A DNA stretch of 64,000 nucleotides from Pecten maximus (lineage: Eukaryota), in the NCBI RefSeq assembly GCF_902652985.1, contig NC_047027.1, positions 24,056,001 through 24,120,000 on the forward strand. Direction: 5' to 3'. Positions within the stretch are counted from its first letter, which is position 1, and each line of letters begins with the position of its first letter. The notes below the pieces were generated by a model. The model searched no databases and was not told the origin of the DNA. It saw only the letters and a program-made list of their open reading frames with translations. Positions 1 to 64,000 of the stretch are shown in pieces. The position numbers were made by a program, and so were the translations under genes.

Positions 1-1012
1 ACAAAGCGTTGCGGGAGAATGAAACCTAGCACGGATTTCGACTTAGAACAATCGCGTGAATATGACGTCATTTTGGTGCTTTGTTGATCATAGTCACGCC
101 GAGGCTTTGTATTACACATCAGTTTGAATGCAAACCAAGCACTACAATGAAATCGATTTCATATGTGCCGATTCTTTCAATTGAACAAACAGGCGATAGC
201 TGAACTTAAAGCAAAAAATAGCAAAGAGAAAGTGAAGTTTAACGTATTTTAATGTTAATATAACAATTAAACGCTTAATAAGCATTTAATTGTTAAATGT
301 CACGTATTATAGGTAAAGCTACTTTAATTTGTTTGTTGTAATATGATATTACAAATATTATGCATACACTTGCAGCCTCGTTCTGGTGTTAAGTCCAGTA
401 AGGGATGTATTTTTTCTCGGATCGTAACCATTGCTGAAATAGACAGGATAATTTAAGAGAAAAAGGGACAAAATGATTTGTTATGATAATTACTTGATTT
501 ATATTTCATTTGGTGATAATAAGACTGCATTTGAAAACATGAATATGATTTTATTGATGTGTCATTTGAAAAGATGCATGTAATTGTACATCCACTTATT
601 CAGCTTGCATACCGCTACATTGACCAATCACACACTTCATCTTGGCCAGTAAAACAACCTGTCGCGTCATTTCGGTGTCAAACGATTATTATACGGCTAT
701 GCCGAAAAAAGGAGAAATATCAAATATCTTAATGAGGGAAGGACAATGAGCAGAAATACGCGGGAACCCATCTTTAAACAATAATAAAGCATAAGGCATA
801 TGTCTTGTCGACACACTTTACGGCAATGCAGTAAATCAGGAAAGTACGTTGAAATATTATATATAAATGTTATAAGCATATCGTAGTCATCTTAATGTCT
901 GGTCCGTTCCTGCCCCCGATCTGGTCTTTACCACTCTACTTGGCTGATTCCGACAAGATCAAGGTTGGATACGTGCTTACATCTGACTGAATTAGCTGAT
1001 AGTGTGATGATA

Positions 1013-1446
1013 TTGACTGAGACCACAATTAAGTACTTCCGGGTTCAGGCCCCACGAATGAAGTCCCCTCAAAAATGTATGTATTTCAGGAAAACAAATC
1101 AAATGCCTCTTTGAACTTGATTTTTGTTGATGAATTTATAAAATAATATAAAATAATGTAAAATAATAATATTGCTCATGTATTATGTGCTCCTGGATCC
1201 TGTGTGAGGAGTCCTGATTTGACGTCTACCCCTGACCCGGATGTATATAATCCACGTTGGTGACACATTTTGACAGCTATCTCCAGAAAATGCCCAACAT
1301 GCTGTGCTGAAACTTTTATATTTTGCTTCTCAGATGTTGGTCATCGCCAGGTGAGATGGAAAGTTGCATATGAGATTTGCGGAATTTATTTTGAATTTTA
1401 ATGTTACATTGAAACATATAGCGAAGCTAATTGTGGTCTTAGTCCA
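1013..1446. mobile_element. MITE (~430 bp) with ~19-bp TIRs, TA-flanked
   Basis: 5' TTGACTGAGACCACAATTA versus reverse complement of 3' end TGGACTAAGACCACAATTA (2 mismatches); TA on both sides; absent from the paralogous segment at ~13850-14125. Confidence 0.7.
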
Positions 1447-1672
1447 TATACTGTCGTGCTGTCATGAGGGGTGATAACTCTTGTATGTACCTGCTTATCC
1501 AGTACAAAACGTATTAGACATTTGCTAAATTTCTTGGAAGGAGAAAAACTTACTAGGATTAAAATGAGGAGAAAAAAAAAGATGGTTTTGTTTTTTTACT
1601 TACTTATTTAGCGTTAATTTCTATTATTATTATTTTTTTCTGATTCAGGCTCCTCAGGGTTCATTTACATTA

Positions 1673-2260
1673 TACAGTTGTTTCATGCCTCATCAGTCAA
1701 CAGTCAAAACTGTTTTCACGAGGTGTTGGTACTGACCAGGTGAACTGTTTCCCAGAGGCCGAAGGCCGAGGGAAACAGTTCACCGGGTCGGTACCAACAC
1801 CGAGTGGAAACTCTTATGACTGTTTACTGATGAAACATGAAACAACTGTTTTGTTATCTGACCATTGAAGTGAATAACTACAGTTCAACAACAACAACAA
1901 AAAGTCTGAAATTCAAAATTTAATAACTCACAGAACCCTTGATGATATTCCTGGTATTAGCTGAGTCTCTATTCTCTATGAGATTTAAAAGCTCGTCATC
2001 GTTTATGTCTTCAAACATAGAAGTAATGTTAACAGTCGACCGATGTTTACAAACCTGTCGACGACAAGTAGTGTAGTCACTGTCATCTGTACGCTTGTAA
2101 TTAGGCGCATTCGATTGGGCAGCGCGTGATCGGGAAACAGTTCATGGGTAGCATTCACGGTAAATCATGTGACCGGGCAACAGTTTATGGGTATCATGTT
2201 TTATATGAAAACAGTCAAATTTGGTTAATATCCATTTATATAGTGAGTCAGATAACAATA
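1673..2260. mobile_element. Hairpin-ended non-autonomous element (about 175-bp palindrome 1673-1850 centred on GAGGCCGAAGGCCGAG, then a body bounded by TTGTTATCTGAC...GTCAGATAACAA)
   Basis: Long imperfect inverted repeat read directly (ACAGTTGTTTCATG...CATGAAACAACTGT); 12-bp inverted pair at 1851 and ~2247. Confidence 0.65.
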
Positions 2261-2594
2261 CCGTCTATCTGACTCTTATGATGGTAGTTCTGGCCGTAAA
2301 GTCATCGTACACTGTATCTTGTCCTTCCATGAAACTGTCGAAACTATTTTTGAATATTCATAGATTCGACAGAAACTCTTTTCTCGTGAGGACTGTTCTT
2401 TGAACTCACTGGAAGTACTGCAAAGCAGTTTTCGATAATTCTGTTCTAGTTCTCAGAGGTATATATATATATATATCTGATTTTATAAATGTCCTTCAAG
2501 AATGCATGTTCGTGTCGATGTAAACATTATTTCGTTTCTTTTGATAGAGTATATGACAACATTTTTGTAACGACAAACAGAAACAGGATATGGA

Positions 2595-2598
<4 letters not shown>

Positions 2599-2640
<42 letters not shown>
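2599..2640. repeat. (GA)n microsatellite
   Basis: About 21 perfect AG/GA units. Confidence 0.95.
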
Positions 2641-2641
<1 letters not shown>

Positions 2642-2839
2642 AAAAAAAAAAACATGTGATCATATATAAACCTTAATATTTTCTACTAGAAGGAGAGGGT
2701 GTGCAGAGAGGAGGTGAAAGTGTAGTGGGCTTACCAGCTTAATTATTAACTACATCAAATCTTTCATGACTATAATTTTTCTCCATTTAGAGAAGAAAGA
2801 ATACAAGGTACCAAATGATTCGTTAACTGAGGTAGTAAC

Positions 2840-5120
2840 TTCAAAGCGTTTAGTATCAATCATAAACTTTTGTAAACAATTCTTTATTTTCTTCGAAAGA
2901 GAGGTTTTCATCTCCAAATAGTAACAACCTTTCTGTTAAGTGATACTAACTGAATGGCGTGCGGAGATTAACGTATAGTGGGCATCGCAAAAGCTAGTGG
3001 AAATTTGTTTCATTCGAACAGAGATGACTATCAACTAAGCCTTTTGAGTAAAGGTGGCTATTTAGGGAGCTACTTTCCATTCTTAGTCACGCATGGAGGT
3101 TATGACCTTGTCTGCTTCAAGAGGAGAAATATAATGGTACTTAGGTGGAAGGTTCAAGAAAGTGTTTCTTAAGTTTTCGCAATGACGGATTCGTTTTTAC
3201 ATCAGACGGAAGAGAGTTCCAACATTTTAAAACTGATGGAATTAAAGAATTTTGAAACAAAGAAGTTTGACAAAGAAGAGGACGAAAATTTTCTACGTCT
3301 CTAGTAGCATGAGTATGTACATCGGAATTTCTATTTGGCAGGATATCTTATAAGAAAGGGAGAAGCATACCATGGACCATTTAATGAAACTGTATAGGTT
3401 TATGCGTCTGACGTCTTTTTTCAAGAGTTTCCCATCCATTTTCGTTGCACAGCATATATCTACTCGTAAGCTTTGTCCCTCCCGTTACAATTCTAGCGAC
3501 CTCTAGATTTAAACTTTCTAAAATATTTGTCTGGGCTACTGTAAGATTATCCCAAATGCTGTCGGCGTATTCTAAAACTGGAAGAATGAAGGAAAAATAC
3601 AGAGTTTGATGTGATTGCTGGTCAAGAGAAAATTTAAAACATTTCCTTAGGAGATTAAGCTTGGAGGATGCTTTGTCAATTACATAATGAACATGGTCTT
3701 TCCATGAGCCGTTGTCAGATATGTACACACCGAGATGTTTGTGGAGACTAACTTCATTAATAGGAATGTTGTCCATGTGGAGCGGAGGATGAGCTTCACG
3801 TATGCCTTTTCTACTGACTGTTATACTTTTGTGTTTTATTTTGAGGATTAAAATCAACTAGCCATCTTTTTGACCAAGAATAAATTTTAACGAGGTCTTT
3901 ATTAATAATATCTGCACTTGTTGCTGGAGTGTCACAAATCTGATGTGTCAACAAATGTGTAAAGTGAAGTATCATCAGCGAATAGTTTAATAATAGCCTC
4001 TATATAATTTACTATATCGTTAATATAAATCAAGAACATCAAAGGGCCTAAATTTGATCCTTGTGGTACACCAGCTGATAGTTCTCTGGGTACGGTGTGA
4101 TAAGTAATGTTTAAAACATTTCAATACATTTCCACTAATGCCAAAACTAGATAATTTTAAAACTAAACCACGGTGCCAAACTCTATCGAAGGCCTTGCTG
4201 ATATCGCAGAAGACCATACGAATATCTTTGCCTATATCTAACGCTGATGTAATATCATGAATGATAGAGAGAGGTTGGTTTTGTGGCGAGTCTCCAGTAC
4301 TGAAGCCAGACTGATGTAGTGATATAAAAGAATTTTCAAAAGAAAGTTGTATACGTGTTTGAAGACACATCTTTCCATAATTTTAACAATGATAGAAAGT
4401 AGGGATATAGGTCTGTAATTCGATGGAGATGATTTATCACCTTTCTTAAAAACAGGTGTTACAAAATAGAAGAAGTTATTTGTACATGTAGTTATATAGA
4501 AGGATTTATTGAATATTTTACTCAATGGGGAACTTATAATATTCACTGCCTCTTTTAATAACCGTGCATTAATAAGGTCATGTCCAACAGCTTTGGAACA
4601 GTTAAGAGTTTTTATGATGTCACTGACGTCTCTAGGAGAAATGTTTATGTCATCTAGACGCTTGTCATTTACGAAAGGTATGTGTGGAAGCTGAATGTTA
4701 GAGTCGTCAACGTTAGTCTGGGAACAAAAATGGTCGTTAAAAATATTAAATTGTCAGTGTCATCGTCAAATATTAAATTATTGTGAGAGATAAGAGGATC
4801 GGGCATTTTCCAGAATTTGGTAAAAAGGCTTTTATAGATCTCCACCATTGTGTGGAGTCTGCAAAGTCGGAAACATGAAGTTGTTCACATAACTTCTCAA
4901 AGTATTTCCGCTTGGATTGGTGTATGGTGTTTATGCAAGTGTTTCTAATATGTCTAAATTTTGTTCAGTAATTTGCTCTATTTGTCATTTTTACCTTATT
5001 GTGTACCCGTCGTCTTTTACGTATCAATGTTCTTATTTCGTTAGTCATCCATGGTGGATCACTCGATCTGACAGTGATAAATTTGTATGTCGTCAGTACT
5101 CGTTAAAGTGTCGAAATCAA
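2840..5120 (-). mobile_element. Decayed, 5'-truncated CR1/L2-group LINE (ORF2 reverse transcriptase, frameshifted)
   Basis: RT motifs spread across frames: VTPVFKKGDKSSPSNYRPISLLS, QSGF..DS.QNQ, VFCDISKAFDRVWHRGL, GVPQGS, KLFADDT, HKHLGV, LYFSFILPVLEYADSIW; boundaries approximate. Confidence 0.9.
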
Positions 5121-5411
5121 TAATGAAAAGTCTTTGTCTGTAAAGATCGTAATTGCCGTTCGTGTTAAACATGGGCGTTTTGGTATTGCCTAAAAAGATA
5201 CCCCATGATATTCCAGTTTTCAAACGATTGTACTTTTTGATAATTTCTTGCAGTATCGAGGTTTCATGTTCAAAGGGAGGTAACCTCTACAACACATCCG
5301 AGCTTCCGTGTGTGCTTTAGTCGGACCGGTCTTCGCTGTCAAGTCTTTCTTAAATGTTTAAAATATATTAACCGAAATTAATTTGCTATAATAGTTTTAT
5401 TATAAAATAAT

Positions 5412-5713
5412 AAATTTTTCCTTGTTTTCATGGTAAATACTCAAATGTGATTGGTTGAAAAATACTTTTCATTCTTCTATGAAAGAAATTCCGAGAATGG
5501 CGCGAAAAATGTGACGTCACAATACGACAATTGACGTTGCGTATTGATTTGAGAAAAGAATCCCATTTAAAACCAGTAAAATTGTAAAACATGTCTTAAA
5601 TTAGAAAATCATTTTCAAAAATTAATTTTAAGCGTTGATGTCAATTATTTTTTAGTTTCATCGGTTTTGTTTCATACCCCGATGAAACTAAAAAAAATGA
5701 CATCAATGCTTAA
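5412..5713. mobile_element. Hairpin-ended repeat, copy 1 (terminal palindrome 5628-5713 TTAAGCGTTGATGTC...GACATCAATGCTTAA)
   Basis: Near-identical second copy at ~32528-32790; palindrome visible. Confidence 0.75.
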
Positions 5714-6659
5714 ATGACTGTTTTGGTGTTTAATAATCACGCACTGAATGCAAGTAGAACTTGTATATGCCATGCATTCAATACACTTAATCTATTCAGA
5801 CAGACAACCATTTTCTTTTCTTTACTTCAATGTCGGTCAAGATGACTTGTTATCGGGAATCACGTAACACTGTTTCAGCCAATGAGAAATTATGAGAAAT
5901 ATGAACTTATAATAAATGTATTTGTAAGCAATGTAGATGGTTTTATGTTTCTTTATATAACCAAGTGGACAGCAAAGATTATTTTGAGGTTGGGTTTCCT
6001 TGTAGTAGATGATGGCTACCTCACTGAACTACATAAAGGAGACCCAACGCATGTCATCCATACAGAGTAATTATGTAATAGCAATAAGATCATGATCTCT
6101 TCAGCACCCACGGCTCAATTTCTCAGCTTTCCGAGAAACACACATCACTATGGATGGGGAGAATCGAGTCCCCTTTACACTTCTAGAATATTAATGCGGT
6201 ATGCATAATTTGTAGCTTTTGTAGATCCTGTGATCAGAATGTATATCCAAACACATAAAACTATTAGTTGACATGCTCTGAAAGATTTTTATTTCAATAT
6301 TCTACATCATTATAAATTAAATATAATAGCATCCAGTTCAGTTGCCATACTCATGCTGGGCCAACTGTAACAGAGAAAGAAATGTTTGTCTTTTAATTAC
6401 AGTATTTTGTACATTCGTTGGTGACTGATCACGTGATAAAATAGTATACATCTTAAATATCCTATATTACACCACGATGCTTATGCTGATCTATTATTGA
6501 ATCAAAATGGAAATATTATGATGATAAAATCACAAAACTGATTAAGGTCTTCGCCATCTCCGATGAGTTTGTAAAGAATGAAAATCAGAACTGCTTAAAG
6601 GGAGCAATTGAGGACGAGATCTTCAAACAGACTATTTTTGCAGAACATTGAATATTTAC

Positions 6660-9600
6660 CTATGGTAAGCACGGATTAGGGCTGACATCGGAATCCCATT
6701 CACATCGTTTGGTGCTGTCATCCCAGGTAAGGTCGCCCGGGCAGTCAAATATATATTCAATTTCTGTGTGGCATTTTATAAACTTCTTGCAATCTTGAGC
6801 GTAAGCGTAGTCCCCGTTGGGCTGACCAGTGCAAGAAACTTGAAATAAACATTCATGTCATTGTTATAACGAGGAATCTTGACAAGGGTTGTTCTTCTTA
6901 ATTTCTTTATTCATGTTCTTCTTATACAAGTTCTGACTTCGTCTCCTGATGTTCCGTGCTGATCTCCCTCATTCAAGACTTTCCTGTCACTCTTATCTCA
7001 AACACTTGTACTTCCTCGAAGACACCCTTCCAAACCTTACTCTCAGAAAGCTTTCATCCTTTTCATGTTAAACTCACACGGGACTCATTCCTATCTTACT
7101 AATGAACTATAATGTCACACATATCCTTACACACATCATAATAACCAGCTTTCTGTACTCTATTACCTTAAACTTCTAAAATAATAATAACCTTTACAAT
7201 ATTAAAGTTAGCAAACTTTAAGTATCAAAAACATGTCATATGTATGTTATAAAAGCCACTTAAATGATTGCTATTCATTTATCCTCTATCATATTTTAAA
7301 TCTAATTGTATCATATAAACTACACTAAAATATCCTAACTAAGGATACATCATACATCATTCTAAACTTACTATAACTAATTTAATGAAGCATTTAATAT
7401 TGTATAAAAACACATCTGTTCTCTGTCTGGTCACTTTCCCTCTCACAGACACTGACCTCACACTGACCACTACACATCTCCTTATCTCTGACCTCGCATG
7501 CATCACTTGCTCTCTACATCACTTGCTCTCTATCCCTGCCCTATTGGCTAACTAATTAATGAAATGTTCAAATGCTCTACTACATCATTATAAATCTTAA
7601 TTTCAAAGCAATGAAAAATAAACGATTGTTTCATTCTCCTAATATAACTTTCTGAGGATCATGAGACATTAAAATCATTGCATTCAAAGTCTGATTTGTA
7701 ATGAAATTGCTTTCGTGACCGAGTGACTCGAGTTTTAATACATAATGCAATATTCATGTATTGCCATGAAAGAATGTAAAACAATTGTGTATGCAAACTT
7801 AAATTTACAATGGTGTTCAAAGGCAAATCGCGCGTCCTTACTTCGTTGTCTTTCAGGCATCTCAATAAAATAAGGGATATTTAGATACATGTACAATGTA
7901 TATGCTACTGGAGAGGTAATTACTATAATTTACGAAATGATAGTTAAAAAGTTAAGAAACTATTAAGGAACAAAAATTTGAATATCAATTTCACGCAAAC
8001 AAAATTGAAAGATGACAAAACAATGACCAAATAGATAATTTTCTTTCTTAAAAAAAAACCCCATTCGTGTCATTAAAGCATGTCTTCAGTTTTTTGTGTA
8101 TCACTGAAAGATGATTTCCCCGCGTTTTTGCGCTCAATATTTTCCCATTTTTTGTGGTGGTGGTAGGGGGGGGGGGGGGGGGTCTGGATTGTCTAAGTTA
8201 TGAGCTTCACGTTAACACCAAAGCGACAGTTTCCAGTCGTGTTAATTGCCCCTTCGCATTTCTTTATTAGCTCTACTGCTAGTCACTTACCATGTTTGGT
8301 ATTAAAGCAATGCTCATAACTAAGGCATTCAAAGAAAAACAGAAATGGTTCAAATATTTTCACGGAATAAAGATTGGGCATACGCTGGAACCCATCTTAG
8401 AAATAAATAAACCAATGATGAGGTGCCTTTGTAAAATAAAAACAAAACGAAATTATTTCTATGCACATTCATCTTTCATAACTATTAACACATTATGTAA
8501 TCATTAGATCATAGATATGTTGAATAAAAAAAACATGCATTCACATAACAATGAAATATTTAAAATCACCTTGCCCATAAGTCATGAGATCGCATACACG
8601 AAAAATCATGTATATCTGATACACGTCATGACCCACAAATGTGATATGGAAATGTAGAAAGAGTTTACTCCATCAATAACAGGATTGTAATCCCAACAAA
8701 TTCGGAAGAGACAAAGAGAAAACAAACTTGAGAAATAAAAGAACTGTTGAATTACTCACACTGGGGATCGCAGCCATTACAAACTAAAACAGACAAATGA
8801 AGAATCTCTAAGTAAAAATTGATATCTCGTGTTATTTTGGTAATTCCTATATGCATATCGTCTAATATTGTTCAAAGGAAAAACAAAGATGGACTGACAA
8901 AGCTAAGAAAGCCAAGTATGTGATTATATTACTGATTTCATGTTACCAGACAACCGTTAAAAGACCATTCGATCGATATTAAGTATACGATACCTGTGTC
9001 ATGAATGCATGTTAACCACTAATCGTATGTCTTGAAACATTTGAAGAAAAAAAACCAGATGGGAAATGACAGGAAATTCAAAATTAGTCATCATTCCTAC
9101 ACCGGAAAATAAGATCATCTTGAAAATACAATTCAACAAAATTACAAAGTTGATATCAAGCATGCATATCATGTTCAAGGTATATATCCATATTCACCAT
9201 TTAAAGACAGATTAAGGGAAGATAATTGTTCACACTTTTATTCGACTCAATTCCACCAGTGTATAGTAAGAACTCGACTTAGAGTCGTGATGTTAACTAG
9301 CTTTGAACATATAATCATATAAGAGAACACTATTAGGTAGATTTTTGCACCCCGCCCTTTCCACCAGATCAGCTCATGAAACAATCTTTTAAATAAACCA
9401 GATTCAATGTACAATCACGATCTCTTTTATAAACAAATAACATAAGCGGCAGCGTGTGTAGTTTTCCAATGTATAAAGAATATGTGATACTACAGTACAT
9501 TGTTTTCAGTATTAGTTTATAGCTGTTAAATTTATCATTTATAACTAGTGTCATTCAAAACGTATTGGAACATGGAATCAAACTTTTGATGCATAGATAG

Positions 9601-10793
9601 ATATTACAGTGTGAATACATACCCGGAGAGATAAATATTTAGCTGTGCATAGTACAATATTTATATTTTCTTACAGTCAAACTTGTTATCGTGAACTCTT
9701 ATTGCTCGAAGGAACTGTTTAAAACGAACAAAATTCCGTTCCGGGGTAAAATCATTTGAAAAATATGCAAATTAAATTCTCGCGATATCTCCAGGTTTTT
9801 ATCAAAATTCTCACTGACTTCGGGATAAGGAGGTTAGACTGTGTAAGAAAGGAATATTTCAAAACGTAAAAATATCTAATTAACATTTTATTTTGGCAAT
9901 ACCCAAATTATAATGTATTTCAAACTTCCTGACCATTTTTGTCTCGCTACCACAAAAACAATAGTAACAGACAGCCGCTTGAAATATCTCTGAAAGCAGT
10001 TGAATTCCTATGAAAAAAAAGATCCTGTCGTCTGTGTATGACGTCATCTAAGTTACTAATTTTACCAACAAACCATTTGGATATTATAAATTGCAGACAA
10101 AATTAAATTCATGAATATGTTAATTCTAATGAAATACATTTACTTGACCATGAAATACACATAATTGCCTTTCGCATACGTCTTGAGAATATACACACGT
10201 AGAAACATATTTATCTTAAGCACGTCATAACCCACAAATAAGATATGCTGATATAATAAGGCTTTACTTAATCAACATAATGCTTGTAGACTAAAAATAA
10301 TCGGAAAAGACAAAGATACGAACAAAAATCAAAAATTAAAATATCTTATTACTCACACACTTTGGGGATGGGCTCGGATTCCGTGACATACGCTAAAACA
10401 GATTAAATAAAGCATCTCAAATAAACAATTAAAATATTTCGTTGTTTTTGTCATTCGTATATGCACATGGTCTAAAAAAACAAAAACAAACAAACAAAAA
10501 AGACGATGTGCTGACAGAGTTAAGAAAGCCAAATATTTTGTATTAAAATAATTCCATATTACCGGACAGTCGTTACAGGTATATCGTACTAAGAATACAA
10601 TATATGCATCATGACTACATTTCGATAAACCTTATAATCCACATTCATGTATGTGACGTATTGATACAGTGATGATTTGATCACTTCGAATAAAGTTTTA
10701 AACCAAAGACATATTGCTATACGGACAATGCTTGATACACTTACCATAAGCCAATACCAACACGGTGAACAGCAGTAGTGTTGAGGAATTCAT
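6660..10793 (-). CDS. Small secreted chitin-binding (CBM14/peritrophin-A) peptide, 95 aa; coding exons 10793-10745, 10392-10357, 8783-8760, 6838-6660
   Basis: All introns GT-AG and phase 1. Spliced product MNSSTLLLFTVLVLAY|AYVTESEPIPKV|FCNGCDPQ|FSCTGQPNGDYAYAQDCKKFIKCHTEIEYIFDCPGDLTWDDSTKRCEWDSDVSPNPCLP*. Last exon has C-x13-C-x5-C-x9-C-x12-C-x10-C spacing with CPGDLTWD and CEW motifs of CBM14; N-terminus is a hydrophobic signal peptide. Confidence 0.88.
6862..7584 (-). mobile_element. Putative solo LTR (723 bp) in the last intron of the CBM14 gene
   Basis: TGT...ACA termini; 4-bp TSD TCAT (6858-6861 and 7585-7588); minus-strand AATAAA at ~6906-6911; strand-biased composition differs from the flanks. 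Confidence 0.6.
8565..10615. repeat. Diverged ~450-bp duplication (8565-9010 vs 10165-10615), each copy carrying one micro-exon of the CBM14 gene
   Basis: Colinear anchors CACGTCAT(G/A)ACCCACAAAT, TCGGAA(G/A)AGACAAAGA, ATTACTCACAC, CTAAAACAGA, TAAGAAAGCCAA in both copies. Confidence 0.85.
9674..9841. mobile_element. Tc1/mariner-type MITE relic
   Basis: TA-CAGTCAAAC at the left, GTTAGACTG at the right (degenerate TIR). Confidence 0.5.
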
Positions 10794-10846
10794 TCTGACT
10801 GAGCAAGATGTTCTGTCGGAGCTGTGAAATCATTACGGTACTTCAG

Positions 10847-10855
10847 CTTATATAC
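10847..10855 (-). promoter_or_regulatory. TATA box of the CBM14 gene
   Basis: Minus-strand GTATATAAG about 55 nt upstream of the ATG at 10793. Confidence 0.55.
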
Positions 10856-11629
10856 TGAAACTTATTGATGTGAACTTGTCACCCTCCAAACGACCACGCT
10901 ATTTTTCCTATACTGTCAACAAATGTGTTTAATTGTGGCGTAACATTAATCCAATATAAGACTAATTACCTACCTATTTAAAACTTCTAATGAAAATGGT
11001 GATGAACAATACCATACACTTAAGAGTGTCAGGAGGGCAAAAGACAGCATAAGACGATGAACTCAATAAAGTCACCAGGCCGACAATGACGTTTCGTATA
11101 CACAACTCAGTAGCAGTATGGATATAATAATCTTGTTGAAAATAGGAGGATGGATAGCTTTCATATATTTGTTTTAACTTAACACCATCACAAACATTCC
11201 TGCATGATAATACTATAATGATTAACTTTTTAGCGATTTTATCTCTTTAGTAAAGTGTGGGAGCATATTTTCATAGAATAACACATGTTTTTTGAAAGAA
11301 ATAATTCACGGAGAGGAGAGTGATTTCATGGTTCAATGTTCAAAATTATTATTTTATATTTGCTTAATACTCCCTGAAACTTCATTGAGTTGATTGTTTT
11401 CCATATAAAAAAAATCAATAAGATATTGCCAAATTTGCTACATCGAAAAATCAAAGAGTGTGTATAGTTTTAGGGTATCAATGTACCTACCTCACATGAC
11501 ACAAAGTGACCATGCGATTATGCCATCGGGAATTCAATCTTTCGTCAGTTGGTCTATACTGGGCACCGATATGAATAATTTGTGTAAAAACGAATCCACA
11601 TTAGAATAATTGTCAACAATTATTACGGT

Positions 11630-11722
11630 TTGGTTTATTTTGTTTAGCGTCCTATTAACAACCAGTGTCATTTAGGACGTGCCAGGTTTTGGAGGTGGAG
11701 AAAAGCCGGAGTACCCAGGGAA
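11630..11722 (-). mobile_element. 3' fragment of the V-domain tRNA-SINE
   Basis: Matches the reverse complement of the 3' half of the SINE at 14829-15049 (CGTCCTATTAACA...GGACGTGCCAGGTTTTGGAGGTGGAG..AAAGCCGGAGTACC). Confidence 0.85.
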
Positions 11723-12714
11723 AAAAAACATTTTGTTCAGGGTCACCGAAATCAAACAAGTAGATAAACATTTGAGATTTTTTTTATCAAGTTGTATACA
11801 TACTGTGGAACTAATATTTGTCTAGATGGTGCCTAGCATGCAGTGTTATAACTCTTGCCCTTATAAATGGCATTGACCTATAACATGAAGATATATGGGG
11901 CTACCTAGTATATGTGTTGTAACCATTTTTATGTTAAATGTTAATATTTCTATACATTTTGAATTTACAACTTTATAGAGTTTTTGATATAACCCAGGTT
12001 AACACATACATGTATGTTTTATGTAAATATTGGTGGACGTCTTTTCATAAACCACGTGTCAGTCTTTACCTAAAATTGCAAAGCCTACTTTTCATATAAT
12101 CATCTTATGATTTATTTCATACTAGAGACCGCAGATATATCTTGGCACCCATCATTGAATGCTATTCCTTGAGCCAACTGATTTATCTTTTCTCAACCTT
12201 TCCCTAATTTTCCCTCTGCCTCATAATCCTTTGGTAGCAAGGGGCTCTCAACTATTGGGATTGTATAGCACAACTGTGCGATTGAACTCCAAATATGTGC
12301 GGTTTCGTAAACTCGGAGGATGAATATTGCAAAAACAACAAAAATACAGAATAAGTCGTATGCTGGTTGTATACATATATATATTACAACTGCAATCTAA
12401 TTGGTGTATTAGATAATATTAATGAAAAACTAAGCTTTAATTATCTGCATAGACCTAATTAGATATAGTTACATGCACATATTTGTATGAATCAAGGCTT
12501 TAATAACATACATATTCTACGTTATCGTCTCTGATATATTTTTCTGTACATCTGAAACCGCAGAAATGTTTTCCCACGTGTTGTAGAACAAAGATATGCG
12601 ATGGATTTGTAAGACTAATGGAAAGCAAAAGTAGTCAGTTTCTCACTTACCACAGGTAAAAAACAGATAGCATACAGGTAACATACTGTACATCGCTTCA
12701 AGAATAACTGTGTT

Positions 12715-13704
12715 TATAGGATATCCATAATGATATGGTAGCAAAACTAGGGAAAGTTGCTACAGTGAAAAGGTGTGTGGCAGAATTTAAGCGCGGCCGA
12801 CAGAGCCTTGATAATGACCCCCGTCCTGGAAGGCTTATCAATGTTGCAACTCCTTAAATGGTCAATAAAGTTCATGATATTTTTATGACAGACAAACGAG
12901 TCACACAAGGACATATAGCCAGTAGAGTTGGCATTTCACAAGAAAGATTACATTCCATTCTTACCGAGGATCTTGCAATAAGAAAAGGTTTCGGCCCGAT
13001 AGGTACCAAGCCTTCTGACAGTTGATCAGAAGCACACCAGGCGCACATTATCGCGTGTTAATCTTAACCTTTTGACGAAGATCCTGCCAAGTTTCTTCTG
13101 AAATTTGTCACTATGGGTGAAATATGGGTCCATCATTTTACCCCAGAGGCAAAAAATCAATCGAAACAATGAAAGCACCCTGGCTCTCTGGAGCAAAAGA
13201 AGGTAATTTATTTAAGGCTGTTCCATCAGCTGGGAAGGTTATGGCCTCGGTTTTCTTGGATGCAGATGGTTTTCTGCTGATAGATTATCTCTACTACGCT
13301 ATACTTCTGAGGCAGTAACTGCAAAATGTTAAACTTGAGCGCCGCGGAGAGCTCACTACAGGTGTGTTATTCCATCAGGACAATACTCCTGTTCACACGT
13401 CTGTCATTGCTATGGCTTCAAATCACGATACAGCATCCGCCTTATTCACCTGATCTCGCTCCATCAGACTTTCATATCTTTCAAAACTGAAATCAGCTAA
13501 CTCAGGCACCTACTTTCTGTCCGATGATGACGTCGATACATGCAGTGATGACTTTGTGAACAGCCAGGAAAAGGAGTTCCATAAAAGTGGTATTGATGCC
13601 TTCAAACACCGCTGGCAAAAGTGTAGATACTGAAGGGAATGATGTTTAAAAAAAAAATTCAAATCCTTCAAAATGAGTTTCACAACATATCAATCAGCCC
13701 TCGT
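12715..13704 (+). mobile_element. Defective mariner (DD34D-type) transposon, left end missing
   Basis: Frameshifted transposase motifs AEFKRGRQSLDNDPRPGR, AR*VPSLL (WVPREL-like), VTMGEIWVHHF, GKVMASVF, FHQDNTPVH, HPPYSPDLAPSDF; right TIR-like ATCAGCCCTCGT at ~13693-13704. Confidence 0.9.
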
Positions 13705-14699
13705 GCCATTTTTGAAAAGTGTAGACAATCTGGAAAAAATGATAGTTTTATCAATAAATAATTTGTTTATTTATCTGTCTTCATCTGTTTTAAGTTAAAA
13801 TGATACAACAATCTCCATATAATTTTCTTTCTATTCTCAACACAACTTCATGAAATGTCCTGTCCGTTCCGGCCCCCGATTCGGTCTTTACCATTCTACT
13901 TGGCTGATTCCGACAACATCCAGGTTGGCTTACTCTTGACGGAATAAGCTGATTATATGTTGTTATTATGGAGTACTTTAAAAACACAAACTATTGTGAT
14001 GATACTGTTAATTGTGTTGGGATTTACTAGTTTGTATATGTACATGATTACTCGGTATTAACAGTTATTGATCTCCTTTTCCTCCAAATTTCTTGGAAGG
14101 GAAAAAATAGCGAGAATAAAATAATGATTCACCGGAGATGGCTGTACTATTTTAAGAAAACATATATGTATACAAATACTTGCGTAAATTATTTATTGAT
14201 GGAACTAAATTAATCAAATGTTTTCGGACTTTCTATGATCCTCTGAATTTGCTCTACAAAATATATTGACTATAGGACTTCAAGCTTACATATTTTACAT
14301 AGATATAGACATATATCTGATTATCACCAACACATTAAAAAAGCTCTTCCAGCAAACGCCTAATATCTCAGAAGAATATATGGCCTGCTATACTAGATGT
14401 GCTCCAATTATAAATGAGACTTGATATGATCAACTGTAGGCGAACACTACGTAACAAATAAAGAGTCAGTGTGCGAATTTCTTCGCAAATCAATTGATTT
14501 TTTTTCCATATCCTATTTCAAAAGAGAACCCCCAACCCTTCTTTTTTCTGCAATTATCTTTTTCAGCTATTGTGGTACATCTTTAAAGAATTTTACCCTT
14601 ATCCTCAAGAAGTATAAGGGTTATCTTCACAATTTGTTTGGTTATCATTATTTCTTTTCTCAAAAAAAACATCTTTCTTTTTAAATATATTCAAAAATA

Positions 14700-15142
14700 T
14701 ACTGTACAGTTATATTTTGCAGGCTAATATTTCGCGGTTGTCAAAATCGGATCTTGTTCGCGGGTATTAGATCTCTCATTCCCACCGCATTACATTCTGC
14801 AGTAAACATATCTATTATTTTTCCTGGCAGGGGTCGCGGTGGCCGAGTGGTTAAGGTGTCCCGACACTTTATCACTAGCCCTCCACCTCTGGGATTGCCA
14901 GTTCGAAACCTACATGGGGCAGTTGCCAGGTACTGACCGTAGGCCGGTGGTTTTTTTTCCGGGCACTCCGGCTTTTCTCCACCTCCAAAACCTGGCACGT
15001 CCTTAAATAACCCTGGCTGTTAATAGGACGTTAAAGAAAAACAAACAAATTATATTTGCTGGCTATATATTTTCGCGTTATATCTAATGACCGCGATTAT
15101 AGCGAAATTAAATCCCCGCGAATATTAACTACATTACAAGTA
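14700..15142. mobile_element. TACTGTA-type MITE interrupted by a SINE
   Basis: Left TACTGTA...TATTTCGCGG, right CCCCGCGAATATT...TTACAAGTA; a related element lies at ~15739-15984. Confidence 0.5.
14829..15049 (+). mobile_element. Full-length tRNA-derived SINE with V-domain-like core
   Basis: Pol III A box TGGCCGAGTGG, B box GTTCGAAAC, core GGTTTTTTTCCGGGCACTCCGGCTTTTCTCCACC (V-SINE-like), (AAAC)n tail; three copies in the window. Confidence 0.9.
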
Positions 15143-17928
15143 CTTATTACATTTGATGTTATAGTTGTTACCTGAGACTTATAATGGATACGTCAATTCA
15201 TCAATTTGCACATGTACATTGCAATTATATAATAATACTAATGATACAAAAAAGTTATCCCTCAAAAAGTTACACGGGCTTTCCTTAGCCGCTTGAACGT
15301 GTACATATCTGAGTTGCATAATGTATATTTGAACAACAAAATTGTTATTGTATCATGTCGATTGTTAGCCAAGTGATATGTTTCACATTTAATTTTTAAC
15401 CACACTCAACGTTAATTGGCCAATACACAGCTAGATGTGAAATCAATAACCGATATCAAATCAAATAAGCAATATATTCCTCTGTGTATATACTTAGTAA
15501 GAAATCTGCACACATTGTATCCAACATTGTCTCTTTGTTTTGCTGGTTTGTAATTGCTCATACAAATAATTGTATAATTTATTCGAAACTAAACGTTTCA
15601 GAGTGCAAATATTTCACATTCTGATTACTTCTTTTTCATATATAATGACAAAAAAAAGATGAATAAAAATATGTATAGGTACTTAAGCCAATTGGAGTGA
15701 CCAGCTTGATAGAGAAAGTGAAAAATCAAATATATCAGATACTGTGTAAATCACTTAGATTTCGCGAACTTATCCCTTCAGATATATTTGAGTATACATG
15801 ATATCGCGAACGTTGATATCGAAATGACTTTTATAAAGGAGCTATTAAAGGCATCATCTCCGCATGATTTCTATATCGCAAACAGATAGATTGTCTATTT
15901 TCGTACAAATAATCGCGAAGGATTTGAATTCGAGATTGACTCCGCGAAAATAAACCCTACGCTAAATATAAATGATTAAAAGTAATTGATTTGAATGGGT
16001 GAGCATACATAAAAAAAAAAAAAAAAAAAAACATCCCCACAAAAAAAGGGGGGGGGGGGGGGAGGGAGGCGTTAGATATTAAATGTTCTTATCAAATAAT
16101 GCCACCTAGTAAAAATAACCTGTGTAAAAAATAGATTCTTAACTGAGGCCATACTGTTGTTTATAATACCATTATCCTGTCTATATATAACACGTAAGTA
16201 AAGTTAGATTTTATATATATCGGTAATATGTGAGTGGATAAGTACTAACTACCGTTTCTACTTAACCACCACTGGCTGGAGGGGATAACGTATGAAAGTC
16301 CTGTTACTGGAGTCCACAATACACATGTGTCACATTCTACTGGCAACAAGCCAATTCTCTGTATTTAATCAAGAAAGGTTCATTGCAAGTCAAACATTAT
16401 ATGCATTGTCCTGCAATACGCCTATCAGCTATTTCGAGGTAGCGTTAAATACAGGGAATGGAGCCCAGGCCGCAAAGGTGAAACCAAGTGTGTCGCTCAA
16501 AACGAAAACATGTTGATTGTTTATGTTTATGACATAATTAATATTCGCTGCAAATATTCAGAAAAAATACAGCCTTTCCGCTATAATCTGAACCGACATG
16601 TCGATATTTTGATTTGCTTACTTTTTGTTCTTTACAAGCCTTTAAAGAAATGATTTAGTTTCACCATTACAATATATAATGTCAAATATTTTGTCCCGAT
16701 GTTACAGTTAAATCCATTACAACATCCAATGTACTATCAATCTAGCTTTCGGATACTATATTCACAAGAAAAAGTTTATAGTTAATATTACGACACATTT
16801 GACGGGATTAAATAATGAATTATTGGTCGTGTACTAAATAATTCGTAGTCTTGATTTACGTTTTTTAAAGATTTATATATTTGCATTTAAATTGTAAAGA
16901 TGGACATTCCAACAAATTTTGTCAAATTCCAGAATTAATAACATAATTATTTTTTGCTGTTAAGAGTTTCCTGTATACCAGTTATTGCTTAATCAGTTTC
17001 TAATCATAACGAAAATACATGATTATTTTTACTTTCGTTTAATTGGACACAACAAAAAACGCAATCGTTTCTCAACGAGTGATTTGTAAGTTTATCAAAC
17101 ACCTGATACAATACACAGAAACATAAATATGGCACGCATATTCAAATTTACATATATCGGAACTATGTTGCCAACCGTTACAATACAAAAGCATAATATA
17201 GGTTCCAATATGAAATGTATTGTCATATTCAACATGGAACTGTTAGGTTTAGGCATAAGTTATATACAACATTGACTGTCTATAAACGGAATCATGATAT
17301 TGGGACTAAAATCTGCATCATGCAATCAGTGCGGAAAATTAAATTCAATAGATTGCGGGAGCAAGCATGTTACTATCAATAAATGGGAAAAAAAAGCTAT
17401 TAGATTTTTTTCTGTTGTATACGTTGTTATCGTCACTGTGTCTACCGTAAACGGATAGTATACATTTCCCTACAGTGTGAGTTCAAAATGTCTAGCTACT
17501 TCATAATACTATGTTTAATATCAGGTCAAAAACTATATATATGTGTAAACTAAAGAGAAAGGTTTCGTATCGTGGATACCATGGGTGCCTTTCTTCATAT
17601 GATTGCAGTCATTACCATGACAATCCCGTGGACTACAGGTTAGTGCATGATATTATTTTTTTTCGAAACAGAGCAGAAACTTCAATGAATCGTTAACATT
17701 AATATATATATTGCCATTTAAAGGTTTTGAGGTCAAGTTCGGTACTCTATCAAAATCTTTATTAATAGCAAGTTTCCTACAATACCAAACGAAGATGCAT
17801 CGCCAAAATGATAGTTTTATCTACCACAGACACATCCATTCTCACAATGTACATTCCGAAACTCGATTATCGCGCCACAATCTGCACACGCGTGTAAAAG
17901 GAGCGGCTTTTCACCACAAACCGACACC

Positions 17929-18726
17929 TTAAAACCACATTCTCCCGAATAAACATAATATCAATGTTTATGTTTTGAGCTTTTTACAGTTTTCAGGCTT
18001 GATACATACCTAACAGATTATCGTGAATCAGAAACTAAAAGAAAATGTGTATTTATGAAAGTATACGGGGAATTCCCTAAAAAAAATAATTGTGCCTGCC
18101 GGACCAAGTTTCTCGGAAAATTAGTCGCACGATGCTACGGCGGGTTTTACAGTCCATACAAAATGGCCGAAAGCGTGGACCTGCGAAAACGCAGACAGAT
18201 TCTGCCAAAAAAAACCGCAAAAGTGGGTGGAAAGGAAATGATTCGTTGGAACTTAGCGAGAGAAGAAAATGGAATATACTTGAATTCCAATTTTGCCGGA
18301 CGTCTATTAGATTGCTGGTTAGCTTTTTTTTTAACATTGTCATCTTCATCGATCTAAAATTGTTTCGATGTTTTGTTGTATTCATATTGCTATATTTTAA
18401 AATTAAGTATTTAAATGTAAACTATGTTTAATTATTTTGTTCAGTTATTAGGAGAATATTCTGTTAATATGTTTAAATGAAAGCATTATTAGGCAAAGTT
18501 CACATATGCTCGATATATAAACAACGGCCATGTGTGTAGTTTATGTGCAGTGCACGTTGTTATAGCCTCGTTGTCGGCTCCGTGACAAATCTCGCGATAA
18601 ACATAAATGCGACAAATTATTTGTATACACTGATGTCTCAAGGACTCCCCCGGTCAAGCGTCCAGGTCAGTGGCCATTCACGCTCTCTTAACATTAAAAT
18701 GAGCATCTTGGAGTATGTGGCTTTAA
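17929..18726. mobile_element. TTAA-flanked non-autonomous DNA transposon (Kolobok-like)
   Basis: Left TTAAAACCACATTCTCC, right reverse complement TTAAAGCCACATACTCC; CpG-richer interior explains the overlapping ~100-aa ORFs at 18055-18431. Confidence 0.6.
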
Positions 18727-18789
18727 AATATTTATACCCAGGTTCGCTGATCTTGGGTCCGTCAGGGTCTTACCTTTTGAGCCATAATT

Positions 18790-19976
18790 TGTAAGTGAAG
18801 TCTGGCAAATAAACACAAACTAGATATATAAAGTTCGGGTAGATTTATTAAGACAACACTATGTAAAATATACAGACATAGGGACAAATTATCAAACTCT
18901 GTCACACACTCCAACATACATACTATATGACAACATGGCAGTAGTTTTTAGTAAACTAGCGGCTACTTGGCCCCACTCCTATAAAAATACTAGCAGCTAC
19001 ACGGCCATACTCCTATGCTATGTGATAGACGACGATATAAAAGCCTACACAACTAGTCCATAGTCTAAATACTGACTACTACATCACTGATATGAAACAT
19101 ACATCACTGAATCACTGAATCACTGGATGGCATCAATATAAGTCTTGTTTGACTTCTGTGATGTATGGTACAGGTATGACTATTATTTATACTCTATCCT
19201 CTAACATAATCTACGTACAACTATTCCTATCAGGGAAAGAGAGACAAACTAGTCTTGTCAAGACTGAATACACGAGTCAGGGAGCGGCCGAGCCAGGCAG
19301 TCCTAACGGGACTTTCCATCTGACTGACGAACTACATTGGTTGGTTGGTTGGTTGGTTACAGGTTTTAACGTCTCCTTCCACTGCGTGTGCTATGTTCAG
19401 GCGACGTGAGGGGGCCGGGCCGGTGGTCGCGTACCTCTGGTGTCTGTGTTCCCCCTCAAGTGAGTCTTGTCCTATCCATCCGGTACGTCCATAGGGCCGG
19501 ACATCTCCCTGGGACGGACATGGACGCGGCTTGGTGGTCCTTCTCGGTCCGATGTCGAACTCCATATGACGAACTACACAGGTTCACTGGCTTAAATACA
19601 CAACCGCGGCAATCCGCACGTGCAATACTTGCACCAAATTACCTGTACTCGAAACATTTCCGCTGTTAAATGACTAAAGAGTTCCGAATAGTATAAACAG
19701 CCGGTATATTGAACGATAGAGTGTAACTTGTAAGAAGACATTCACCATATAATCTACTCAATAAAGTTTATAAATGTCCTCAACGTTTACCCACGTATAG
19801 CGATCAGCTTTGATACTATACCTTGTTGTGGGACACAAACAACCAAAGAGTAATTATGACCGATTACAAATAATGGACAATTAAGTATCGTCTCAAAAAC
19901 ACATTTGCACTTTCCGTTTGCTTTTGAAATGCACTCTCTTGAAATTGATACCGGATACAGTACCTAAATCCTTACA
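18790..19976 (-). mobile_element. Solo-LTR-like element (~1.19 kb)
   Basis: Perfect TGTAAG...CTTACA termini; same layout as the Gypsy LTRs in this window (minus-strand AATAAA near the left end, TATA-like TATTTAA at ~19592-19598); no matching TSD. Confidence 0.5.
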
Positions 19977-20603
19977 TCAACAGCCTACAGCTATTAACAC
20001 TAATCAGTTTTAACTAATTTTAACCTTTTATGTCATCATTATACAGTATTCTCTTCACAGTTGTCTGCTTTTACCAGAAACACGTTGAGAGCTATACAAG
20101 TTGATTATTATGTTGGATTTATGATGATATCGTTTAAACATATTACAATCACTGTAAGTAAGAACTCTGTTGTTTGATGTCTTCGTTTATTGTTACATAA
20201 TTTGGATATTGTCACTATTACAGTTTTATTTAAAACATGATATTTCTTTCATTTATTTCCTCCTTTAATCATACAAATTGGGTAAAGATACAGAAGGTAG
20301 TCCATTGCCCTAGTGTTGTACCTATCGATTATATTGAAGGTGGTGTGTTATCCGTCTCGGTTTTTTCTCATGAGGATGGGGATATACGATAGCCGAAAGC
20401 GATCTATCTTCCTTTTTCTGATTTGTTCAGGTTTGACGAAAGACTACGCCCGAATCTAATTTGACGAAATATGATCAAATGTCGACAATGATATAGCAAC
20501 CATTATCTTATTCATCTTCGTTGTTCTGCTGTCGATTTTGATGTGTTCCAGGTGATCACCGAATTAGTTCTCTTGGTATAATATCGATTATATTATATTA
20601 CAG

Positions 20604-23600
20604 GCGAAAACCCGTTTATCTCACCTGGTCTCATACTGATGGACTACGGAACGTACAGTACAGTGTTCAGCAAGTTTGACTCCAACATGGTGAGTTTTAA
20701 GGCGACAATATGTCTACATTTCATTGTCATTTAACGGTAAAGATATTGGAATTAGCTTAAGAAGTAGAGAAAGCCGATACCGTAAAACAATTATACTATG
20801 TATGTTTTAAAAATCGGTTGCTGTTTGGAAAGAATGCTGCACGGTCGCAGCCGAATTGAGTCCCGTGGGTGCGGGAGACGTGTCCGTGTAGAATTCGGCT
20901 TCCTCGCCCCCAAAACGTGTAATCTGATACCACTCGGTTGATATGAGATAATTGAACCAATACGAACATAGACTGTAACTGTATTATCTACTTATTTCGA
21001 TCTTACCTTTTAAAAGAAACAAAATTTTTGCATCTTTTCACTAATGAACATTTTGTTACGACACTGAAGCATGAAAAAAGTCAGAATTAATCAAGAAATA
21101 AAGTTATCAAAAGTCAAGCACAGTGGGTCAATGTCAGCAAATTATAATATATATTATTGTTCAGTGATGGCTTTATGGAGCAAACTTGATTTGAATCATA
21201 AATGTCAAGGAGTTAAGCTAGTTTGTTAGGTTTATCACGACGGGAATCTTATGTTGAGGCAGGGACTCATTGTAGAAGATAGTAGCTACATCATTATACA
21301 ACATAGAGGAGGTCTGTCGCATTTCAACAAGAACAACTAGGATTAAGTGTCTTTCTGAAGTGTCTGTTTTTAGTTTCCCGAGGAAAAAATGGATAGGGAG
21401 TGACGAACCACTCACCTGAGTCTTCATTTGAGGTTATGTGACAAACAATCTAACCAACTGATATCAGCTATCGGTGCCCCTCACTGGATTAAAGGTCAAT
21501 GTCATTTGAGTCCAAAGTTAAAAGACCAAGTGATTCTCTGTATATGGCTCTGCTCTTGATGTGGGAGGTCAAACATCAAGCTACGCTATATGGGCAGAAG
21601 GTGTTTTTAGATGATTTGGGGGATATACTGTCACAAGACGGGGTCCTTTCTTACCTGTCAGTGTTTTAGTTTTGAAGGTATGGAACGATTTAATGACTAA
21701 AAGGGTGTCTATTTAGGGACATTGGATATATCAAATTGACCTGATATCCCTCTCCAAAGACTTGTTTCCTACCTATTTTATGTTTTGTTTGTATTTCATT
21801 CCTCTTGTCTTCGTATTGCCCTGATAACGTTCGCATACCATACCATGTCCTCGGTGCTGCTAAAAAATTGACCCTTTATTTGTCTTTTTGGTCATTGGAT
21901 ATTAATTTGTTTGTCCCCAGCAAAATATTGCCTCTAAATGCGCATCACAAAAGCAAGTTTGGAAATGAAAACCGAGCATATTCCAAGCATCATAACACTT
22001 TGATTCAACTGAAATGAAACGAATATTCTATCTTTAAAACTGAGTTTTGAATTCTCACATTTAATTATTGTTCACATTGTTTTGACATAGGACACAACGA
22101 CACATCTAGCGGAGTATCACAATCGGAGGTTCAGCTCACTGTCTGTGTTCCCGCTCGGCCAGACTTTTGTCGTATATGATAAACGTTACAAAGCTATCTG
22201 CGTAAGTATAAAGCGATCCGTATCTCTATTTCGATATTGAGAAAACGAGTCCAAAATATGACCAAAAGTTTTAAATAAGACATCAGTTTATAAAGATAAC
22301 CTCTCCATAGTACAAGATAGACCACGTTCCTCGGAAAGGTAAGCGTCCCCAGGCTTATCGTAAACACCGTGTGAATTTAAGTCAAATTCAGTTAATGTCA
22401 TGTTCTCAAGGTGAAAGCCGAGGTCGATTCCACGGGAAAACTAAGTATATAGATTTACGTCTAACTGTATATCGTACAAGCAAATCTAGTATATCCAAAT
22501 AAGATCGTATCGAGACATACAAAATGTATGTGTGAATTATTGGCAAATATATCACATTAACATATTGCAATTTGACTAGGTTTTTTTTTTTACAACGTTA
22601 TAAAGTATGATTTAATTTTAATGAAACTATATCAAATAGTATGTACATTACAGCCAATCTTTGTTATCTGGAAGTCGATGGATACTTAAACTCCGATAGT
22701 TAAGATTCTTTATAATTAGATTCGGTTTCCTCAAATAATTGGAGTATTTCAAATTTTTGTCATGAATCTACTGACTTTGACTCTATCAAAGTGAAACATT
22801 TAAGTCGTAATAACAGAACACAATGTTATTGGTTGACGATATACATCATTAATTATTTTAACTGATTACCAATTAATGGGTTTTTTTTTTTTTTTTTGTT
22901 AAAATATTAAAACAAAGCTATGGATTAATCAGACAAATATAGTATTTTCTAAATAGTCCCACAAGATGCGTTTTATCTTATTTCATGTTTTAAAATTGCT
23001 CAAACGTAATTTGAAAACAATTTTTGGTTTCTATATTCGCCATTCTATTTTACAGAAAATAGCATACAACAACGATTTATGGTATCAACCTGTGTGTGCG
23101 GAGACATTTGGAACAGTCAATGGTGGGTAGGTGCTTCAAAAGAAGCATTCTGAACGTCCAGTATATTAGGCTTGCATACCCCCATTAAAACATTCCGAAT
23201 GACTTGTTTGTGCGACATATTTACATTCATAGCACTCTGCAGATTTTCGGATAAACTCGAAAATCTCATTTTTCTTTGTTTATATTTTGTATATTGTTAT
23301 TTGGTACGTATGCAAAGCAATACCTGTTGGCCTATACCCGCCGTGTCCATATTTGAAAGTTATTTTGGAAAACAAATGGCTATATGATATTGCTCTGCAT
23401 ATAAAATAATTTGAGGTCGGGAATCATACCGTATATAACTCGTTATTCTGTCGGTTTCGAATAGAAGGATATCTACACTTTCTCTTCAGTTATTCCAAAT
23501 ATATATTACGAGTAGGGGAAAGATTTTTATATTGAAAAATGTCAAAATAATAGCCATACGAGCAAAATATTTCTGGTATTACTGAAGATACTGTTAGATA

Positions 23601-26600
23601 TTTTGTTTACTACATGTTTTATCGCAAACTTTAACGAGGCAGCTTTAAAATTCTCCCATTGTCGCTTGTAAGCCGTGATTTGATTGGTCAAATAACAAAA
23701 AGTTATATTTTTCATTAGTGAAAAATATCAGAAAAGTAATATGTTTACACTCGCTCATTCTGAATGAATAATTCTCGATAATTCATTGGTAAATATGAAA
23801 TAAATAATCTTATTTTAGGAACTGTTGCTTGACCGAATTTTGTTTACTCTTTCCCTAAATACGTTACAAAATATAAAACACAATGGTGAAGTAACGTGAA
23901 CGAGGACATTTTACGAGTTATCTCGTTTTAACTTGTTGTTTTGACACTGTCTCTAAGGAATGGACGTGGATGATGTTAGAGGTCTCGTTTTCTGGACTGA
24001 CCCCGACTATAACGCCATCATGATGGCACGGATCTCAAACTTGACCCAACACTTTGTGATCGTTGACACATTAGTGGATAAACCGAGTGGTTTAGCTGTA
24101 CATCCGGAAGCCGGGTAAGTTACCTGGCCGTCGATATAGCAATGGGCAGTCATGGTAGTATGTCAGACATGAGATAGCTAGGTAGGTCACGTGATCGCCA
24201 ATATATACAAAATGTAAGTTAATATTTCAAGTGGTTTAGTAATGCATCCGGCAGCCGGGTAAGTTATATGACCGCCTATATATTAGTGGTTAAACAAGGT
24301 AGTATAGTTTTACCTCAGAAACCTAGCTAAGTCTCGTGATCGTCAGTATATCAGAGGATATACTAGGGGGCAGAGTTGTACATCCAGAAGTCACAAGATA
24401 CAACGGAATTAATTTATATCGGCGAAAAGCTATATAATGTCGATGTTGATGTCCCAAAATAGTTATTCCCATCACAAGTTATGTATCTTTTACCTTTCTT
24501 CTAGTATGAATAAACCAATTTTCATACAAATGTATTTTGTATCCATTACAATATAATATTAATATATATATTTGACGTTAATTTACCTGATACCTTGATT
24601 GTCATTCCCCCGCCTTTTTTAGTTTATTGTTTTGGACCGATTTTGGCACATCGCCAACAGTTGAACGATCCACTCTGACAGGGCGAGAACGGCGAACGAT
24701 AATAAGCGGAGGAACACCTTATATGTTGACAATAGACAGGGCTGGTAACAGGTATATTATTTATTTATCTATATATTTATCTATTTATTTATCTGATTAT
24801 TTATTTCCCTGTTGACATTTATTTATTCATTCGTTTATCTATTTAGTTATTTCCATTCATTCATATGAAAAAAAACTGAAAAAAAACTGAGAACACACAA
24901 ATGTAATTATCCAAACTTCTATGTTGAATACAATAGTCAGGCGATATTTGTCTACGTCATACATATCAACAAATACTTTGTCCCTTATTCATTCAAAGAA
25001 TTCCCGCCATAATGCCAATAGACAATGACCCGGCATTAGGTATGTTTTGGAAAAATAAGAAACTGTTATTTATCGCATCGCAACTTGTTTCTAGTAATAT
25101 GAATTTACATAGAACGTCTTCGATCAGTTAATATCTTTTCTACATGTCGTCATTCATTATAAATACAATGTTTCTTTTTTAGCTTTGTCTTTGGTTAATC
25201 AAATTATCACATGACAATCACATGACAATACACAGTTATCAAAATTATGTTGTCAATACCTTAACATGCCTGGGGATACTGCAAATTAGGGATGATTTGA
25301 CAGTAAAATGTCATTTTGATGAAATTAACAGATTATTCTGGATAAACAAGGGCGATAACTCTATTGAGTCATGTGACACTGAAGGAGAACGTCGCCACGT
25401 AATCAGTATAGACATAGGCATGTCGACAGCCTCGTTTGTTTGGAGCAGTCTGGTAGTCTATCAGGTAAGCACTATGGCTTGGAGTAAGTTTTTTGTAGTA
25501 TGGTTTCTAGTTTTTGATTGCTATCAGGTAAATATCACAGATACATATAGTCTTCTCACAGATCTATCTTCTACGACATTCACAACGACTTTTAAGACAT
25601 CGATACGTATTAATCGACGATAAAATAACGAAAATATTCAATTCAACTATTTCTTACTATTTGGTTGCCAGCAGCGGATTAGGAATTCGAATAACTAATC
25701 GCCAGCAGCGGATTGGGGATTAAGTTGTTTATGTTTAAATGTTTTTTTATTGACATTTTGACGTTGGGATTCAAATAGCGAATCCGCTGCAGCAGTCGAT
25801 TGGGGATCTAGTTACATATAAGTATTCTTCTTATAATATAATATTGGGGATTCTAATAACGAATCAGCTTCCCAGCAGTTCATGGCGGGGGTATAAAAAT
25901 ACAATTTGGACATACGAAACTGAATCCCCAATCCGCTGCTAGCGGATTCGTTATTCCAATCCCCAATAACAAATAACGAATCCGCTGCTAACTGCAGCCC
26001 GCTGATTTTTCTCGAGAACTTCGGTTTTCTCCGACAGCAGGACTTTTCGCACACTTCTATCCGGGCCAACAAGCGTGATTATTACAAGTTTATATAAATA
26101 AATAAAGTTGACAAATAAGTTCATATTTTTGCTGTTTTCACTTCTACAGCGGTTTATTATTGTCTTGAACAGACAATACACGAGATATAACCTTTCTCTG
26201 GGACACGGTGCAAAACGTTGTGGCACTTGATTGTGTTATGTCTTTAAATCATTTGAATGTTTTGCTGTTTTCTACTGTGGCTGATTTGTGCCATTTCGTC
26301 TTTTCGTATATTCGTCCCGAAAAGCCAAAACTAAATAAACTTTAATGTTCGTCTTTTCGACTTTTCGCCCCCTTTTAGAAAGACGAAAATCAAAGTTTGT
26401 TCATTTTCGTCTTTTTGGGGCGGAAAGTCGCAAAGGCGAAAAGACGAAAATAATGAACCCGAATTAAAGTCGCTAATTTGCGTGCATTTATTTCTTCTTT
26501 TCGTGGCGAAAGACGAAATATTAGTTTTGTTAATTTTCATTTGTTTCGGGGTGAAAAGACCCAAGAACGAAATGGCACAAATCAGCTACCGTAATTTTCA

Positions 26601-29600
26601 CCTCCTAGGGCCGCTTGTTACTGTCCTGGAGCGACCATAACAGGGCTGGGGCTCTTTCTTGGGGACTTGGGGCAGAAAACCAGCAACTGCGATCTTTCTT
26701 AACATCCTTCAAAGACATTGCCGTTGTAAGGGAGCAGCCCCAATTTCAGGGTATGGAAGCAGGTAGGTTGGTTAGCTTGATACCACTGGCTTAATATTGA
26801 ACATGTATAGCTTTGGGTGTATCATCTTTAAAGTATCAAACCTACCTTTTATTTCAATAATGTGAAGTAACCCGGATCTGACCTCGTCGTGTGTGGCGGG
26901 TGTCATTGATAAGTTACGCTTTCGGAACACCGGATTTTATTTTATTTTTACTTTTTAGATGACCTCCATGTAAACTTGTATTTTCATATTAACCATCGTT
27001 CTGTTTAAGATCTCCGATATCATATACACTGCTTATCACAAACAAATATACGAAAATAATTTAATTTTGTATGAAACACGCATTTTCATTGGCTGAAATA
27101 ATTTTGTTATACCTCCATAACAAAATTTTTGACGTTGCGAAATGTAACGTCATTTTTGATTGGCTGATGACTTTGCGTAATAATTTATCACAGAAAAGAG
27201 TTCGCCAAAGAAAGTGAAATATCTTGGTGTGTATAAGACGAAATTAAATTATAAGAATTAACATTAATTATTTTTTCTGTTATACAGTCATAACATAAAA
27301 AACTGGAGTGTACTCTCTTCATAAACCGCTTCGCGGTTTATTTAGAGTACACTCCAGTTTTTTCTGTTATGACTGTATAAGAGAAAAAATAATTGATGTT
27401 AATCCTTAAAGTAACTCGCCTGTAGAAATATATACAATAAACACCAGCAAATGATAAAGAATGATCAGATGGTTTCAAAAACTGAAACCTATCAGACCAG
27501 AATCCACATGCTAAAGAAGCATTACAAAATAATTTCTTAGGAACGCGTTAAATTAGTTATTTTATTTTATTTTTTAAAAAAATGAGCGTTTTAATGGGCA
27601 TCATGTATATAAATTTGTAACAATTTACATCAGCCTACTTTCATTTTTGAAAGATCGTGATTGATGTCACAGGAAAGAAAACGAGCACACTCCTGCTGGT
27701 TCTTTCTATATTTTATTACCGGAGATTAGGACATAACTTGATACAAAAGAAAACCCCTGAAACACAAAATAGCCTGTATAAGTATGATATACATACGTAG
27801 CCTACATTTCTCGACAAAATATTAACTGACTGTAATAATTCTATCTATTAAATAAAGTTATAATTATTAGTCATTCTATTATATTTGTCAGGATAACATA
27901 CCTTCCAAGACTGTTATGTCTTGTAAAACGGCAAGTCTGTACACATGTCTGTTACATAATTGGTCACCGGACCCCAGAGGATATGTCCTACCGACCTATG
28001 AACGGCTAATGCGGCGTTCTACCCTAACTCATCGGTTTTACTATTCTCGCTCTCACTCTTGCACGATTTCTTACACTTTCATACCCTAATTTACATATAA
28101 GTCGTAAACACCACCAAATATGGACATACACAGTATGGACTACACGTACATGACACTACGTTACTAATTTACACAGGGTACTTTCCACATTACAACACAG
28201 CACTGACAAGTACATGCTACGTGTATAGACAATTCACAATCTTATATCAATTAATTATTTCAATTAATTAAATTGCACCTGTGACATTGATCTTTGTTGG
28301 AGATGTGGAACTTCTACTATAATTCAGGTTGTCAATCAATTTTTCAGAATGCGTTGATTGTTTCTGTCATCTTCACTCATTGTATAGGAATGGTGCCCGC
28401 ACGAGGGAATGCGGTAAGTTCACAACTGATATAAACATTAAAATATATAATCTCGTAATTTGTTTATATTAAATATATTAATGAATTCGTATTGAATACA
28501 CGACGGTATAGCTGAAAGACGCGGGGCAACGTGAATGAAGGTTCGCCAATTCGAGTCGGGCATGGTGTTTCATCGAACAAGATAATTCACCCAGTTGATT
28601 GTGTTCCAGTCGAACGGCTGATATGAATTGCACAATAATGTATCAGATTTATAAATAAACTTACACGCATATTTGTGACTAACTTTGATTGAATAAATAT
28701 CACATTTGTTTAGAAAATCCGCAAAACTCTGACGCTGTGCATCAACATTGGAATATTCCGCCATGCCTAGTCTGCTTCATTAAGATGTCACGTGACATCA
28801 AACACAGCCGTAAACAAATTACACATGGCGAGTGAGGATAAATTCCAATTAAAGATCGTTTTTTCTTCAATTACTTATGTTATGGTAACATGTATAGATA
28901 TTAAATAAGTAAAGAATATCAAAAGCATTAAAAATATTATTCACAAAAATGGATTTACTCGTGCGTAATGTCGCATAAATTTCAGCATCACAGGGCACAC
29001 GCTTGTCTTGTAAACAAAAATGAGTGGCATGCATATGAATGAAGGAATTTGCTACGAATTAAGTACCAAGATCAGACAAATTCACAATATATTTGTAAAA
29101 AATTTATTGTATTGTCAGCGCAGTAGCAAGTGTAACTTCGTGCATAACTTTATTACGAACATGTCGCGCTGTCGAGACCCCTTGCGGGACCTCTTTCGCG
29201 GACCTCTTTCGCCCTCTTCCATCTTTTCATCTGGTTGTCGGTATTTATACGACTTTTATGACATTTGCTATTTTGTCGTGTCCGATTACAGTGACCAATT
29301 AGCTAATCACAACCTCGGAGAGTCGCGTCCGTCATTTTCGTATTTGTTCGTGGACTTGTCTTCGAATGCTCGTATTGATAGTTGTTGGCGGCGATTAACT
29401 CCCGCGCTTCGGGTCGAAGTTACATTTTCAAAAGCTTTAATTTTGAAGAAACTGTTATCTTCGGACTCTGAGTGCTGTACTACTGTAAAGTTTATAACCT
29501 TAACTGATTGAGAAAAATACAACAATCCCGTTTCCGTTTATTGTTATAGCATCAACTCATTTCAACGACGGAATACCCATTTGAATGAGTATGAGGTAGA

Positions 29601-32600
29601 GTGAGACATGTCGTACATATTAATCTGTAAGCGACAATATGGCAGCTCCGGGTGTGTTCTCCCTATGGCGTTAAGGTGTTGGCTAGTTGATAAGGACGAA
29701 ATAACCACTGATAATAATGTTCAGCCGCTTTGATATAACTTTGAGATAGTGATATAAATGAGTCTCAAATTATTATTATTATTATACTTAAATCTTCACT
29801 TTATTTGTTTCGTTTGTATGAATTGTTAGCTTGCTTTGAGAAAAATTTAATCGGGGAATTTTCAGCCCCAGGATTTCCATTTATCCAGTTCGTAACTTTC
29901 TATTCCTGGTGAATAATTCTTACAATATTCACACATATTCGTATTGCTAAATTATCTAATATCCGTAATCATTTATCCTGAATTACATGCATTCAAGTGC
30001 ATATCCTCTTCCATTTTGTCATTCATATTAAGTTATATAATATCCGTTCTGGAACTTTTGACCAACGCATAACTGACACGCGTCCTAGAAAGTCTAAACA
30101 GTTGTAAGAACTGAAACGAGTTTTAGGAAGGCGAAAGAGTTGTAAGAACTGTAATGAAGCCTAGAAAGGCGAAACTGTTGCATGTTGCCCCTGACATAAC
30201 TGATAAGCCCTAGAAAGATAACAAATTTTAAGAACTGAAACGAGTCCTGGAAAGGCGAAACCGCTGTAAGATGGCCATACCATCACTTAAACGAGACGAA
30301 GAAAGACGAAGCCGATGCATTATGAAGCTAGTATCACTGACCAGTCCTAGAGAGACGAAATAAATGTATGGTGCTCTTAGTGCCACGGGAAAAGACAGCA
30401 CATGTGTATGATATGCACCCCTTACTCATTAGATAAAGTGTCACAATATATCTGCAGAAAAAAATAGAAGAAAGTAGAGAACAGAACACACGAAACTGTT
30501 GAAGATGAAAAAATACATTTATACTGATATTTAGCATCATTTCTTGGTCATGTCGTTCATATTAAATTCTTAGGTTAAAAGTTGATGAGCACTAACTTGA
30601 GTCGGCTGTGATTGGAGATTTTAGAGTGTTCAATTTGTTGTGGTGTAATTAAAAGTTTTAGCAAAGGAGATGCATTTTTTGTTGCGTAAATTCTCAAAAC
30701 CGACCATAATTCCCTCTTTGATTTGAATTGTTAAATAACTATTTTTGCGATATTGCCTTAACATTGAATATCGATCACAAAATATAAAGCGACAATTGTA
30801 CCATGATTGCTACGCATTCTGTTTCAGAATCTGAATATAGTTCCCATGGTTACGTATTCTTCACGACGTCAAGAGGGTTATATCGTATGGAGGGATACCC
30901 ACTCACCACGTCACAGACTCCCCACGCGACCCTAGTTTACGGGACCAATCTTTCGGTTTTTACCACTGACTCAGTCAATGAGAAGATATTTGCTTATAGC
31001 CATGAAAGCGAGGTAGGTGACAAAGCTCCAGTCTTAGAGTCTCAGAGTCCATGTAAAACAGAAAATGACGTAAGCTTATTTCGACGTGGTCATGGAATCG
31101 TTTCAAGTGATCGAACATGCGATAATGTGTCTGGAATATGTTTATCCATGAGACATGGGCCAATATGTTTTTGGAATAAATATTTATGTAAACATTTTAT
31201 TTTTTCTTGAATCTGTTTGTAAGATATAGTAATATTGCTGTTTTATCATCGGTGCAGAAATATATATCAACAGTCGCACAATAACAGGCTAAATAAATTG
31301 TTTTCCATGTCACCAGATTTTGATGAATTAATTATGATCCAATGTTCAATTCAGCAAACGATCCATCAGTCATACGATATACACGGGATTTAAATTAAAG
31401 TTGGGTTCTTTTTTTTTGCTTTTTGTTTTTTTGTTTGTTTTTTTTTTGTTGTTTTTTTTTTTTTTTTGTAATTCAGATTTATTGACAAGTTTTTGCAAAA
31501 CGACCGAATAAAGCGTCAACAAAATAAAATCTGATACAGAACGAAAAATTTGGAGCATTTTTTGAGTATCACAGTAATGGTTATAGCAATGAATGTTTAG
31601 GGCCCTCGCATATGCATATAGTGATTTTTACCAACATATGAAATAAGCATTGAAAGTTTTAGCAAAGGAGATGCATTTTTTGTTGCGTAAATTCTCAAAA
31701 CCGACCATAATTCCCTCTTTGATTTGAATTGTTAAATAACTATTTTTGCGATATTGCCTTAACATTGAATATCGATCACCAGATAATTTTACAAGACGAT
31801 GTTTTAAATTTGGACTCAGAGCCAGGCGAATATGACTATCCACCAAAGAAAACTAGCCAAAACCTATAATGATGACGCGCTTACATGCTCATACATGTAT
31901 GTTCAAATATGCATACATACATAAATACATACAAATGTACACAAACGCTCATTCAAGTACACCTTCAATCCGACGGCTAGAAAAACGCAAAAATTAAAAG
32001 AAGCAGCTTAATGAAGGATTGTACAAATGGCATACATAGGTTCGTTATGTTTTGATTAATAGGAAATGTTAGAGATCTTCATCATTATCTAACTTACTTT
32101 TTTTCTATGATGTAAAACTTTCTCGCTCTCTTGTCAATATATTCGATTATTCTTATGTCAATATCCGGTTGATTTCGATAACATTATTTTATTGGACGTT
32201 CATATTTTGAGTATCAATTTGGAACTTTTCAATTCGAAAGCAATGCAATGCCGTGAGCTGACCTATTGACTTCGGGATTCATGGTATAGTCACCTTACTA
32301 TTGATTAAGACGTTGAACTTGAGATATGTGTTTGTTACGAAACCCCTAATGGTTGGGTTATTGTTTAACCTCAGTCTATAATAGAAATTACCCAGCATGC
32401 TCGGACAGGAAATTGGATGTCACGAGACCTCATAATGGTAGCAGCGACAGTAAAATGTAAGTATGAGTATACAACTAGTATGCATTTGAGAAATATTATG
32501 TGAATATATATATTTGCGAATAATTAATTTTTCTTTGTTTTCATGGTAAATACTCAAATGTGATTGGTCGAAAAATTCTTTTCATTTCTATGAAAGAAAT

Positions 32601-35600
32601 TCTGAGAATGGCGCGAAAAATGTTACATCACAATACGACAATTGACGTTGTGTATTGATTTGAGAAAAAGCTTTTAAATCTGAAAATCATTTTGAAAAAT
32701 TAATTATAAGCGTTGATGTAATTTTTTTAGTTTCATCGGGGTATGAAACAAATTTTGTTTGCACACTACTGTAAGAATCCGCTACGCATTTCATGCCTAA
32801 CAAAACATATAGCTATAATTTAAATTGGGTGAGTGGTTTGGCCTTGAAATTTCAAGCAACATCAGAAATAGCGATATCATTCAATATACTTTCGACAATA
32901 GATACAATATTTGATAAATGAATTTACAAAAAATGGTGAAATTATACAAGTGTGTTACATTATTCTGTTACTTGTTCTCTCAATCCTTATCTTTATTGAA
33001 GTTTTCTGTTTTTCAATTTGCATCCTTTGCCAGGTATCACTGTGGATTGGATGTCCCGTAACATCTTCTGGGTAGAACATGGATCTGAATATATATCTGT
33101 TGCGAATTACGAAGGACAATACCGGAAGTGGTTGATATCTCAGGCATGGGCTGATGACATTCGGGTCGACCCGCGCAATAAGTATTCCGTACACTAAAGT
33201 CTCAAAATAAACTACTCCTTGACCTTATAACAATCGAATTTGTTAATTATTTTAAATTTAAAAGATATGAAGTATATACTGGACTGCTGTTATATCAATA
33301 TGAAATATATTAATTTTGAACGTAGTCAGACTATTGAAGAGTTGGACTATCACATAGTCTGTGATATTTCGGACATACTTATTGCCGATGTGGAAGTACT
33401 TATGTAGCTTTCTAGCTTCGTGCTACAGTGCAATGTGTAGTGTGGCTGATTTGAAATATTGAGGGCATCGGTTTAAACCCTGAAGTACGCATATTCTATA
33501 AATCCTATAAACTATCAAGTAAACTATGAAGTATCAAGTATACCGTAAGCAATGCTTAGATAACAGAGGAGTTATTAAAAGAACAAAACATAATTACATA
33601 TTGGTTAAATGACAATTGTGCAAGTGTCATAAAATATTTCTATTATTTACAGGAAGATTTTCTGGTTGAACTCGTCCTTGGGTTTGGTAGAGGGAGCTAA
33701 CCTTGACGGGAGTGAGCATGTTAATATCGGATACACCGACAAGCAATTCGCTGCTCTTACTATCGACTGCGCAGCCCAACGACTCATTATGTTTGACCTC
33801 CATTCCAGAAAACTCGTATCCATTGACTATCTTACCACAGCGCCCCCTGAAATCATTCCACAGGAATTTTGGCACGTGACATTTATGGCTATGATAAAGG
33901 TATATTATATCACGCTCCAATTTCAAAAACAAAGCAAAAAAATAAAGAAAAACAAAATTGATAACTTTTAACAGATGTTGAACCGACTATTTATGTTTCG
34001 CAACAAATTTGTAGAGGTAACTTGTCTTTTGAAAATTTGATATTCCATTTTTAAATCTAATGTCACTAGAAACAAGAACAAATTTGAGAAAATTTATCGA
34101 ATAAAATGATATAACTGGCAATCATACTTACGTGCTAATTCTAAGCTAGGACTACGTGGTGGTGAGCAACGACTCGAGGTGTTTGACTCTCGTCAATACT
34201 CGAACTGGAATATCCCTAGCGGCACGATATGTCGCTGATGACGCCATAATTCACATGGAACTGTACCACTTCGACAATATTAGAAACACAAGTAAGTTAG
34301 AGAACGAAGTCTTTAATGCAATCTACAATTCAATTAAATACCAGAGTTTTGAACGGTGGCCAGAGGTCAAAGAAAACTTCGTTAGACCTGCGTATTGTGC
34401 TCGTGGTCAACAAGGAACAACTATTTGTTGAAGTCCAATTTGTATAATGTGCGTTATATCTTTTATACATATGATCTGTCAACGTACGGGAGATGTCGGG
34501 AGGCACTCCTAGGTATCCTGTGAAGTATTAAACAAACCCTAGCTTGGTACACCTTTTCGTCTTTGTCATGGGTTTTGTTGCCAAGAGTATATGTATTTAT
34601 CTTCATCAACACATTTTTTTTCTTCAAAAAGCCGTTTGAGATACCGATTCCTATTTTTATTTGTTCATATACTTTGATGTGATTCCAGCAATATTTTTTT
34701 GTACGTTATTTTGAGAATGCCGATGGTGAGCTTTCCCAGCTTTCCCTGGCTATATAAAAATGCTCGTCCGTCTTTTTCAAAAGTTAAATTTTCAAATAGA
34801 ACCACTGAAAATGTATATCCAAGAAATATACAAACTTGACATCAACACCTTTCAAAAGAATGTTAGATACGTTGATCCCAGTCGATTCAAATAATACTAG
34901 CAGCAGTTCCGTTCTAGGACTCGCCAGTAACGCTAAAGAAGGCGACCAAAACACAAAAAAAGGCTGAAAGAAATACCGAAATATGGATTTGAAGGTGCAA
35001 AGGAAAAAACATTTAGTACTTTATAATATATAATATACCAATGGTATAATATACAATATTGAATTTCGAGAGAACGTTAAGTACGTACATTTACTTTCTG
35101 AACCATGCTACTCACTATTTATATGAATGCAAGTTGTTTAATATCCAATCCACGCCTCTCTTTACACAGGTCCCTGTATGGAAGCCAATGGTGGATGTGA
35201 CCAGTTGTGTCTCCCTAATCCGTCCACCAGGAGCTGTCATTGTGGATTTGGTTACCACGAAACCTCAACAGATAACGGATGTTCAACTCGTAAATATTGT
35301 TTTTTCATCACTTAATATTGAAGTTCCTTCCTTAAATTTAGTTGTTCCATTCGTAAACACTGTTGTACCACGCTTAAATGTTGATGTTCCACCGGTGAAC
35401 AGTGATGTTCCTGTCGTAAAAATTGATGTTTCAACGTTCTTACACTCCTCTAGTAAACAATATCTTACATTGACATCATAATTATGGCGTGCACAAATGT
35501 ATCTCATTTGAGTTTAAGTTATATTAACAAAACAGTAGGTTATAAGTAGATTTTTAACAGATATAGTGTCACAAACGTTGCTTAATTCTGATGTTTTATC

Positions 35601-38600
35601 GCATAAAGATGAAATATGATATCTTAATTTTTCGATATATTGACAGGCGAAGAGCATTTTACAACGTATCAAACCATATCAAAAACATGATGAAAGGCGG
35701 GAGAAAATTCATTGTATAAAAAGTGTATCAACTTTGTTGTTGTGATGATTAGACCAAAGTTTAAAAGTCCGACGGAAAGCATTAAGCATTATGAAAAATT
35801 GTTTTAAAATTCAAATGTCAGGGCAAAAGCATTATACATTTCAGGAAGTTATAGCACAATCTTAATGAAAAGCGAAGAGCAATATACAATGCAGACAATT
35901 GCATCAAAGCTATAGTGACTGGAAACATAATATTTTGTAAAACTTTTATCAAAGTTATAACTACAGACGAAGAGAATTTTACATTTTCTAAAATATAAAT
36001 CAAAATTATAATGGAATATCTCAAATTATCTGCAATAAATTGATGTAGTGATGGAGTATGACAGCAGAATGGCATTATATTGAAGTATTACAATACATTG
36101 TAGAGTTGATGGACAATTCGTTCCTTTTGGTTGTCGATCAACGTGCCCCGGCTATATATCAGTACTACAATGGCCACCAGAGACGCACTATCGAACGGTA
36201 TACAGTTGTCCCAGCTGTCGGTCTGAAACAACCGTACGCCGTTGCATACGACGACAGAGCAAAATATGTAAGTACAAGTTTGATCAATTTCGCATTATGA
36301 AAATGTAAATGAAGTTGTTGTTGGTCGATATTCGACATATTTAGCTAGATTTAAACTTTCCCTTCCATAGAAATAAGACACAAGATCACATGCTTTTTGA
36401 TAATCACATTTCTCTGTACCGGAGGTTATCAGGAATGTCCTCATTCACACGTCCATTCGGCCAAAAATGTGCATTGCAAACAAAACACCATGCTTGTTAC
36501 ACTCGGTGGAGCACTTTTACAAAGTTTAAATGAGTTACCTCAAACTGATATAAAAAAAAAACAACGGAAAACCAAGTTTTGTTTTTTAATCAATCATGTA
36601 TTTTATCTGGTGGGGATATAGAAAAAATTAGGTTGGAAGGAGAAATGAAAACTCTCTGTCAATAGGAATATGAAGGTAGGTATCCGCTTTCCTGAGTTAC
36701 CTGTATTAAGGTGACCTATACATTCAATTGCGATCACCTTTTGTCCGGCGTCATGCGCCGTTCGTCGAGCGTCGTCCGTCGTAAACAATTTACATTTTTA
36801 ACTTCTTCTCAATTACCAACAGGCCCAGAGACATGATACTGGGTATATAGCATGCTGACATGAAGGGCTGCAAAGTTTGTTCAAATGGATGACCTTAACC
36901 TTCAGGTCCAAGTAGTCAAATATGCTAAGATATATCAGACCTCAGGTAGCATTTAAGGTCCATGGGCGTCTTGGCACAAAAAAAAATGTTTTATATTAAT
37001 GAACCCCCCGCCCAAAATAAAATTGTTTTTCTCATCGTTTCATTTACGTGAATATGTATAATCTGCAATAGTGTATTCAGCCTTATATTTGCCTTTAATT
37101 ATGGTGATTTAAAATACGAGCATAATTTGAGGTTTTTTTTAAAGGATGACACCCTTTCGGAAAATTATTGTCCTCAAAATTAGGACCGTGGCAAGAATAG
37201 GACAGTGACGATGTGTTTTTATTTTTACAGATATATTGGTCAGATATTGAGCAGTTTACCGTAAGTCGGATACACAAAAATGGACATTCCCAGGAAATAG
37301 TGTATGGAGAGCAATATTTGTGTGAGTATTCCACAGTTACAGATTTGAAATAGTGATTTTATAAAACATGCTCTTCGGGCTGGTTGGTGTGAATTAAAAG
37401 TGGCTTTAGTATAATATATCTAGTATAATATATGTTCAAATTTAACTCACAGACTGGTTTTGATTTACCAAAGTCTATTCATATTGACGTGAAGGCTATA
37501 AATTACAACATGATGGCCAAACATTTTTTTTTTTTTTTTTTCTTTTTCTTTTGTCATGCATCTAAAAATAATAACACATAGAAATGTAAATAATTTCGGC
37601 GAAAATATCACTGTGAGCGTTCGTATTTTGTCATTCTACATATTGATAGAAGCATAATTCGTAATCGTTTTCTACGGTTGGACGATAATTAAAATGTAAA
37701 CAAAATTTCTTTGTAGATGTCTTAGACATTGCCATGAGTGTCTCTACACGCCTACTGTTTATCGCGGACTACTCCAGGGATCGTATAATTGCTCTCAATG
37801 TCAACACTCTGCGATCCATGCCCTTTTCCAGCCCTGTTAGTCGTGTCTATGGACTGTGTTTGAGCCCCACTAATAGGTATAATCTTCTTCCACAGTCAAA
37901 GCTCAGATTAATTTTTCTTCGTCATAAACCAGCATTCAATTTCATTCTATTTTTATGAAGCTTTAATTTGATTTGCGATATCACCAAATTAAAAATAAGA
38001 TTATTGTTTCAGTTTTTTGTTCGATATTTACATTCTGAATATAGGCCAATACAAAAGCAGGCATCATTCTTGACCGGGAATAAGACATTTGTTGAAAATT
38101 TCATTCATATTTCCAGAAAATGTAGGCCTCCAATGGAGGTTTTATTATGACTATTATGTAGATCTAACAAAACAGTCCCATTCACTTCCTCCAAAGCCTT
38201 GATGATCTCATTTGTATTTTATTTCCGACTCATAACCATTCCTGCAAGTTAAGCCTGTGAGATTTTTCACCACATTGGCCTGGGGTATTTAATGTTTGGG
38301 TATGCTTACAGATCGGGCAGAAGCGGACGGGTGGCTTGAGCACTATAATGTTTTCATACGCGAAGAATGATATTAATCGAGTCGAATTCCTGGACAAATG
38401 AAATAGATTGAACTTGGTAGTTTATTGAGTCTAACTTAAGTGGAAATATTTGCAGTTGAACATTTTAGAAATCTGTTCCTATTTTACTGGGTTTTAGTTT
38501 GTTTGTTTGTTTGTTTGTTTGTTTGTTTGTTTGTCTCTAGATACTTGTACGCATCCGGGTATGGAGCGACTCCAAACTTGGTGCGTATTGATATACAAAC

Positions 38601-41600
38601 TGGACTACTTTCAACAGAAGGACTGCCATGGCTTGTGTTGCCTGGGAAGATCGTCGTTCATGATACAGGTATCGTCGTACCCAATAGCAATCAAAAACGA
38701 ATGATACAGAAGCAACATTATCAAAACATTTAACGAATGAAGTTTGCTAAGAATATTTATATATCTGTTATTTATTTTTGAAGCCCATATTCAAACACTG
38801 ATATTCTTGATTTTAATCCATTCTAAGAAAAACGGGCTATATAACGTTATAAAGAGACAATAAATTGAACTCGAAAAATTCCAACACAGATTTATTAGTT
38901 TTTCAAATATATATTTTATGTTATTTATTTTTTTGTTCTTTTATTTCTTATTCTAATTTTTTTTTTTTAATTATTTATTTATTTATTACACGTTTTATCG
39001 AATCATAAAACCATTCTGCTTAAAATCCTACAGGTATTTACCTGATTGAACAGTACCTGAGGGCAATTGTTCGAATTGATGGTAACGGTCATCAGCAGGA
39101 TATCAAACAGTTCCTGGAAGGTCACGAGCTACAGTTTATCACAGCCGACGATGCTAACCTTTATTGGACAGAACGAAATACAAAAATGATTTATAGGTAA
39201 CACTCCTCCTTCATTAACTCTGAAATATGACACATAGAGAATGTAAGTTATATAAGCTGTTGACAGGTGTTACAGGTAACAAGTTCTCATTAACTGTGAA
39301 ATCTGACACAAAGATATTTTAAGTTGTATATAAGCTTTTAATAGGTGTTACAGGTAAAGTGCCCTCTTCCTTAACTGTGACATCTGACACATAGAGAATG
39401 TACGTCATATAAGCTGGTACAGGTGTTACAGGTCCTAATTAACTGTGAAATCCAGCTGGTACAGGTGTTACAGGTAACACACCCTGCTCATTAACCATGA
39501 AATCCTGAACAAAGAACTATGCCGCAAAGAGAATGTACGTTTCAAATGCTTGAAAACAGATTAACAAAAATATACATTTTCGGATGCGATGCATCAATTT
39601 GGTTGAAATATTGTTTGAAAACATGTTTATGTTTAACACAAACAACGATTAAAACTCATTGTTTGATATGTCACAGTCGTTTACAGATAGGTAATTATTT
39701 ACAGCATACTATATCAACACTTCAAGTCCGAAATTAGGGATAGGCTTCGATTCACTTTTGATTTAAGTTTGTTCTGACTAAAATATTAAATGCACACAAA
39801 TGTCAGTGACTTTCATAATTTATACAAAACCTCTAAATAGTATGTGTAAACAAGACTTTTGTCGCTTTAGTCATGAAAATATTAAACTACACTATTATTT
39901 GACCACTTGAGTTTGCAGCATATATATATATATATATGTATATAATATATAGCTCTCCAAAAATACCCTGGTAAATATTGTATTAGACCCCTGCCATTTG
40001 AAAAACGGTGGGACTATAGGTTTAACCTCCGTTCGTCTGCCCGTCTGTCCGTCTGTCTGTCTGTCACGCAATAGTTGTCCGGACAACTACCTCCTAAAGT
40101 ATTACTCCGATCTTAGCGAAACTTGGTATACATGATCAGTATAACATGTAATTGTGCATCCAACATTTTTTTTTTTTTTTCGAAAACCCATTGTTCAAAA
40201 AAAGGGGGGAAATGAATAGGTTCACTTTTAGCTCAGGCAGGGGACTTTGTATTGCTATTGCAATACTATCCATCCTTGTTATCAATGTAATGAAATGAAC
40301 TATTTTTTTGTGATTTCAGATTAAATCTACATACAAGGGAAGAATCACAAGTAGGGCTAGAGGGAACGTTGGTACACCCTGCTGGTCTCGTGTACTTCGG
40401 ATTGACAAGGAGGACATGGCCAGGTACTTGAAACTGGTTGTAATATTATCTAGGATGATAGATGAAATCTGAATCATATTACATGCAGCATATTTCCTGT
40501 TGTACATGTAGATGCTACCTTTGTCCGCTGTGATGAACTGTACCTCATGGCTTCCTAGAAACTATACGATGTCCTTTTGGTTATAGGTATTATTGATCCG
40601 GATAACGGTTGATCTAGTTTAATAATTCTGCAGATTTACTTCTAGCTGAAATACTGATATAGATATTTTTGTATTGTTAAAAATTTTCTTCTACACAAGA
40701 AAATAAAGAAGATACAGGTAAACAAGGGTCACGTGATTCATTTGAGATGATTTACGAATTTATATTTTTGAATTAAAAATGTTATCTCAAAATGCATAGC
40801 AGATGTATTAAATACAAACAATAAGAACACTTAATTACTCTTTGTAAAGCTTACGTATATTAATTGCATTGCATGAGCGTAAAGCGTATTTTGCATTCCG
40901 TTATAGACGTAACCTGTTCCAGTCCGTGTTCCGGTACTTGCATACCAGCCGGATATGGCCTCACAATCTGTCTCCCTACCTCAAATACGCGTCATATTGA
41001 CCTCCCTTACAATGGTGTGTACTATCATATGATCAAATAGTATTTGGGATGTAAAAACAGTATTCGTATTGTCTTTGTGTTAAATTACATTAATATCATG
41101 ACCTTAAACCACAGGAGTCATCACATTGGATTTTAATGTCTTCAAATTCTCAAATGAATATAAACAAAATATCTTAATACGAATAATAGGACATCCCGCG
41201 TTATTTGTTGTAATTGCGTTTTTATTTGTACGGGCTTAACGTAACTAAAATTAGGAAAACAATAGATGTGAAAAAAAGATTAAAATGTTGACACTTTTCA
41301 TTATCAAAGTTAATACAATCCATTTGTCTGTAGATATCTGCACGGTACCAAACGACGCAGACATCATATTTGGTCGGGTGGCAGATCTGCGAGCAGGTTC
41401 CCGCGTACCTGGAGGGACAACATTCAGGATACAATGTCTGCCCGCCCATAGCATCGTAGGGTCCGACACCAGCATCTGTCGACATAGTAACTGGACAAAT
41501 ATTCCTAGGTGTAAACCAGGTAGTGATCATTTTTATTTCGAGTATTAATGTCATAGGGCAGTCACATGTAAGTCGTATTGAAGTCACATGTAAGTCATAT

Positions 41601-44600
41601 TGAAGCTACATATAAGTAATAATGAAGTCACATGTCAGTCATATTGAAGTCACATGTCAGTCATATTGAATTCTTATGTTAGTCATATTAAAGTCCCATG
41701 TCAGTCATATTGAAGTCCCATGTCAGTCATATTGAAGTCACATGTGTATCATATTGAAGTCACATGTCAGTCATTTTGAAGTCACATATAAGTTATATTG
41801 AAGTCACATATAAGTTATATTGAAGTCTCATGTCAGTCATATTGAATTCTTATGTCAGTCATATTGAAGTCAAATGTCAGTCATATTGAAGTCACATGTC
41901 AGTCATATTGAAGTCACAGCTAAGTCATATTGAAATCATATGTAAGTCATATTGAATCACATATAAGTTATACTGAAGTCACATGTAAGTCATATTGAAG
42001 TCACATTAGGAATAATAGGACAGTCAAATATTATTTCATCAATATATATGTTGTAGACACGAAAATTTACGGATCAAGAAATGGCGGTTGGACGATCTTC
42101 ACTCAATCCGGGAATTTTTATGTGTATTCATGGATGAATACAGTCAAGGTGCTGGTGATTGGCGGCGGAGGGGGTGGTTACCAGGCTACTAACCATGGCG
42201 ACAGCACCGGAAACGGTGAAAGGTCAAGGTTTGGAAACGTGCCCTCGCTTATCTCTACAGCAGGTGGGGGTCGCGGAGGGACCTCTCTGTCAGGTATCTC
42301 CTATTTTGCATTTTTGTAGTTTTAGCTTCTTCTCATTGTCAGTTTTTCAGAGATCGATTATTGCTTAAATAAGTAAACAAGAAGTGACTATTTCAAAGTT
42401 TATTGTTGAAATTTATATTACTTCAACATTCCAGTTAACAGTTATAAAATTTGAATTTTCTGCCGTTAAGTCTTTTAATGTTAAGTTCAAGAAAAGAAAA
42501 ATCCTGGTCACAGTGACCTATTTAAGCACCCGCGCAATTTTTATTCAAAATCCTTTAAAATCAACCACCATACAACTTGCATTAATGCCAGTCAATGGAT
42601 GAGGATCAAGACTTGAAATATGTAAGTTGCCGACCCCCTAAGGACACATTTTGCTGGTGACCGGGCCAAAAACAGTGCCATGCATATGTGCATTTTCTCT
42701 TTACATTGCTTTTTTGCTCATTCGCCGGATGTATCGCTCCGTTAACAGTCAGGGCCATGTTAAGACGGAAACTCCTTACTTACAGTAGCTGGTGGCTACC
42801 TAACAGAGCACATAGGGGAGGCATGTTACATGCAATCGAGGGCAATTTAGTTAAAGTGCTATGTCCAAAGACACAACCACGTCATCACAGACCGTCCATT
42901 TCTCAGTTTTCCGAGAAACACAAATCGCCAAGGGAAAGAAGCGTCATTGGATGGTCCCCTGAGGCAATGTAGGTCAATGGTTTAGCCGAAATATGGTAGC
43001 TATAATATCTGGAAAGCTGGGTTAAGAACACATCATTTTTATCAGGTTCTTTTGCCGTCATTTTAAGCTATTTCGAACATTATTTGTGTGGACCGTAGAC
43101 AGTTTAAAACATAATATATCATTGCATTACATTACTCTAGGTCAAATCAGGGTCTGACCAGCTATCATTTTTTCAGAGCATCTTCTACATACATAAGGCA
43201 CCATAAACGAAGGACGCATATGGACATCAGCCTACAACTCTAGTCCAAACTACACACTGACAATAACCTTTTATAGTCTTTTATATATGACAAGGGTTAA
43301 ATGTAAAATAAAACTCCATCGCAGTATTTACCTTGAAAATGCCTGGAAAAAATACCTTGAAAATTGTATGACGAGACCTTACATGTATATGTAATCTAAT
43401 GGCAAGTTGTCTCTCTTTATGAGCCATAATCGCATGTTATCCACTGTTTGACAAATACTCAGACGTTTATGACATGACCTTCCTTATTAGTCCCCTGCCG
43501 TTTGAAAAACGGGGGAACTATAGGCTTAGCCTCCGTCCGTCTGTCTGTCTGTCTGTCTCTGTCTGTCACGCAATAGTTGTCCGGACAACTCCTCCTAAAC
43601 TACTACTCCGATCTTAACAAAAAATGGGAAATGAATAGGTGCACTTCTAGCTCAGGCAGGGGACTTTGAGCTCAGTCAGTGTTAGTTGGTGAAACATTTC
43701 CTCTGGATTTTTCCATATTATCCTCTTTTTTTATCCAAACCCTAACTATCACCAGTTGTTGAAGACTGTTTGGACAATTTCGCAATTTATGGATACTGTT
43801 TGTAATCAAAGCATACCTGGGAAAGTATGTTGCAAGAGGAGAACGGAAAACATTACAAGTTGAATAAACAATGCGAACAATATTCCTTATGTTAGGGATC
43901 TGACAGTTGACCATAATATTCACTAGAGCTTTCAACTGCCGAATACGACCATTTCCTGACTGGATAACACAGTGCTCCTTTGTTACATGTCTAGATCCAA
44001 TGAACTCCCCAGTGGGATGCTGAATCACACCTTTCTTTAAAAGCATGATATTTCTATTTTGATTCGAAAATCATTCAGCAGTTCTGTTACATAAAGGAAA
44101 CTACTGTTAATATGTAGAATGTCATTATTTTGAAACCATGTCTTAATATATCTACATTTCTGAATACATCCCCTGCATTGCCAGCTGCGATTTCTTTTCG
44201 AACGCTATGATTTTGCAAACAAAAAAAAAAAAAAACAAACAAAAAATCCCACGAACTAGGCCCAAGTGGGACAACCGTGAAATATTAGCACAGTTTGATT
44301 TATAAAGTATACAATATTGTTCTAATAAGTCTAATATGTTAAGTAGGAGATTAAGCAAAGAGTAAGAATCTAAAAAAAAAATGAATGTTACAGTAATTTC
44401 TAAATTTAATTTTTGATGTGTCGAAAGGTGGAGCTGGTGGAGTGGGCGAAAGGAACTCTGGTTCCGCCGGAAATTACTCCAATGTCACGTGTTCTCGTGG
44501 AGGTTCCATATGGAATAATGTGCCAAGCAAGACACACAGCTTGTTCTGTGCCAACGACTACGGTTCGCATAGCTGTTTCTCAGGTAGGCAAAAGTAAAAT

Positions 44601-45388
44601 ATCCAGTCCAATTTGAAAATGAAAGATTGAAGATGAAAATACTCATAAGTTATATTATAGAATATTTCTATGTGTTTTGTTTTGTGTTTAATGATGAATT
44701 GACCCAAGCCGGTTATTTCGCGTAAATAATATTAACGGAAACAGTAATCAGCTTAGTAATATTTCTCCGGAATAATTTAGACTACTATCAAAATATATGT
44801 TACATTAACGTTATATACATGGTATATTGTATAACACACCACGCTATCTTCTTGTCATACCTTACAGACGAGAGGTAAACAATAAAAGTTGTGCAACACG
44901 TCATCTCTTAAGGTACATGATTTTATACATCACACTATTTCATCTTGTTGGTATGGATTACAGATGAGGCGTAAACAATAATGTTTACAATTACCATATC
45001 GCCTCTATAGATAAGTGTCACATTTCACCCCTCTCACGTCTTTTGTTATTTATTTATAGAAATACCTGACGAGGCCTATAGTACTGTCAATCCAAGAACA
45101 AGACGTGACTGCCGCATCGACACAACATGCAAAAATTTCGGCGACGGGTCGGAGTCGCGACAGGGTGGATCAGGAGGGGGAGGTGGCTACTCAAGAACAA
45201 GCCGATCAATCTCCGCCTATCGCAATAGTCTGATCCCTGTAGAAGTAGGGCGTGGTGGAGAGCCGTCTTACGCAATTTCCGGAGGGGGCGTGGTCATCAT
45301 CTGGTGGGGTTGGGACGAAGAACTGAGCGATGTGGAGACAGCCGACATAGAAGCGCTTTGTTCTCAAACGACTAATGTAGAACCTTAA
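20604..45388 (+). CDS. LRP-related mosaic protein, probably secreted: 3 x YWTD beta-propeller with EGF-type spacers, Sushi/CCP, C-terminal glycine-rich domain; ~1210 aa plus unresolved start exon. Exons: 20604-20689, 22091-22201, 23056-23122, 23958-24114, 24623-24751, 25332-25464, 26609-26750, 28348-28413, 30828-31012, 32375-32456, 33034-33181, 33653-33899, 34150-34291, 35170-35289, 36104-36267, 37231-37321, 37717-37876, 38541-38668, 39034-39196, 40320-40423, 40907-41014, 41334-41519, 42057-42293, 44428-44583, 45060-45388
   Basis: All 25 exons have AG/GT borders and chain in phase with no stop (3641 nt). Motifs: GMDVDDVRGLVFWTD, GLAVHPEAGLLFWTDFGTSPTVERS, ITVDWMSRNIFWVE, AVAYDDRAKYIYWSD, NLYWTE; EGF PCMEANGGCDQLCLPNPSTRSCHCGFGY; Sushi CTVP...IQCLP...SICRHSNWTNIPRC; Gly-rich FTQSGNF...VKVLVIGGGGGG...GGSGGGGGY...IPVEVGRGG...GGVVIIWW. 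Exons 20604-20689 and 28348-28413 are the least certain. Confidence 0.85.
25665..25995. repeat. Foldback-like cluster of direct and inverted CAGCAGCGGATTGGGGATT motifs
   Basis: Motif repeated on + (25669, 25703, ~25790) and as AATCCCCAATCCGCTGCT / GAATCCGCTGC on - (25780, 25923, 25978). Confidence 0.6.
26135..26225 (+). pseudogene. Dead duplicate (pseudo-exon) of exon 26609-26750
   Basis: Reads SGLLLS*TDNTR against GRLLLSWSDHNR in the live exon (TGG to TGA); shares the TTTTCAC acceptor context. Confidence 0.6.
26275..26591. mobile_element. MITE with ~25-bp TIRs (CGGTGGCTGATTTGTGCCATTTCGT), TA TSD
   Basis: TIRs and TA on both sides; second copy at 47800-48178. Confidence 0.85.
27060..27409. 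mobile_element. Hairpin-ended element (about 160-bp palindrome 27251-27409 centred on AACCGCTTCGCGGTT)
   Basis: Long inverted repeat TAAGAATTAACAT...ATGTTAATCCTTA; upstream CATTGGCTGA motifs. Confidence 0.7.
30080..30360. repeat. Degenerate ~40-bp minisatellite (CTAGAAAGGCGAAACAGTTGTAAGAACTG...)
   Basis: About 6-7 recurring units. Confidence 0.65.
30652..31779. repeat. Near-identical ~127-bp direct repeats (30652-30778 and 31653-31779) flanking exon 30828-31012
   Basis: Identical apart from about one homopolymer-length difference. Confidence 0.9.
32528..32790. mobile_element. Hairpin-ended repeat, copy 2 (right arm truncated)
   Basis: Matches 5412-5690. Confidence 0.75.
35305..35440. repeat. 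Degenerate 21-bp intronic minisatellite
   Basis: 7-residue periodicity in translation (LNIEVPS LNLVVPF VNTVVPR LNVDVPP VNSDVPV VKIDVST) downstream of the 35290 donor. Confidence 0.6.
36704..36975 (+). mobile_element. pearl/HINE-like (Helentron-associated) non-autonomous element
   Basis: AAGGTGA.CTA...GATCAC head, CGTC-type microsatellite, TTTACATTTTAACTTCTTCTC core, 3' CAGGTAGC...GGTCCATGGGCGTCTTG end. Confidence 0.6.
39190..39545. repeat. ~78-bp tandem repeat starting at a splice donor (AGGTAACA...TTAACTGTGAAATCTGACAC)
   Basis: 4-5 imperfect units immediately after exon 39034-39196. Confidence 0.8.
39980..40280 (+). mobile_element. pearl/HINE-like element, family 2 copy 1
   Basis: Subterminal IR AG(A/T)CCCCTGCC...GGCAGGGGACT, (GTCT/GTCC)n tract, 3' hairpin GTATTGC..GCAATAC. 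Confidence 0.75.
41561..42006. repeat. 22-bp minisatellite (GTCACATGTCAGTCATATTGAA), ~20 copies
   Basis: Directly visible; fills most of the intron between the Sushi and Gly-rich exons. Confidence 0.95.
43483..43668 (+). mobile_element. pearl/HINE-like element, family 2 copy 2
   Basis: Matches 39980-40250 (AGTCCCCTGCC...GGCAGGGGACT). Confidence 0.75.
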
Positions 45389-47799
45389 AGTTTTCCTTCG
45401 GAGAAAAAAGCAATGCCATTCTATTGTTAAATTCAAATCGTTCAAAGAATCTTAAAAGAAGAAAATATATTGACTGTACACAATGATGAAACGGAGTAGT
45501 CATAAAAAGAGCTTTTGTTACCAGATCTAGAAAATTACTCCATCATCCAAGCACTCTCAGTGCATTGAAGCGCTGTTGTCTGCTACACATGAACTACCCT
45601 ATTACAGTCCATTCCAATTGAAAGGCCATTCTTGATCATTTTCTTTGAAGTTATTATGATATTATTGTTTATTTTTCAAAACATAAGGATAAGCTTTCGT
45701 GTTTTGTAGTCCCCCCTTTCCTCCTTTTTATATAGAACTTGAAACTCTGTCCAAATGCAAACAAACACACGTATATCAGGGTTTTTATTACATGTATACA
45801 TGGTTGCAATTTTGCTGTACATATTAAATTAAAGTTTTTACCGATGTCTTTGCGTTATTCGTATGTGGGGAAGTGGGCAAGCATTTTGTCCTGATGATGC
45901 AATATTTGCATACATGTACATGTATATCAACATCGTGATGATTTGAACATTTTCACATGTCTGATAACTAGATAATTGAACAATGTTACAAAGTGACTCA
46001 ATGACGTAATACTGTGTCCCCTGAATTTGAAATCTGGTAATGGGAATTTCTAACTAGCAGAAGTTTAACATCCCCTCGCCAGTACATTTAAGGAACAATT
46101 CATTTACTATTTTCACGAAGTTCACTACCCTTCATTAGACCATACAAGCAACGGAATTGAAAGGCAATCCTTCAAAACATCAGTGTATTGTAAGTATTAA
46201 TGTTTATTTACGGAAAACTGATGCTTAGGTGTCAATAACAAAGGTAACCATAAGTTTGTTAAGAGCTGATTCTGGTTATCAACTTCATAACTTAATTGTA
46301 TGTTGTAAAAATAAATGGTGCTGGTGGTGGTGTTGGGGGGGGGGGGGGGGGGGGGGGGGTTCACATCATGGAATCACATCGTTCTTTTAACTAAGATCTA
46401 GTTGTGTGTTTGTGTTAGGTTTTTTCTTCTGCTTTTTTAATATCTATGGATATTTACAAAATATGTACATTGAAATACAATCTTTTTCATGCTTTAATTT
46501 TGTTTTTTGCTATCTTTGGTTCTTATCCTACTTTTCAGTGCATCATAATACAATTCAAACTTTCCATGACAAATTAGCTGATTACCTCATTAAATAGGAA
46601 CACTAGAAATAATACTATTAACCAGACGACTGTACGTAATGTGTATTACTGCGTTGTATATTCTTGAAGACTTCCAAGTGGCTATCGTGTTGCTAAAATG
46701 CGCATTTTTCCCCAGTTATTTTGATTTTGAGATGCCTTCGACGAGAAAGCATGCAGAGGGAACCTTATACAATGGAATTCTTCTTCTTATATTGTGAGAA
46801 ACCGAGAACTGTTACACTAATACACTGTTTTATACATACCACACATCCAGTATTTACATTACAGAATAACAGTAATTACGTATCGGATAAACTATGGCCA
46901 GATGTTTGTCATAAATTACAGGAGGATGATATAAAAAAAATATTGTATATCACGTAAAGACGTTAACATGCCTACCTTGTTTACAAAATCCTCTCTGCTA
47001 TCCATTTTTCAGCAGTAACGTGTGTATGTAGGCACTTGCCCAGATCATTTGTTGAAGAATCTTTCCCAGACAAACTTCATGGCTGGCATTGTACATATCG
47101 TTGTTTGCATGTTAATATCTTACGTTAGCACGGACAAGTCCTCGATGACAATACAGCAGCGAGTTACTGCGCTGGAAAGAAAAAATCATGGACTTCAAAC
47201 CCAGAGTCAGCAATTAGTGGATTGTGTTATGAACATTTCGTCAGACTATTCTGAATCAGTAAAGTGCGCCAAGAACATCGTTACAGCAGTCTTCTCCTGT
47301 GAGTAATATCTGCTTTTGTTTATTCTGCTTTATCATGTATGCTTATTGACCAATGAAAGGTTGCGGAATTTTCATGCCGGATCTATTTTAATACCTTGTG
47401 ACTATTCATTATATCCCGTTCGAGATCATTGTCGTACATTAACAACCCATAAACAGATTTGTGTCTACACCACATTATATCATAACACAAATTTCAGCAT
47501 AGGATTACCCATGTGTTACCGTCTAGTTGTATCAGTATATAATCGTATAGGAAATGTCACATAATATTTTATTTCTAGAACGATATATCAACATGTAAGA
47601 GAAAAATTTGGTCTCAAACTCGTAAGAGTAATCCTCATGACAAATCTTCAATTTGGTACCATTTATGTATTTTCTAAGCGTCAGGATAGTGACGAGCATA
47701 GGAAAAGGTTGTCCCGTAAAACAGCTTAGGTGTAGAGTGCTATCTCTGTAAGTCAGTTTGCATCTTCTAAATAATTTTATTAATTGAGTGAAGCATGTA

Positions 47800-48178
47800 C
47801 GGTGGCTGATCTGTGCCATTTCGTCCTATCTTAATTCTCGTCATTTCGTCTTTTCGCCCCGAAAAGACGAAAATTAGCAAACCTAAATTTTCGTCTTTTC
47901 GACCAGACGAAATTTAACAAAACTTAAATTTCGTCATTTTGTCTTATCGCCCCGAAAGAACGAAAATTAACAAACCTAAATTTTCGCCTTTTCGACCAGA
48001 CGAAATTTAACAAAACTTAAATTTCGCCATTTTGTCTTTTCGCCCCGAAAAGACAAAAATTAACAAACCTAAATTTTCATCTTTTCGACCAGACGAAATT
48101 TAACGAAACTTACATTTCGTCATTTTGTCTATTCACCCCGAAAAGACGAAATGCCGAAATGGTACAAATCAGCCACCG
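47800..48178. mobile_element. MITE (same family as 26275-26591) with internal ~86-bp tandem repeats
   Basis: TIR CGGTGGCTGATCTGTGCCATTTCG...CGAAATGGTACAAATCAGCCACCG. Confidence 0.85.
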
Positions 48179-48275
48179 TGAGCATAAATGATATTTCAAA
48201 CTTACATTTAGTAATCTATTTATTTTGTCTTTACAGTCGGAAGAGCTGTAATGTTCTACGCCCAGCTGTCCCATA

Positions 48276-48501
48276 GGTTTGCTTTGGTTTGTTCTTGTTT
48301 AACGTCCTATTAACAATCAGGGTCATTTAAGGACGTGCCAGGTTTTGGAGGTGGAGGAAAGCCGGAGTACCCGGAGAAAAACCACCGGCCTACGGTCAGT
48401 ACCTGGCAACTGCCCCACGTAGGTTTCGAACTCGCAACCCAGAGGTGGGGGGCTAGTGATAAAGTGTCGGGACACCTTAACCACTCGGCCACCGCGGCCC
48501 C
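48276..48501 (-). mobile_element. Full-length V-domain tRNA-SINE inserted into the C1q coding exon
   Basis: Reverse complement of 14829-15049; CCCATA duplicated at 48270-48275 and 48499-48504. Confidence 0.92.
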
Positions 48502-49799
48502 ATATGTTATAGCGTAGCTGTAGAACAGGGTGTTGTGTTTGACACCGTTGTGACAAATGTTGGGAATTGCTACAGCGGCAACACGGGTGTCTTTACCTGC
48601 TGCAAGTCTGGCACGTATTTCATCACTTGGGCAATTGACGTCAAAGCAGGGACTTATGTTAATACAGAACTGATGATGAATACGTCATCCATGGCTATCA
48701 ATCGTGGAGGTGATGCTAACAATCTTTCAACAAGCAAGTATGTCGGTTGTAGTTCATTTGCATATCGGTGATGAGGTGTGGATTAGAGTCATGTCTCGCT
48801 CTTCGGATAACTCGGATATCATCGGAAGCAAAACATCTTTAACCGGCTTTCTCAAACAATGACCAAATAAACATTCTGATGTCTCTGAGTATCAGCCAAA
48901 CTTTTTTCTGATTCTATATATGATTCTAAACGATATGACAGTGTATTGTACATTTATTAAGCGTGATTTATATAAACGTCTGTCCCTGTTATACTGCTTT
49001 TATTAAACGAGAAAGAATGCAAGTGTTTTATGTATTTCATAATAACACTTATGAATAAACTGGATTAAAACATTAAAAGAGGAAGAAATATCATGTTTAT
49101 CTTACCGTTCTACACCAATAGTATTCAGTGAATAAAAGCTGATGTTGGTTGCTTACTATAAACTTTTTTGCTTGTTCGGGTGTAAAAAACAATCAGGAAA
49201 AATATTAAATTTCGTATCATCGTATCTTTAATAAAACATTCATTAATTAAAGGTGCTCACAAAATCAATAAAAGTGACAGTTTATCTTCACCTGCAGGTA
49301 AATTGGCAAATCCCCGTGAATGTTGCCAATCAGCTTGTGGTTCAATTCTGGTTGTAAGAGATAATCCCCCTGTGGAATTATCCTTTCATATGAAGGCATG
49401 TCAAAAACCGGCACAGCGACGTGATGAAGTATGTAAGGGAAGTAACTCCGCTGTATGTGTAATCCTATTCACATCATAATATATAAAAACAAGAACGTTT
49501 ATTTGATTTCTTCACTCACGAAATTGACCTTTTGTACAAAATTTCCAAATTACGATATTTCTGTGAAATATCAGAAGTCCCTAAAAACTCTTATTGTATA
49601 TTAAATTTCTCATCAAATGTCTAGACGTAGAGAGAATAGGCATGACAAATGATAGTATTGCTACAACGCCTGCGGTGGTGCAAAGATCTCTCAATTTAAT
49701 CTTCATTGCAATCGTATAAGATTTTTTCCGTTTTGTTTCCCTACTTGTTGACCATGTCGATCCAATACTCTGTAGACTTTGAATCTTGGAATACTTCAA

Positions 49800-51115
49800 T
49801 TAAGGATTGATTGTCAATTTTGTTGCTTGCATGGACTGATGAAGGGAAGTGAACCTCGTGCAAATGAAATGAACTGCGAACCAGTTCATGTGCCATTTGC
49901 ACGAGGTTCACTTCCCTTCCTTATATTTACGTTAACCAAATTAAAAACTTCGCCACCAGATTACAAAATTCGGTCACAACGGTGTGACGTAAGTGTGTGA
50001 CTTTGTAACATACAGTAGTTATACTTATCGTACATGTGTGCACAGTAGTGGAACAGCAGACAGTCAGCTATTCTCGTCGCCAAGGCAACATAAAATATAG
50101 TCCCATACACGTTTTGATTATTACGATGTTGATACACATAAATACGATATTTTCAAGGTAAAATATTCATTTATAACAACTATTTATGATATTGTATTAT
50201 AAAAACTTAGCAATACAGATATAAATACGAATTAAAAGTGCAGTGTTGACATTATAGTATGTGTGTGATTTGGTCACTCGAGACACAGGGACTCGGTTAA
50301 AAAAATGAGCACAGGGTTAACGTGACGACTGTTCAGTGAAATATCACAACATTGAAAAACAGTGTTTATATACTCTCTAAAGCCTTGAAAAAAATCGATT
50401 TTGTAAGGTTTTATAATTTGAATGAATGTTTGATTTTTAGTCTTTCGATTATTTATAGATAGCATATGTTACTCAAAATTTAACGCCGAACCCCTGTGAC
50501 CGTATGTGATGCAGTCTAATAGCCGGGATATTCAGAGCTCGAGAAAAAGTGTAACTATGTGGATTTTAGTCGCAGGTTAACTGATGATGTACAAGGTGTT
50601 CTTGAAATATTGGATTTCATTGTCGCACTGGCGTTTTAGGATGTAAATTCTGATAATAGTAAGTAAAGAAACATTGATTTGAAGATTGGCGGTATTCGAC
50701 GGCCGGAAACTTGTGTCCTCTATATATTTAGATGGAGTCAAATTAAGACAATAATGTGTCCATGTGCTCGATAAAGAATACTGCTGCTACCAGTCTGTTT
50801 TGGTAAATAGTGTTAAAATTGAGGTTTATTTTCTGTGACCACTAAAATGGTATCAAGCATAGCATTCGAGATACAGCTAACGTTAGACCTACGTCTACGG
50901 GAGTGTCGGTGTTCTGTCAGATCCTGTTTTCTAAACTGTCTGCATTATACTGGCATTTCTATTAGCACATAAAGCGGCTATTCCATTTGTGCTCATATAC
51001 GTGTATAACGATGTTACACAATTCACAAAATGAAAGTGCATTCAACTCGATCGCTATTGTAAACTCAGTGAATATATTCACACGCCGGCAAGAAAGTGAT
51101 ATTACGCTTTAACAT
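49800..51115. mobile_element. Hairpin-ended element, long copy
   Basis: Left palindrome GAAGGGAAGTGAACCTCGTGCAAATG...CATTTGCACGAGGTTCACTTCCCTTC; both ends match 61426-61955 (right end CAGTGAAT(A/G)TATTCACACGC). Confidence 0.65.
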
Positions 51116-51762
51116 TATTTTTGATAATGGTTATTAACATGAAATTTCAACACTTTATTAAGGCACTTGACTGAAACGTCGACCTCTTTTGTTAAAAACT
51201 GCATGTCCTGAATCTCCAGAAATTGCCTCAAGCTTCGGGTTAAAGTTTGTTTATTATTTAGTTGTTCAGTGATACCTATGCCACTACCATTTTATGGTAA
51301 ACCATACGTACGCTTTTATACATCTATTTTTGTATGCGTTTACTCATTGTCCATGTACATTCATACAGACACCGTTTCATTTCTCCTTTAACTTATCCAA
51401 TAGGATAAATAGAAAACAAACACATCCGTTCCATAAAGCTATCAAAAGGCACCAAATTCCTACAAATTAAATATACTCTCATTTGATGAGTTATACGGTC
51501 GAACGATCGACAGCAAAAAATATACGTGTGCACCACGCTACATGTGTCGCCTGAAAGACGAACCCAGGTATACGTATTAACCACGTGTAGGCCCGTATTT
51601 GCACCACTCGCACGTGAAAATACGCCCACATCGCCACCTATTGGCGAAACATAACAAGGAGAAATTAATTTCATCCTAATTTCGTAAAACGAATGAAATT
51701 ATATATATATACAAAATTGAGGTATTAAGTTGTTGTTCTACCGCGATAAGGGGGGTAACTCC

Positions 51763-52902
51763 TGTAGTAGGGCAATGAGCAATGCCACGAGAGGATGTCA
51801 CCTCGACTCGCGTTGTGTTCTGATTGGAATATCAAATGGTTTCAACCGGTGACACCCAGTCATGTAATGCCGCTACCACACCCAGGTTCAATTTGAATTC
51901 AAAAGAACAATAGAATATAAACAACTAAAACTACACTCTGCTGTTTACATTATACTTAGAAATGATAATGCTATAGTATGGCATTAACTGGTGGGCCCTG
52001 GATAAACATTACTAACAAATATGGCTACAGATATACTAACATAAAGTCCACCCCCCTGTATAAAGTTGTCTACCTTGCATTGTCTCAGCAAGGGCAGACG
52101 TGTATGTATAAAAACCACCCAAACTCCCAAACTACAACAACAACCCTACATATAAATGAAACTATAGCATACTGAAACTGTCAACAGACTACAATCGTTT
52201 TTACAAGTGAAGCTACCACATTCCGCTGACGGAACGATAGGTAGTCCTAATAAGATATTGGAACATGCCGCAGCTGACAAACTAACACTGAGGTATAGAT
52301 AAACAAAGCTGCCGCATTCCGCTGACGGAACGAAAGGTAGCTACGAGGGCATAATGATAAACCACCCCCAACCCAGAAGTAAGCTAACCAATAGAGAAAG
52401 AGCCCAACATTCCGCTGACGGAACGGTATACCTACTACATAGCTAACTATCGAATACTTAACTACATCCCGCTGACGGGACGGTAAATTAGGGAGGCTTT
52501 CCTCACCTGTATAACTACAGAAGCGGTCTAGAAGTATAGAGAGAACTGACCCCGGGTCGACAAAGCTTTATATACTGACGAGAATAGTCTCCAACCTAGT
52601 GATACCATAAACAAATCCTACAAGTCAAACGATTGGTCCCCGGGTAACCGGATGACCAATCAGAAACGGCCTTACAAATAAGACCTCTTCCGCCAGCATG
52701 GCGGCGAAGTAGGCATAACAAACAAGCGACAAGCGCACTGCAACAAAATACCGGGATTATATGGCATAATAACACCCGGCACAACAAAAATGGAACCAAA
52801 AGGTAACAAACTATTCCCCCTACATGTCTAATACGATGACACGACCAAACAAAGTGGTAAATTTCCTAATTTAATAACTTATTAAAAACCGATTCCGCCA
52901 CA
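51763..52902 (-). repeat. 3' LTR (lacks ~170 bp present in the 5' LTR)
   Basis: Near-identical to 55456-56747 outside two indels. Confidence 0.95.
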
Positions 52903-53019
52903 CTCCTCCCCTCAAAGATCAAGGTAATCTTTATCAATGTAATACAATAAAAATGCCCTAAAGATTTCCTTGTCAATTACTATTGAAATTACTTTAAACT
53001 GAAACAATCCTATATGCGT

Positions 53020-53200
53020 TGAGATCTAAAGTACTAAACCAAGTATTGCCACTCAACCTCTCTAGTGTATCATCTATGCGGGGTAATGGGTATGCATCCT
53101 TCCGGGTTACTGTGTTAAGTTTTCTAAAATCAATACAAAATCGACAACTTCCGTCCTTCTTAGTAACCAGACAAACTGGGGATGACCAAGGGCTATCACT
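53020..53200 (-). pseudogene. pol: Reverse transcriptase N-terminal fragment
   Basis: SPWSSPVCLVTKKDGSCRFCIDFRKLNTVTRKDAYPLPRIDDTL...FSTLDL, then deleted; no YxDD, RNase H or integrase. Confidence 0.92.
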
Positions 53201-54188
53201 CTGTCTGCCCAAGAGTTCCACTATCATCTACAAAAATATCCTGGAATTCATGTAAAAGACAAGTCACTGACTCTATCTGTGGCTGGGTCAACTGGCTTGA
53301 ACTCCTGTCGAGTAATGTCTGTAGATGTGTGGGGCACTCTATGTTCGGATCTGAAGTTCCTTGTGGGATGTTACTGGAATCATCGAACCCAACAACCTCA
53401 TCTACTGCATTCACTGTCCCTAAGACTGAATCTGAGGCCAACCTTACACCCTTATCCCCGAGATTAACAACTGATACCACAACCTTGCCTTCTGTAGGTT
53501 GTACAAGACTCCGAGCTATAAATAGACCTTGGTTTCTCCAACTAAGGGTAGGTTCTATAACCCCTATGGTGTTTGTGAAACACCCAGATGTTTTACTTTC
53601 AACAAGTTGTTCGGACTGAGCGGGAACCACAACCTTACTAGATAATCTTATCCTAGCACAGTTGCTAGTCCATTGTTTAAACAGCTTAATCTTGCCTACT
53701 GAGGTCCTGAGGGTCTGTTTACCTATCAACAACTCACAACTGTATTTCTCCAGAAAATTCACACCTAAGATTCCGGGTAGGTTATCAAGGGAAGCAACTA
53801 TAAACCCTTGCTCGAAGGTCAAATTCCCAACTTTGAATGACAAAATTATCTCCCCTTGAACCTCTAAACCTCTACCATCAGCTGCTGTTAGACTGGTGTC
53901 AGCCTTGTGTAGTGATGCGACCGACAATCCTAATCTATGGAACTCCTTAAGTGACAGTATGGACACTGGTGATCCTGAATCAACTAATAGGCTACAAAAC
54001 TGCTCACTAAACCTCACCTCAGCGTACAAACACCCACTACTGGGACTCAAACTGGCCAAAGGAATTTTTGCCGATTCCTGAGTTATCTCCCCTTCCATAG
54101 GTTCCCTACTCTCATTCTGAACTGGCCTAATGTTAGTATCCTTAACGGCTGGAGTCTTGGCCACGATTCCAGCCTCAACTAGTTTAAC
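53196..54188 (-). CDS. pol: Pol N-terminus: retropepsin protease and linker, in the -1 frame relative to gag, truncated by deletion
   Basis: LLVDSGSPVS catalytic motif and GILGVNFL; frame is open back to the gag end. Confidence 0.88.
   Translation of the reverse strand, partial: VKLVEAGIVAKTPAVKDTNIRPVQNESREPMEGEITQESAKIPLASLSPSSGCLYAEVRFSEQFCSLLVDSGSPVSILSLKEFHRLGLSVASLHKADTSLTAADGRGLEVQGEIILSFKVGNLTFEQGFIVASLDNLPGILGVNFLEKYSCELLIGKQTLRTSVGKIKLFKQWTSNCARIRLSSKVVVPAQSEQLVESKTSGCFTNTIGVIEPTLSWRNQGLFIARSLVQPTEGKVVVSVVNLGDKGVRLASDSVLGTVNAVDEVVGFDDSSNIPQGTSDPNIECPTHLQTLLDRSSSQLTQPQIESVTCLLHEFQDIFVDDSGTLGQTE
54123..54188 (-). promoter_or_regulatory. Predicted -1 ribosomal frameshift signal (G-UUA-AAC, 7-nt spacer, stem-loop or pseudoknot)
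   Basis: Heptamer 54188-54182 directly before the gag TAG; stem GGCUGGA/UCCAGCC 54174-54147; loop UGGCC can pair with GGCCA at 54127-54123. Confidence 0.65.
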
Positions 54189-55339
54189 GGACCATTATCT
54201 GACTGTTCTTTAGCCTTTCCGTCTTTAGCAGCTAATTTCGGGCAACTGGCTATCCAATGACCGGGTTTCTTACAATAGTGACACGCACCCTTATCACTAA
54301 CCCTACCAGCTTTGTCATTTCTCTGCGCTAGCTTCTGATCTATCAACTTAGATATAGCCTCTAGAGTTAAGCCACTGGGTTGTTCTCCCTGACTAGAACT
54401 CTCAATAGCCACTACGCTATCAGAATTCTCGACGGGCTTGCGTACCCTATCCCTAACGACAGCTTCGAACTCAGCTGCATATGAGATGGCCTGGTCTAAT
54501 GTCTGCGCATGACTAAAGCTAACCTTCTTCTTCATCTCAAAACTACTCAACCCGTTGATAAATTGATCAACCACCTGTAACTCTAGTGAATTATAGGGTA
54601 CCTGGGGATACGCCTGTAATGCCAACCGTCTAAGTTGGAAACCAAAGTCGGATGCTGACTCATTCTTCCCCTGTTTCCTGTTGCTAAACTCACTCCTGTA
54701 CGCTATTACCCTTTCCTTGGGGTTAAACCTCTGTTCAAGTACTGACTTTAGAGTATAATAATCAGCCAACTGTCCTACAGTAAGATTACTTAGGAGTTTC
54801 TGAGCTGTTCCACGTAAGTTCATACTTAATTGCTGAGCCCGTTCTAATTCAGACCAACCATTCCAAGAGGATACTTGCTCGAAGTGAACTATGTAATCCT
54901 GCCACTCACTAGTTCTACCATCAAATATATCGGGCTGTTTCTCCTTCCTGGGCACCCTAAAACTGTGTGAGGGAGTCATGCGTTTATCGAACCCTGTAAT
55001 ATGGCTTGGAGTCCGATTACCACTGTACACACGCCTGAGGGGTTCTTGAAATATATCACTCACCCTACTAGTGTCCAAGTCTACATTGCCCCTTTGGGAT
55101 GGTAGGGAAGGTAACCTCCTACGTGGGGTCCTAATTGAGCTAACAAGAGGGCTACCTGGTCTGGGAGTCGAGCTACTGCACCTGACTGAATGAGTGGGGG
55201 TACCAGCTACCTGTTTGACATATGTCGGCTGACCTTGACCCACATAGGTCGAACTGTGTAAAGCCCCTTCCATATCTGACAAATCTATATCAGAGAATCT
55301 ATCTAGGCTCCTACGGGCAGTAGCCATTGTCAAAAGCAA
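54179..55339 (-). CDS. gag: Gag (capsid plus CCHC zinc knuckle), intact
   Basis: FDG..EW.DY..HFE..S.WNGWS capsid motif, DQFINGL, CHYCKKPGHWIASC. Confidence 0.93.
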   Translation of the reverse strand: MLLTMATARRSLDRFSDIDLSDMEGALHSSTYVGQGQPTYVKQVAGTPTHSVRCSSSTPRPGSPLVSSIRTPRRRLPSLPSQRGNVDLDTSRVSDIFQEPLRRVYSGNRTPSHITGFDKRMTPSHSFRVPRKEKQPDIFDGRTSEWQDYIVHFEQVSSWNGWSELERAQQLSMNLRGTAQKLLSNLTVGQLADYYTLKSVLEQRFNPKERVIAYRSEFSNRKQGKNESASDFGFQLRRLALQAYPQVPYNSLELQVVDQFINGLSSFEMKKKVSFSHAQTLDQAISYAAEFEAVVRDRVRKPVENSDSVVAIESSSQGEQPSGLTLEAISKLIDQKLAQRNDKAGRVSDKGACHYCKKPGHWIASCPKLAAKDGKAKEQSDNGPLN

Positions 55340-55430
55340 ACAAAAATTTGAAAAAATCTATAAAAATGATAAAGTATAACTTTTATCTCAAAAATGTATA
55401 TAAACAGTAATCATTTCAGAATACTATGCC

Positions 55431-55448
55431 ATCCTGGTCACGGCACCA
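55431..55448 (-). promoter_or_regulatory. Primer-binding site complementary to the tRNA-His 3' end
   Basis: TGGTGCCGTGACCAGGAT, 7 nt inside the 5' LTR boundary. Confidence 0.85.
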
Positions 55449-55455
55449 AAAGGTT

Positions 55456-56747
55456 TGTAGTAGGGCAGTGAGCAATGCCACGAGAGGATGTCACCTCGAC
55501 TCGCGTTGTGTTCTGATTGGAATGTCAAATGGTTTCAACCGGTGACACCCAGTCATGTAATGCCCAGGTTCAATTTGCCAATGGCATAGACGTGAAATGA
55601 TGACTACAAGAGTGTAGTAAATTTAACAGGTTTATTAATATAAAGATGATATATGAAATATGTACAATGAAGTAGCTAGCTGTAGGGCCCTAATCCATAT
55701 CCAATAGGGCATGTGCCCATTATCACCAGAAATATATACAAACGTAAATGAACAACAGAATATAAACAACTAAAACTACACTCTGCTGTTTACATTATAC
55801 TTAGAAATGATAATGCTATGGTATGGCATTAACTGGTGGGCCCTGGATAAACATTACTAACAAATATAGCTACAGATATACTAACATAAAGTCCACCCCC
55901 CTGTATAAAGTTGTCTACCTTGCATTGTCTCAGCAAGGGCAGACGTGTATGTATAAAAACCACCCAAACTCCCAAACTACAACAACAACCCTACATATAA
56001 ATGAAACTATAGCATACTGAAACTGTCAACAGACTACAATCGTTTTTACAAGTGAAGCTACCACATTCCGCTGGCGGAACGATAGGTAGTCCTAACTAGA
56101 TATTTGAACATGCCGCAGCTGACAAACTAACACTGAGGTATAGATAAACAAAGCTGCCGCATTCCGCTGACGGAACGAAAGGTAGCTACGAGAGCATAAT
56201 GATAAACCACCCCCAACCCAGAAGTAAGCTAACCAATAGAGAAAGAGCCCAACATTCCGCTGACGGAACGGTATACCTACTACATAGCTAACTATCGAAT
56301 ACTTAACTACATCCCGCTGACGGGACGGTAAATTAGGGAGGCTTTCCTCACCTGTATAACTACAGAAGCGGTCTAGAAGTATAGAGAGAACTGACCCCGG
56401 GTCGACAAAGCTTTATATATTGACGAGAATAGTCTCCAACCTAGTGATACCATAAACAAATCCTACAAGTCAAACGATTGGTCCCCGGGTAACCGGATGA
56501 CCAATTAGAAACGGCCTTACAAATAAGACCACTTCCGCCAGCATGGCGGCGAAGTAGGCATAACAAACAAGCGACAAGCGCACTGCAACAAAATACCGGG
56601 ATTATATGGCATAATAACACCCGGCACAACAAAAATGGAACCAAAAGGTAACAAACTATTCCCCCTACATGTCTAATACGATGACACGACCAAACAAAGT
56701 GGTAAATTTCCTAATTTAATAACTTATTAAAAACCGATTCCGCCACA
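55456..56747 (-). repeat. 5' LTR (1292 bp)
   Basis: TG...CA termini, minus-strand TATA (~56412-56418) and AATAAA (~55631-55636). Confidence 0.95.
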
Positions 56748-58262
56748 CTCCAATGAGAACCCTTGCCTGAAACAGAAATCTCGATTGTAAACACGTGGGT
56801 CGACGGTGCATTTTTAAATGTCTCCTTATAATGAGATAGGTTTGAATTGTATTTTCCTGTACAACATTTTTATTTGGTTTTATTTGCAAAACGTGTTTGC
56901 GTTTTAATACATGTAATTTTACTTTACAAATAATGCCTGGAGATCTTCTCTTTGAAATATGATATAGTGAGTGTGTCCTATGCGACTTGACGTTCTGGTT
57001 GTAACTCGGGTATGACTAAGAATTGTATGGCAGATATCATCGATGAAATTTTCCAGAGACCCTGAATCAACTCTCCCGTTACTTTTTCAAGAGCCCCAAA
57101 TTAAACCTGAATTTTTGTTGATAATTCGCCCTCGTTAAATTGATGATCAATTTGAATTATGGTCCCGTTATTACATGTATGTCGGTATTCTGTGTTGATA
57201 TTGCATAAGATGTTTAAAATATGATATATTTTATCTTGTTCGGATATATCCTGCCTTCATTTCAAATTGATTGAAGTTCATACTTGGCAGGATTTGTTAT
57301 CATGACATTTGTTTTAGAAGTGATGAAATTCTGTGTATTCATTTCCTTGTTTTAAACAGTGAAAATTACGGCACTATACCAACAAGATATACTGTAGCAT
57401 ATTTCACAAGTTGTTTATTGAAAATGGCCGCTGCAATAGTTTCGTATTTTCATTAAGCCATGTTTTGTTGTTATAATGACGCGTCCTAATCTGTTTTATC
57501 AGTGAATTAAGAGCGGAATTTTTTTTAATAATTCAAAATATTTTGATGTTTATATCAGATGCTGCTGAAGTAATTGCCTTGTTTTCTGTATAGCACACAT
57601 CATAGTCGATTAAGTGTCTATGTAACCAATAAAATGTAGTTATTTATTGCATTTTTGCCAGTGAAATATATAAATTTATCATTCTAATAAAGCTTAAATT
57701 TTCACTTCAGCGATGAGCAGTGAAAAGATAAGATTTTGCAGTGAAAATATAAGTTTGTCGTTTTTGACCAATCAGAGTGAACCTTTTTAACCGTCATTTT
57801 CTTCCTGACAACCCTGTTTCATATGAGTCAGGTGTTCAAATTTTTGGACAGATCCTGAATTTACTGTATTTAATTCTTGACGAATTCTTTGATTCGAGCA
57901 ATTAGTAATTTTATATCCCCCTCCTTCAGTGTCATTTTTCCAGATAGGTGGCGTTGTGGTCGAGTAGCGCACGTGCTTGTGTTCAGCGATAGTCGCTCCG
58001 ACATTGCACATTGGTTTTTGTTTTTGATTCAATATATATAAATCTAAATGATATTCATTTAGGTGATTTATTGGAAATTTACGATTTATAGAATTTGTAT
58101 AGAATGATATTAGATGGGATATTAGAAAATTTAGCTGTGCGAGTGAGTTGATGACATTGTACATATCTGTCGACGATTATGCGCTCCTTATCAATAAATA
58201 CTATTATTGTTATTCAAGTGTTGAGTCTTTCCTGTCAGAGGGTTGGGTATTGGAGGGAATTC

Positions 58263-58572
58263 CTGTAAACCCAGAGGGGTATCGGTGGATACTAAGGTGA
58301 GTGGATATGGAAGTATTACTGTAAACCCAGAGGGGTATCGGTGGATACTAGGATGACGGGATATGGAAGTATTACTGTAAACCCAGAGGGGTATCGGTGG
58401 ATACTAAGGTGAGAGGATATGGAAGTATTACTGTAAACCCAGGGGGTATCGATGGATATTAGGGTGAGGGGATATGGAAGTATTACTGTAAACCCAGAGG
58501 GGTATCGATGGATACTGGTTTAAGGAGGTAGGTAAATACCCCTGTAAATCTATATAGACCGAGGGGTATCGA
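58263..58572. repeat. 56-bp minisatellite, ~5 copies
   Basis: Unit CTGTAAACCCAGAGGGGTATCGGTGGATACTAAGGTGAGTGGATATGGAAGTATTA. Confidence 0.92.
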
Positions 58573-59634
58573 TATTTCGAGTTCTAGTAACATTTTATTA
58601 TGTCCGCGCTACATTTCGATAATTTTTGGACGTGACAGGGTGTGCGCTCTGGTGAATTGATTATCCAGCCGCGAACAAGGAAGATTATGAAGATGTATTC
58701 GGTCAGGGCTACATTCTATTTATAGACACCTAGAATTGTATTCATATCGACATCATACTTTCGCTAGCATCTTTAACTGTAGCTGGAAGCATTTTATTTC
58801 AAATTTCCCGTCTCATCTCTATGCATCCTATCAGTTTACCCACGAACACAACCTCTCTTTTTAAAACCCATCAGTCTTTTAAGTACGTCTCTATGGCTCG
58901 GAATGTCTCATTGATTTTGAACGTATACATCGCATTAGGTAAGATTTTACAACTGTAAATAAGTCGTGTCATCACTATTATCAATCGATATATGCAAGAA
59001 GTATTTGCATAAGTTGCAGGCGGTACTTTGGTAGAACATTAGTCTGCGGGGTTTGACGACCAGAATTCGATACGCGTCGATGTTATATTTTATTCATTAG
59101 AAAAATCCTACACACCATCATAAGAACCTTTCGTTCAGTATCTTACTGAAATTTCAGTATAGGTTGTAATTTTGATCAATGTCTTTTTTATAAAACAGGT
59201 TGTATTTTGAAAGTAAAAGATTTCTAAAAGATTGCACTTTGGAGCTAAAAAGCTCTGATAAGTTGTTTTTTAATCATTTGTCCTATTTTGTCTACAATTG
59301 TCCTCATATCTGCCTCATTTTTGTCCTCGTTTGTGTTAAATTTGTCATCGCTTTTCATTTTGTCTTAATCTAATCAAATTTTGTCAACATGTCAAGCATA
59401 ACTATAATATAGTTCAATAATGAATGATTCTGCGTAATGCTTAACGCTGATTTGTCCATTTTTTTCTTTTTTGTCATCAATTCTCCTCCTTTTATTTTCA
59501 TTTGTCGTTTTAATGATTTCCCAGATAACTTGTAACGGATGTTGTATTATTGATGGAGATGTGTATGTCATATTTCGTTATGACTAGATTTAAATGTACT
59601 TTAGATACAAACAGAAAAAATGATTCCGCCGCCG

Positions 59635-59845
59635 GTGCGTATCGAACGCGCCACGACCGAAGCCAGCGACAATGCTTGTCGAACGAACGCGCCACGAACG
59701 AATCCAGCGCCAATTCGTAACGAACGCGTCACTTCGAAGTCTAGCTTCAATGCATATCGAACGCGCCACGAATGAATCCAGCGACAATGCCTATCGAATC
59801 CACAGTCCGATATGTATCGAACCTGCACTCTCCGAGTCCAGCACC
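59635..59845. repeat. CpG-rich degenerate tandem motif (GAACGCGCCACGAACGAATCCAGCGACAATGC)
   Basis: 3-4 recurring units; accounts for the overlapping ORFs at 59510-59983. Confidence 0.65.
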
Positions 59846-60518
59846 TTATATACTCTACCTCTGATGCTTACTCTGCCGTTTGAAAAAATAACAAATCATT
59901 TAAATGCTAACATTTTCGTAAATCTTACCAAAATAAACGACGTTGAAAATCAACTCAAATATCTTCTCTCCCTTCAAAGTTAATAATAGAATCATTTTCG
60001 TCATTGAAAAAAACACACTTAAACATCTCTTCATTCGTCATCTTCGACTTCCTTCGGGCGGACAGCCATTAACACAGCATTGCCTACGACAAAGGTGTAC
60101 TTTACTCACTACCGTAGTCACGTGGTCTCAGACAAAGAAATCTTTATCCAGCCGTTACACATGTATGTATATATACGTCTTGTGTATTTACAGAGATTAT
60201 TTTCGAATAAATATGCTGAGATAACCTTTAACAATGGAGTTCTTGTCTTGTTGTGAGAAAACGAGAACTGTTACACTATCACACTTATACCACTCGCCAT
60301 CGTTTACATTACACATTTACACTACAAACATAACGTATAAAATAAACCAAATGCTTGTCATCAACTGGGGGATAAACAGATCTTGATTATCCTAAGAAGA
60401 AGTCAACATGTCTATCGTGTAAATAAAATGCGTATTACTTTCCACGGTGTAGTTGCTATATGAGTATGTAGATAGTCGCCCTGACCATTTGTTGAAGAAT
60501 CGTCCCCAGACAAACATC

Positions 60519-63500
60519 ATGGCTGGCCTTGTCCCTATCCTTGTTGGTATGCTGATATTATGCTTCCATAATGCGAGAAGCGCATCAACCGTCAGCACGG
60601 ACCAATCCTCGATGACAATAGAGCAGCGAGTTACAACGCTGGAAAGAACAATTCAGGGACTTCAAACCCAGAATCAGCAATTAGTGGATTGTGTGATGAA
60701 CATATCGTCAGACAATTTCGAAACTGTCAAGTGCGCCAAGAGCATCGTCACAGCAGGCCTCTCTTGTGAGTGATATTTTATTTAACTTGTTTACTATACT
60801 TTAATTTCTAGGTTCAGTTACATACAAGATACTTGTTAGTATACATCGTTTTCGCTAGTGATAGACGGGTATGGGATCTCTCAACGTATCGAAAATGCCG
60901 CGCGCAAATCGTAAATCTGCTTCTGTACAACATAACAGTGAGATTTAATACAGCCTTCGATTGATTCTACGATATGAAAAAAAATACGGAATGTGTATAA
61001 CGACGAATGTATAAATTTCGATCAACATTAAAATGATGTAACCTGAACTCCTGTCTGTATCAAGTGCAAAAATAAGCTCTGCCTATCTGCATATATCTTC
61101 ACAGATAGATGCTGCATATTTAAATGAAACTACTTTTCGTAGGGTACACATATACTAAGTATCTGAAGCAAGTCTTCTGCATCGTCGGATATGTCTAATA
61201 GTGTGTGTAGCCACAAGAACGTGTTTCACCACGTTATCGATAACAAAGAAATGTGAAGACTGGGACAAATCAATTATAGTTAGTTCGTTAAAACTATTAA
61301 ACATACACGTAGTTCATTTGAAATGTATAATAACCCTTGTAACAAGGATATCACTGGCCCCTATGTATGATAACAGCCAGCTGTGGGTCAGGGAACAATC
61401 GCAGAATAAAAGAATTCACTTTCATTGAAGGATTCATTGTATATTTTGTTGCTTGCATGTATTGATGAAGGGAAGTAAACCTCGTTCAAATGGAGTGATG
61501 AGGAAATAATTAATGTACCATTTGTATGAGGTTCACTTCCATTAATCAGTCCATGCAAGGAAATAATAAAAAAAAAAAATCAATGCTTATATTTTCGTTG
61601 ACCAATTTATAACTCCCGCCATCAGATTGCAAAATTCGATCGCAACGGTATGACCATCGCCGGTATTTCACTGTTCTAACGCTTATTGATAGAGGCTATG
61701 GGACAATTGGTACACTTTTCGTCGTTTCTCGACGACGATGATGATGATGATGATGATGATGGTAGGGTGTCAGTTTGCTAGATTTAACATTTTGTTTATA
61801 CCAGTCTCTTTTGTGTTGTCAAAAAGTGTTAAAATTATGTCACAGCTAAAATGATATCCAGTATATCAAATTGGAGATACACCATATGTTTACAAAAATA
61901 GATCGGCTGTGTAAACAGTGAATGTATTCACACGCAGGAGAAATGTGATTCGCTTCAGGCGACCTAAAATCAAGTGATCTTAGTTTACTTGTTGAGTTAG
62001 GTAGTGAAAACTATCACGGCCTTGCATTTTCCCTATATATTGCATGGTCATATTTCAAGGAGCCCCTTTAAAATATAAAAACGTGCAAGACATCATTTCG
62101 GAGCAGTTTCAACTTGGAGTAGATTAGTTATGAATAACGGAACACTCGGACGGGTGTCTGACTTCGGTGCATTTAGTAGAAATGCTGTTAATGTCAAAAA
62201 GATGATCAATCTAACGCGTTAACATTGAACGTGTTAAACACATTTAACGCGTTATATATAGGATAAATGCTTTCTTGGCATGTAAAGCGTAAAATGTTGA
62301 CTCTTTTATAACGCGATACATGCAGTTCGATCAGGTTCATAACTATTTCAACGCGTTAAAAAACACTATCAGATTGACCAATCAGTTACAGCCCCTTATC
62401 AACATTCGGATGAAGGATATCTTTATTGAAGCTGAAGTGAAATTCTACCGCATTCAATGTTACTCTCCAAAACAAACCTATAGAAACCAACATTCACCCT
62501 TTTAAATATTTAGGTAACAGTGTGCAGTAAAAATGTCCAATTATGGAAAAATATGGCACATGTCTTTAGATATGTAAACACTGCCAGTTAACCCTATATA
62601 TAACCTCTAATAAAGTATATATATTTGTAATCTGTACAACATTTGCAATTTTAATACAACTCTGAAGGATAAGTAAACTGATATTTTCTGTGATTTTTAG
62701 AGGTGTGAATACCATGGTAACAGCTTAAAAAATGCTCAAAACTTGCCAAATATTATGATATTTCACCCAAAATGACACAATTCTCTACACATTTTTTTTC
62801 TGAAACCTATCTAAAATTAAATATCCCTATCCCAAAGACAGAATTAATATTGTTTTGACATATGTTGTAAATTAAGTTTTTCCGCTATCTCACCTTTTCT
62901 GTGGGCTTCCATTTTTCGCTGTAGGCTAAACTAAATTTCCTATGCAAACACACTTTCGGAAAATCCGGAAATTTAAAATCCGGAACCAAATTATTAATTT
63001 TTGTTTTAACAAATGTGAAGCCTGTATGTACTACTTCATACTGAATATACCAATTATAGTGTACATTTATTTTTTTCATTTCTTATGCCTACCATAATAC
63101 AGGAGTTATTTGCTTAACACAAAAATTGCCCTTGGCCAGGCTGTCCTACTATAAATACAATGGTTTCTTTCTAACAAAGGTATGAGTATGGTATTTAGTG
63201 CTATTTCTAGAAAGATTTGAATTGTTGCTTTTTTATTTATTTTTTTTATTTTTTTTTATTTTTTTTTTTCTTGGATGAAAAATATTTTTCTACTTTGGTC
63301 ATATTTAAAAATGATTTAGTAGTTGGGTTGAACTGTGTTAAAAACTTCCTTTAGGCAAGTTGAGATTTCTTATGAATTCATGTCCATTTGTATTTACAGT
63401 CGGGAGAGCTGTGATGTTCTTCGCCCAGCTTTCCCATACGTTATCCAACGTAGCCGTAGAACAGGGGATTGTGTTTGACACCGTTGTGACAAATGTTGGG

Positions 63501-63800
63501 GATTGCTACAGTGGTCACACGGGTGCCTTTACTTGCTGCAAGTCTGGCACGTATTTATTCTCCTGGACAATTATCACATCAGGAGGACAGCGCGTCAACA
63601 CGGAACTGATGATGAATAGTTCATCCATAGCTACAAACCGTGCAGGTGACCAAAACTATCATGCCACCGGAAGTATGTCGGCTGTGATTCATTTGCATAT
63701 CGGTGATGAGGTATGGATCAGAGTCAAGTATCGTGTTCCAGCTAACACATATATCCTCGGGGAAAAAACGTCATCTTTCACCGGAGTTCTTATACATTGA
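60519..63800 (+). CDS. Secreted C1q-domain-containing protein (signal peptide, coiled coil, globular C1q), 215 aa; exons 60519-60765 and 63400-63800
   Basis: Phase-1 GT-AG intron; MAGLVPILVGMLILCF signal; heptads IEQRVTTLERTIQGLQTQNQQL; gC1q motifs VMFFAQL, IVFDTVVTNVGDCY...TGAFTC..SGTYLFSW, GSMSAVIHLHIGDEVWI, SSFTGVLI*. Confidence 0.93.
61426..61955. mobile_element. Hairpin-ended element, short copy, in the C1q intron
   Basis: Shares the palindromic left end and the right end with 49800-51115. Confidence 0.6.
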
Positions 63801-64000
63801 TCACGTTCCATGACGCCTGGTTAGTTCCGGATATCTTGACATACCTATTATAAAATGGACATTATGATATCTCTGAGAGTCTTACAAACTTTGTTCTGAT
63901 TATATATCGGGTTATACAATATGAAAGTGCATTGTGTATAGCTTGATGCTTATAAATGAGCGTACATATTGCATTGTATTTATCATACGAGACAAAGATC

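Follow-up and report, generated by a model that had tools for sequence, protein, structure and literature searches.

The window, a stretch of 64,000 nucleotides of Pecten maximus, carries on its + strand a chain of 25 GT-AG exons between positions 20604 and 45388 that stays in phase over 1217 codons and is free of stops until a TAA. We rebuilt this model without the exon list of the preliminary description, guided by collinear tblastn matches to P0001, the orthologue in Mizuhopecten, and by a search over splice sites and phases, and obtained the same 25 exons. All of them are bounded by AG and GT, the phases are compatible throughout, the split codons never form a stop, and the 3653 nt of the chain plus one upstream nucleotide give the 1217 codons and the TAA. 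The gene had been called hidden, which it is not: it corresponds to RefSeq XP_033759059.1 ("LRP4-like" [Pecten maximus], 1236 aa), is single copy in the Pecten maximus genome, and has equivalent models in at least eight other mollusc species. The 25 listed exons stand, but the list was not complete. Because exon 1 begins at a phase-1 acceptor, the 25-exon model is incomplete at its 5' end, and the signal-peptide exon (exon 0, 17581-17638) had been missed. With it there are 26 coding exons (17581-45388), and an exon-by-exon comparison finds all 26 translations equal to XP_033759059.1, contiguously. Exon 0 consists of an ATG (context ataccATGG, with an in-frame stop upstream at 17551), a 19-aa hydrophobic leader resembling a signal peptide, which matches residues 1-19 of the RefSeq protein exactly, and one further nucleotide before the donor ACAG/gttagt. 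An independent scan for an ATG, a hydrophobic core and a phase-1 donor ranked this exon 13th by hydrophobicity. We regard the gene and its architecture, as described here, as close to certain.

The product opens with a signal peptide. Three YWTD beta-propellers of the LRP4/LRP6/LRP2 type follow, and then a Sushi domain and a C-terminal domain of 240 aa. Each propeller has about 270 aa and is followed by an EGF module or a four-cysteine remnant of one. The exons below were placed by the splice-site and phase search and match the RefSeq protein exactly; further evidence is given in brackets. Propeller 1 starts in exon 1 (20604-20689, phase 1 in and 0 out, residues 21-48 of XP_033759059.1) and continues through exon 2 (22091-22201, also found by tblastn), exon 3 (23056-23122), exons 4 and 5, each with an FWTD blade (23958-24114, Ldl_recept_b E 0.0031; 24623-24751, Ldl_recept_b 23.1 bits, above cut-off), and exon 6 (25332-25464) to its end in exon 7 (26609-26762). 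Exon 8 (28348-28413) has symmetric phases 1-1 and encodes a reduced EGF remnant with cysteines at 300, 303, 305 and 320. Propeller 2 is spread over exon 9 (30828-31012), exon 10 (32375-32456), exon 11 with an FWVE blade (33034-33181, Ldl_recept_b 23 bits), exon 12 (33653-33899, also in the Pfam scan of the exons) and exon 13 (34150-34291), after which exon 14 (35170-35289, phase 1-1) encodes a complete six-cysteine EGF (FXa_inhibition 33.7 bits, EGF_LRP2). Propeller 3 occupies exon 15 (36104-36267), exon 16 with a YWSD blade (37231-37321), exon 17 (37717-37876), exon 18 (38541-38668), exon 19 with a YWTE blade (39034-39196, RNA contig ends at 39165-39194) and exon 20 (40320-40423, RNA contigs of four runs, with 40423 joined to 40907). 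Exon 21 (40907-41014, phase 1-1, RNA joints on both sides) is a second four-cysteine EGF remnant. The spacing of cysteines (four at 300-320, six at 591-626, four at 902-920 and four in Sushi) and the Pfam scan by exon agree with the order of domains first proposed: propeller, reduced EGF, propeller, EGF, propeller, four-cysteine remnant, Sushi, glycine-rich domain.

The Sushi/CCP domain is encoded by exon 22 (41334-41519, phase 1-1, RNA joints). Scanned alone, this exon scores 22.1 bits against the Sushi model (PF00084), above the cut-off of 20.7, and the scan of the full-length protein gives 17.4 bits, below it. Sushi modules have about 60 aa, four cysteines and a conserved Trp; the four cysteines here are at 937, 969, 983 and 994, and chains of factor H and beta2-GPI match the domain at E about 1e-4. 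The glycine-rich domain takes up three exons. Exon 23 (42057-42293, phase 1-1, RNA joints 41519 to 42057 and 42293 to 44428) has its first third, with the leading strands, a GGGGGG motif and a weak Gly_rich_2 match; exon 24 (44428-44583, phase 1-1, RNA joints) has the middle, including a cysteine-containing insert; and exon 25 (45060-45388, RNA contigs) has the last third, a short C-terminal tail and the TAA. The 3' UTR is contiguous with exon 25 and extends over at least 45389-45817, with RNA contigs reaching 45716 and 45817.

This is a real, expressed gene, with one transcript. The last six introns (from the junction of exons 19 and 20 to that of exons 24 and 25) are borne out to the base by RNA contigs of four studies, which connect propeller 3 with the exons for Sushi and the glycine-rich domain; the junction of exons 19 and 20 is established by a loose contig end that corresponds to 39165-39194 in all four runs. 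One contig of 1494 nt spans exon 19 to the 3' UTR, and another of 1741 nt extends more than 1 kb further upstream. No exon follows exon 25 in these contigs, which continue unspliced into the 3' UTR. In another scallop, a cDNA contig of 4529 nt includes the propellers through to the glycine-rich domain in a single ORF.

Proteins with the same architecture, for which a search across molluscs had been proposed, are present in other scallops, a unionid, a mactrid, limpets and an argonaut, so that the family spans several mollusc classes (bivalves, limpets and a cephalopod). The matches that could be assigned to a species include no oyster or mussel, an indication that the family is patchy. In Patella, the introns on either side of Sushi and the one within the glycine-rich domain, after exon 23, fall at the same residues. 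The C-terminus and the position of the stop codon are conserved in the orthologues, and the exon 25 product shares 75% identity with the C-terminal end of Mizuhopecten P0001. Between mollusc classes the glycine-rich domain is the best conserved part (32-36% identity, versus 21-28% for the propellers). We found no paper describing the combined propeller, Sushi and glycine-rich architecture, in agreement with the earlier remark that it was not recognised among characterised proteins. The gene is not new, since it has a RefSeq entry and its modules are all of known kinds; what is undescribed is the combination of the modules, not the modules themselves.

LRP/LDLR-family proteins pair YWTD-EGF units with LDL-A repeats, a transmembrane helix and a cytoplasmic tail. 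The YWTD propeller plus EGF module of this family is present in the full-length scallop protein (PF00058 at 67.6 bits, FXa_inhibition/EGF_LRP2), and the likeness to the ectodomains of LRP4, LRP5, LRP6 and LRP2, with their tandem propellers and an EGF-type module after each, is strong in sequence and fold. Searching PDB sequences with phmmer finds LRP2 at 1.8e-84, LRP4 at 9.8e-84 and LRP6 at about 1e-38; the family profile matches LRP chains at E 2.5e-234; and a Foldseek search with the full-length AF2 model, a check suggested at the outset, has LRP4 at the top (E 2.7e-44 over 906 columns). Sequence identity to the LRP propellers is about 20%. The differences are several. There are three modules in the scallop protein, whereas the LRPs have four, two of the scallop EGFs are cut down to four cysteines, and Sushi and the glycine-rich end stand in place of LDL-A repeats, transmembrane helix and cytoplasmic tail. 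Pfam reports no Ldl_recept_a at E<=1 in XP_033759059.1 or in orthologues P0001, P0026, P0028 and P0029, and the positions of the cysteines leave an LDL-A repeat no room. No transmembrane helix was found by hydropathy, the top 19-residue Kyte-Doolittle window (1.47) lying inside a propeller. The absence of LDL-A repeat and transmembrane helix is as had been reported, and without them this is not an LRP receptor. The signal peptide in exon 0, outside the earlier exon list and judged from hydrophobicity and orthologues only, makes the original term "secreted" reasonable; the protein is probably secreted and soluble. That YWTD propellers can function in soluble proteins of the matrix lacking LDL-A repeats is illustrated by nidogen, which is secreted and matches at E 8.4e-14 (PDB 1npe). 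Nidogen has a single propeller with G2 and rod domains, and neither Sushi nor a glycine-rich domain.

The C-terminal domain (residues 997-1236) is likely a TNF-like jelly roll bearing conserved polyglycine loops, a fold of the phage-tip type, judging from an AF2 model built on a shallow alignment of 19 rows (pLDDT 74.8, pTM 0.76). In this model 84 residues have pLDDT >=90 and form ordered strands, and residues 109-149 and the tail are of low confidence. The best match in a wide VIA-align search is the Pam3 fibre (7ypx_A, Z 8.6, rmsd 3.2 A over 134 residues), with the Bxb1 tail tip second (Z 6.5 over 126 residues); unrelated jelly rolls reach Z<=5.3 over about 73 residues. BFVD returns 59 hits at E<=1e-3, mostly annotated as glycine-rich or tail-fibre proteins, with a Satyrvirus protein at the top (1.3e-11, TM 0.59) and, below it, numerous phage proteins labelled "glycine-rich domain-containing" or tail fibre. 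Among ESM clusters, phage Gly_rich_2 families come closest (0.89). The predicted fold thus bears out the label "phage-tail-like". Sequence profiles give a different result. PF21722 (Gly_rich_2, a glycine-rich domain of phages, giant viruses and bacteria) stays below its gathering score of 24.3 bits in XP_033759059.1 (10.5) and in orthologues P0026, P0028, P0001, P0020 and P0029 (15-20), and a genome-wide search with it matched loci elsewhere but missed this gene; there were no matches in PHROGs, in NCBIfam or in phages by tblastn; and a C-terminal profile of the domain against PDB found only Gly-Ser linkers. The Pam3 protein gp24 (7YPX) combines a TNF-like and a glycine-rich part, recognises the host receptor and is similar to C. 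elegans ALK (PMC9608196). The predicted mollusc domain shares with gp24 and the Bxb1 tail tip (9D93) the jelly roll with a bundle of glycine-rich loops. It differs from them in having no significant sequence match, in a cysteine-containing insert of about 40 residues, in being split by spliceosomal introns, in lacking the N-terminal trimerising helices, and in forming the C-terminus of an extracellular protein of animals.

The best overall explanation, to which we give a probability of about 0.6, is a secreted protein of propellers, Sushi and a phage-tip-like end that would act as a multivalent adaptor. The binding-adaptor role in itself we hold more tentatively, at somewhat less than even odds. 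The three propellers would use their top faces to engage other proteins, in the manner of LRP propellers, the glycine-rich tip would attach to a glycan or protein on a surface or in the matrix, possibly a microbial one, and the Sushi and EGF units would be spacers. The C1q genes reported as neighbours are present at the locus, and their adjacency is no evidence of function, such as the suggested role in recognition, matrix, mucus or shell.

LRP5/6 and LRP4 bind ligands of the Wnt, Dkk, sclerostin and agrin type. The propeller-EGF units could bind similar ligands here as a soluble modulator of signalling, the C-terminal domain merely tethering or oligomerising the decoy. The N-terminal 900 aa do match best LRP4 (of the agrin/MuSK complex), LRP2 and LRP6 E1-E4, and RefSeq names the orthologues LRP4-, LRP5- or LRP1-like, but the low identity to LRP propellers and the patchy family speak against it, and that the propellers are less conserved between mollusc classes than the glycine-rich domain would be unusual for the core surface of a signalling receptor. 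We consider this unlikely, if the strongest of the alternatives to the adaptor.

In ALK/LTK the TG domain (PF12810) serves ligand binding, and to our knowledge these are the only animal proteins that use the polyglycine fold. By the predicted model, that ligand-binding region may hold a more distant form of the fold seen at the phage tips. ALK/LTK TG structures fill about half of the top 25 rows of the Foldseek search of PDB, and align at Z 3.0-3.8, rmsd 2.7-4.1 A, over 85-109 residues with 18-22% identity. The scallop domain could be an ALK/LTK-type TG domain inherited within animals, in a secreted protein that traps or presents an ALKAL-like cytokine, and the fold common to Pam3 gp24 and C. 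elegans ALK (PMC9608196) would fit this. But the likeness, an animal extracellular TNF-like plus polyglycine domain, is structurally weak, with Z far below that of the phage fibres; PF12810 has no match at E<=1 in XP_033759059.1, and genome-wide it matches only C3:44082161-44082328, not this gene. The scallop protein has no kinase, no transmembrane helix and, unlike ALK, no EGF-like module after the domain. This reading is improbable, and a little more so than the signalling modulator.

Slightly less probable again is a matrix component whose glycine-rich end is a low-complexity structural segment, such as an elastomer or a shell or byssus matrix. Glycine does make up 19% of the last 240 residues, but about 50 columns are invariant, motifs and non-glycine residues are kept in the same alignment columns in scallop, limpet and argonaut, and the high-confidence strands and specific fold matches speak for an ordered domain. 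A chimera of two neighbouring genes, to which the split of the corresponding Patella locus into two models could point, is contradicted by the domain-spanning RNA contigs of four studies and by the full ORF in the cDNA of another scallop, and has almost no probability left.

As for origin, it is conceivable, though we would not expect it, that an early mollusc took up a receptor-binding tip from a phage or giant virus, that introns then interrupted it and that phase-1 exon shuffling linked it to Sushi and LRP-type propellers, or that the domain represents another ancient line of the ALK-type TG fold within animals. If descent from a phage tip were true, molluscs would own a secreted microbe-binding receptor without counterpart in other animals. 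If the fold prediction is right, ALK/LTK would no longer be the sole known animal users of the polyglycine fold, and there would be a specific example with which to ask whether the fold is common to animals and phages by descent, transfer or convergence. The array itself, three LRP-type propellers without a membrane anchor ending in Sushi and a putative TNF-like/polyglycine domain with its nearest structural relatives in phage tail-fibre tips, is kept with shared intron positions in a bivalve and a gastropod, and same-architecture proteins occur in a cephalopod too. The names assigned automatically to members of this family ("LRP4-like", "LRP5-like", "LRP1-like") are misleading.

The gene at 17581-45388 on the forward strand is expressed as a spliced mRNA that encodes a leader-bearing, anchor-less multidomain protein. 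The window is AT-rich animal DNA with no runs of N, and its forward strand carries open stretches with recognizable YWTD, EGF, Sushi and glycine-rich pieces. From these we rebuilt the exon model independently of the exon list in the preliminary description, choosing GT and AG sites to fit frame and length. With only the last exon as query, a search of the full database finds a 1234-aa Mizuhopecten protein (P0001) with 75% identity at the very C-terminus, and P0001 is collinear with 25 segments of the window. These segments, exons 1-25 (20604-45388), have AG acceptors throughout and GT donors on exons 1-24; exon 25 terminates at a stop codon. All phases are compatible, and the chain is stop-free for a total of 1217 codons plus TAA, which reproduces the 25 open, in-phase GT-AG exons first described. 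Exon 1 opens at a phase-1 acceptor, thus a 5’ exon must exist. The RefSeq protein XP_033759059.1 is identical to and contiguous with every exon translation, and its first 19 residues are coded by exon 0 (17581-17638, forward strand), where ACAG is followed by the donor gttagt. Exon 0, with a favourable start context and a stop upstream in frame, is also among the candidates from our own scan for an ATG, a hydrophobic core and a phase-1 donor. Another candidate signal-peptide exon, at 20370-20430 with the weak donor gtttga, was dropped because 17581-17638 is identical to the RefSeq N-terminus. The gene is therefore not hidden, as had been proposed: it is already annotated, with 26 coding exons, one more than in the preliminary description. 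Both EGF remnants, the EGF and the Sushi domain are encoded by symmetric phase 1-1 exons, the usual signature of exon shuffling, as are the first two pieces of the glycine-rich domain.

Based on Pfam results, cysteine positions and the exon map, we divide the 1236-residue protein into a signal-peptide-like leader (residues 1-20), propeller 1 (21-298), a 4-Cys EGF remnant (299-321), propeller 2 (322-588), a 6-Cys EGF (589-629), propeller 3 (630-898), a second 4-Cys remnant (899-935), a Sushi domain (936-996), and the glycine-rich domain (997-1236). Whole-protein searches used the database protein, and sub-ranges were taken from L001, a cDNA locus of another scallop. Exon by exon, Pfam identifies Ldl_recept_b in three exons, FXa_inhibition/EGF_LRP2 at 35142-35312, Sushi at 41255-41545 (22.1 bits, cut-off 20.7), and a weak match to Gly_rich_2 at 41999-42316. 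The three propellers share homology with their counterparts in LRP2, LRP4 and LRP6 (E-values from 1.8e-84 to about 1e-38 in a single-sequence search), and a family profile matches LRP chains with an E-value of 2.5e-234. Pfam finds no LDL-A repeat in this protein or its orthologues, and no transmembrane helix is seen, with no hydropathy window above 1.47; both absences had been noted earlier and are borne out. Two defining features of LRP receptors thus fail, and the RefSeq name “LRP4-like” is misleading for this protein.

The full-length AlphaFold model of a scallop relative (P0028) has three all-beta blocks with pLDDT of about 75-88, and in the PDB it best matches LRP4 of the agrin/MuSK complex (E-value 2.7e-44 over 906 columns), followed by megalin and LRP6. 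If LRP4/5/6 and nidogen are a guide, the propellers may bind protein partners; phage fibre tips and ALK/LTK likewise suggest that the glycine-rich tip may bind a target. The protein would be secreted and act as a multivalent adaptor, a reading to which we give a probability of roughly 0.4. A microbial target, if true, would favour a role in pattern recognition; a matrix or a signalling-ligand target are the alternatives. Propellers that match LRP4 in its agrin complex and LRP6 might also serve a decoy of the Wnt/agrin type, which we regard as unlikely.

For the glycine-rich domain, we folded the P0028 sequence (from L001) using alignment A1, which gave a model with pLDDT 74.8 and pTM 0.76 in which 84 residues are at or above 90; its low-certainty parts are a Cys-rich insert (109-149) and the tail. 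Foldseek against the PDB gives weak E-values, and its top 13 rows consist entirely of phage tail proteins and glycine-rich domains of ALK/LTK. We ran VIA-align both on Foldseek’s list and on 48,161 representatives, with the same result. The model aligns to the Pam3 fibre (7ypx_A) with Z 8.6 and rmsd 3.2 Å over 134 residues, and to the Bxb1 tail tip with Z 6.5 over 126 residues, whereas unrelated jelly rolls and cupins reach at most Z 5.3 over about 73 residues, and ALK/LTK only Z 3.0-3.8. Amongst predicted viral structures there are 59 matches at E ≤ 1e-3, led by a 237-aa Satyrvirus protein (E-value 1.3e-11, TM 0.59) and continuing with many phage glycine-rich-domain and tail-fibre proteins. 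Pam3 gp24 contains a TNF-like domain with loops forming a four-layer glycine-rich bundle involved in host recognition, and it resembles C. elegans ALK (PMC9608196). The predicted model suggests that the scallop domain probably has a phage-tip-type fold, closer to the phage version than to ALK. A cytokine trap of the ALK type, with ALK/LTK domains amongst the top Foldseek rows and at low Z in VIA-align, seems to us less likely still than a decoy.

At the sequence level, the assignment is weaker. PF21722 (Gly_rich_2) scores 10.5 bits in the Pecten protein and at most 20 bits in its orthologues, against a cut-off of 24.3, and PF12810 (ALK_LTK_GRD) has no match in the Pecten protein. In searches of the whole P. 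maximus genome, both models match other loci and not this gene. The sole genome locus passing the ALK_LTK_GRD model, G000:C3:44082161-44082328 on the reverse strand (28.8 bits), is presumably the scallop ALK/LTK homologue. The domain finds nothing in PHROGs or NCBIfam, has no tblastn match in 50,697 phage records, and gets no phmmer hit to PDB sequences within residues 997-1236. A profile of the C-terminal part (A3) matches nothing in the PDB but the Gly-Ser linkers in scFv and fusion constructs, and the A1 profile search is dominated by propeller columns. No stand-alone glycine-rich proteins of 130-415 aa appear at E ≤ 1e-3. A language-model search returns the same phage families at 0.89, as a lead only. 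Membership of the domain in a sequence family is not established, and the term “phage-tail-like” in the preliminary description holds for the predicted fold and not for sequence models and searches. A low-complexity matrix segment is a further rival, improbable to a slightly greater degree than the trap: the aligned sequences, nine complete and ten partial, are conserved in blocks and not of low complexity, with a leading strand into GGGGGG, several GGxGG motifs, conserved cysteines, and a terminal VxVGxGGxPSY...GxGxVVVxWG.

The modules are already known and the gene model is public in RefSeq. What is new is the recognition of a hitherto undescribed family in molluscs, in which LRP-type propellers are combined with a polyglycine domain of predicted phage-tip-like fold. 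Our literature search found no paper naming these accessions, PF21722 or the domain combination, in agreement with the earlier remark that the architecture is unrecognised among characterised proteins. Proteins with the same architecture are found in the scallops Mizuhopecten, Ylistrum and one further species (a cDNA contig), in the unionid Potamilus, in Mactra, in the cephalopod Argonauta, and, as shorter models, in the limpets Lottia and Patella. A search limited to the C-terminal region of P0001 has four scallop proteins, one unionid protein and one argonaut protein among the matches listed. Family counts, from domain-restricted searches with P0001 and the Patella protein P0020, are to be read as “at least”, as glycine words are very common. 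There is no oyster or mussel match among those with identifiable species, and several short fragment matches are not assigned to species; there is no more than a hint that the distribution is patchy. At E ≤ 1e-3, the domain occurs once in the P. maximus genome. Between mollusc classes it is the best conserved part (32-36% identity vs 21-28% for the propellers), a figure inflated by invariant glycines. An intron within the domain splits G1076 in Pecten and, in Patella, the glycine aligned with it (G350), and the introns on either side of the Sushi exon coincide; the Pecten intron between exons 24 and 25 is absent from Patella. From the shared positions, the fusion and its introns are older than the bivalve-gastropod split.

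In Patella vulgata, annotation seems to divide the orthologue between two genes (L005:1-2456 and L005:3001-9894): a 378-aa Ldl_recept_b/EGF model lies directly upstream of a 507-aa one beginning within a propeller. The real gene is probably full length. Two amphioxus multidomain proteins (Fz, Ig, trypsin), P0013 and P0021 (Branchiostoma lanceolatum ‘F2’), carry two copies of the terminal motif, IxVxVGxAGxPxYxxPGxGxVVVxWG (50% identical), in P0021 at residues 126-151 and 682-707, hence the domain type is not confined to molluscs. In a 536-aa Solemya velum model (P0016), a DNA_pol_B_2 fragment is fused to the C-terminal third of a glycine-rich domain; a chimeric annotation spanning a transposon insertion is the probable explanation.

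Amongst 24 listed sequencing runs of the same organism, 20 contain part of 40800-45500, and 15 of these (labelled or guessed as RNA, or of unknown kind) contain 13-18% of its words, near the exon share. We compared RNA contigs from four runs of four studies with the 6000 letters of 40300-46299. Contig depth is limited to exons 20-25, the 3’UTR, the sequence just downstream of it and one repeat inside an intron; intron 23 also has a trace of depth at 42700-43099. Five joints with GT..AG borders on the forward strand, each in two to four runs, connect exons 20/21 (40423 to 40907), 21/22 (41014 to 41334), 22/23 (41519 to 42057), 23/24 (42293 to 44428) and 24/25 (44583 to 45060). The unplaced 5’ end of the contigs is window sequence 39165-39194, the end of exon 19, so that six junctions are confirmed, including 19/20. 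A single 1494-nt contig runs from exon 19 through 45716, and a 1741-nt contig reaches more than 1 kb further upstream. Past the stop codon the contigs run on without splicing as far as 45817 or beyond, so a downstream transmembrane exon, named in the preliminary description as evidence against its proposal, is absent. In another scallop, the 4529-nt cDNA contig L001 encodes the same architecture within one ORF, and we dismiss an annotation chimera as highly implausible.

Upstream of the 1173-aa ORF in L001 is a 67-aa ORF (L001:3-206, forward strand). The start of P0028 lines up with residue 62 or thereabouts in its orthologues; L001 therefore probably contains a frameshift or an assembly mistake close to its 5’ end. 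Judged from similar translated motifs, intron 23 (43300-43700) and intron 19 (39946-40071) contain copies of one interspersed repeat. At 43300-43700 the RNA contig depth is 134-145, vs 2-17 on exons, and contigs run into unrelated sequence; the repeat probably represents a transposable element that is expressed. A 22-bp minisatellite lies in intron 22 (41560-42006; 20.4 copies, 85% match), and a 78-bp tandem repeat in intron 19 (39209-39433; 2.9 copies).

Elsewhere in the window, long open frames at 3384-4753 (reverse strand) resemble, by eye, a non-LTR reverse transcriptase remnant, with no Pfam match at E ≤ 0.01. Downstream of the gene, two tandem C1q-domain genes lie on the forward strand (47019-47303 with 48481-48768, and 60453-60770 with 63342-63797; E-values 2.6e-10 and 6.4e-24), each with an upstream coiled-coil-like exon very similar in sequence to the other. 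Their adjacency proves nothing about the function of the propeller/glycine-rich protein. Between them is an LTR retroelement (52250-56710, reverse strand), whose interior includes gag (Retrotrans_gag and zinc knuckle, 54182-55357) and an aspartyl protease (53199-54194); its two LTRs seem to be the nearly identical ORF pairs at 52250-52865 and 56095-56710.

Follow-up and report, generated by a model that had tools for sequence, protein, structure and literature searches.

What is the glycine-rich module encoded at the 3′ end of a scallop gene in the 64,000-nucleotide stretch of Pecten maximus DNA analysed here (the window), and where did it come from? A first-pass annotation had read three exons as a glycine-rich domain of the kind found in phage tail and bacterial proteins, split by spliceosomal introns and enlarged by Cys-rich sequence. 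It proposed that the domain had either been acquired horizontally long ago or was a little-known animal counterpart of the ALK/LTK glycine-rich domain. The tips of phage tail fibres have the TNF-like/glycine-rich (TG) fold, and among animal proteins the ALK/LTK cytokine receptors are known to have it. Our analysis indicates that the three exons probably encode a divergent C-terminal TG domain of about 215-240 residues, of the Gly_rich_2 type, in a secreted bivalve protein that may bind a ligand (we put the probability of this reading at roughly 0.7).

Exons, splicing and transcription

The glycine-rich motifs quoted in the first-pass annotation lie on three + strand exons, all of them flanked by AG and GT. 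Exon A (42057-42293) carries WTIFTQSGNFYV, VKVLVIGGGGGG, GNGERSRFG and TAGGGRGG and would supply the N-terminal part of the TG domain, that is the first beta-strands, the G6 run, SxFG and GGGRGG. In exon B (44428-44583), read from the sequence and from RNA contigs, a glycine-rich loop (GGAGG, in GGAGGVGE) is followed by the first half of the Cys-rich insert. The second half is encoded in exon C (45060-45388) together with the last glycine-rich loops and beta-strands (GGSGGGGGY, IPVEVGRGG and GGGVVIIWW) and an acidic tail, and the reading frame closes with the stop codon at 45386-45388. The two junctions between the exons are in phase 1 (G/GT, Gly; G/AA, Glu), and both introns are of the GT..AG type: the first (42294-44427), whose position is conserved across bivalves, contains a dispersed repeat at 43485-43668, and the second (44584-45059) falls within the Cys-rich insert.

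Both introns were found removed in assembled RNA contigs, which came from four runs of several studies carrying the same species label as the window. The joint 42293/44428 (2134 nt skipped) was present in two runs (X2 and X4) and the joint 44583/45060 (476 nt skipped) in four. Such contigs also join the end of the upstream Sushi exon (41519) to 42057, with loose ends at 42055. A single contig of 1494 nt covers all three exons and continues into the 3′ UTR, which starts at 45389 and reaches at least 45700 (contigs of runs X2, X4 and X8). The exons, their splicing and their transcription are confirmed; the domain is indeed interrupted by spliceosomal introns, and the Cys-rich insert proved real.

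The gene around the domain

The gene has about 25 exons over 20.5-45.7 kb, and the three described above encode the C-terminus of its protein, in which YWTD propellers, EGF modules and a Sushi domain precede the glycine-rich domain. About 21 upstream exons (20552-41037, + strand) encode the N-terminal region with its YWTD/LDL-receptor class B beta-propeller repeats and EGF-like modules; Pfam matched Ldl_recept_b at 23957-24115, 24591-24812 and 33000-33194, and FXa_inhibition/EGF_LRP2 at 35142-35312. Directly upstream of the glycine-rich domain lies the Sushi (CCP) exon (41334-41519, + strand; AG at 41332-41333, GT at 41520-41521), which scored 22.1 bits in Pfam against a cut-off of 20.7. Most of the intron between it and exon A is filled by a 22-bp minisatellite of about 20 copies (41560-42006; period 22, 20.4 copies, 85% matches by Tandem Repeats Finder). 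The scallop protein ends 27 residues past the domain, where the stop codon is followed in RNA contigs by the 3′ UTR.

The N-terminal 900 residues of the bivalve protein resemble LRP5/6-type proteins in having YWTD class B repeats together with EGF modules of the LRP type. Unlike LRP5/6, the protein showed no trace of LDL-A repeats, of a transmembrane segment or of a cytoplasmic tail, and the C-terminal Sushi and glycine-rich module is foreign to that family, so that an 'LRP5-like' label fits the propellers only. Exon C, like the gene as a whole, is single copy in the scallop genome, and an own-genome search found no paralogues. Three PF21722 matches and one exon-A match elsewhere in the genome were rejected as poly-Gly or simple repeats.

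Relatives in bivalves

The Mizuhopecten yessoensis orthologue (P0001, XP_021369029, 1234 aa), annotated only as 'LRP5-like', is colinear with the window from 20552 to 45385 by tblastn. Exon A is 75% identical to its residues 999-1074, and exons B and C are 64% and 74.5% identical to it, respectively. P0001 starts with a hydrophobic stretch resembling a signal peptide; the domain is its last part, and no further hydrophobic segment follows. In an alignment, the domain motifs stand in register in scallops (Mizuhopecten included), Mytilus coruscus, Mytilus californianus and Solemya velum. Across bivalve orders, hydrophobic beta-strands and motifs other than glycine runs keep their register, and the Cys-rich insert between the glycine-rich loops varies by lineage. 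Judged from this conservation in scallop, two Mytilus species and Solemya, the motifs are evidently not chance low complexity.

Bivalve members also have in common the adjacency to a Sushi domain and two intron positions. The intron 3′ to exon A occupies the same position in Mytilus and Solemya, and the intron between exons B and C is present in scallop and absent from Mytilus and Solemya, where a single terminal exon is found. Since the Sushi adjacency and two intron positions are common to scallop, mussels and Solemya, the module is ancient in Bivalvia. These data bear directly on the reading that bacterial or phage contamination, or a recent assembly insertion, was taken for an animal gene. 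Nothing but the phage similarity of the domain, described below, speaks for it. Against it stand the introns removed in RNA contigs of several studies, the contiguity of the exons with YWTD, EGF and Sushi exons, the presence of orthologues with matching introns in the genome assemblies of three other bivalves, and a GC content similar to that of the surrounding window. We give it next to no credence, splicing and orthology data having refuted it.

An exhaustive phmmer search of 1.84 billion representatives with exon A returned true relatives only in bivalves (scallop, mussels and Solemya) and no significant bacterial or phage protein; the query was one 78-residue exon, with which relatives of less than about 35-40% identity in other phyla would be missed. 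Two of the matched proteins (P0003 and P0006) are fragments from Logan and ENA contigs. Three others (P0002, P0004 and P0008) were discarded as false positives, being repetitive or unrelated sequences matched in many short stretches and belonging to unrelated Pfam families. A word search with exon A gave no candidates, and the same search with the M. californianus domain (P0009, residues 615-843) gave 2744, none of them scoring.

Sequence link to the phage Gly_rich_2 domain

With such a high glycine content, the exons might encode a low-complexity tail (structural or shell-matrix, for example) with no defined fold, whose likeness to phage proteins would be compositional. Gly_rich_2 (PF21722, gathering cut-off 24.3 bits) matched exon A over profile positions 3-39 with 17.2 bits (E 0.0053), and it scored 19.0, 19.1, 14.1 and 8.9 bits on P0001, P0003, the Mytilus protein P0007 and P0005, respectively. 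No bivalve sequence tested reached the gathering score; Pam3 gp24, a phage tail fibre of solved structure, itself reaches only 23.8 bits. The bivalve alignment compared with 14 Pam3 gp24 homologues by hhalign gave a probability of 62-70% (E 4e-5 to 7e-5), with a confident stretch of only 37 columns at the N-terminus. In this stretch a strand motif (hydrophobic-T-x-S-G-x-F/W-x-V-P...V-x-V) precedes 5-6 consecutive Gly; hhalign and Pfam both place this arrangement in the bivalve domain, which shares it with gp24. In a low-threshold greedy run (mact 0.01) the whole domains aligned colinearly over 210 columns, the hydrophobic C-terminal strand that closes the bivalve domain pairing with that of gp24, with low posteriors outside the N-terminal motif.

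The hhalign score of 39.1 exceeded those of all 120 shuffles (column shuffles 13.3 ± 2.2; block shuffles 22.1 ± 3.3, maximum 32) and lay more than 5 SD above the block shuffles, which keep the glycine runs. Bivalve members scored 16-19 bits with an HMM of the phage set, and the best of 300 composition-matched decoys scored 2.7; HMMER bias corrections removed most of the score. The nearest protein-atlas clusters are phage Gly_rich_2 clusters, almost all viral; that of exon C was found at 0.89 with 181 shared features. Other searches brought nothing significant: PHROGs gave only non-significant matches to tail or virion families (E 0.004-0.2), tblastn of P0007 found no match in 50,697 phage records, and when P0007 and P0001 were compared with Pam3 gp24 by BLASTP, no match fell within the domain. 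Searched against PDB sequences, P0007 and profile A1 returned only LRP6 matches to the propellers, and none of the eight patterns matched by P0007 in viral contigs was confirmed.

Predicted fold

Natural orthologue domains from Mytilus (P0007) and Solemya were folded with AF2 from a shallow input alignment (9 rows, about 5 of them independent). The P0007 model has eight beta-strands with a core pLDDT of 70-90; mean pLDDT was 58 and 43 for the two models, and the Cys-rich insert lies outside the modelled core. Among 48,161 solved chains, the best match of the P0007 model was the Pam3 fibre (rmsd 3.0 over 117 residues, 26% identity) at Z 8.4, about as high a value as a model with no true relative may attain. 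The tail tip of Bxb1 (PDB 9D93 chain Qa) came second, at Z 7.5 with rmsd 2.7 over 115 residues and 28% identity, and the next match stood at Z 4.8. With the Solemya model, Pam3 (Z 6.1, 24% identity) and, second to it again, Bxb1 (Z 5.7, 30% identity; 114-115 residues over the two models) tied with TNF/C1q and complement domains. C1q, Cbln, APRIL, BAFF and TNF matched it at Z 5.0-5.8 with 5-13% identity, a likeness at the level of the fold only, and no TNF or C1q Pfam match was found on the exons or the bivalve proteins tested.

The models thus predict a TNF-like jelly-roll core with interleaved glycine-rich loops, the fold of Pam3 gp24 (PDB 7YPX/7YFW, PF21722). In the cyanophage Pam3 this domain is the receptor-recognition tip, and it superposes on Caenorhabditis elegans ALK (PMC9608196). 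The two proteins differ in their surroundings: gp24 trimerizes through an N-terminal helical bundle/shaft (not through the TG domain), needs the chaperone gp25 and is without cysteines or insert, whereas the bivalve domain sits behind a Sushi domain, is encoded in 2-3 exons and contains a Cys-rich insert of about 50-60 residues. The mycobacteriophage Bxb1 protein, unlike the bivalve one, belongs to a siphophage tail-tip complex.

A low-complexity tail agrees with the HMMER bias corrections and with the own-genome Pfam matches, which are pure low complexity. We nevertheless consider it very improbable in view of the register kept by non-glycine motifs and hydrophobic strands across bivalve orders, the hhalign score above every shuffle, the eight strands modelled at pLDDT 70-90 and structural matches that are specific and cover the whole core. 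The resemblance to phage tail glycine-rich domains first noticed from the sequence alone was supported by sub-cut-off Gly_rich_2 scores, atlas clusters, hhalign to Pam3 and structural matches. Of the checks proposed with it, AlphaFold modelling gave a best match to phage tail-fibre and tail-tip proteins at moderate model confidence, and profile searching found Gly_rich_2, below its cut-off, while PHROGs yielded nothing significant.

Comparison with ALK/LTK and origin of the domain

The TG domain of ALK/LTK (ALK_LTK_GRD, PF12810; PDB 7N00, 7LS0, 7NWZ and 7LIR) is an extracellular animal module of the same fold class, and an old animal TG domain, a divergent ALK/LTK paralogue kept only in bivalves or unrecognisable elsewhere, would explain the bivalve gene by vertical descent. 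In its favour, all top 19 Foldseek (3Di+AA) matches of the model were ALK/LTK ectodomains, ALK/LTK aligned with it at Z 3.4-3.5 over 92-100 residues with 18-21% identity (ALK 21%) by VIA-align, and the architecture is typical of animal extracellular proteins, with conserved phase-1 introns. However, the Foldseek matches were weak (E 5e-3 to 0.16, TM-scores 0.13-0.17), and PF12810 matched neither the three exons at E ≤ 10 nor P0005, P0007 and P0009 at E ≤ 5. Phage proteins rank far higher in structure and in identity, and the exon-A scan found no animal relative outside bivalves. ALK/LTK TG is moreover the ligand-binding domain of receptor tyrosine kinases with transmembrane and kinase parts, whereas the scallop protein and P0001 end at the domain and lack the EGF-like, transmembrane and kinase segments after it. 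A separate ALK-type PF12810 exon is found elsewhere in the scallop genome (contig C3, 28.8 bits). The suggested kinship with ALK/LTK holds at the level of the fold class, and the cytokine-binding TG domain of these receptors probably stands farther from the bivalve domain than the phage Gly_rich_2 type does. We regard vertical descent as rather unlikely.

The evidence on origin leans to the phage/bacterial type, with relatives in bivalves only. A phage or bacterial domain might have been captured by an early bivalve ancestor and fused behind the Sushi exon of an LRP-like gene, with introns and the Cys-rich insert gained later. The closest profile and structural relatives being phage proteins at 24-30% identity, the almost wholly viral atlas clusters, the restriction to bivalves, the single gene copy in scallop and the animal ALK-type domain, which matches less closely and belongs to a different gene, all favour such a capture. 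Conversely, the short exon-A query may have missed distant relatives elsewhere among animals; no donor lineage can be seen, since no bacterial or phage protein was significant in that search; the occurrence of the fold class in ALK/LTK leaves room for vertical descent with divergence; and from the shared introns it follows only that a transfer, if there was one, came before Solemya and scallop diverged. Horizontal capture is thus a tentative reading, held at somewhat under even odds. Identity of the module as a TG domain of the Gly_rich_2 type and a horizontal origin are compatible with each other.

Possible function and significance

In the reading we prefer, a divergent Gly_rich_2-type TG domain, the protein runs from a probable signal peptide through YWTD beta-propellers and their EGF modules and a single Sushi domain to the TG domain. 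The latter would fold as a jelly-roll beta-sandwich whose connecting loops are the glycine-rich stretches packed in a lattice. The Cys-rich insert is presumably disulfide-bonded and, with the distal loops, may bind a ligand as in phage fibres and ALK; it is from this analogy that we infer a ligand-binding function. Given that the protein is secreted and has no membrane anchor, the most plausible ligand would be a glycan or some structure of a microbe or of a cell surface, and the Sushi domain and propellers would serve as stalk and secondary interaction modules. A bolder scenario, which we would bet against, is that the receptor-binding tip of a phage tail fibre (or a bacterial relative) moved into the bivalve stem more than about 450-500 million years ago, was spliced behind the Sushi exon of a secreted LRP-like gene, gained introns and a disulfide-rich insert, and now recognises bacterial surfaces. 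If true, a phage 'host-recognition' device would have been domesticated by an animal.

No paper describing the bivalve domain was found in the literature searched, and the family has stayed hidden under the 'LRP5-like' label because it falls below the Pfam threshold. It would be a second, independent animal family of the TNF-like/glycine-rich fold beside ALK/LTK, new in being secreted, in being fused to YWTD propellers and Sushi, and in resembling the phage type more closely than it does ALK. With it, one can ask in a concrete case whether animals domesticated a phage receptor-binding module, and bivalve immunology and adhesion research gains a candidate recognition protein with an unusual putative binding tip.

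Gene structure and transcription

Three exons on the forward strand, read from the window sequence, carry exactly the glycine-rich motifs quoted in the first-pass annotation: exon A (42057-42293) and exon B (44428-44583), both bounded by AG/GT, and exon C (45060-45388), which ends with a stop codon at 45386-45388. Both internal junctions are in phase 1, with Gly and Glu codons spanning the splices. We examined assembled RNA contigs from four public runs labelled with the species of this genome, placed on 42000-45700. These contigs contained GT..AG joints, with 42293|44428 supported by two runs and 44583|45060 by all four, confirming that the module is split by spliceosomal introns. In the contigs, position 42057 was preceded by the final 30 nucleotides of the Sushi exon, which ends at 41519. 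A single 1494-nt contig included the 3′ UTR together with exons A, B and C. Transcription was confirmed, with splicing at the sites deduced from the sequence.

Stop-free frames 5′ of the domain matched Pfam LDL-receptor class B (YWTD) repeats, an LRP-type EGF module and Sushi. The best exon A match, 75% identical over the exon, was P0001 (XP_021369029, 1234 aa), the Mizuhopecten yessoensis orthologue named 'low-density lipoprotein receptor-related protein 5-like' in the database. It is colinear with the window from 20552 to 45385 over about 25 exons, with a hydrophobic, signal-like N-terminus and, at the C-terminus, the glycine-rich domain without a membrane anchor.

Repeats were also observed within the introns. 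A 22-bp minisatellite (41560-42006, consensus AGTCACATGTAAGTCATATTGA, ~20 copies, 85% matches) takes up the greater part of the intron that separates exon A from the Sushi exon. Two copies of a short dispersed repeat with a GTCT-rich middle (39981-40249 and 43485-43668), each in a different intron of the gene, are 86-89% identical; since the RNA contig depth of the second was 30-100x that of the exons, this repeat is abundant, transcribed and probably SINE-like. On the reverse strand, the intronic segment 40505-40609 gave a weak tblastn match to orthologue residues 822-856 (46% over 35 residues, E 0.003) and could represent a degenerate inverted copy of the adjoining YWTD exon 39030-39197.

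A conserved bivalve family

Exons were queried singly, while full-domain analyses used natural orthologous proteins from databases. An exhaustive phmmer scan with exon A (78 residues) against 1.84 billion representative proteins, including NCBI and UniRef animal proteins, gave eight matches. Besides P0001, the true relatives were all bivalve: proteins of Solemya velum (P0005), Mytilus coruscus (P0007) and Mytilus californianus (P0009), and two exon fragments (P0003 and P0006). The remaining matches, P0002, P0004 and P0008, were discarded as repetitive or unrelated proteins. The M. californianus protein shows the same YWTD, Sushi, glycine-rich order as the scallop. The domain is single copy in the scallop genome (918,306,378 bases, 3983 contigs); further matches there to exon A or to the Pfam Gly_rich_2 profile (PF21722) were simple repeats.

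The bivalve domains align in register. An N-terminal strand region, G-W/Y-x-I-F-T-E-S-G-x-F-Y-V-Y-P, is followed by a G6 run, then by A-G-D-G..S.F, G-G-K-G-G-T and a variable Cys-rich insert; the C-terminal part comprises G-G-G-G-G-x-S, V-G-K/R-G-G-x-P-S-Y and a closing G-G-V-V-I-I-x-W strand. When the proteins of Mytilus and Solemya were placed on the loci that encode them, two intron positions proved common to scallop, Mytilus and Solemya: one separates the domain from the Sushi exon, and the other, in phase 1, follows G-G-K-G-G-T-x-x-x-G. The module and its first intron are therefore older than the protobranch/autobranch split. The phase-1 intron 44584-45059, within the Cys-rich insert, was seen in scallop only; either the scallop lineage gained it or Mytilus and Solemya lost it.

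In the Solemya gene model (L011, JBHNWI010000258.1), which lacks the YWTD part, residues 1-230 of P0005 are a type B DNA polymerase fragment of organellar/viral kind (Pfam DNA_pol_B_2, typical of Maverick/Polinton-like elements) joined to the Sushi and glycine-rich exons. The gene model was probably fused with the remnant of an adjoining mobile element.

Relationship to phage and ALK/LTK glycine-rich domains

Simple pairwise and PHROG searches gave no significant match. PF21722 scored 14-19 bits on exon A, P0001, P0003 and P0007, below its 24.3-bit cut-off; the model is weak even for a member of solved structure, because Pam3 gp24, a cyanophage tail-fibre gene product (ON014755), reached only 23.8 bits over the whole profile. 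By protein-atlas features, exon C and the P0001 domain were closest to PF21722-bearing phage clusters (0.89, a score taken as a lead only). Comparison by hhalign of 14 aligned gp24 homologues with the bivalve alignment gave a probability of 69.5% (E 4e-5) over 37 columns, corresponding to the motif formed by the N-terminal strand and the G run. When the bivalve sequences were restricted to the domain, the score was 39.1, against 13.3±2.2 (maximum 18.7) when the phage alignment was shuffled by column and 22.1±3.3 (maximum 32) when shuffled by blocks preserving glycine runs. Greedy alignment placed the whole domain colinearly with the C-terminal strands paired, at low confidence. The phage-set HMM scored P0003, P0005 and P0006 at 16-19 bits, compared with at most 2.7 in 300 composition-matched decoys.

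AlphaFold2, run on the M. coruscus protein with the family alignment, predicted a core of eight beta-strands (pLDDT 70-90) with the Cys-rich insert unmodelled. Foldseek of this model against the PDB returned ALK/LTK ectodomains as all top 19 matches, weakly (E 5e-3 to 0.16, TM 0.13-0.17). When the model was fully aligned with 48,161 representative chains of solved structure, the Pam3 fibre ranked first (Z 8.4, rmsd 3.0, 117 residues, 26% identity) and the Bxb1 tail-tip chain Qa second (Z 7.5, rmsd 2.7, 115 residues, 28% identity); the third rank was at Z 4.8, and ALK at Z 3.4-3.5 (21% identity). For the weaker Solemya model, both phage proteins were found again, Pam3 at Z 6.1 (24% identity) and Bxb1 at Z 5.7 (30% identity), level with CD109, C3 and many jelly rolls of the TNF/C1q type (Z 5-6). 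The resemblance to phage tail-fibre domains noticed in the first-pass annotation was thus supported by hhalign, the sub-threshold PF21722 matches and the top structural ranks. From sequence comparison and predicted models, we conclude that the bivalve domain probably lies in the TNF-like/glycine-rich fold class, closest to the phage Gly_rich_2 type; being below the formal Pfam cut-off, it would be a divergent relative and not a certified member.

The suggested animal relationship to ALK/LTK would extend at most to a shared fold class. The ALK_LTK_GRD profile (PF12810) matched neither the exons nor the bivalve proteins P0005, P0007 and P0009 at permissive thresholds. A scallop ALK/LTK-type glycine-rich exon, scoring 28.8 bits with PF12810 (above cut-off), lies at C3:44082161-44082328 of the scallop genome G000, reverse strand (L012:1501-1668). 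Both kinds of glycine-rich domain thus occur in this genome, in different genes, the ALK-type on another contig. Since the true ALK-type exon is elsewhere and PF12810 gave no match, the window domain is not the scallop ALK/LTK domain; the two are at most distant relatives in one fold class.

Origin and proposed role

Contamination was ruled out by splicing, synteny with animal exons and orthologues in four bivalve genomes. An old horizontal acquisition, to which we tentatively give a probability of about 0.4, is favoured by phage proteins being the closest relatives, by relatives found only in bivalves in a library including NCBI and UniRef animal proteins, and by the single-copy gene. However, the search for relatives rested on one 78-residue exon, which retrieved no significant phage or bacterial protein, and animals already possess a domain of the TNF-like/glycine-rich fold class. 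Vertical descent appears only somewhat less likely than transfer, the remaining probability being assigned to neither.

The glycine-rich motifs of the Pam3 fibre are held in a lattice by hydrogen bonds, and a variable tip at the distal end is the proposed host receptor binder; resemblances to the ectodomain of C. elegans ALK and to gp38 of phage S16 were also pointed out (PMC9608196). The bivalve Cys-rich insert, the most variable part of the domain, lies between glycine-rich loops, where it would correspond in position to this variable tip. The protein would be secreted without an anchor, its Sushi domain and propellers possibly serving as stalk or co-binding modules. Tip domains of this kind are receptor binders in phages and cytokine binders in ALK/LTK; by analogy, the most likely role would be ligand recognition, of a glycan or of a microbial or cell-surface structure. 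In the literature searched, such a domain is not described in molluscs and PF21722 is not mentioned. The bivalve domain is real, expressed and conserved, and its origin is potentially interesting.
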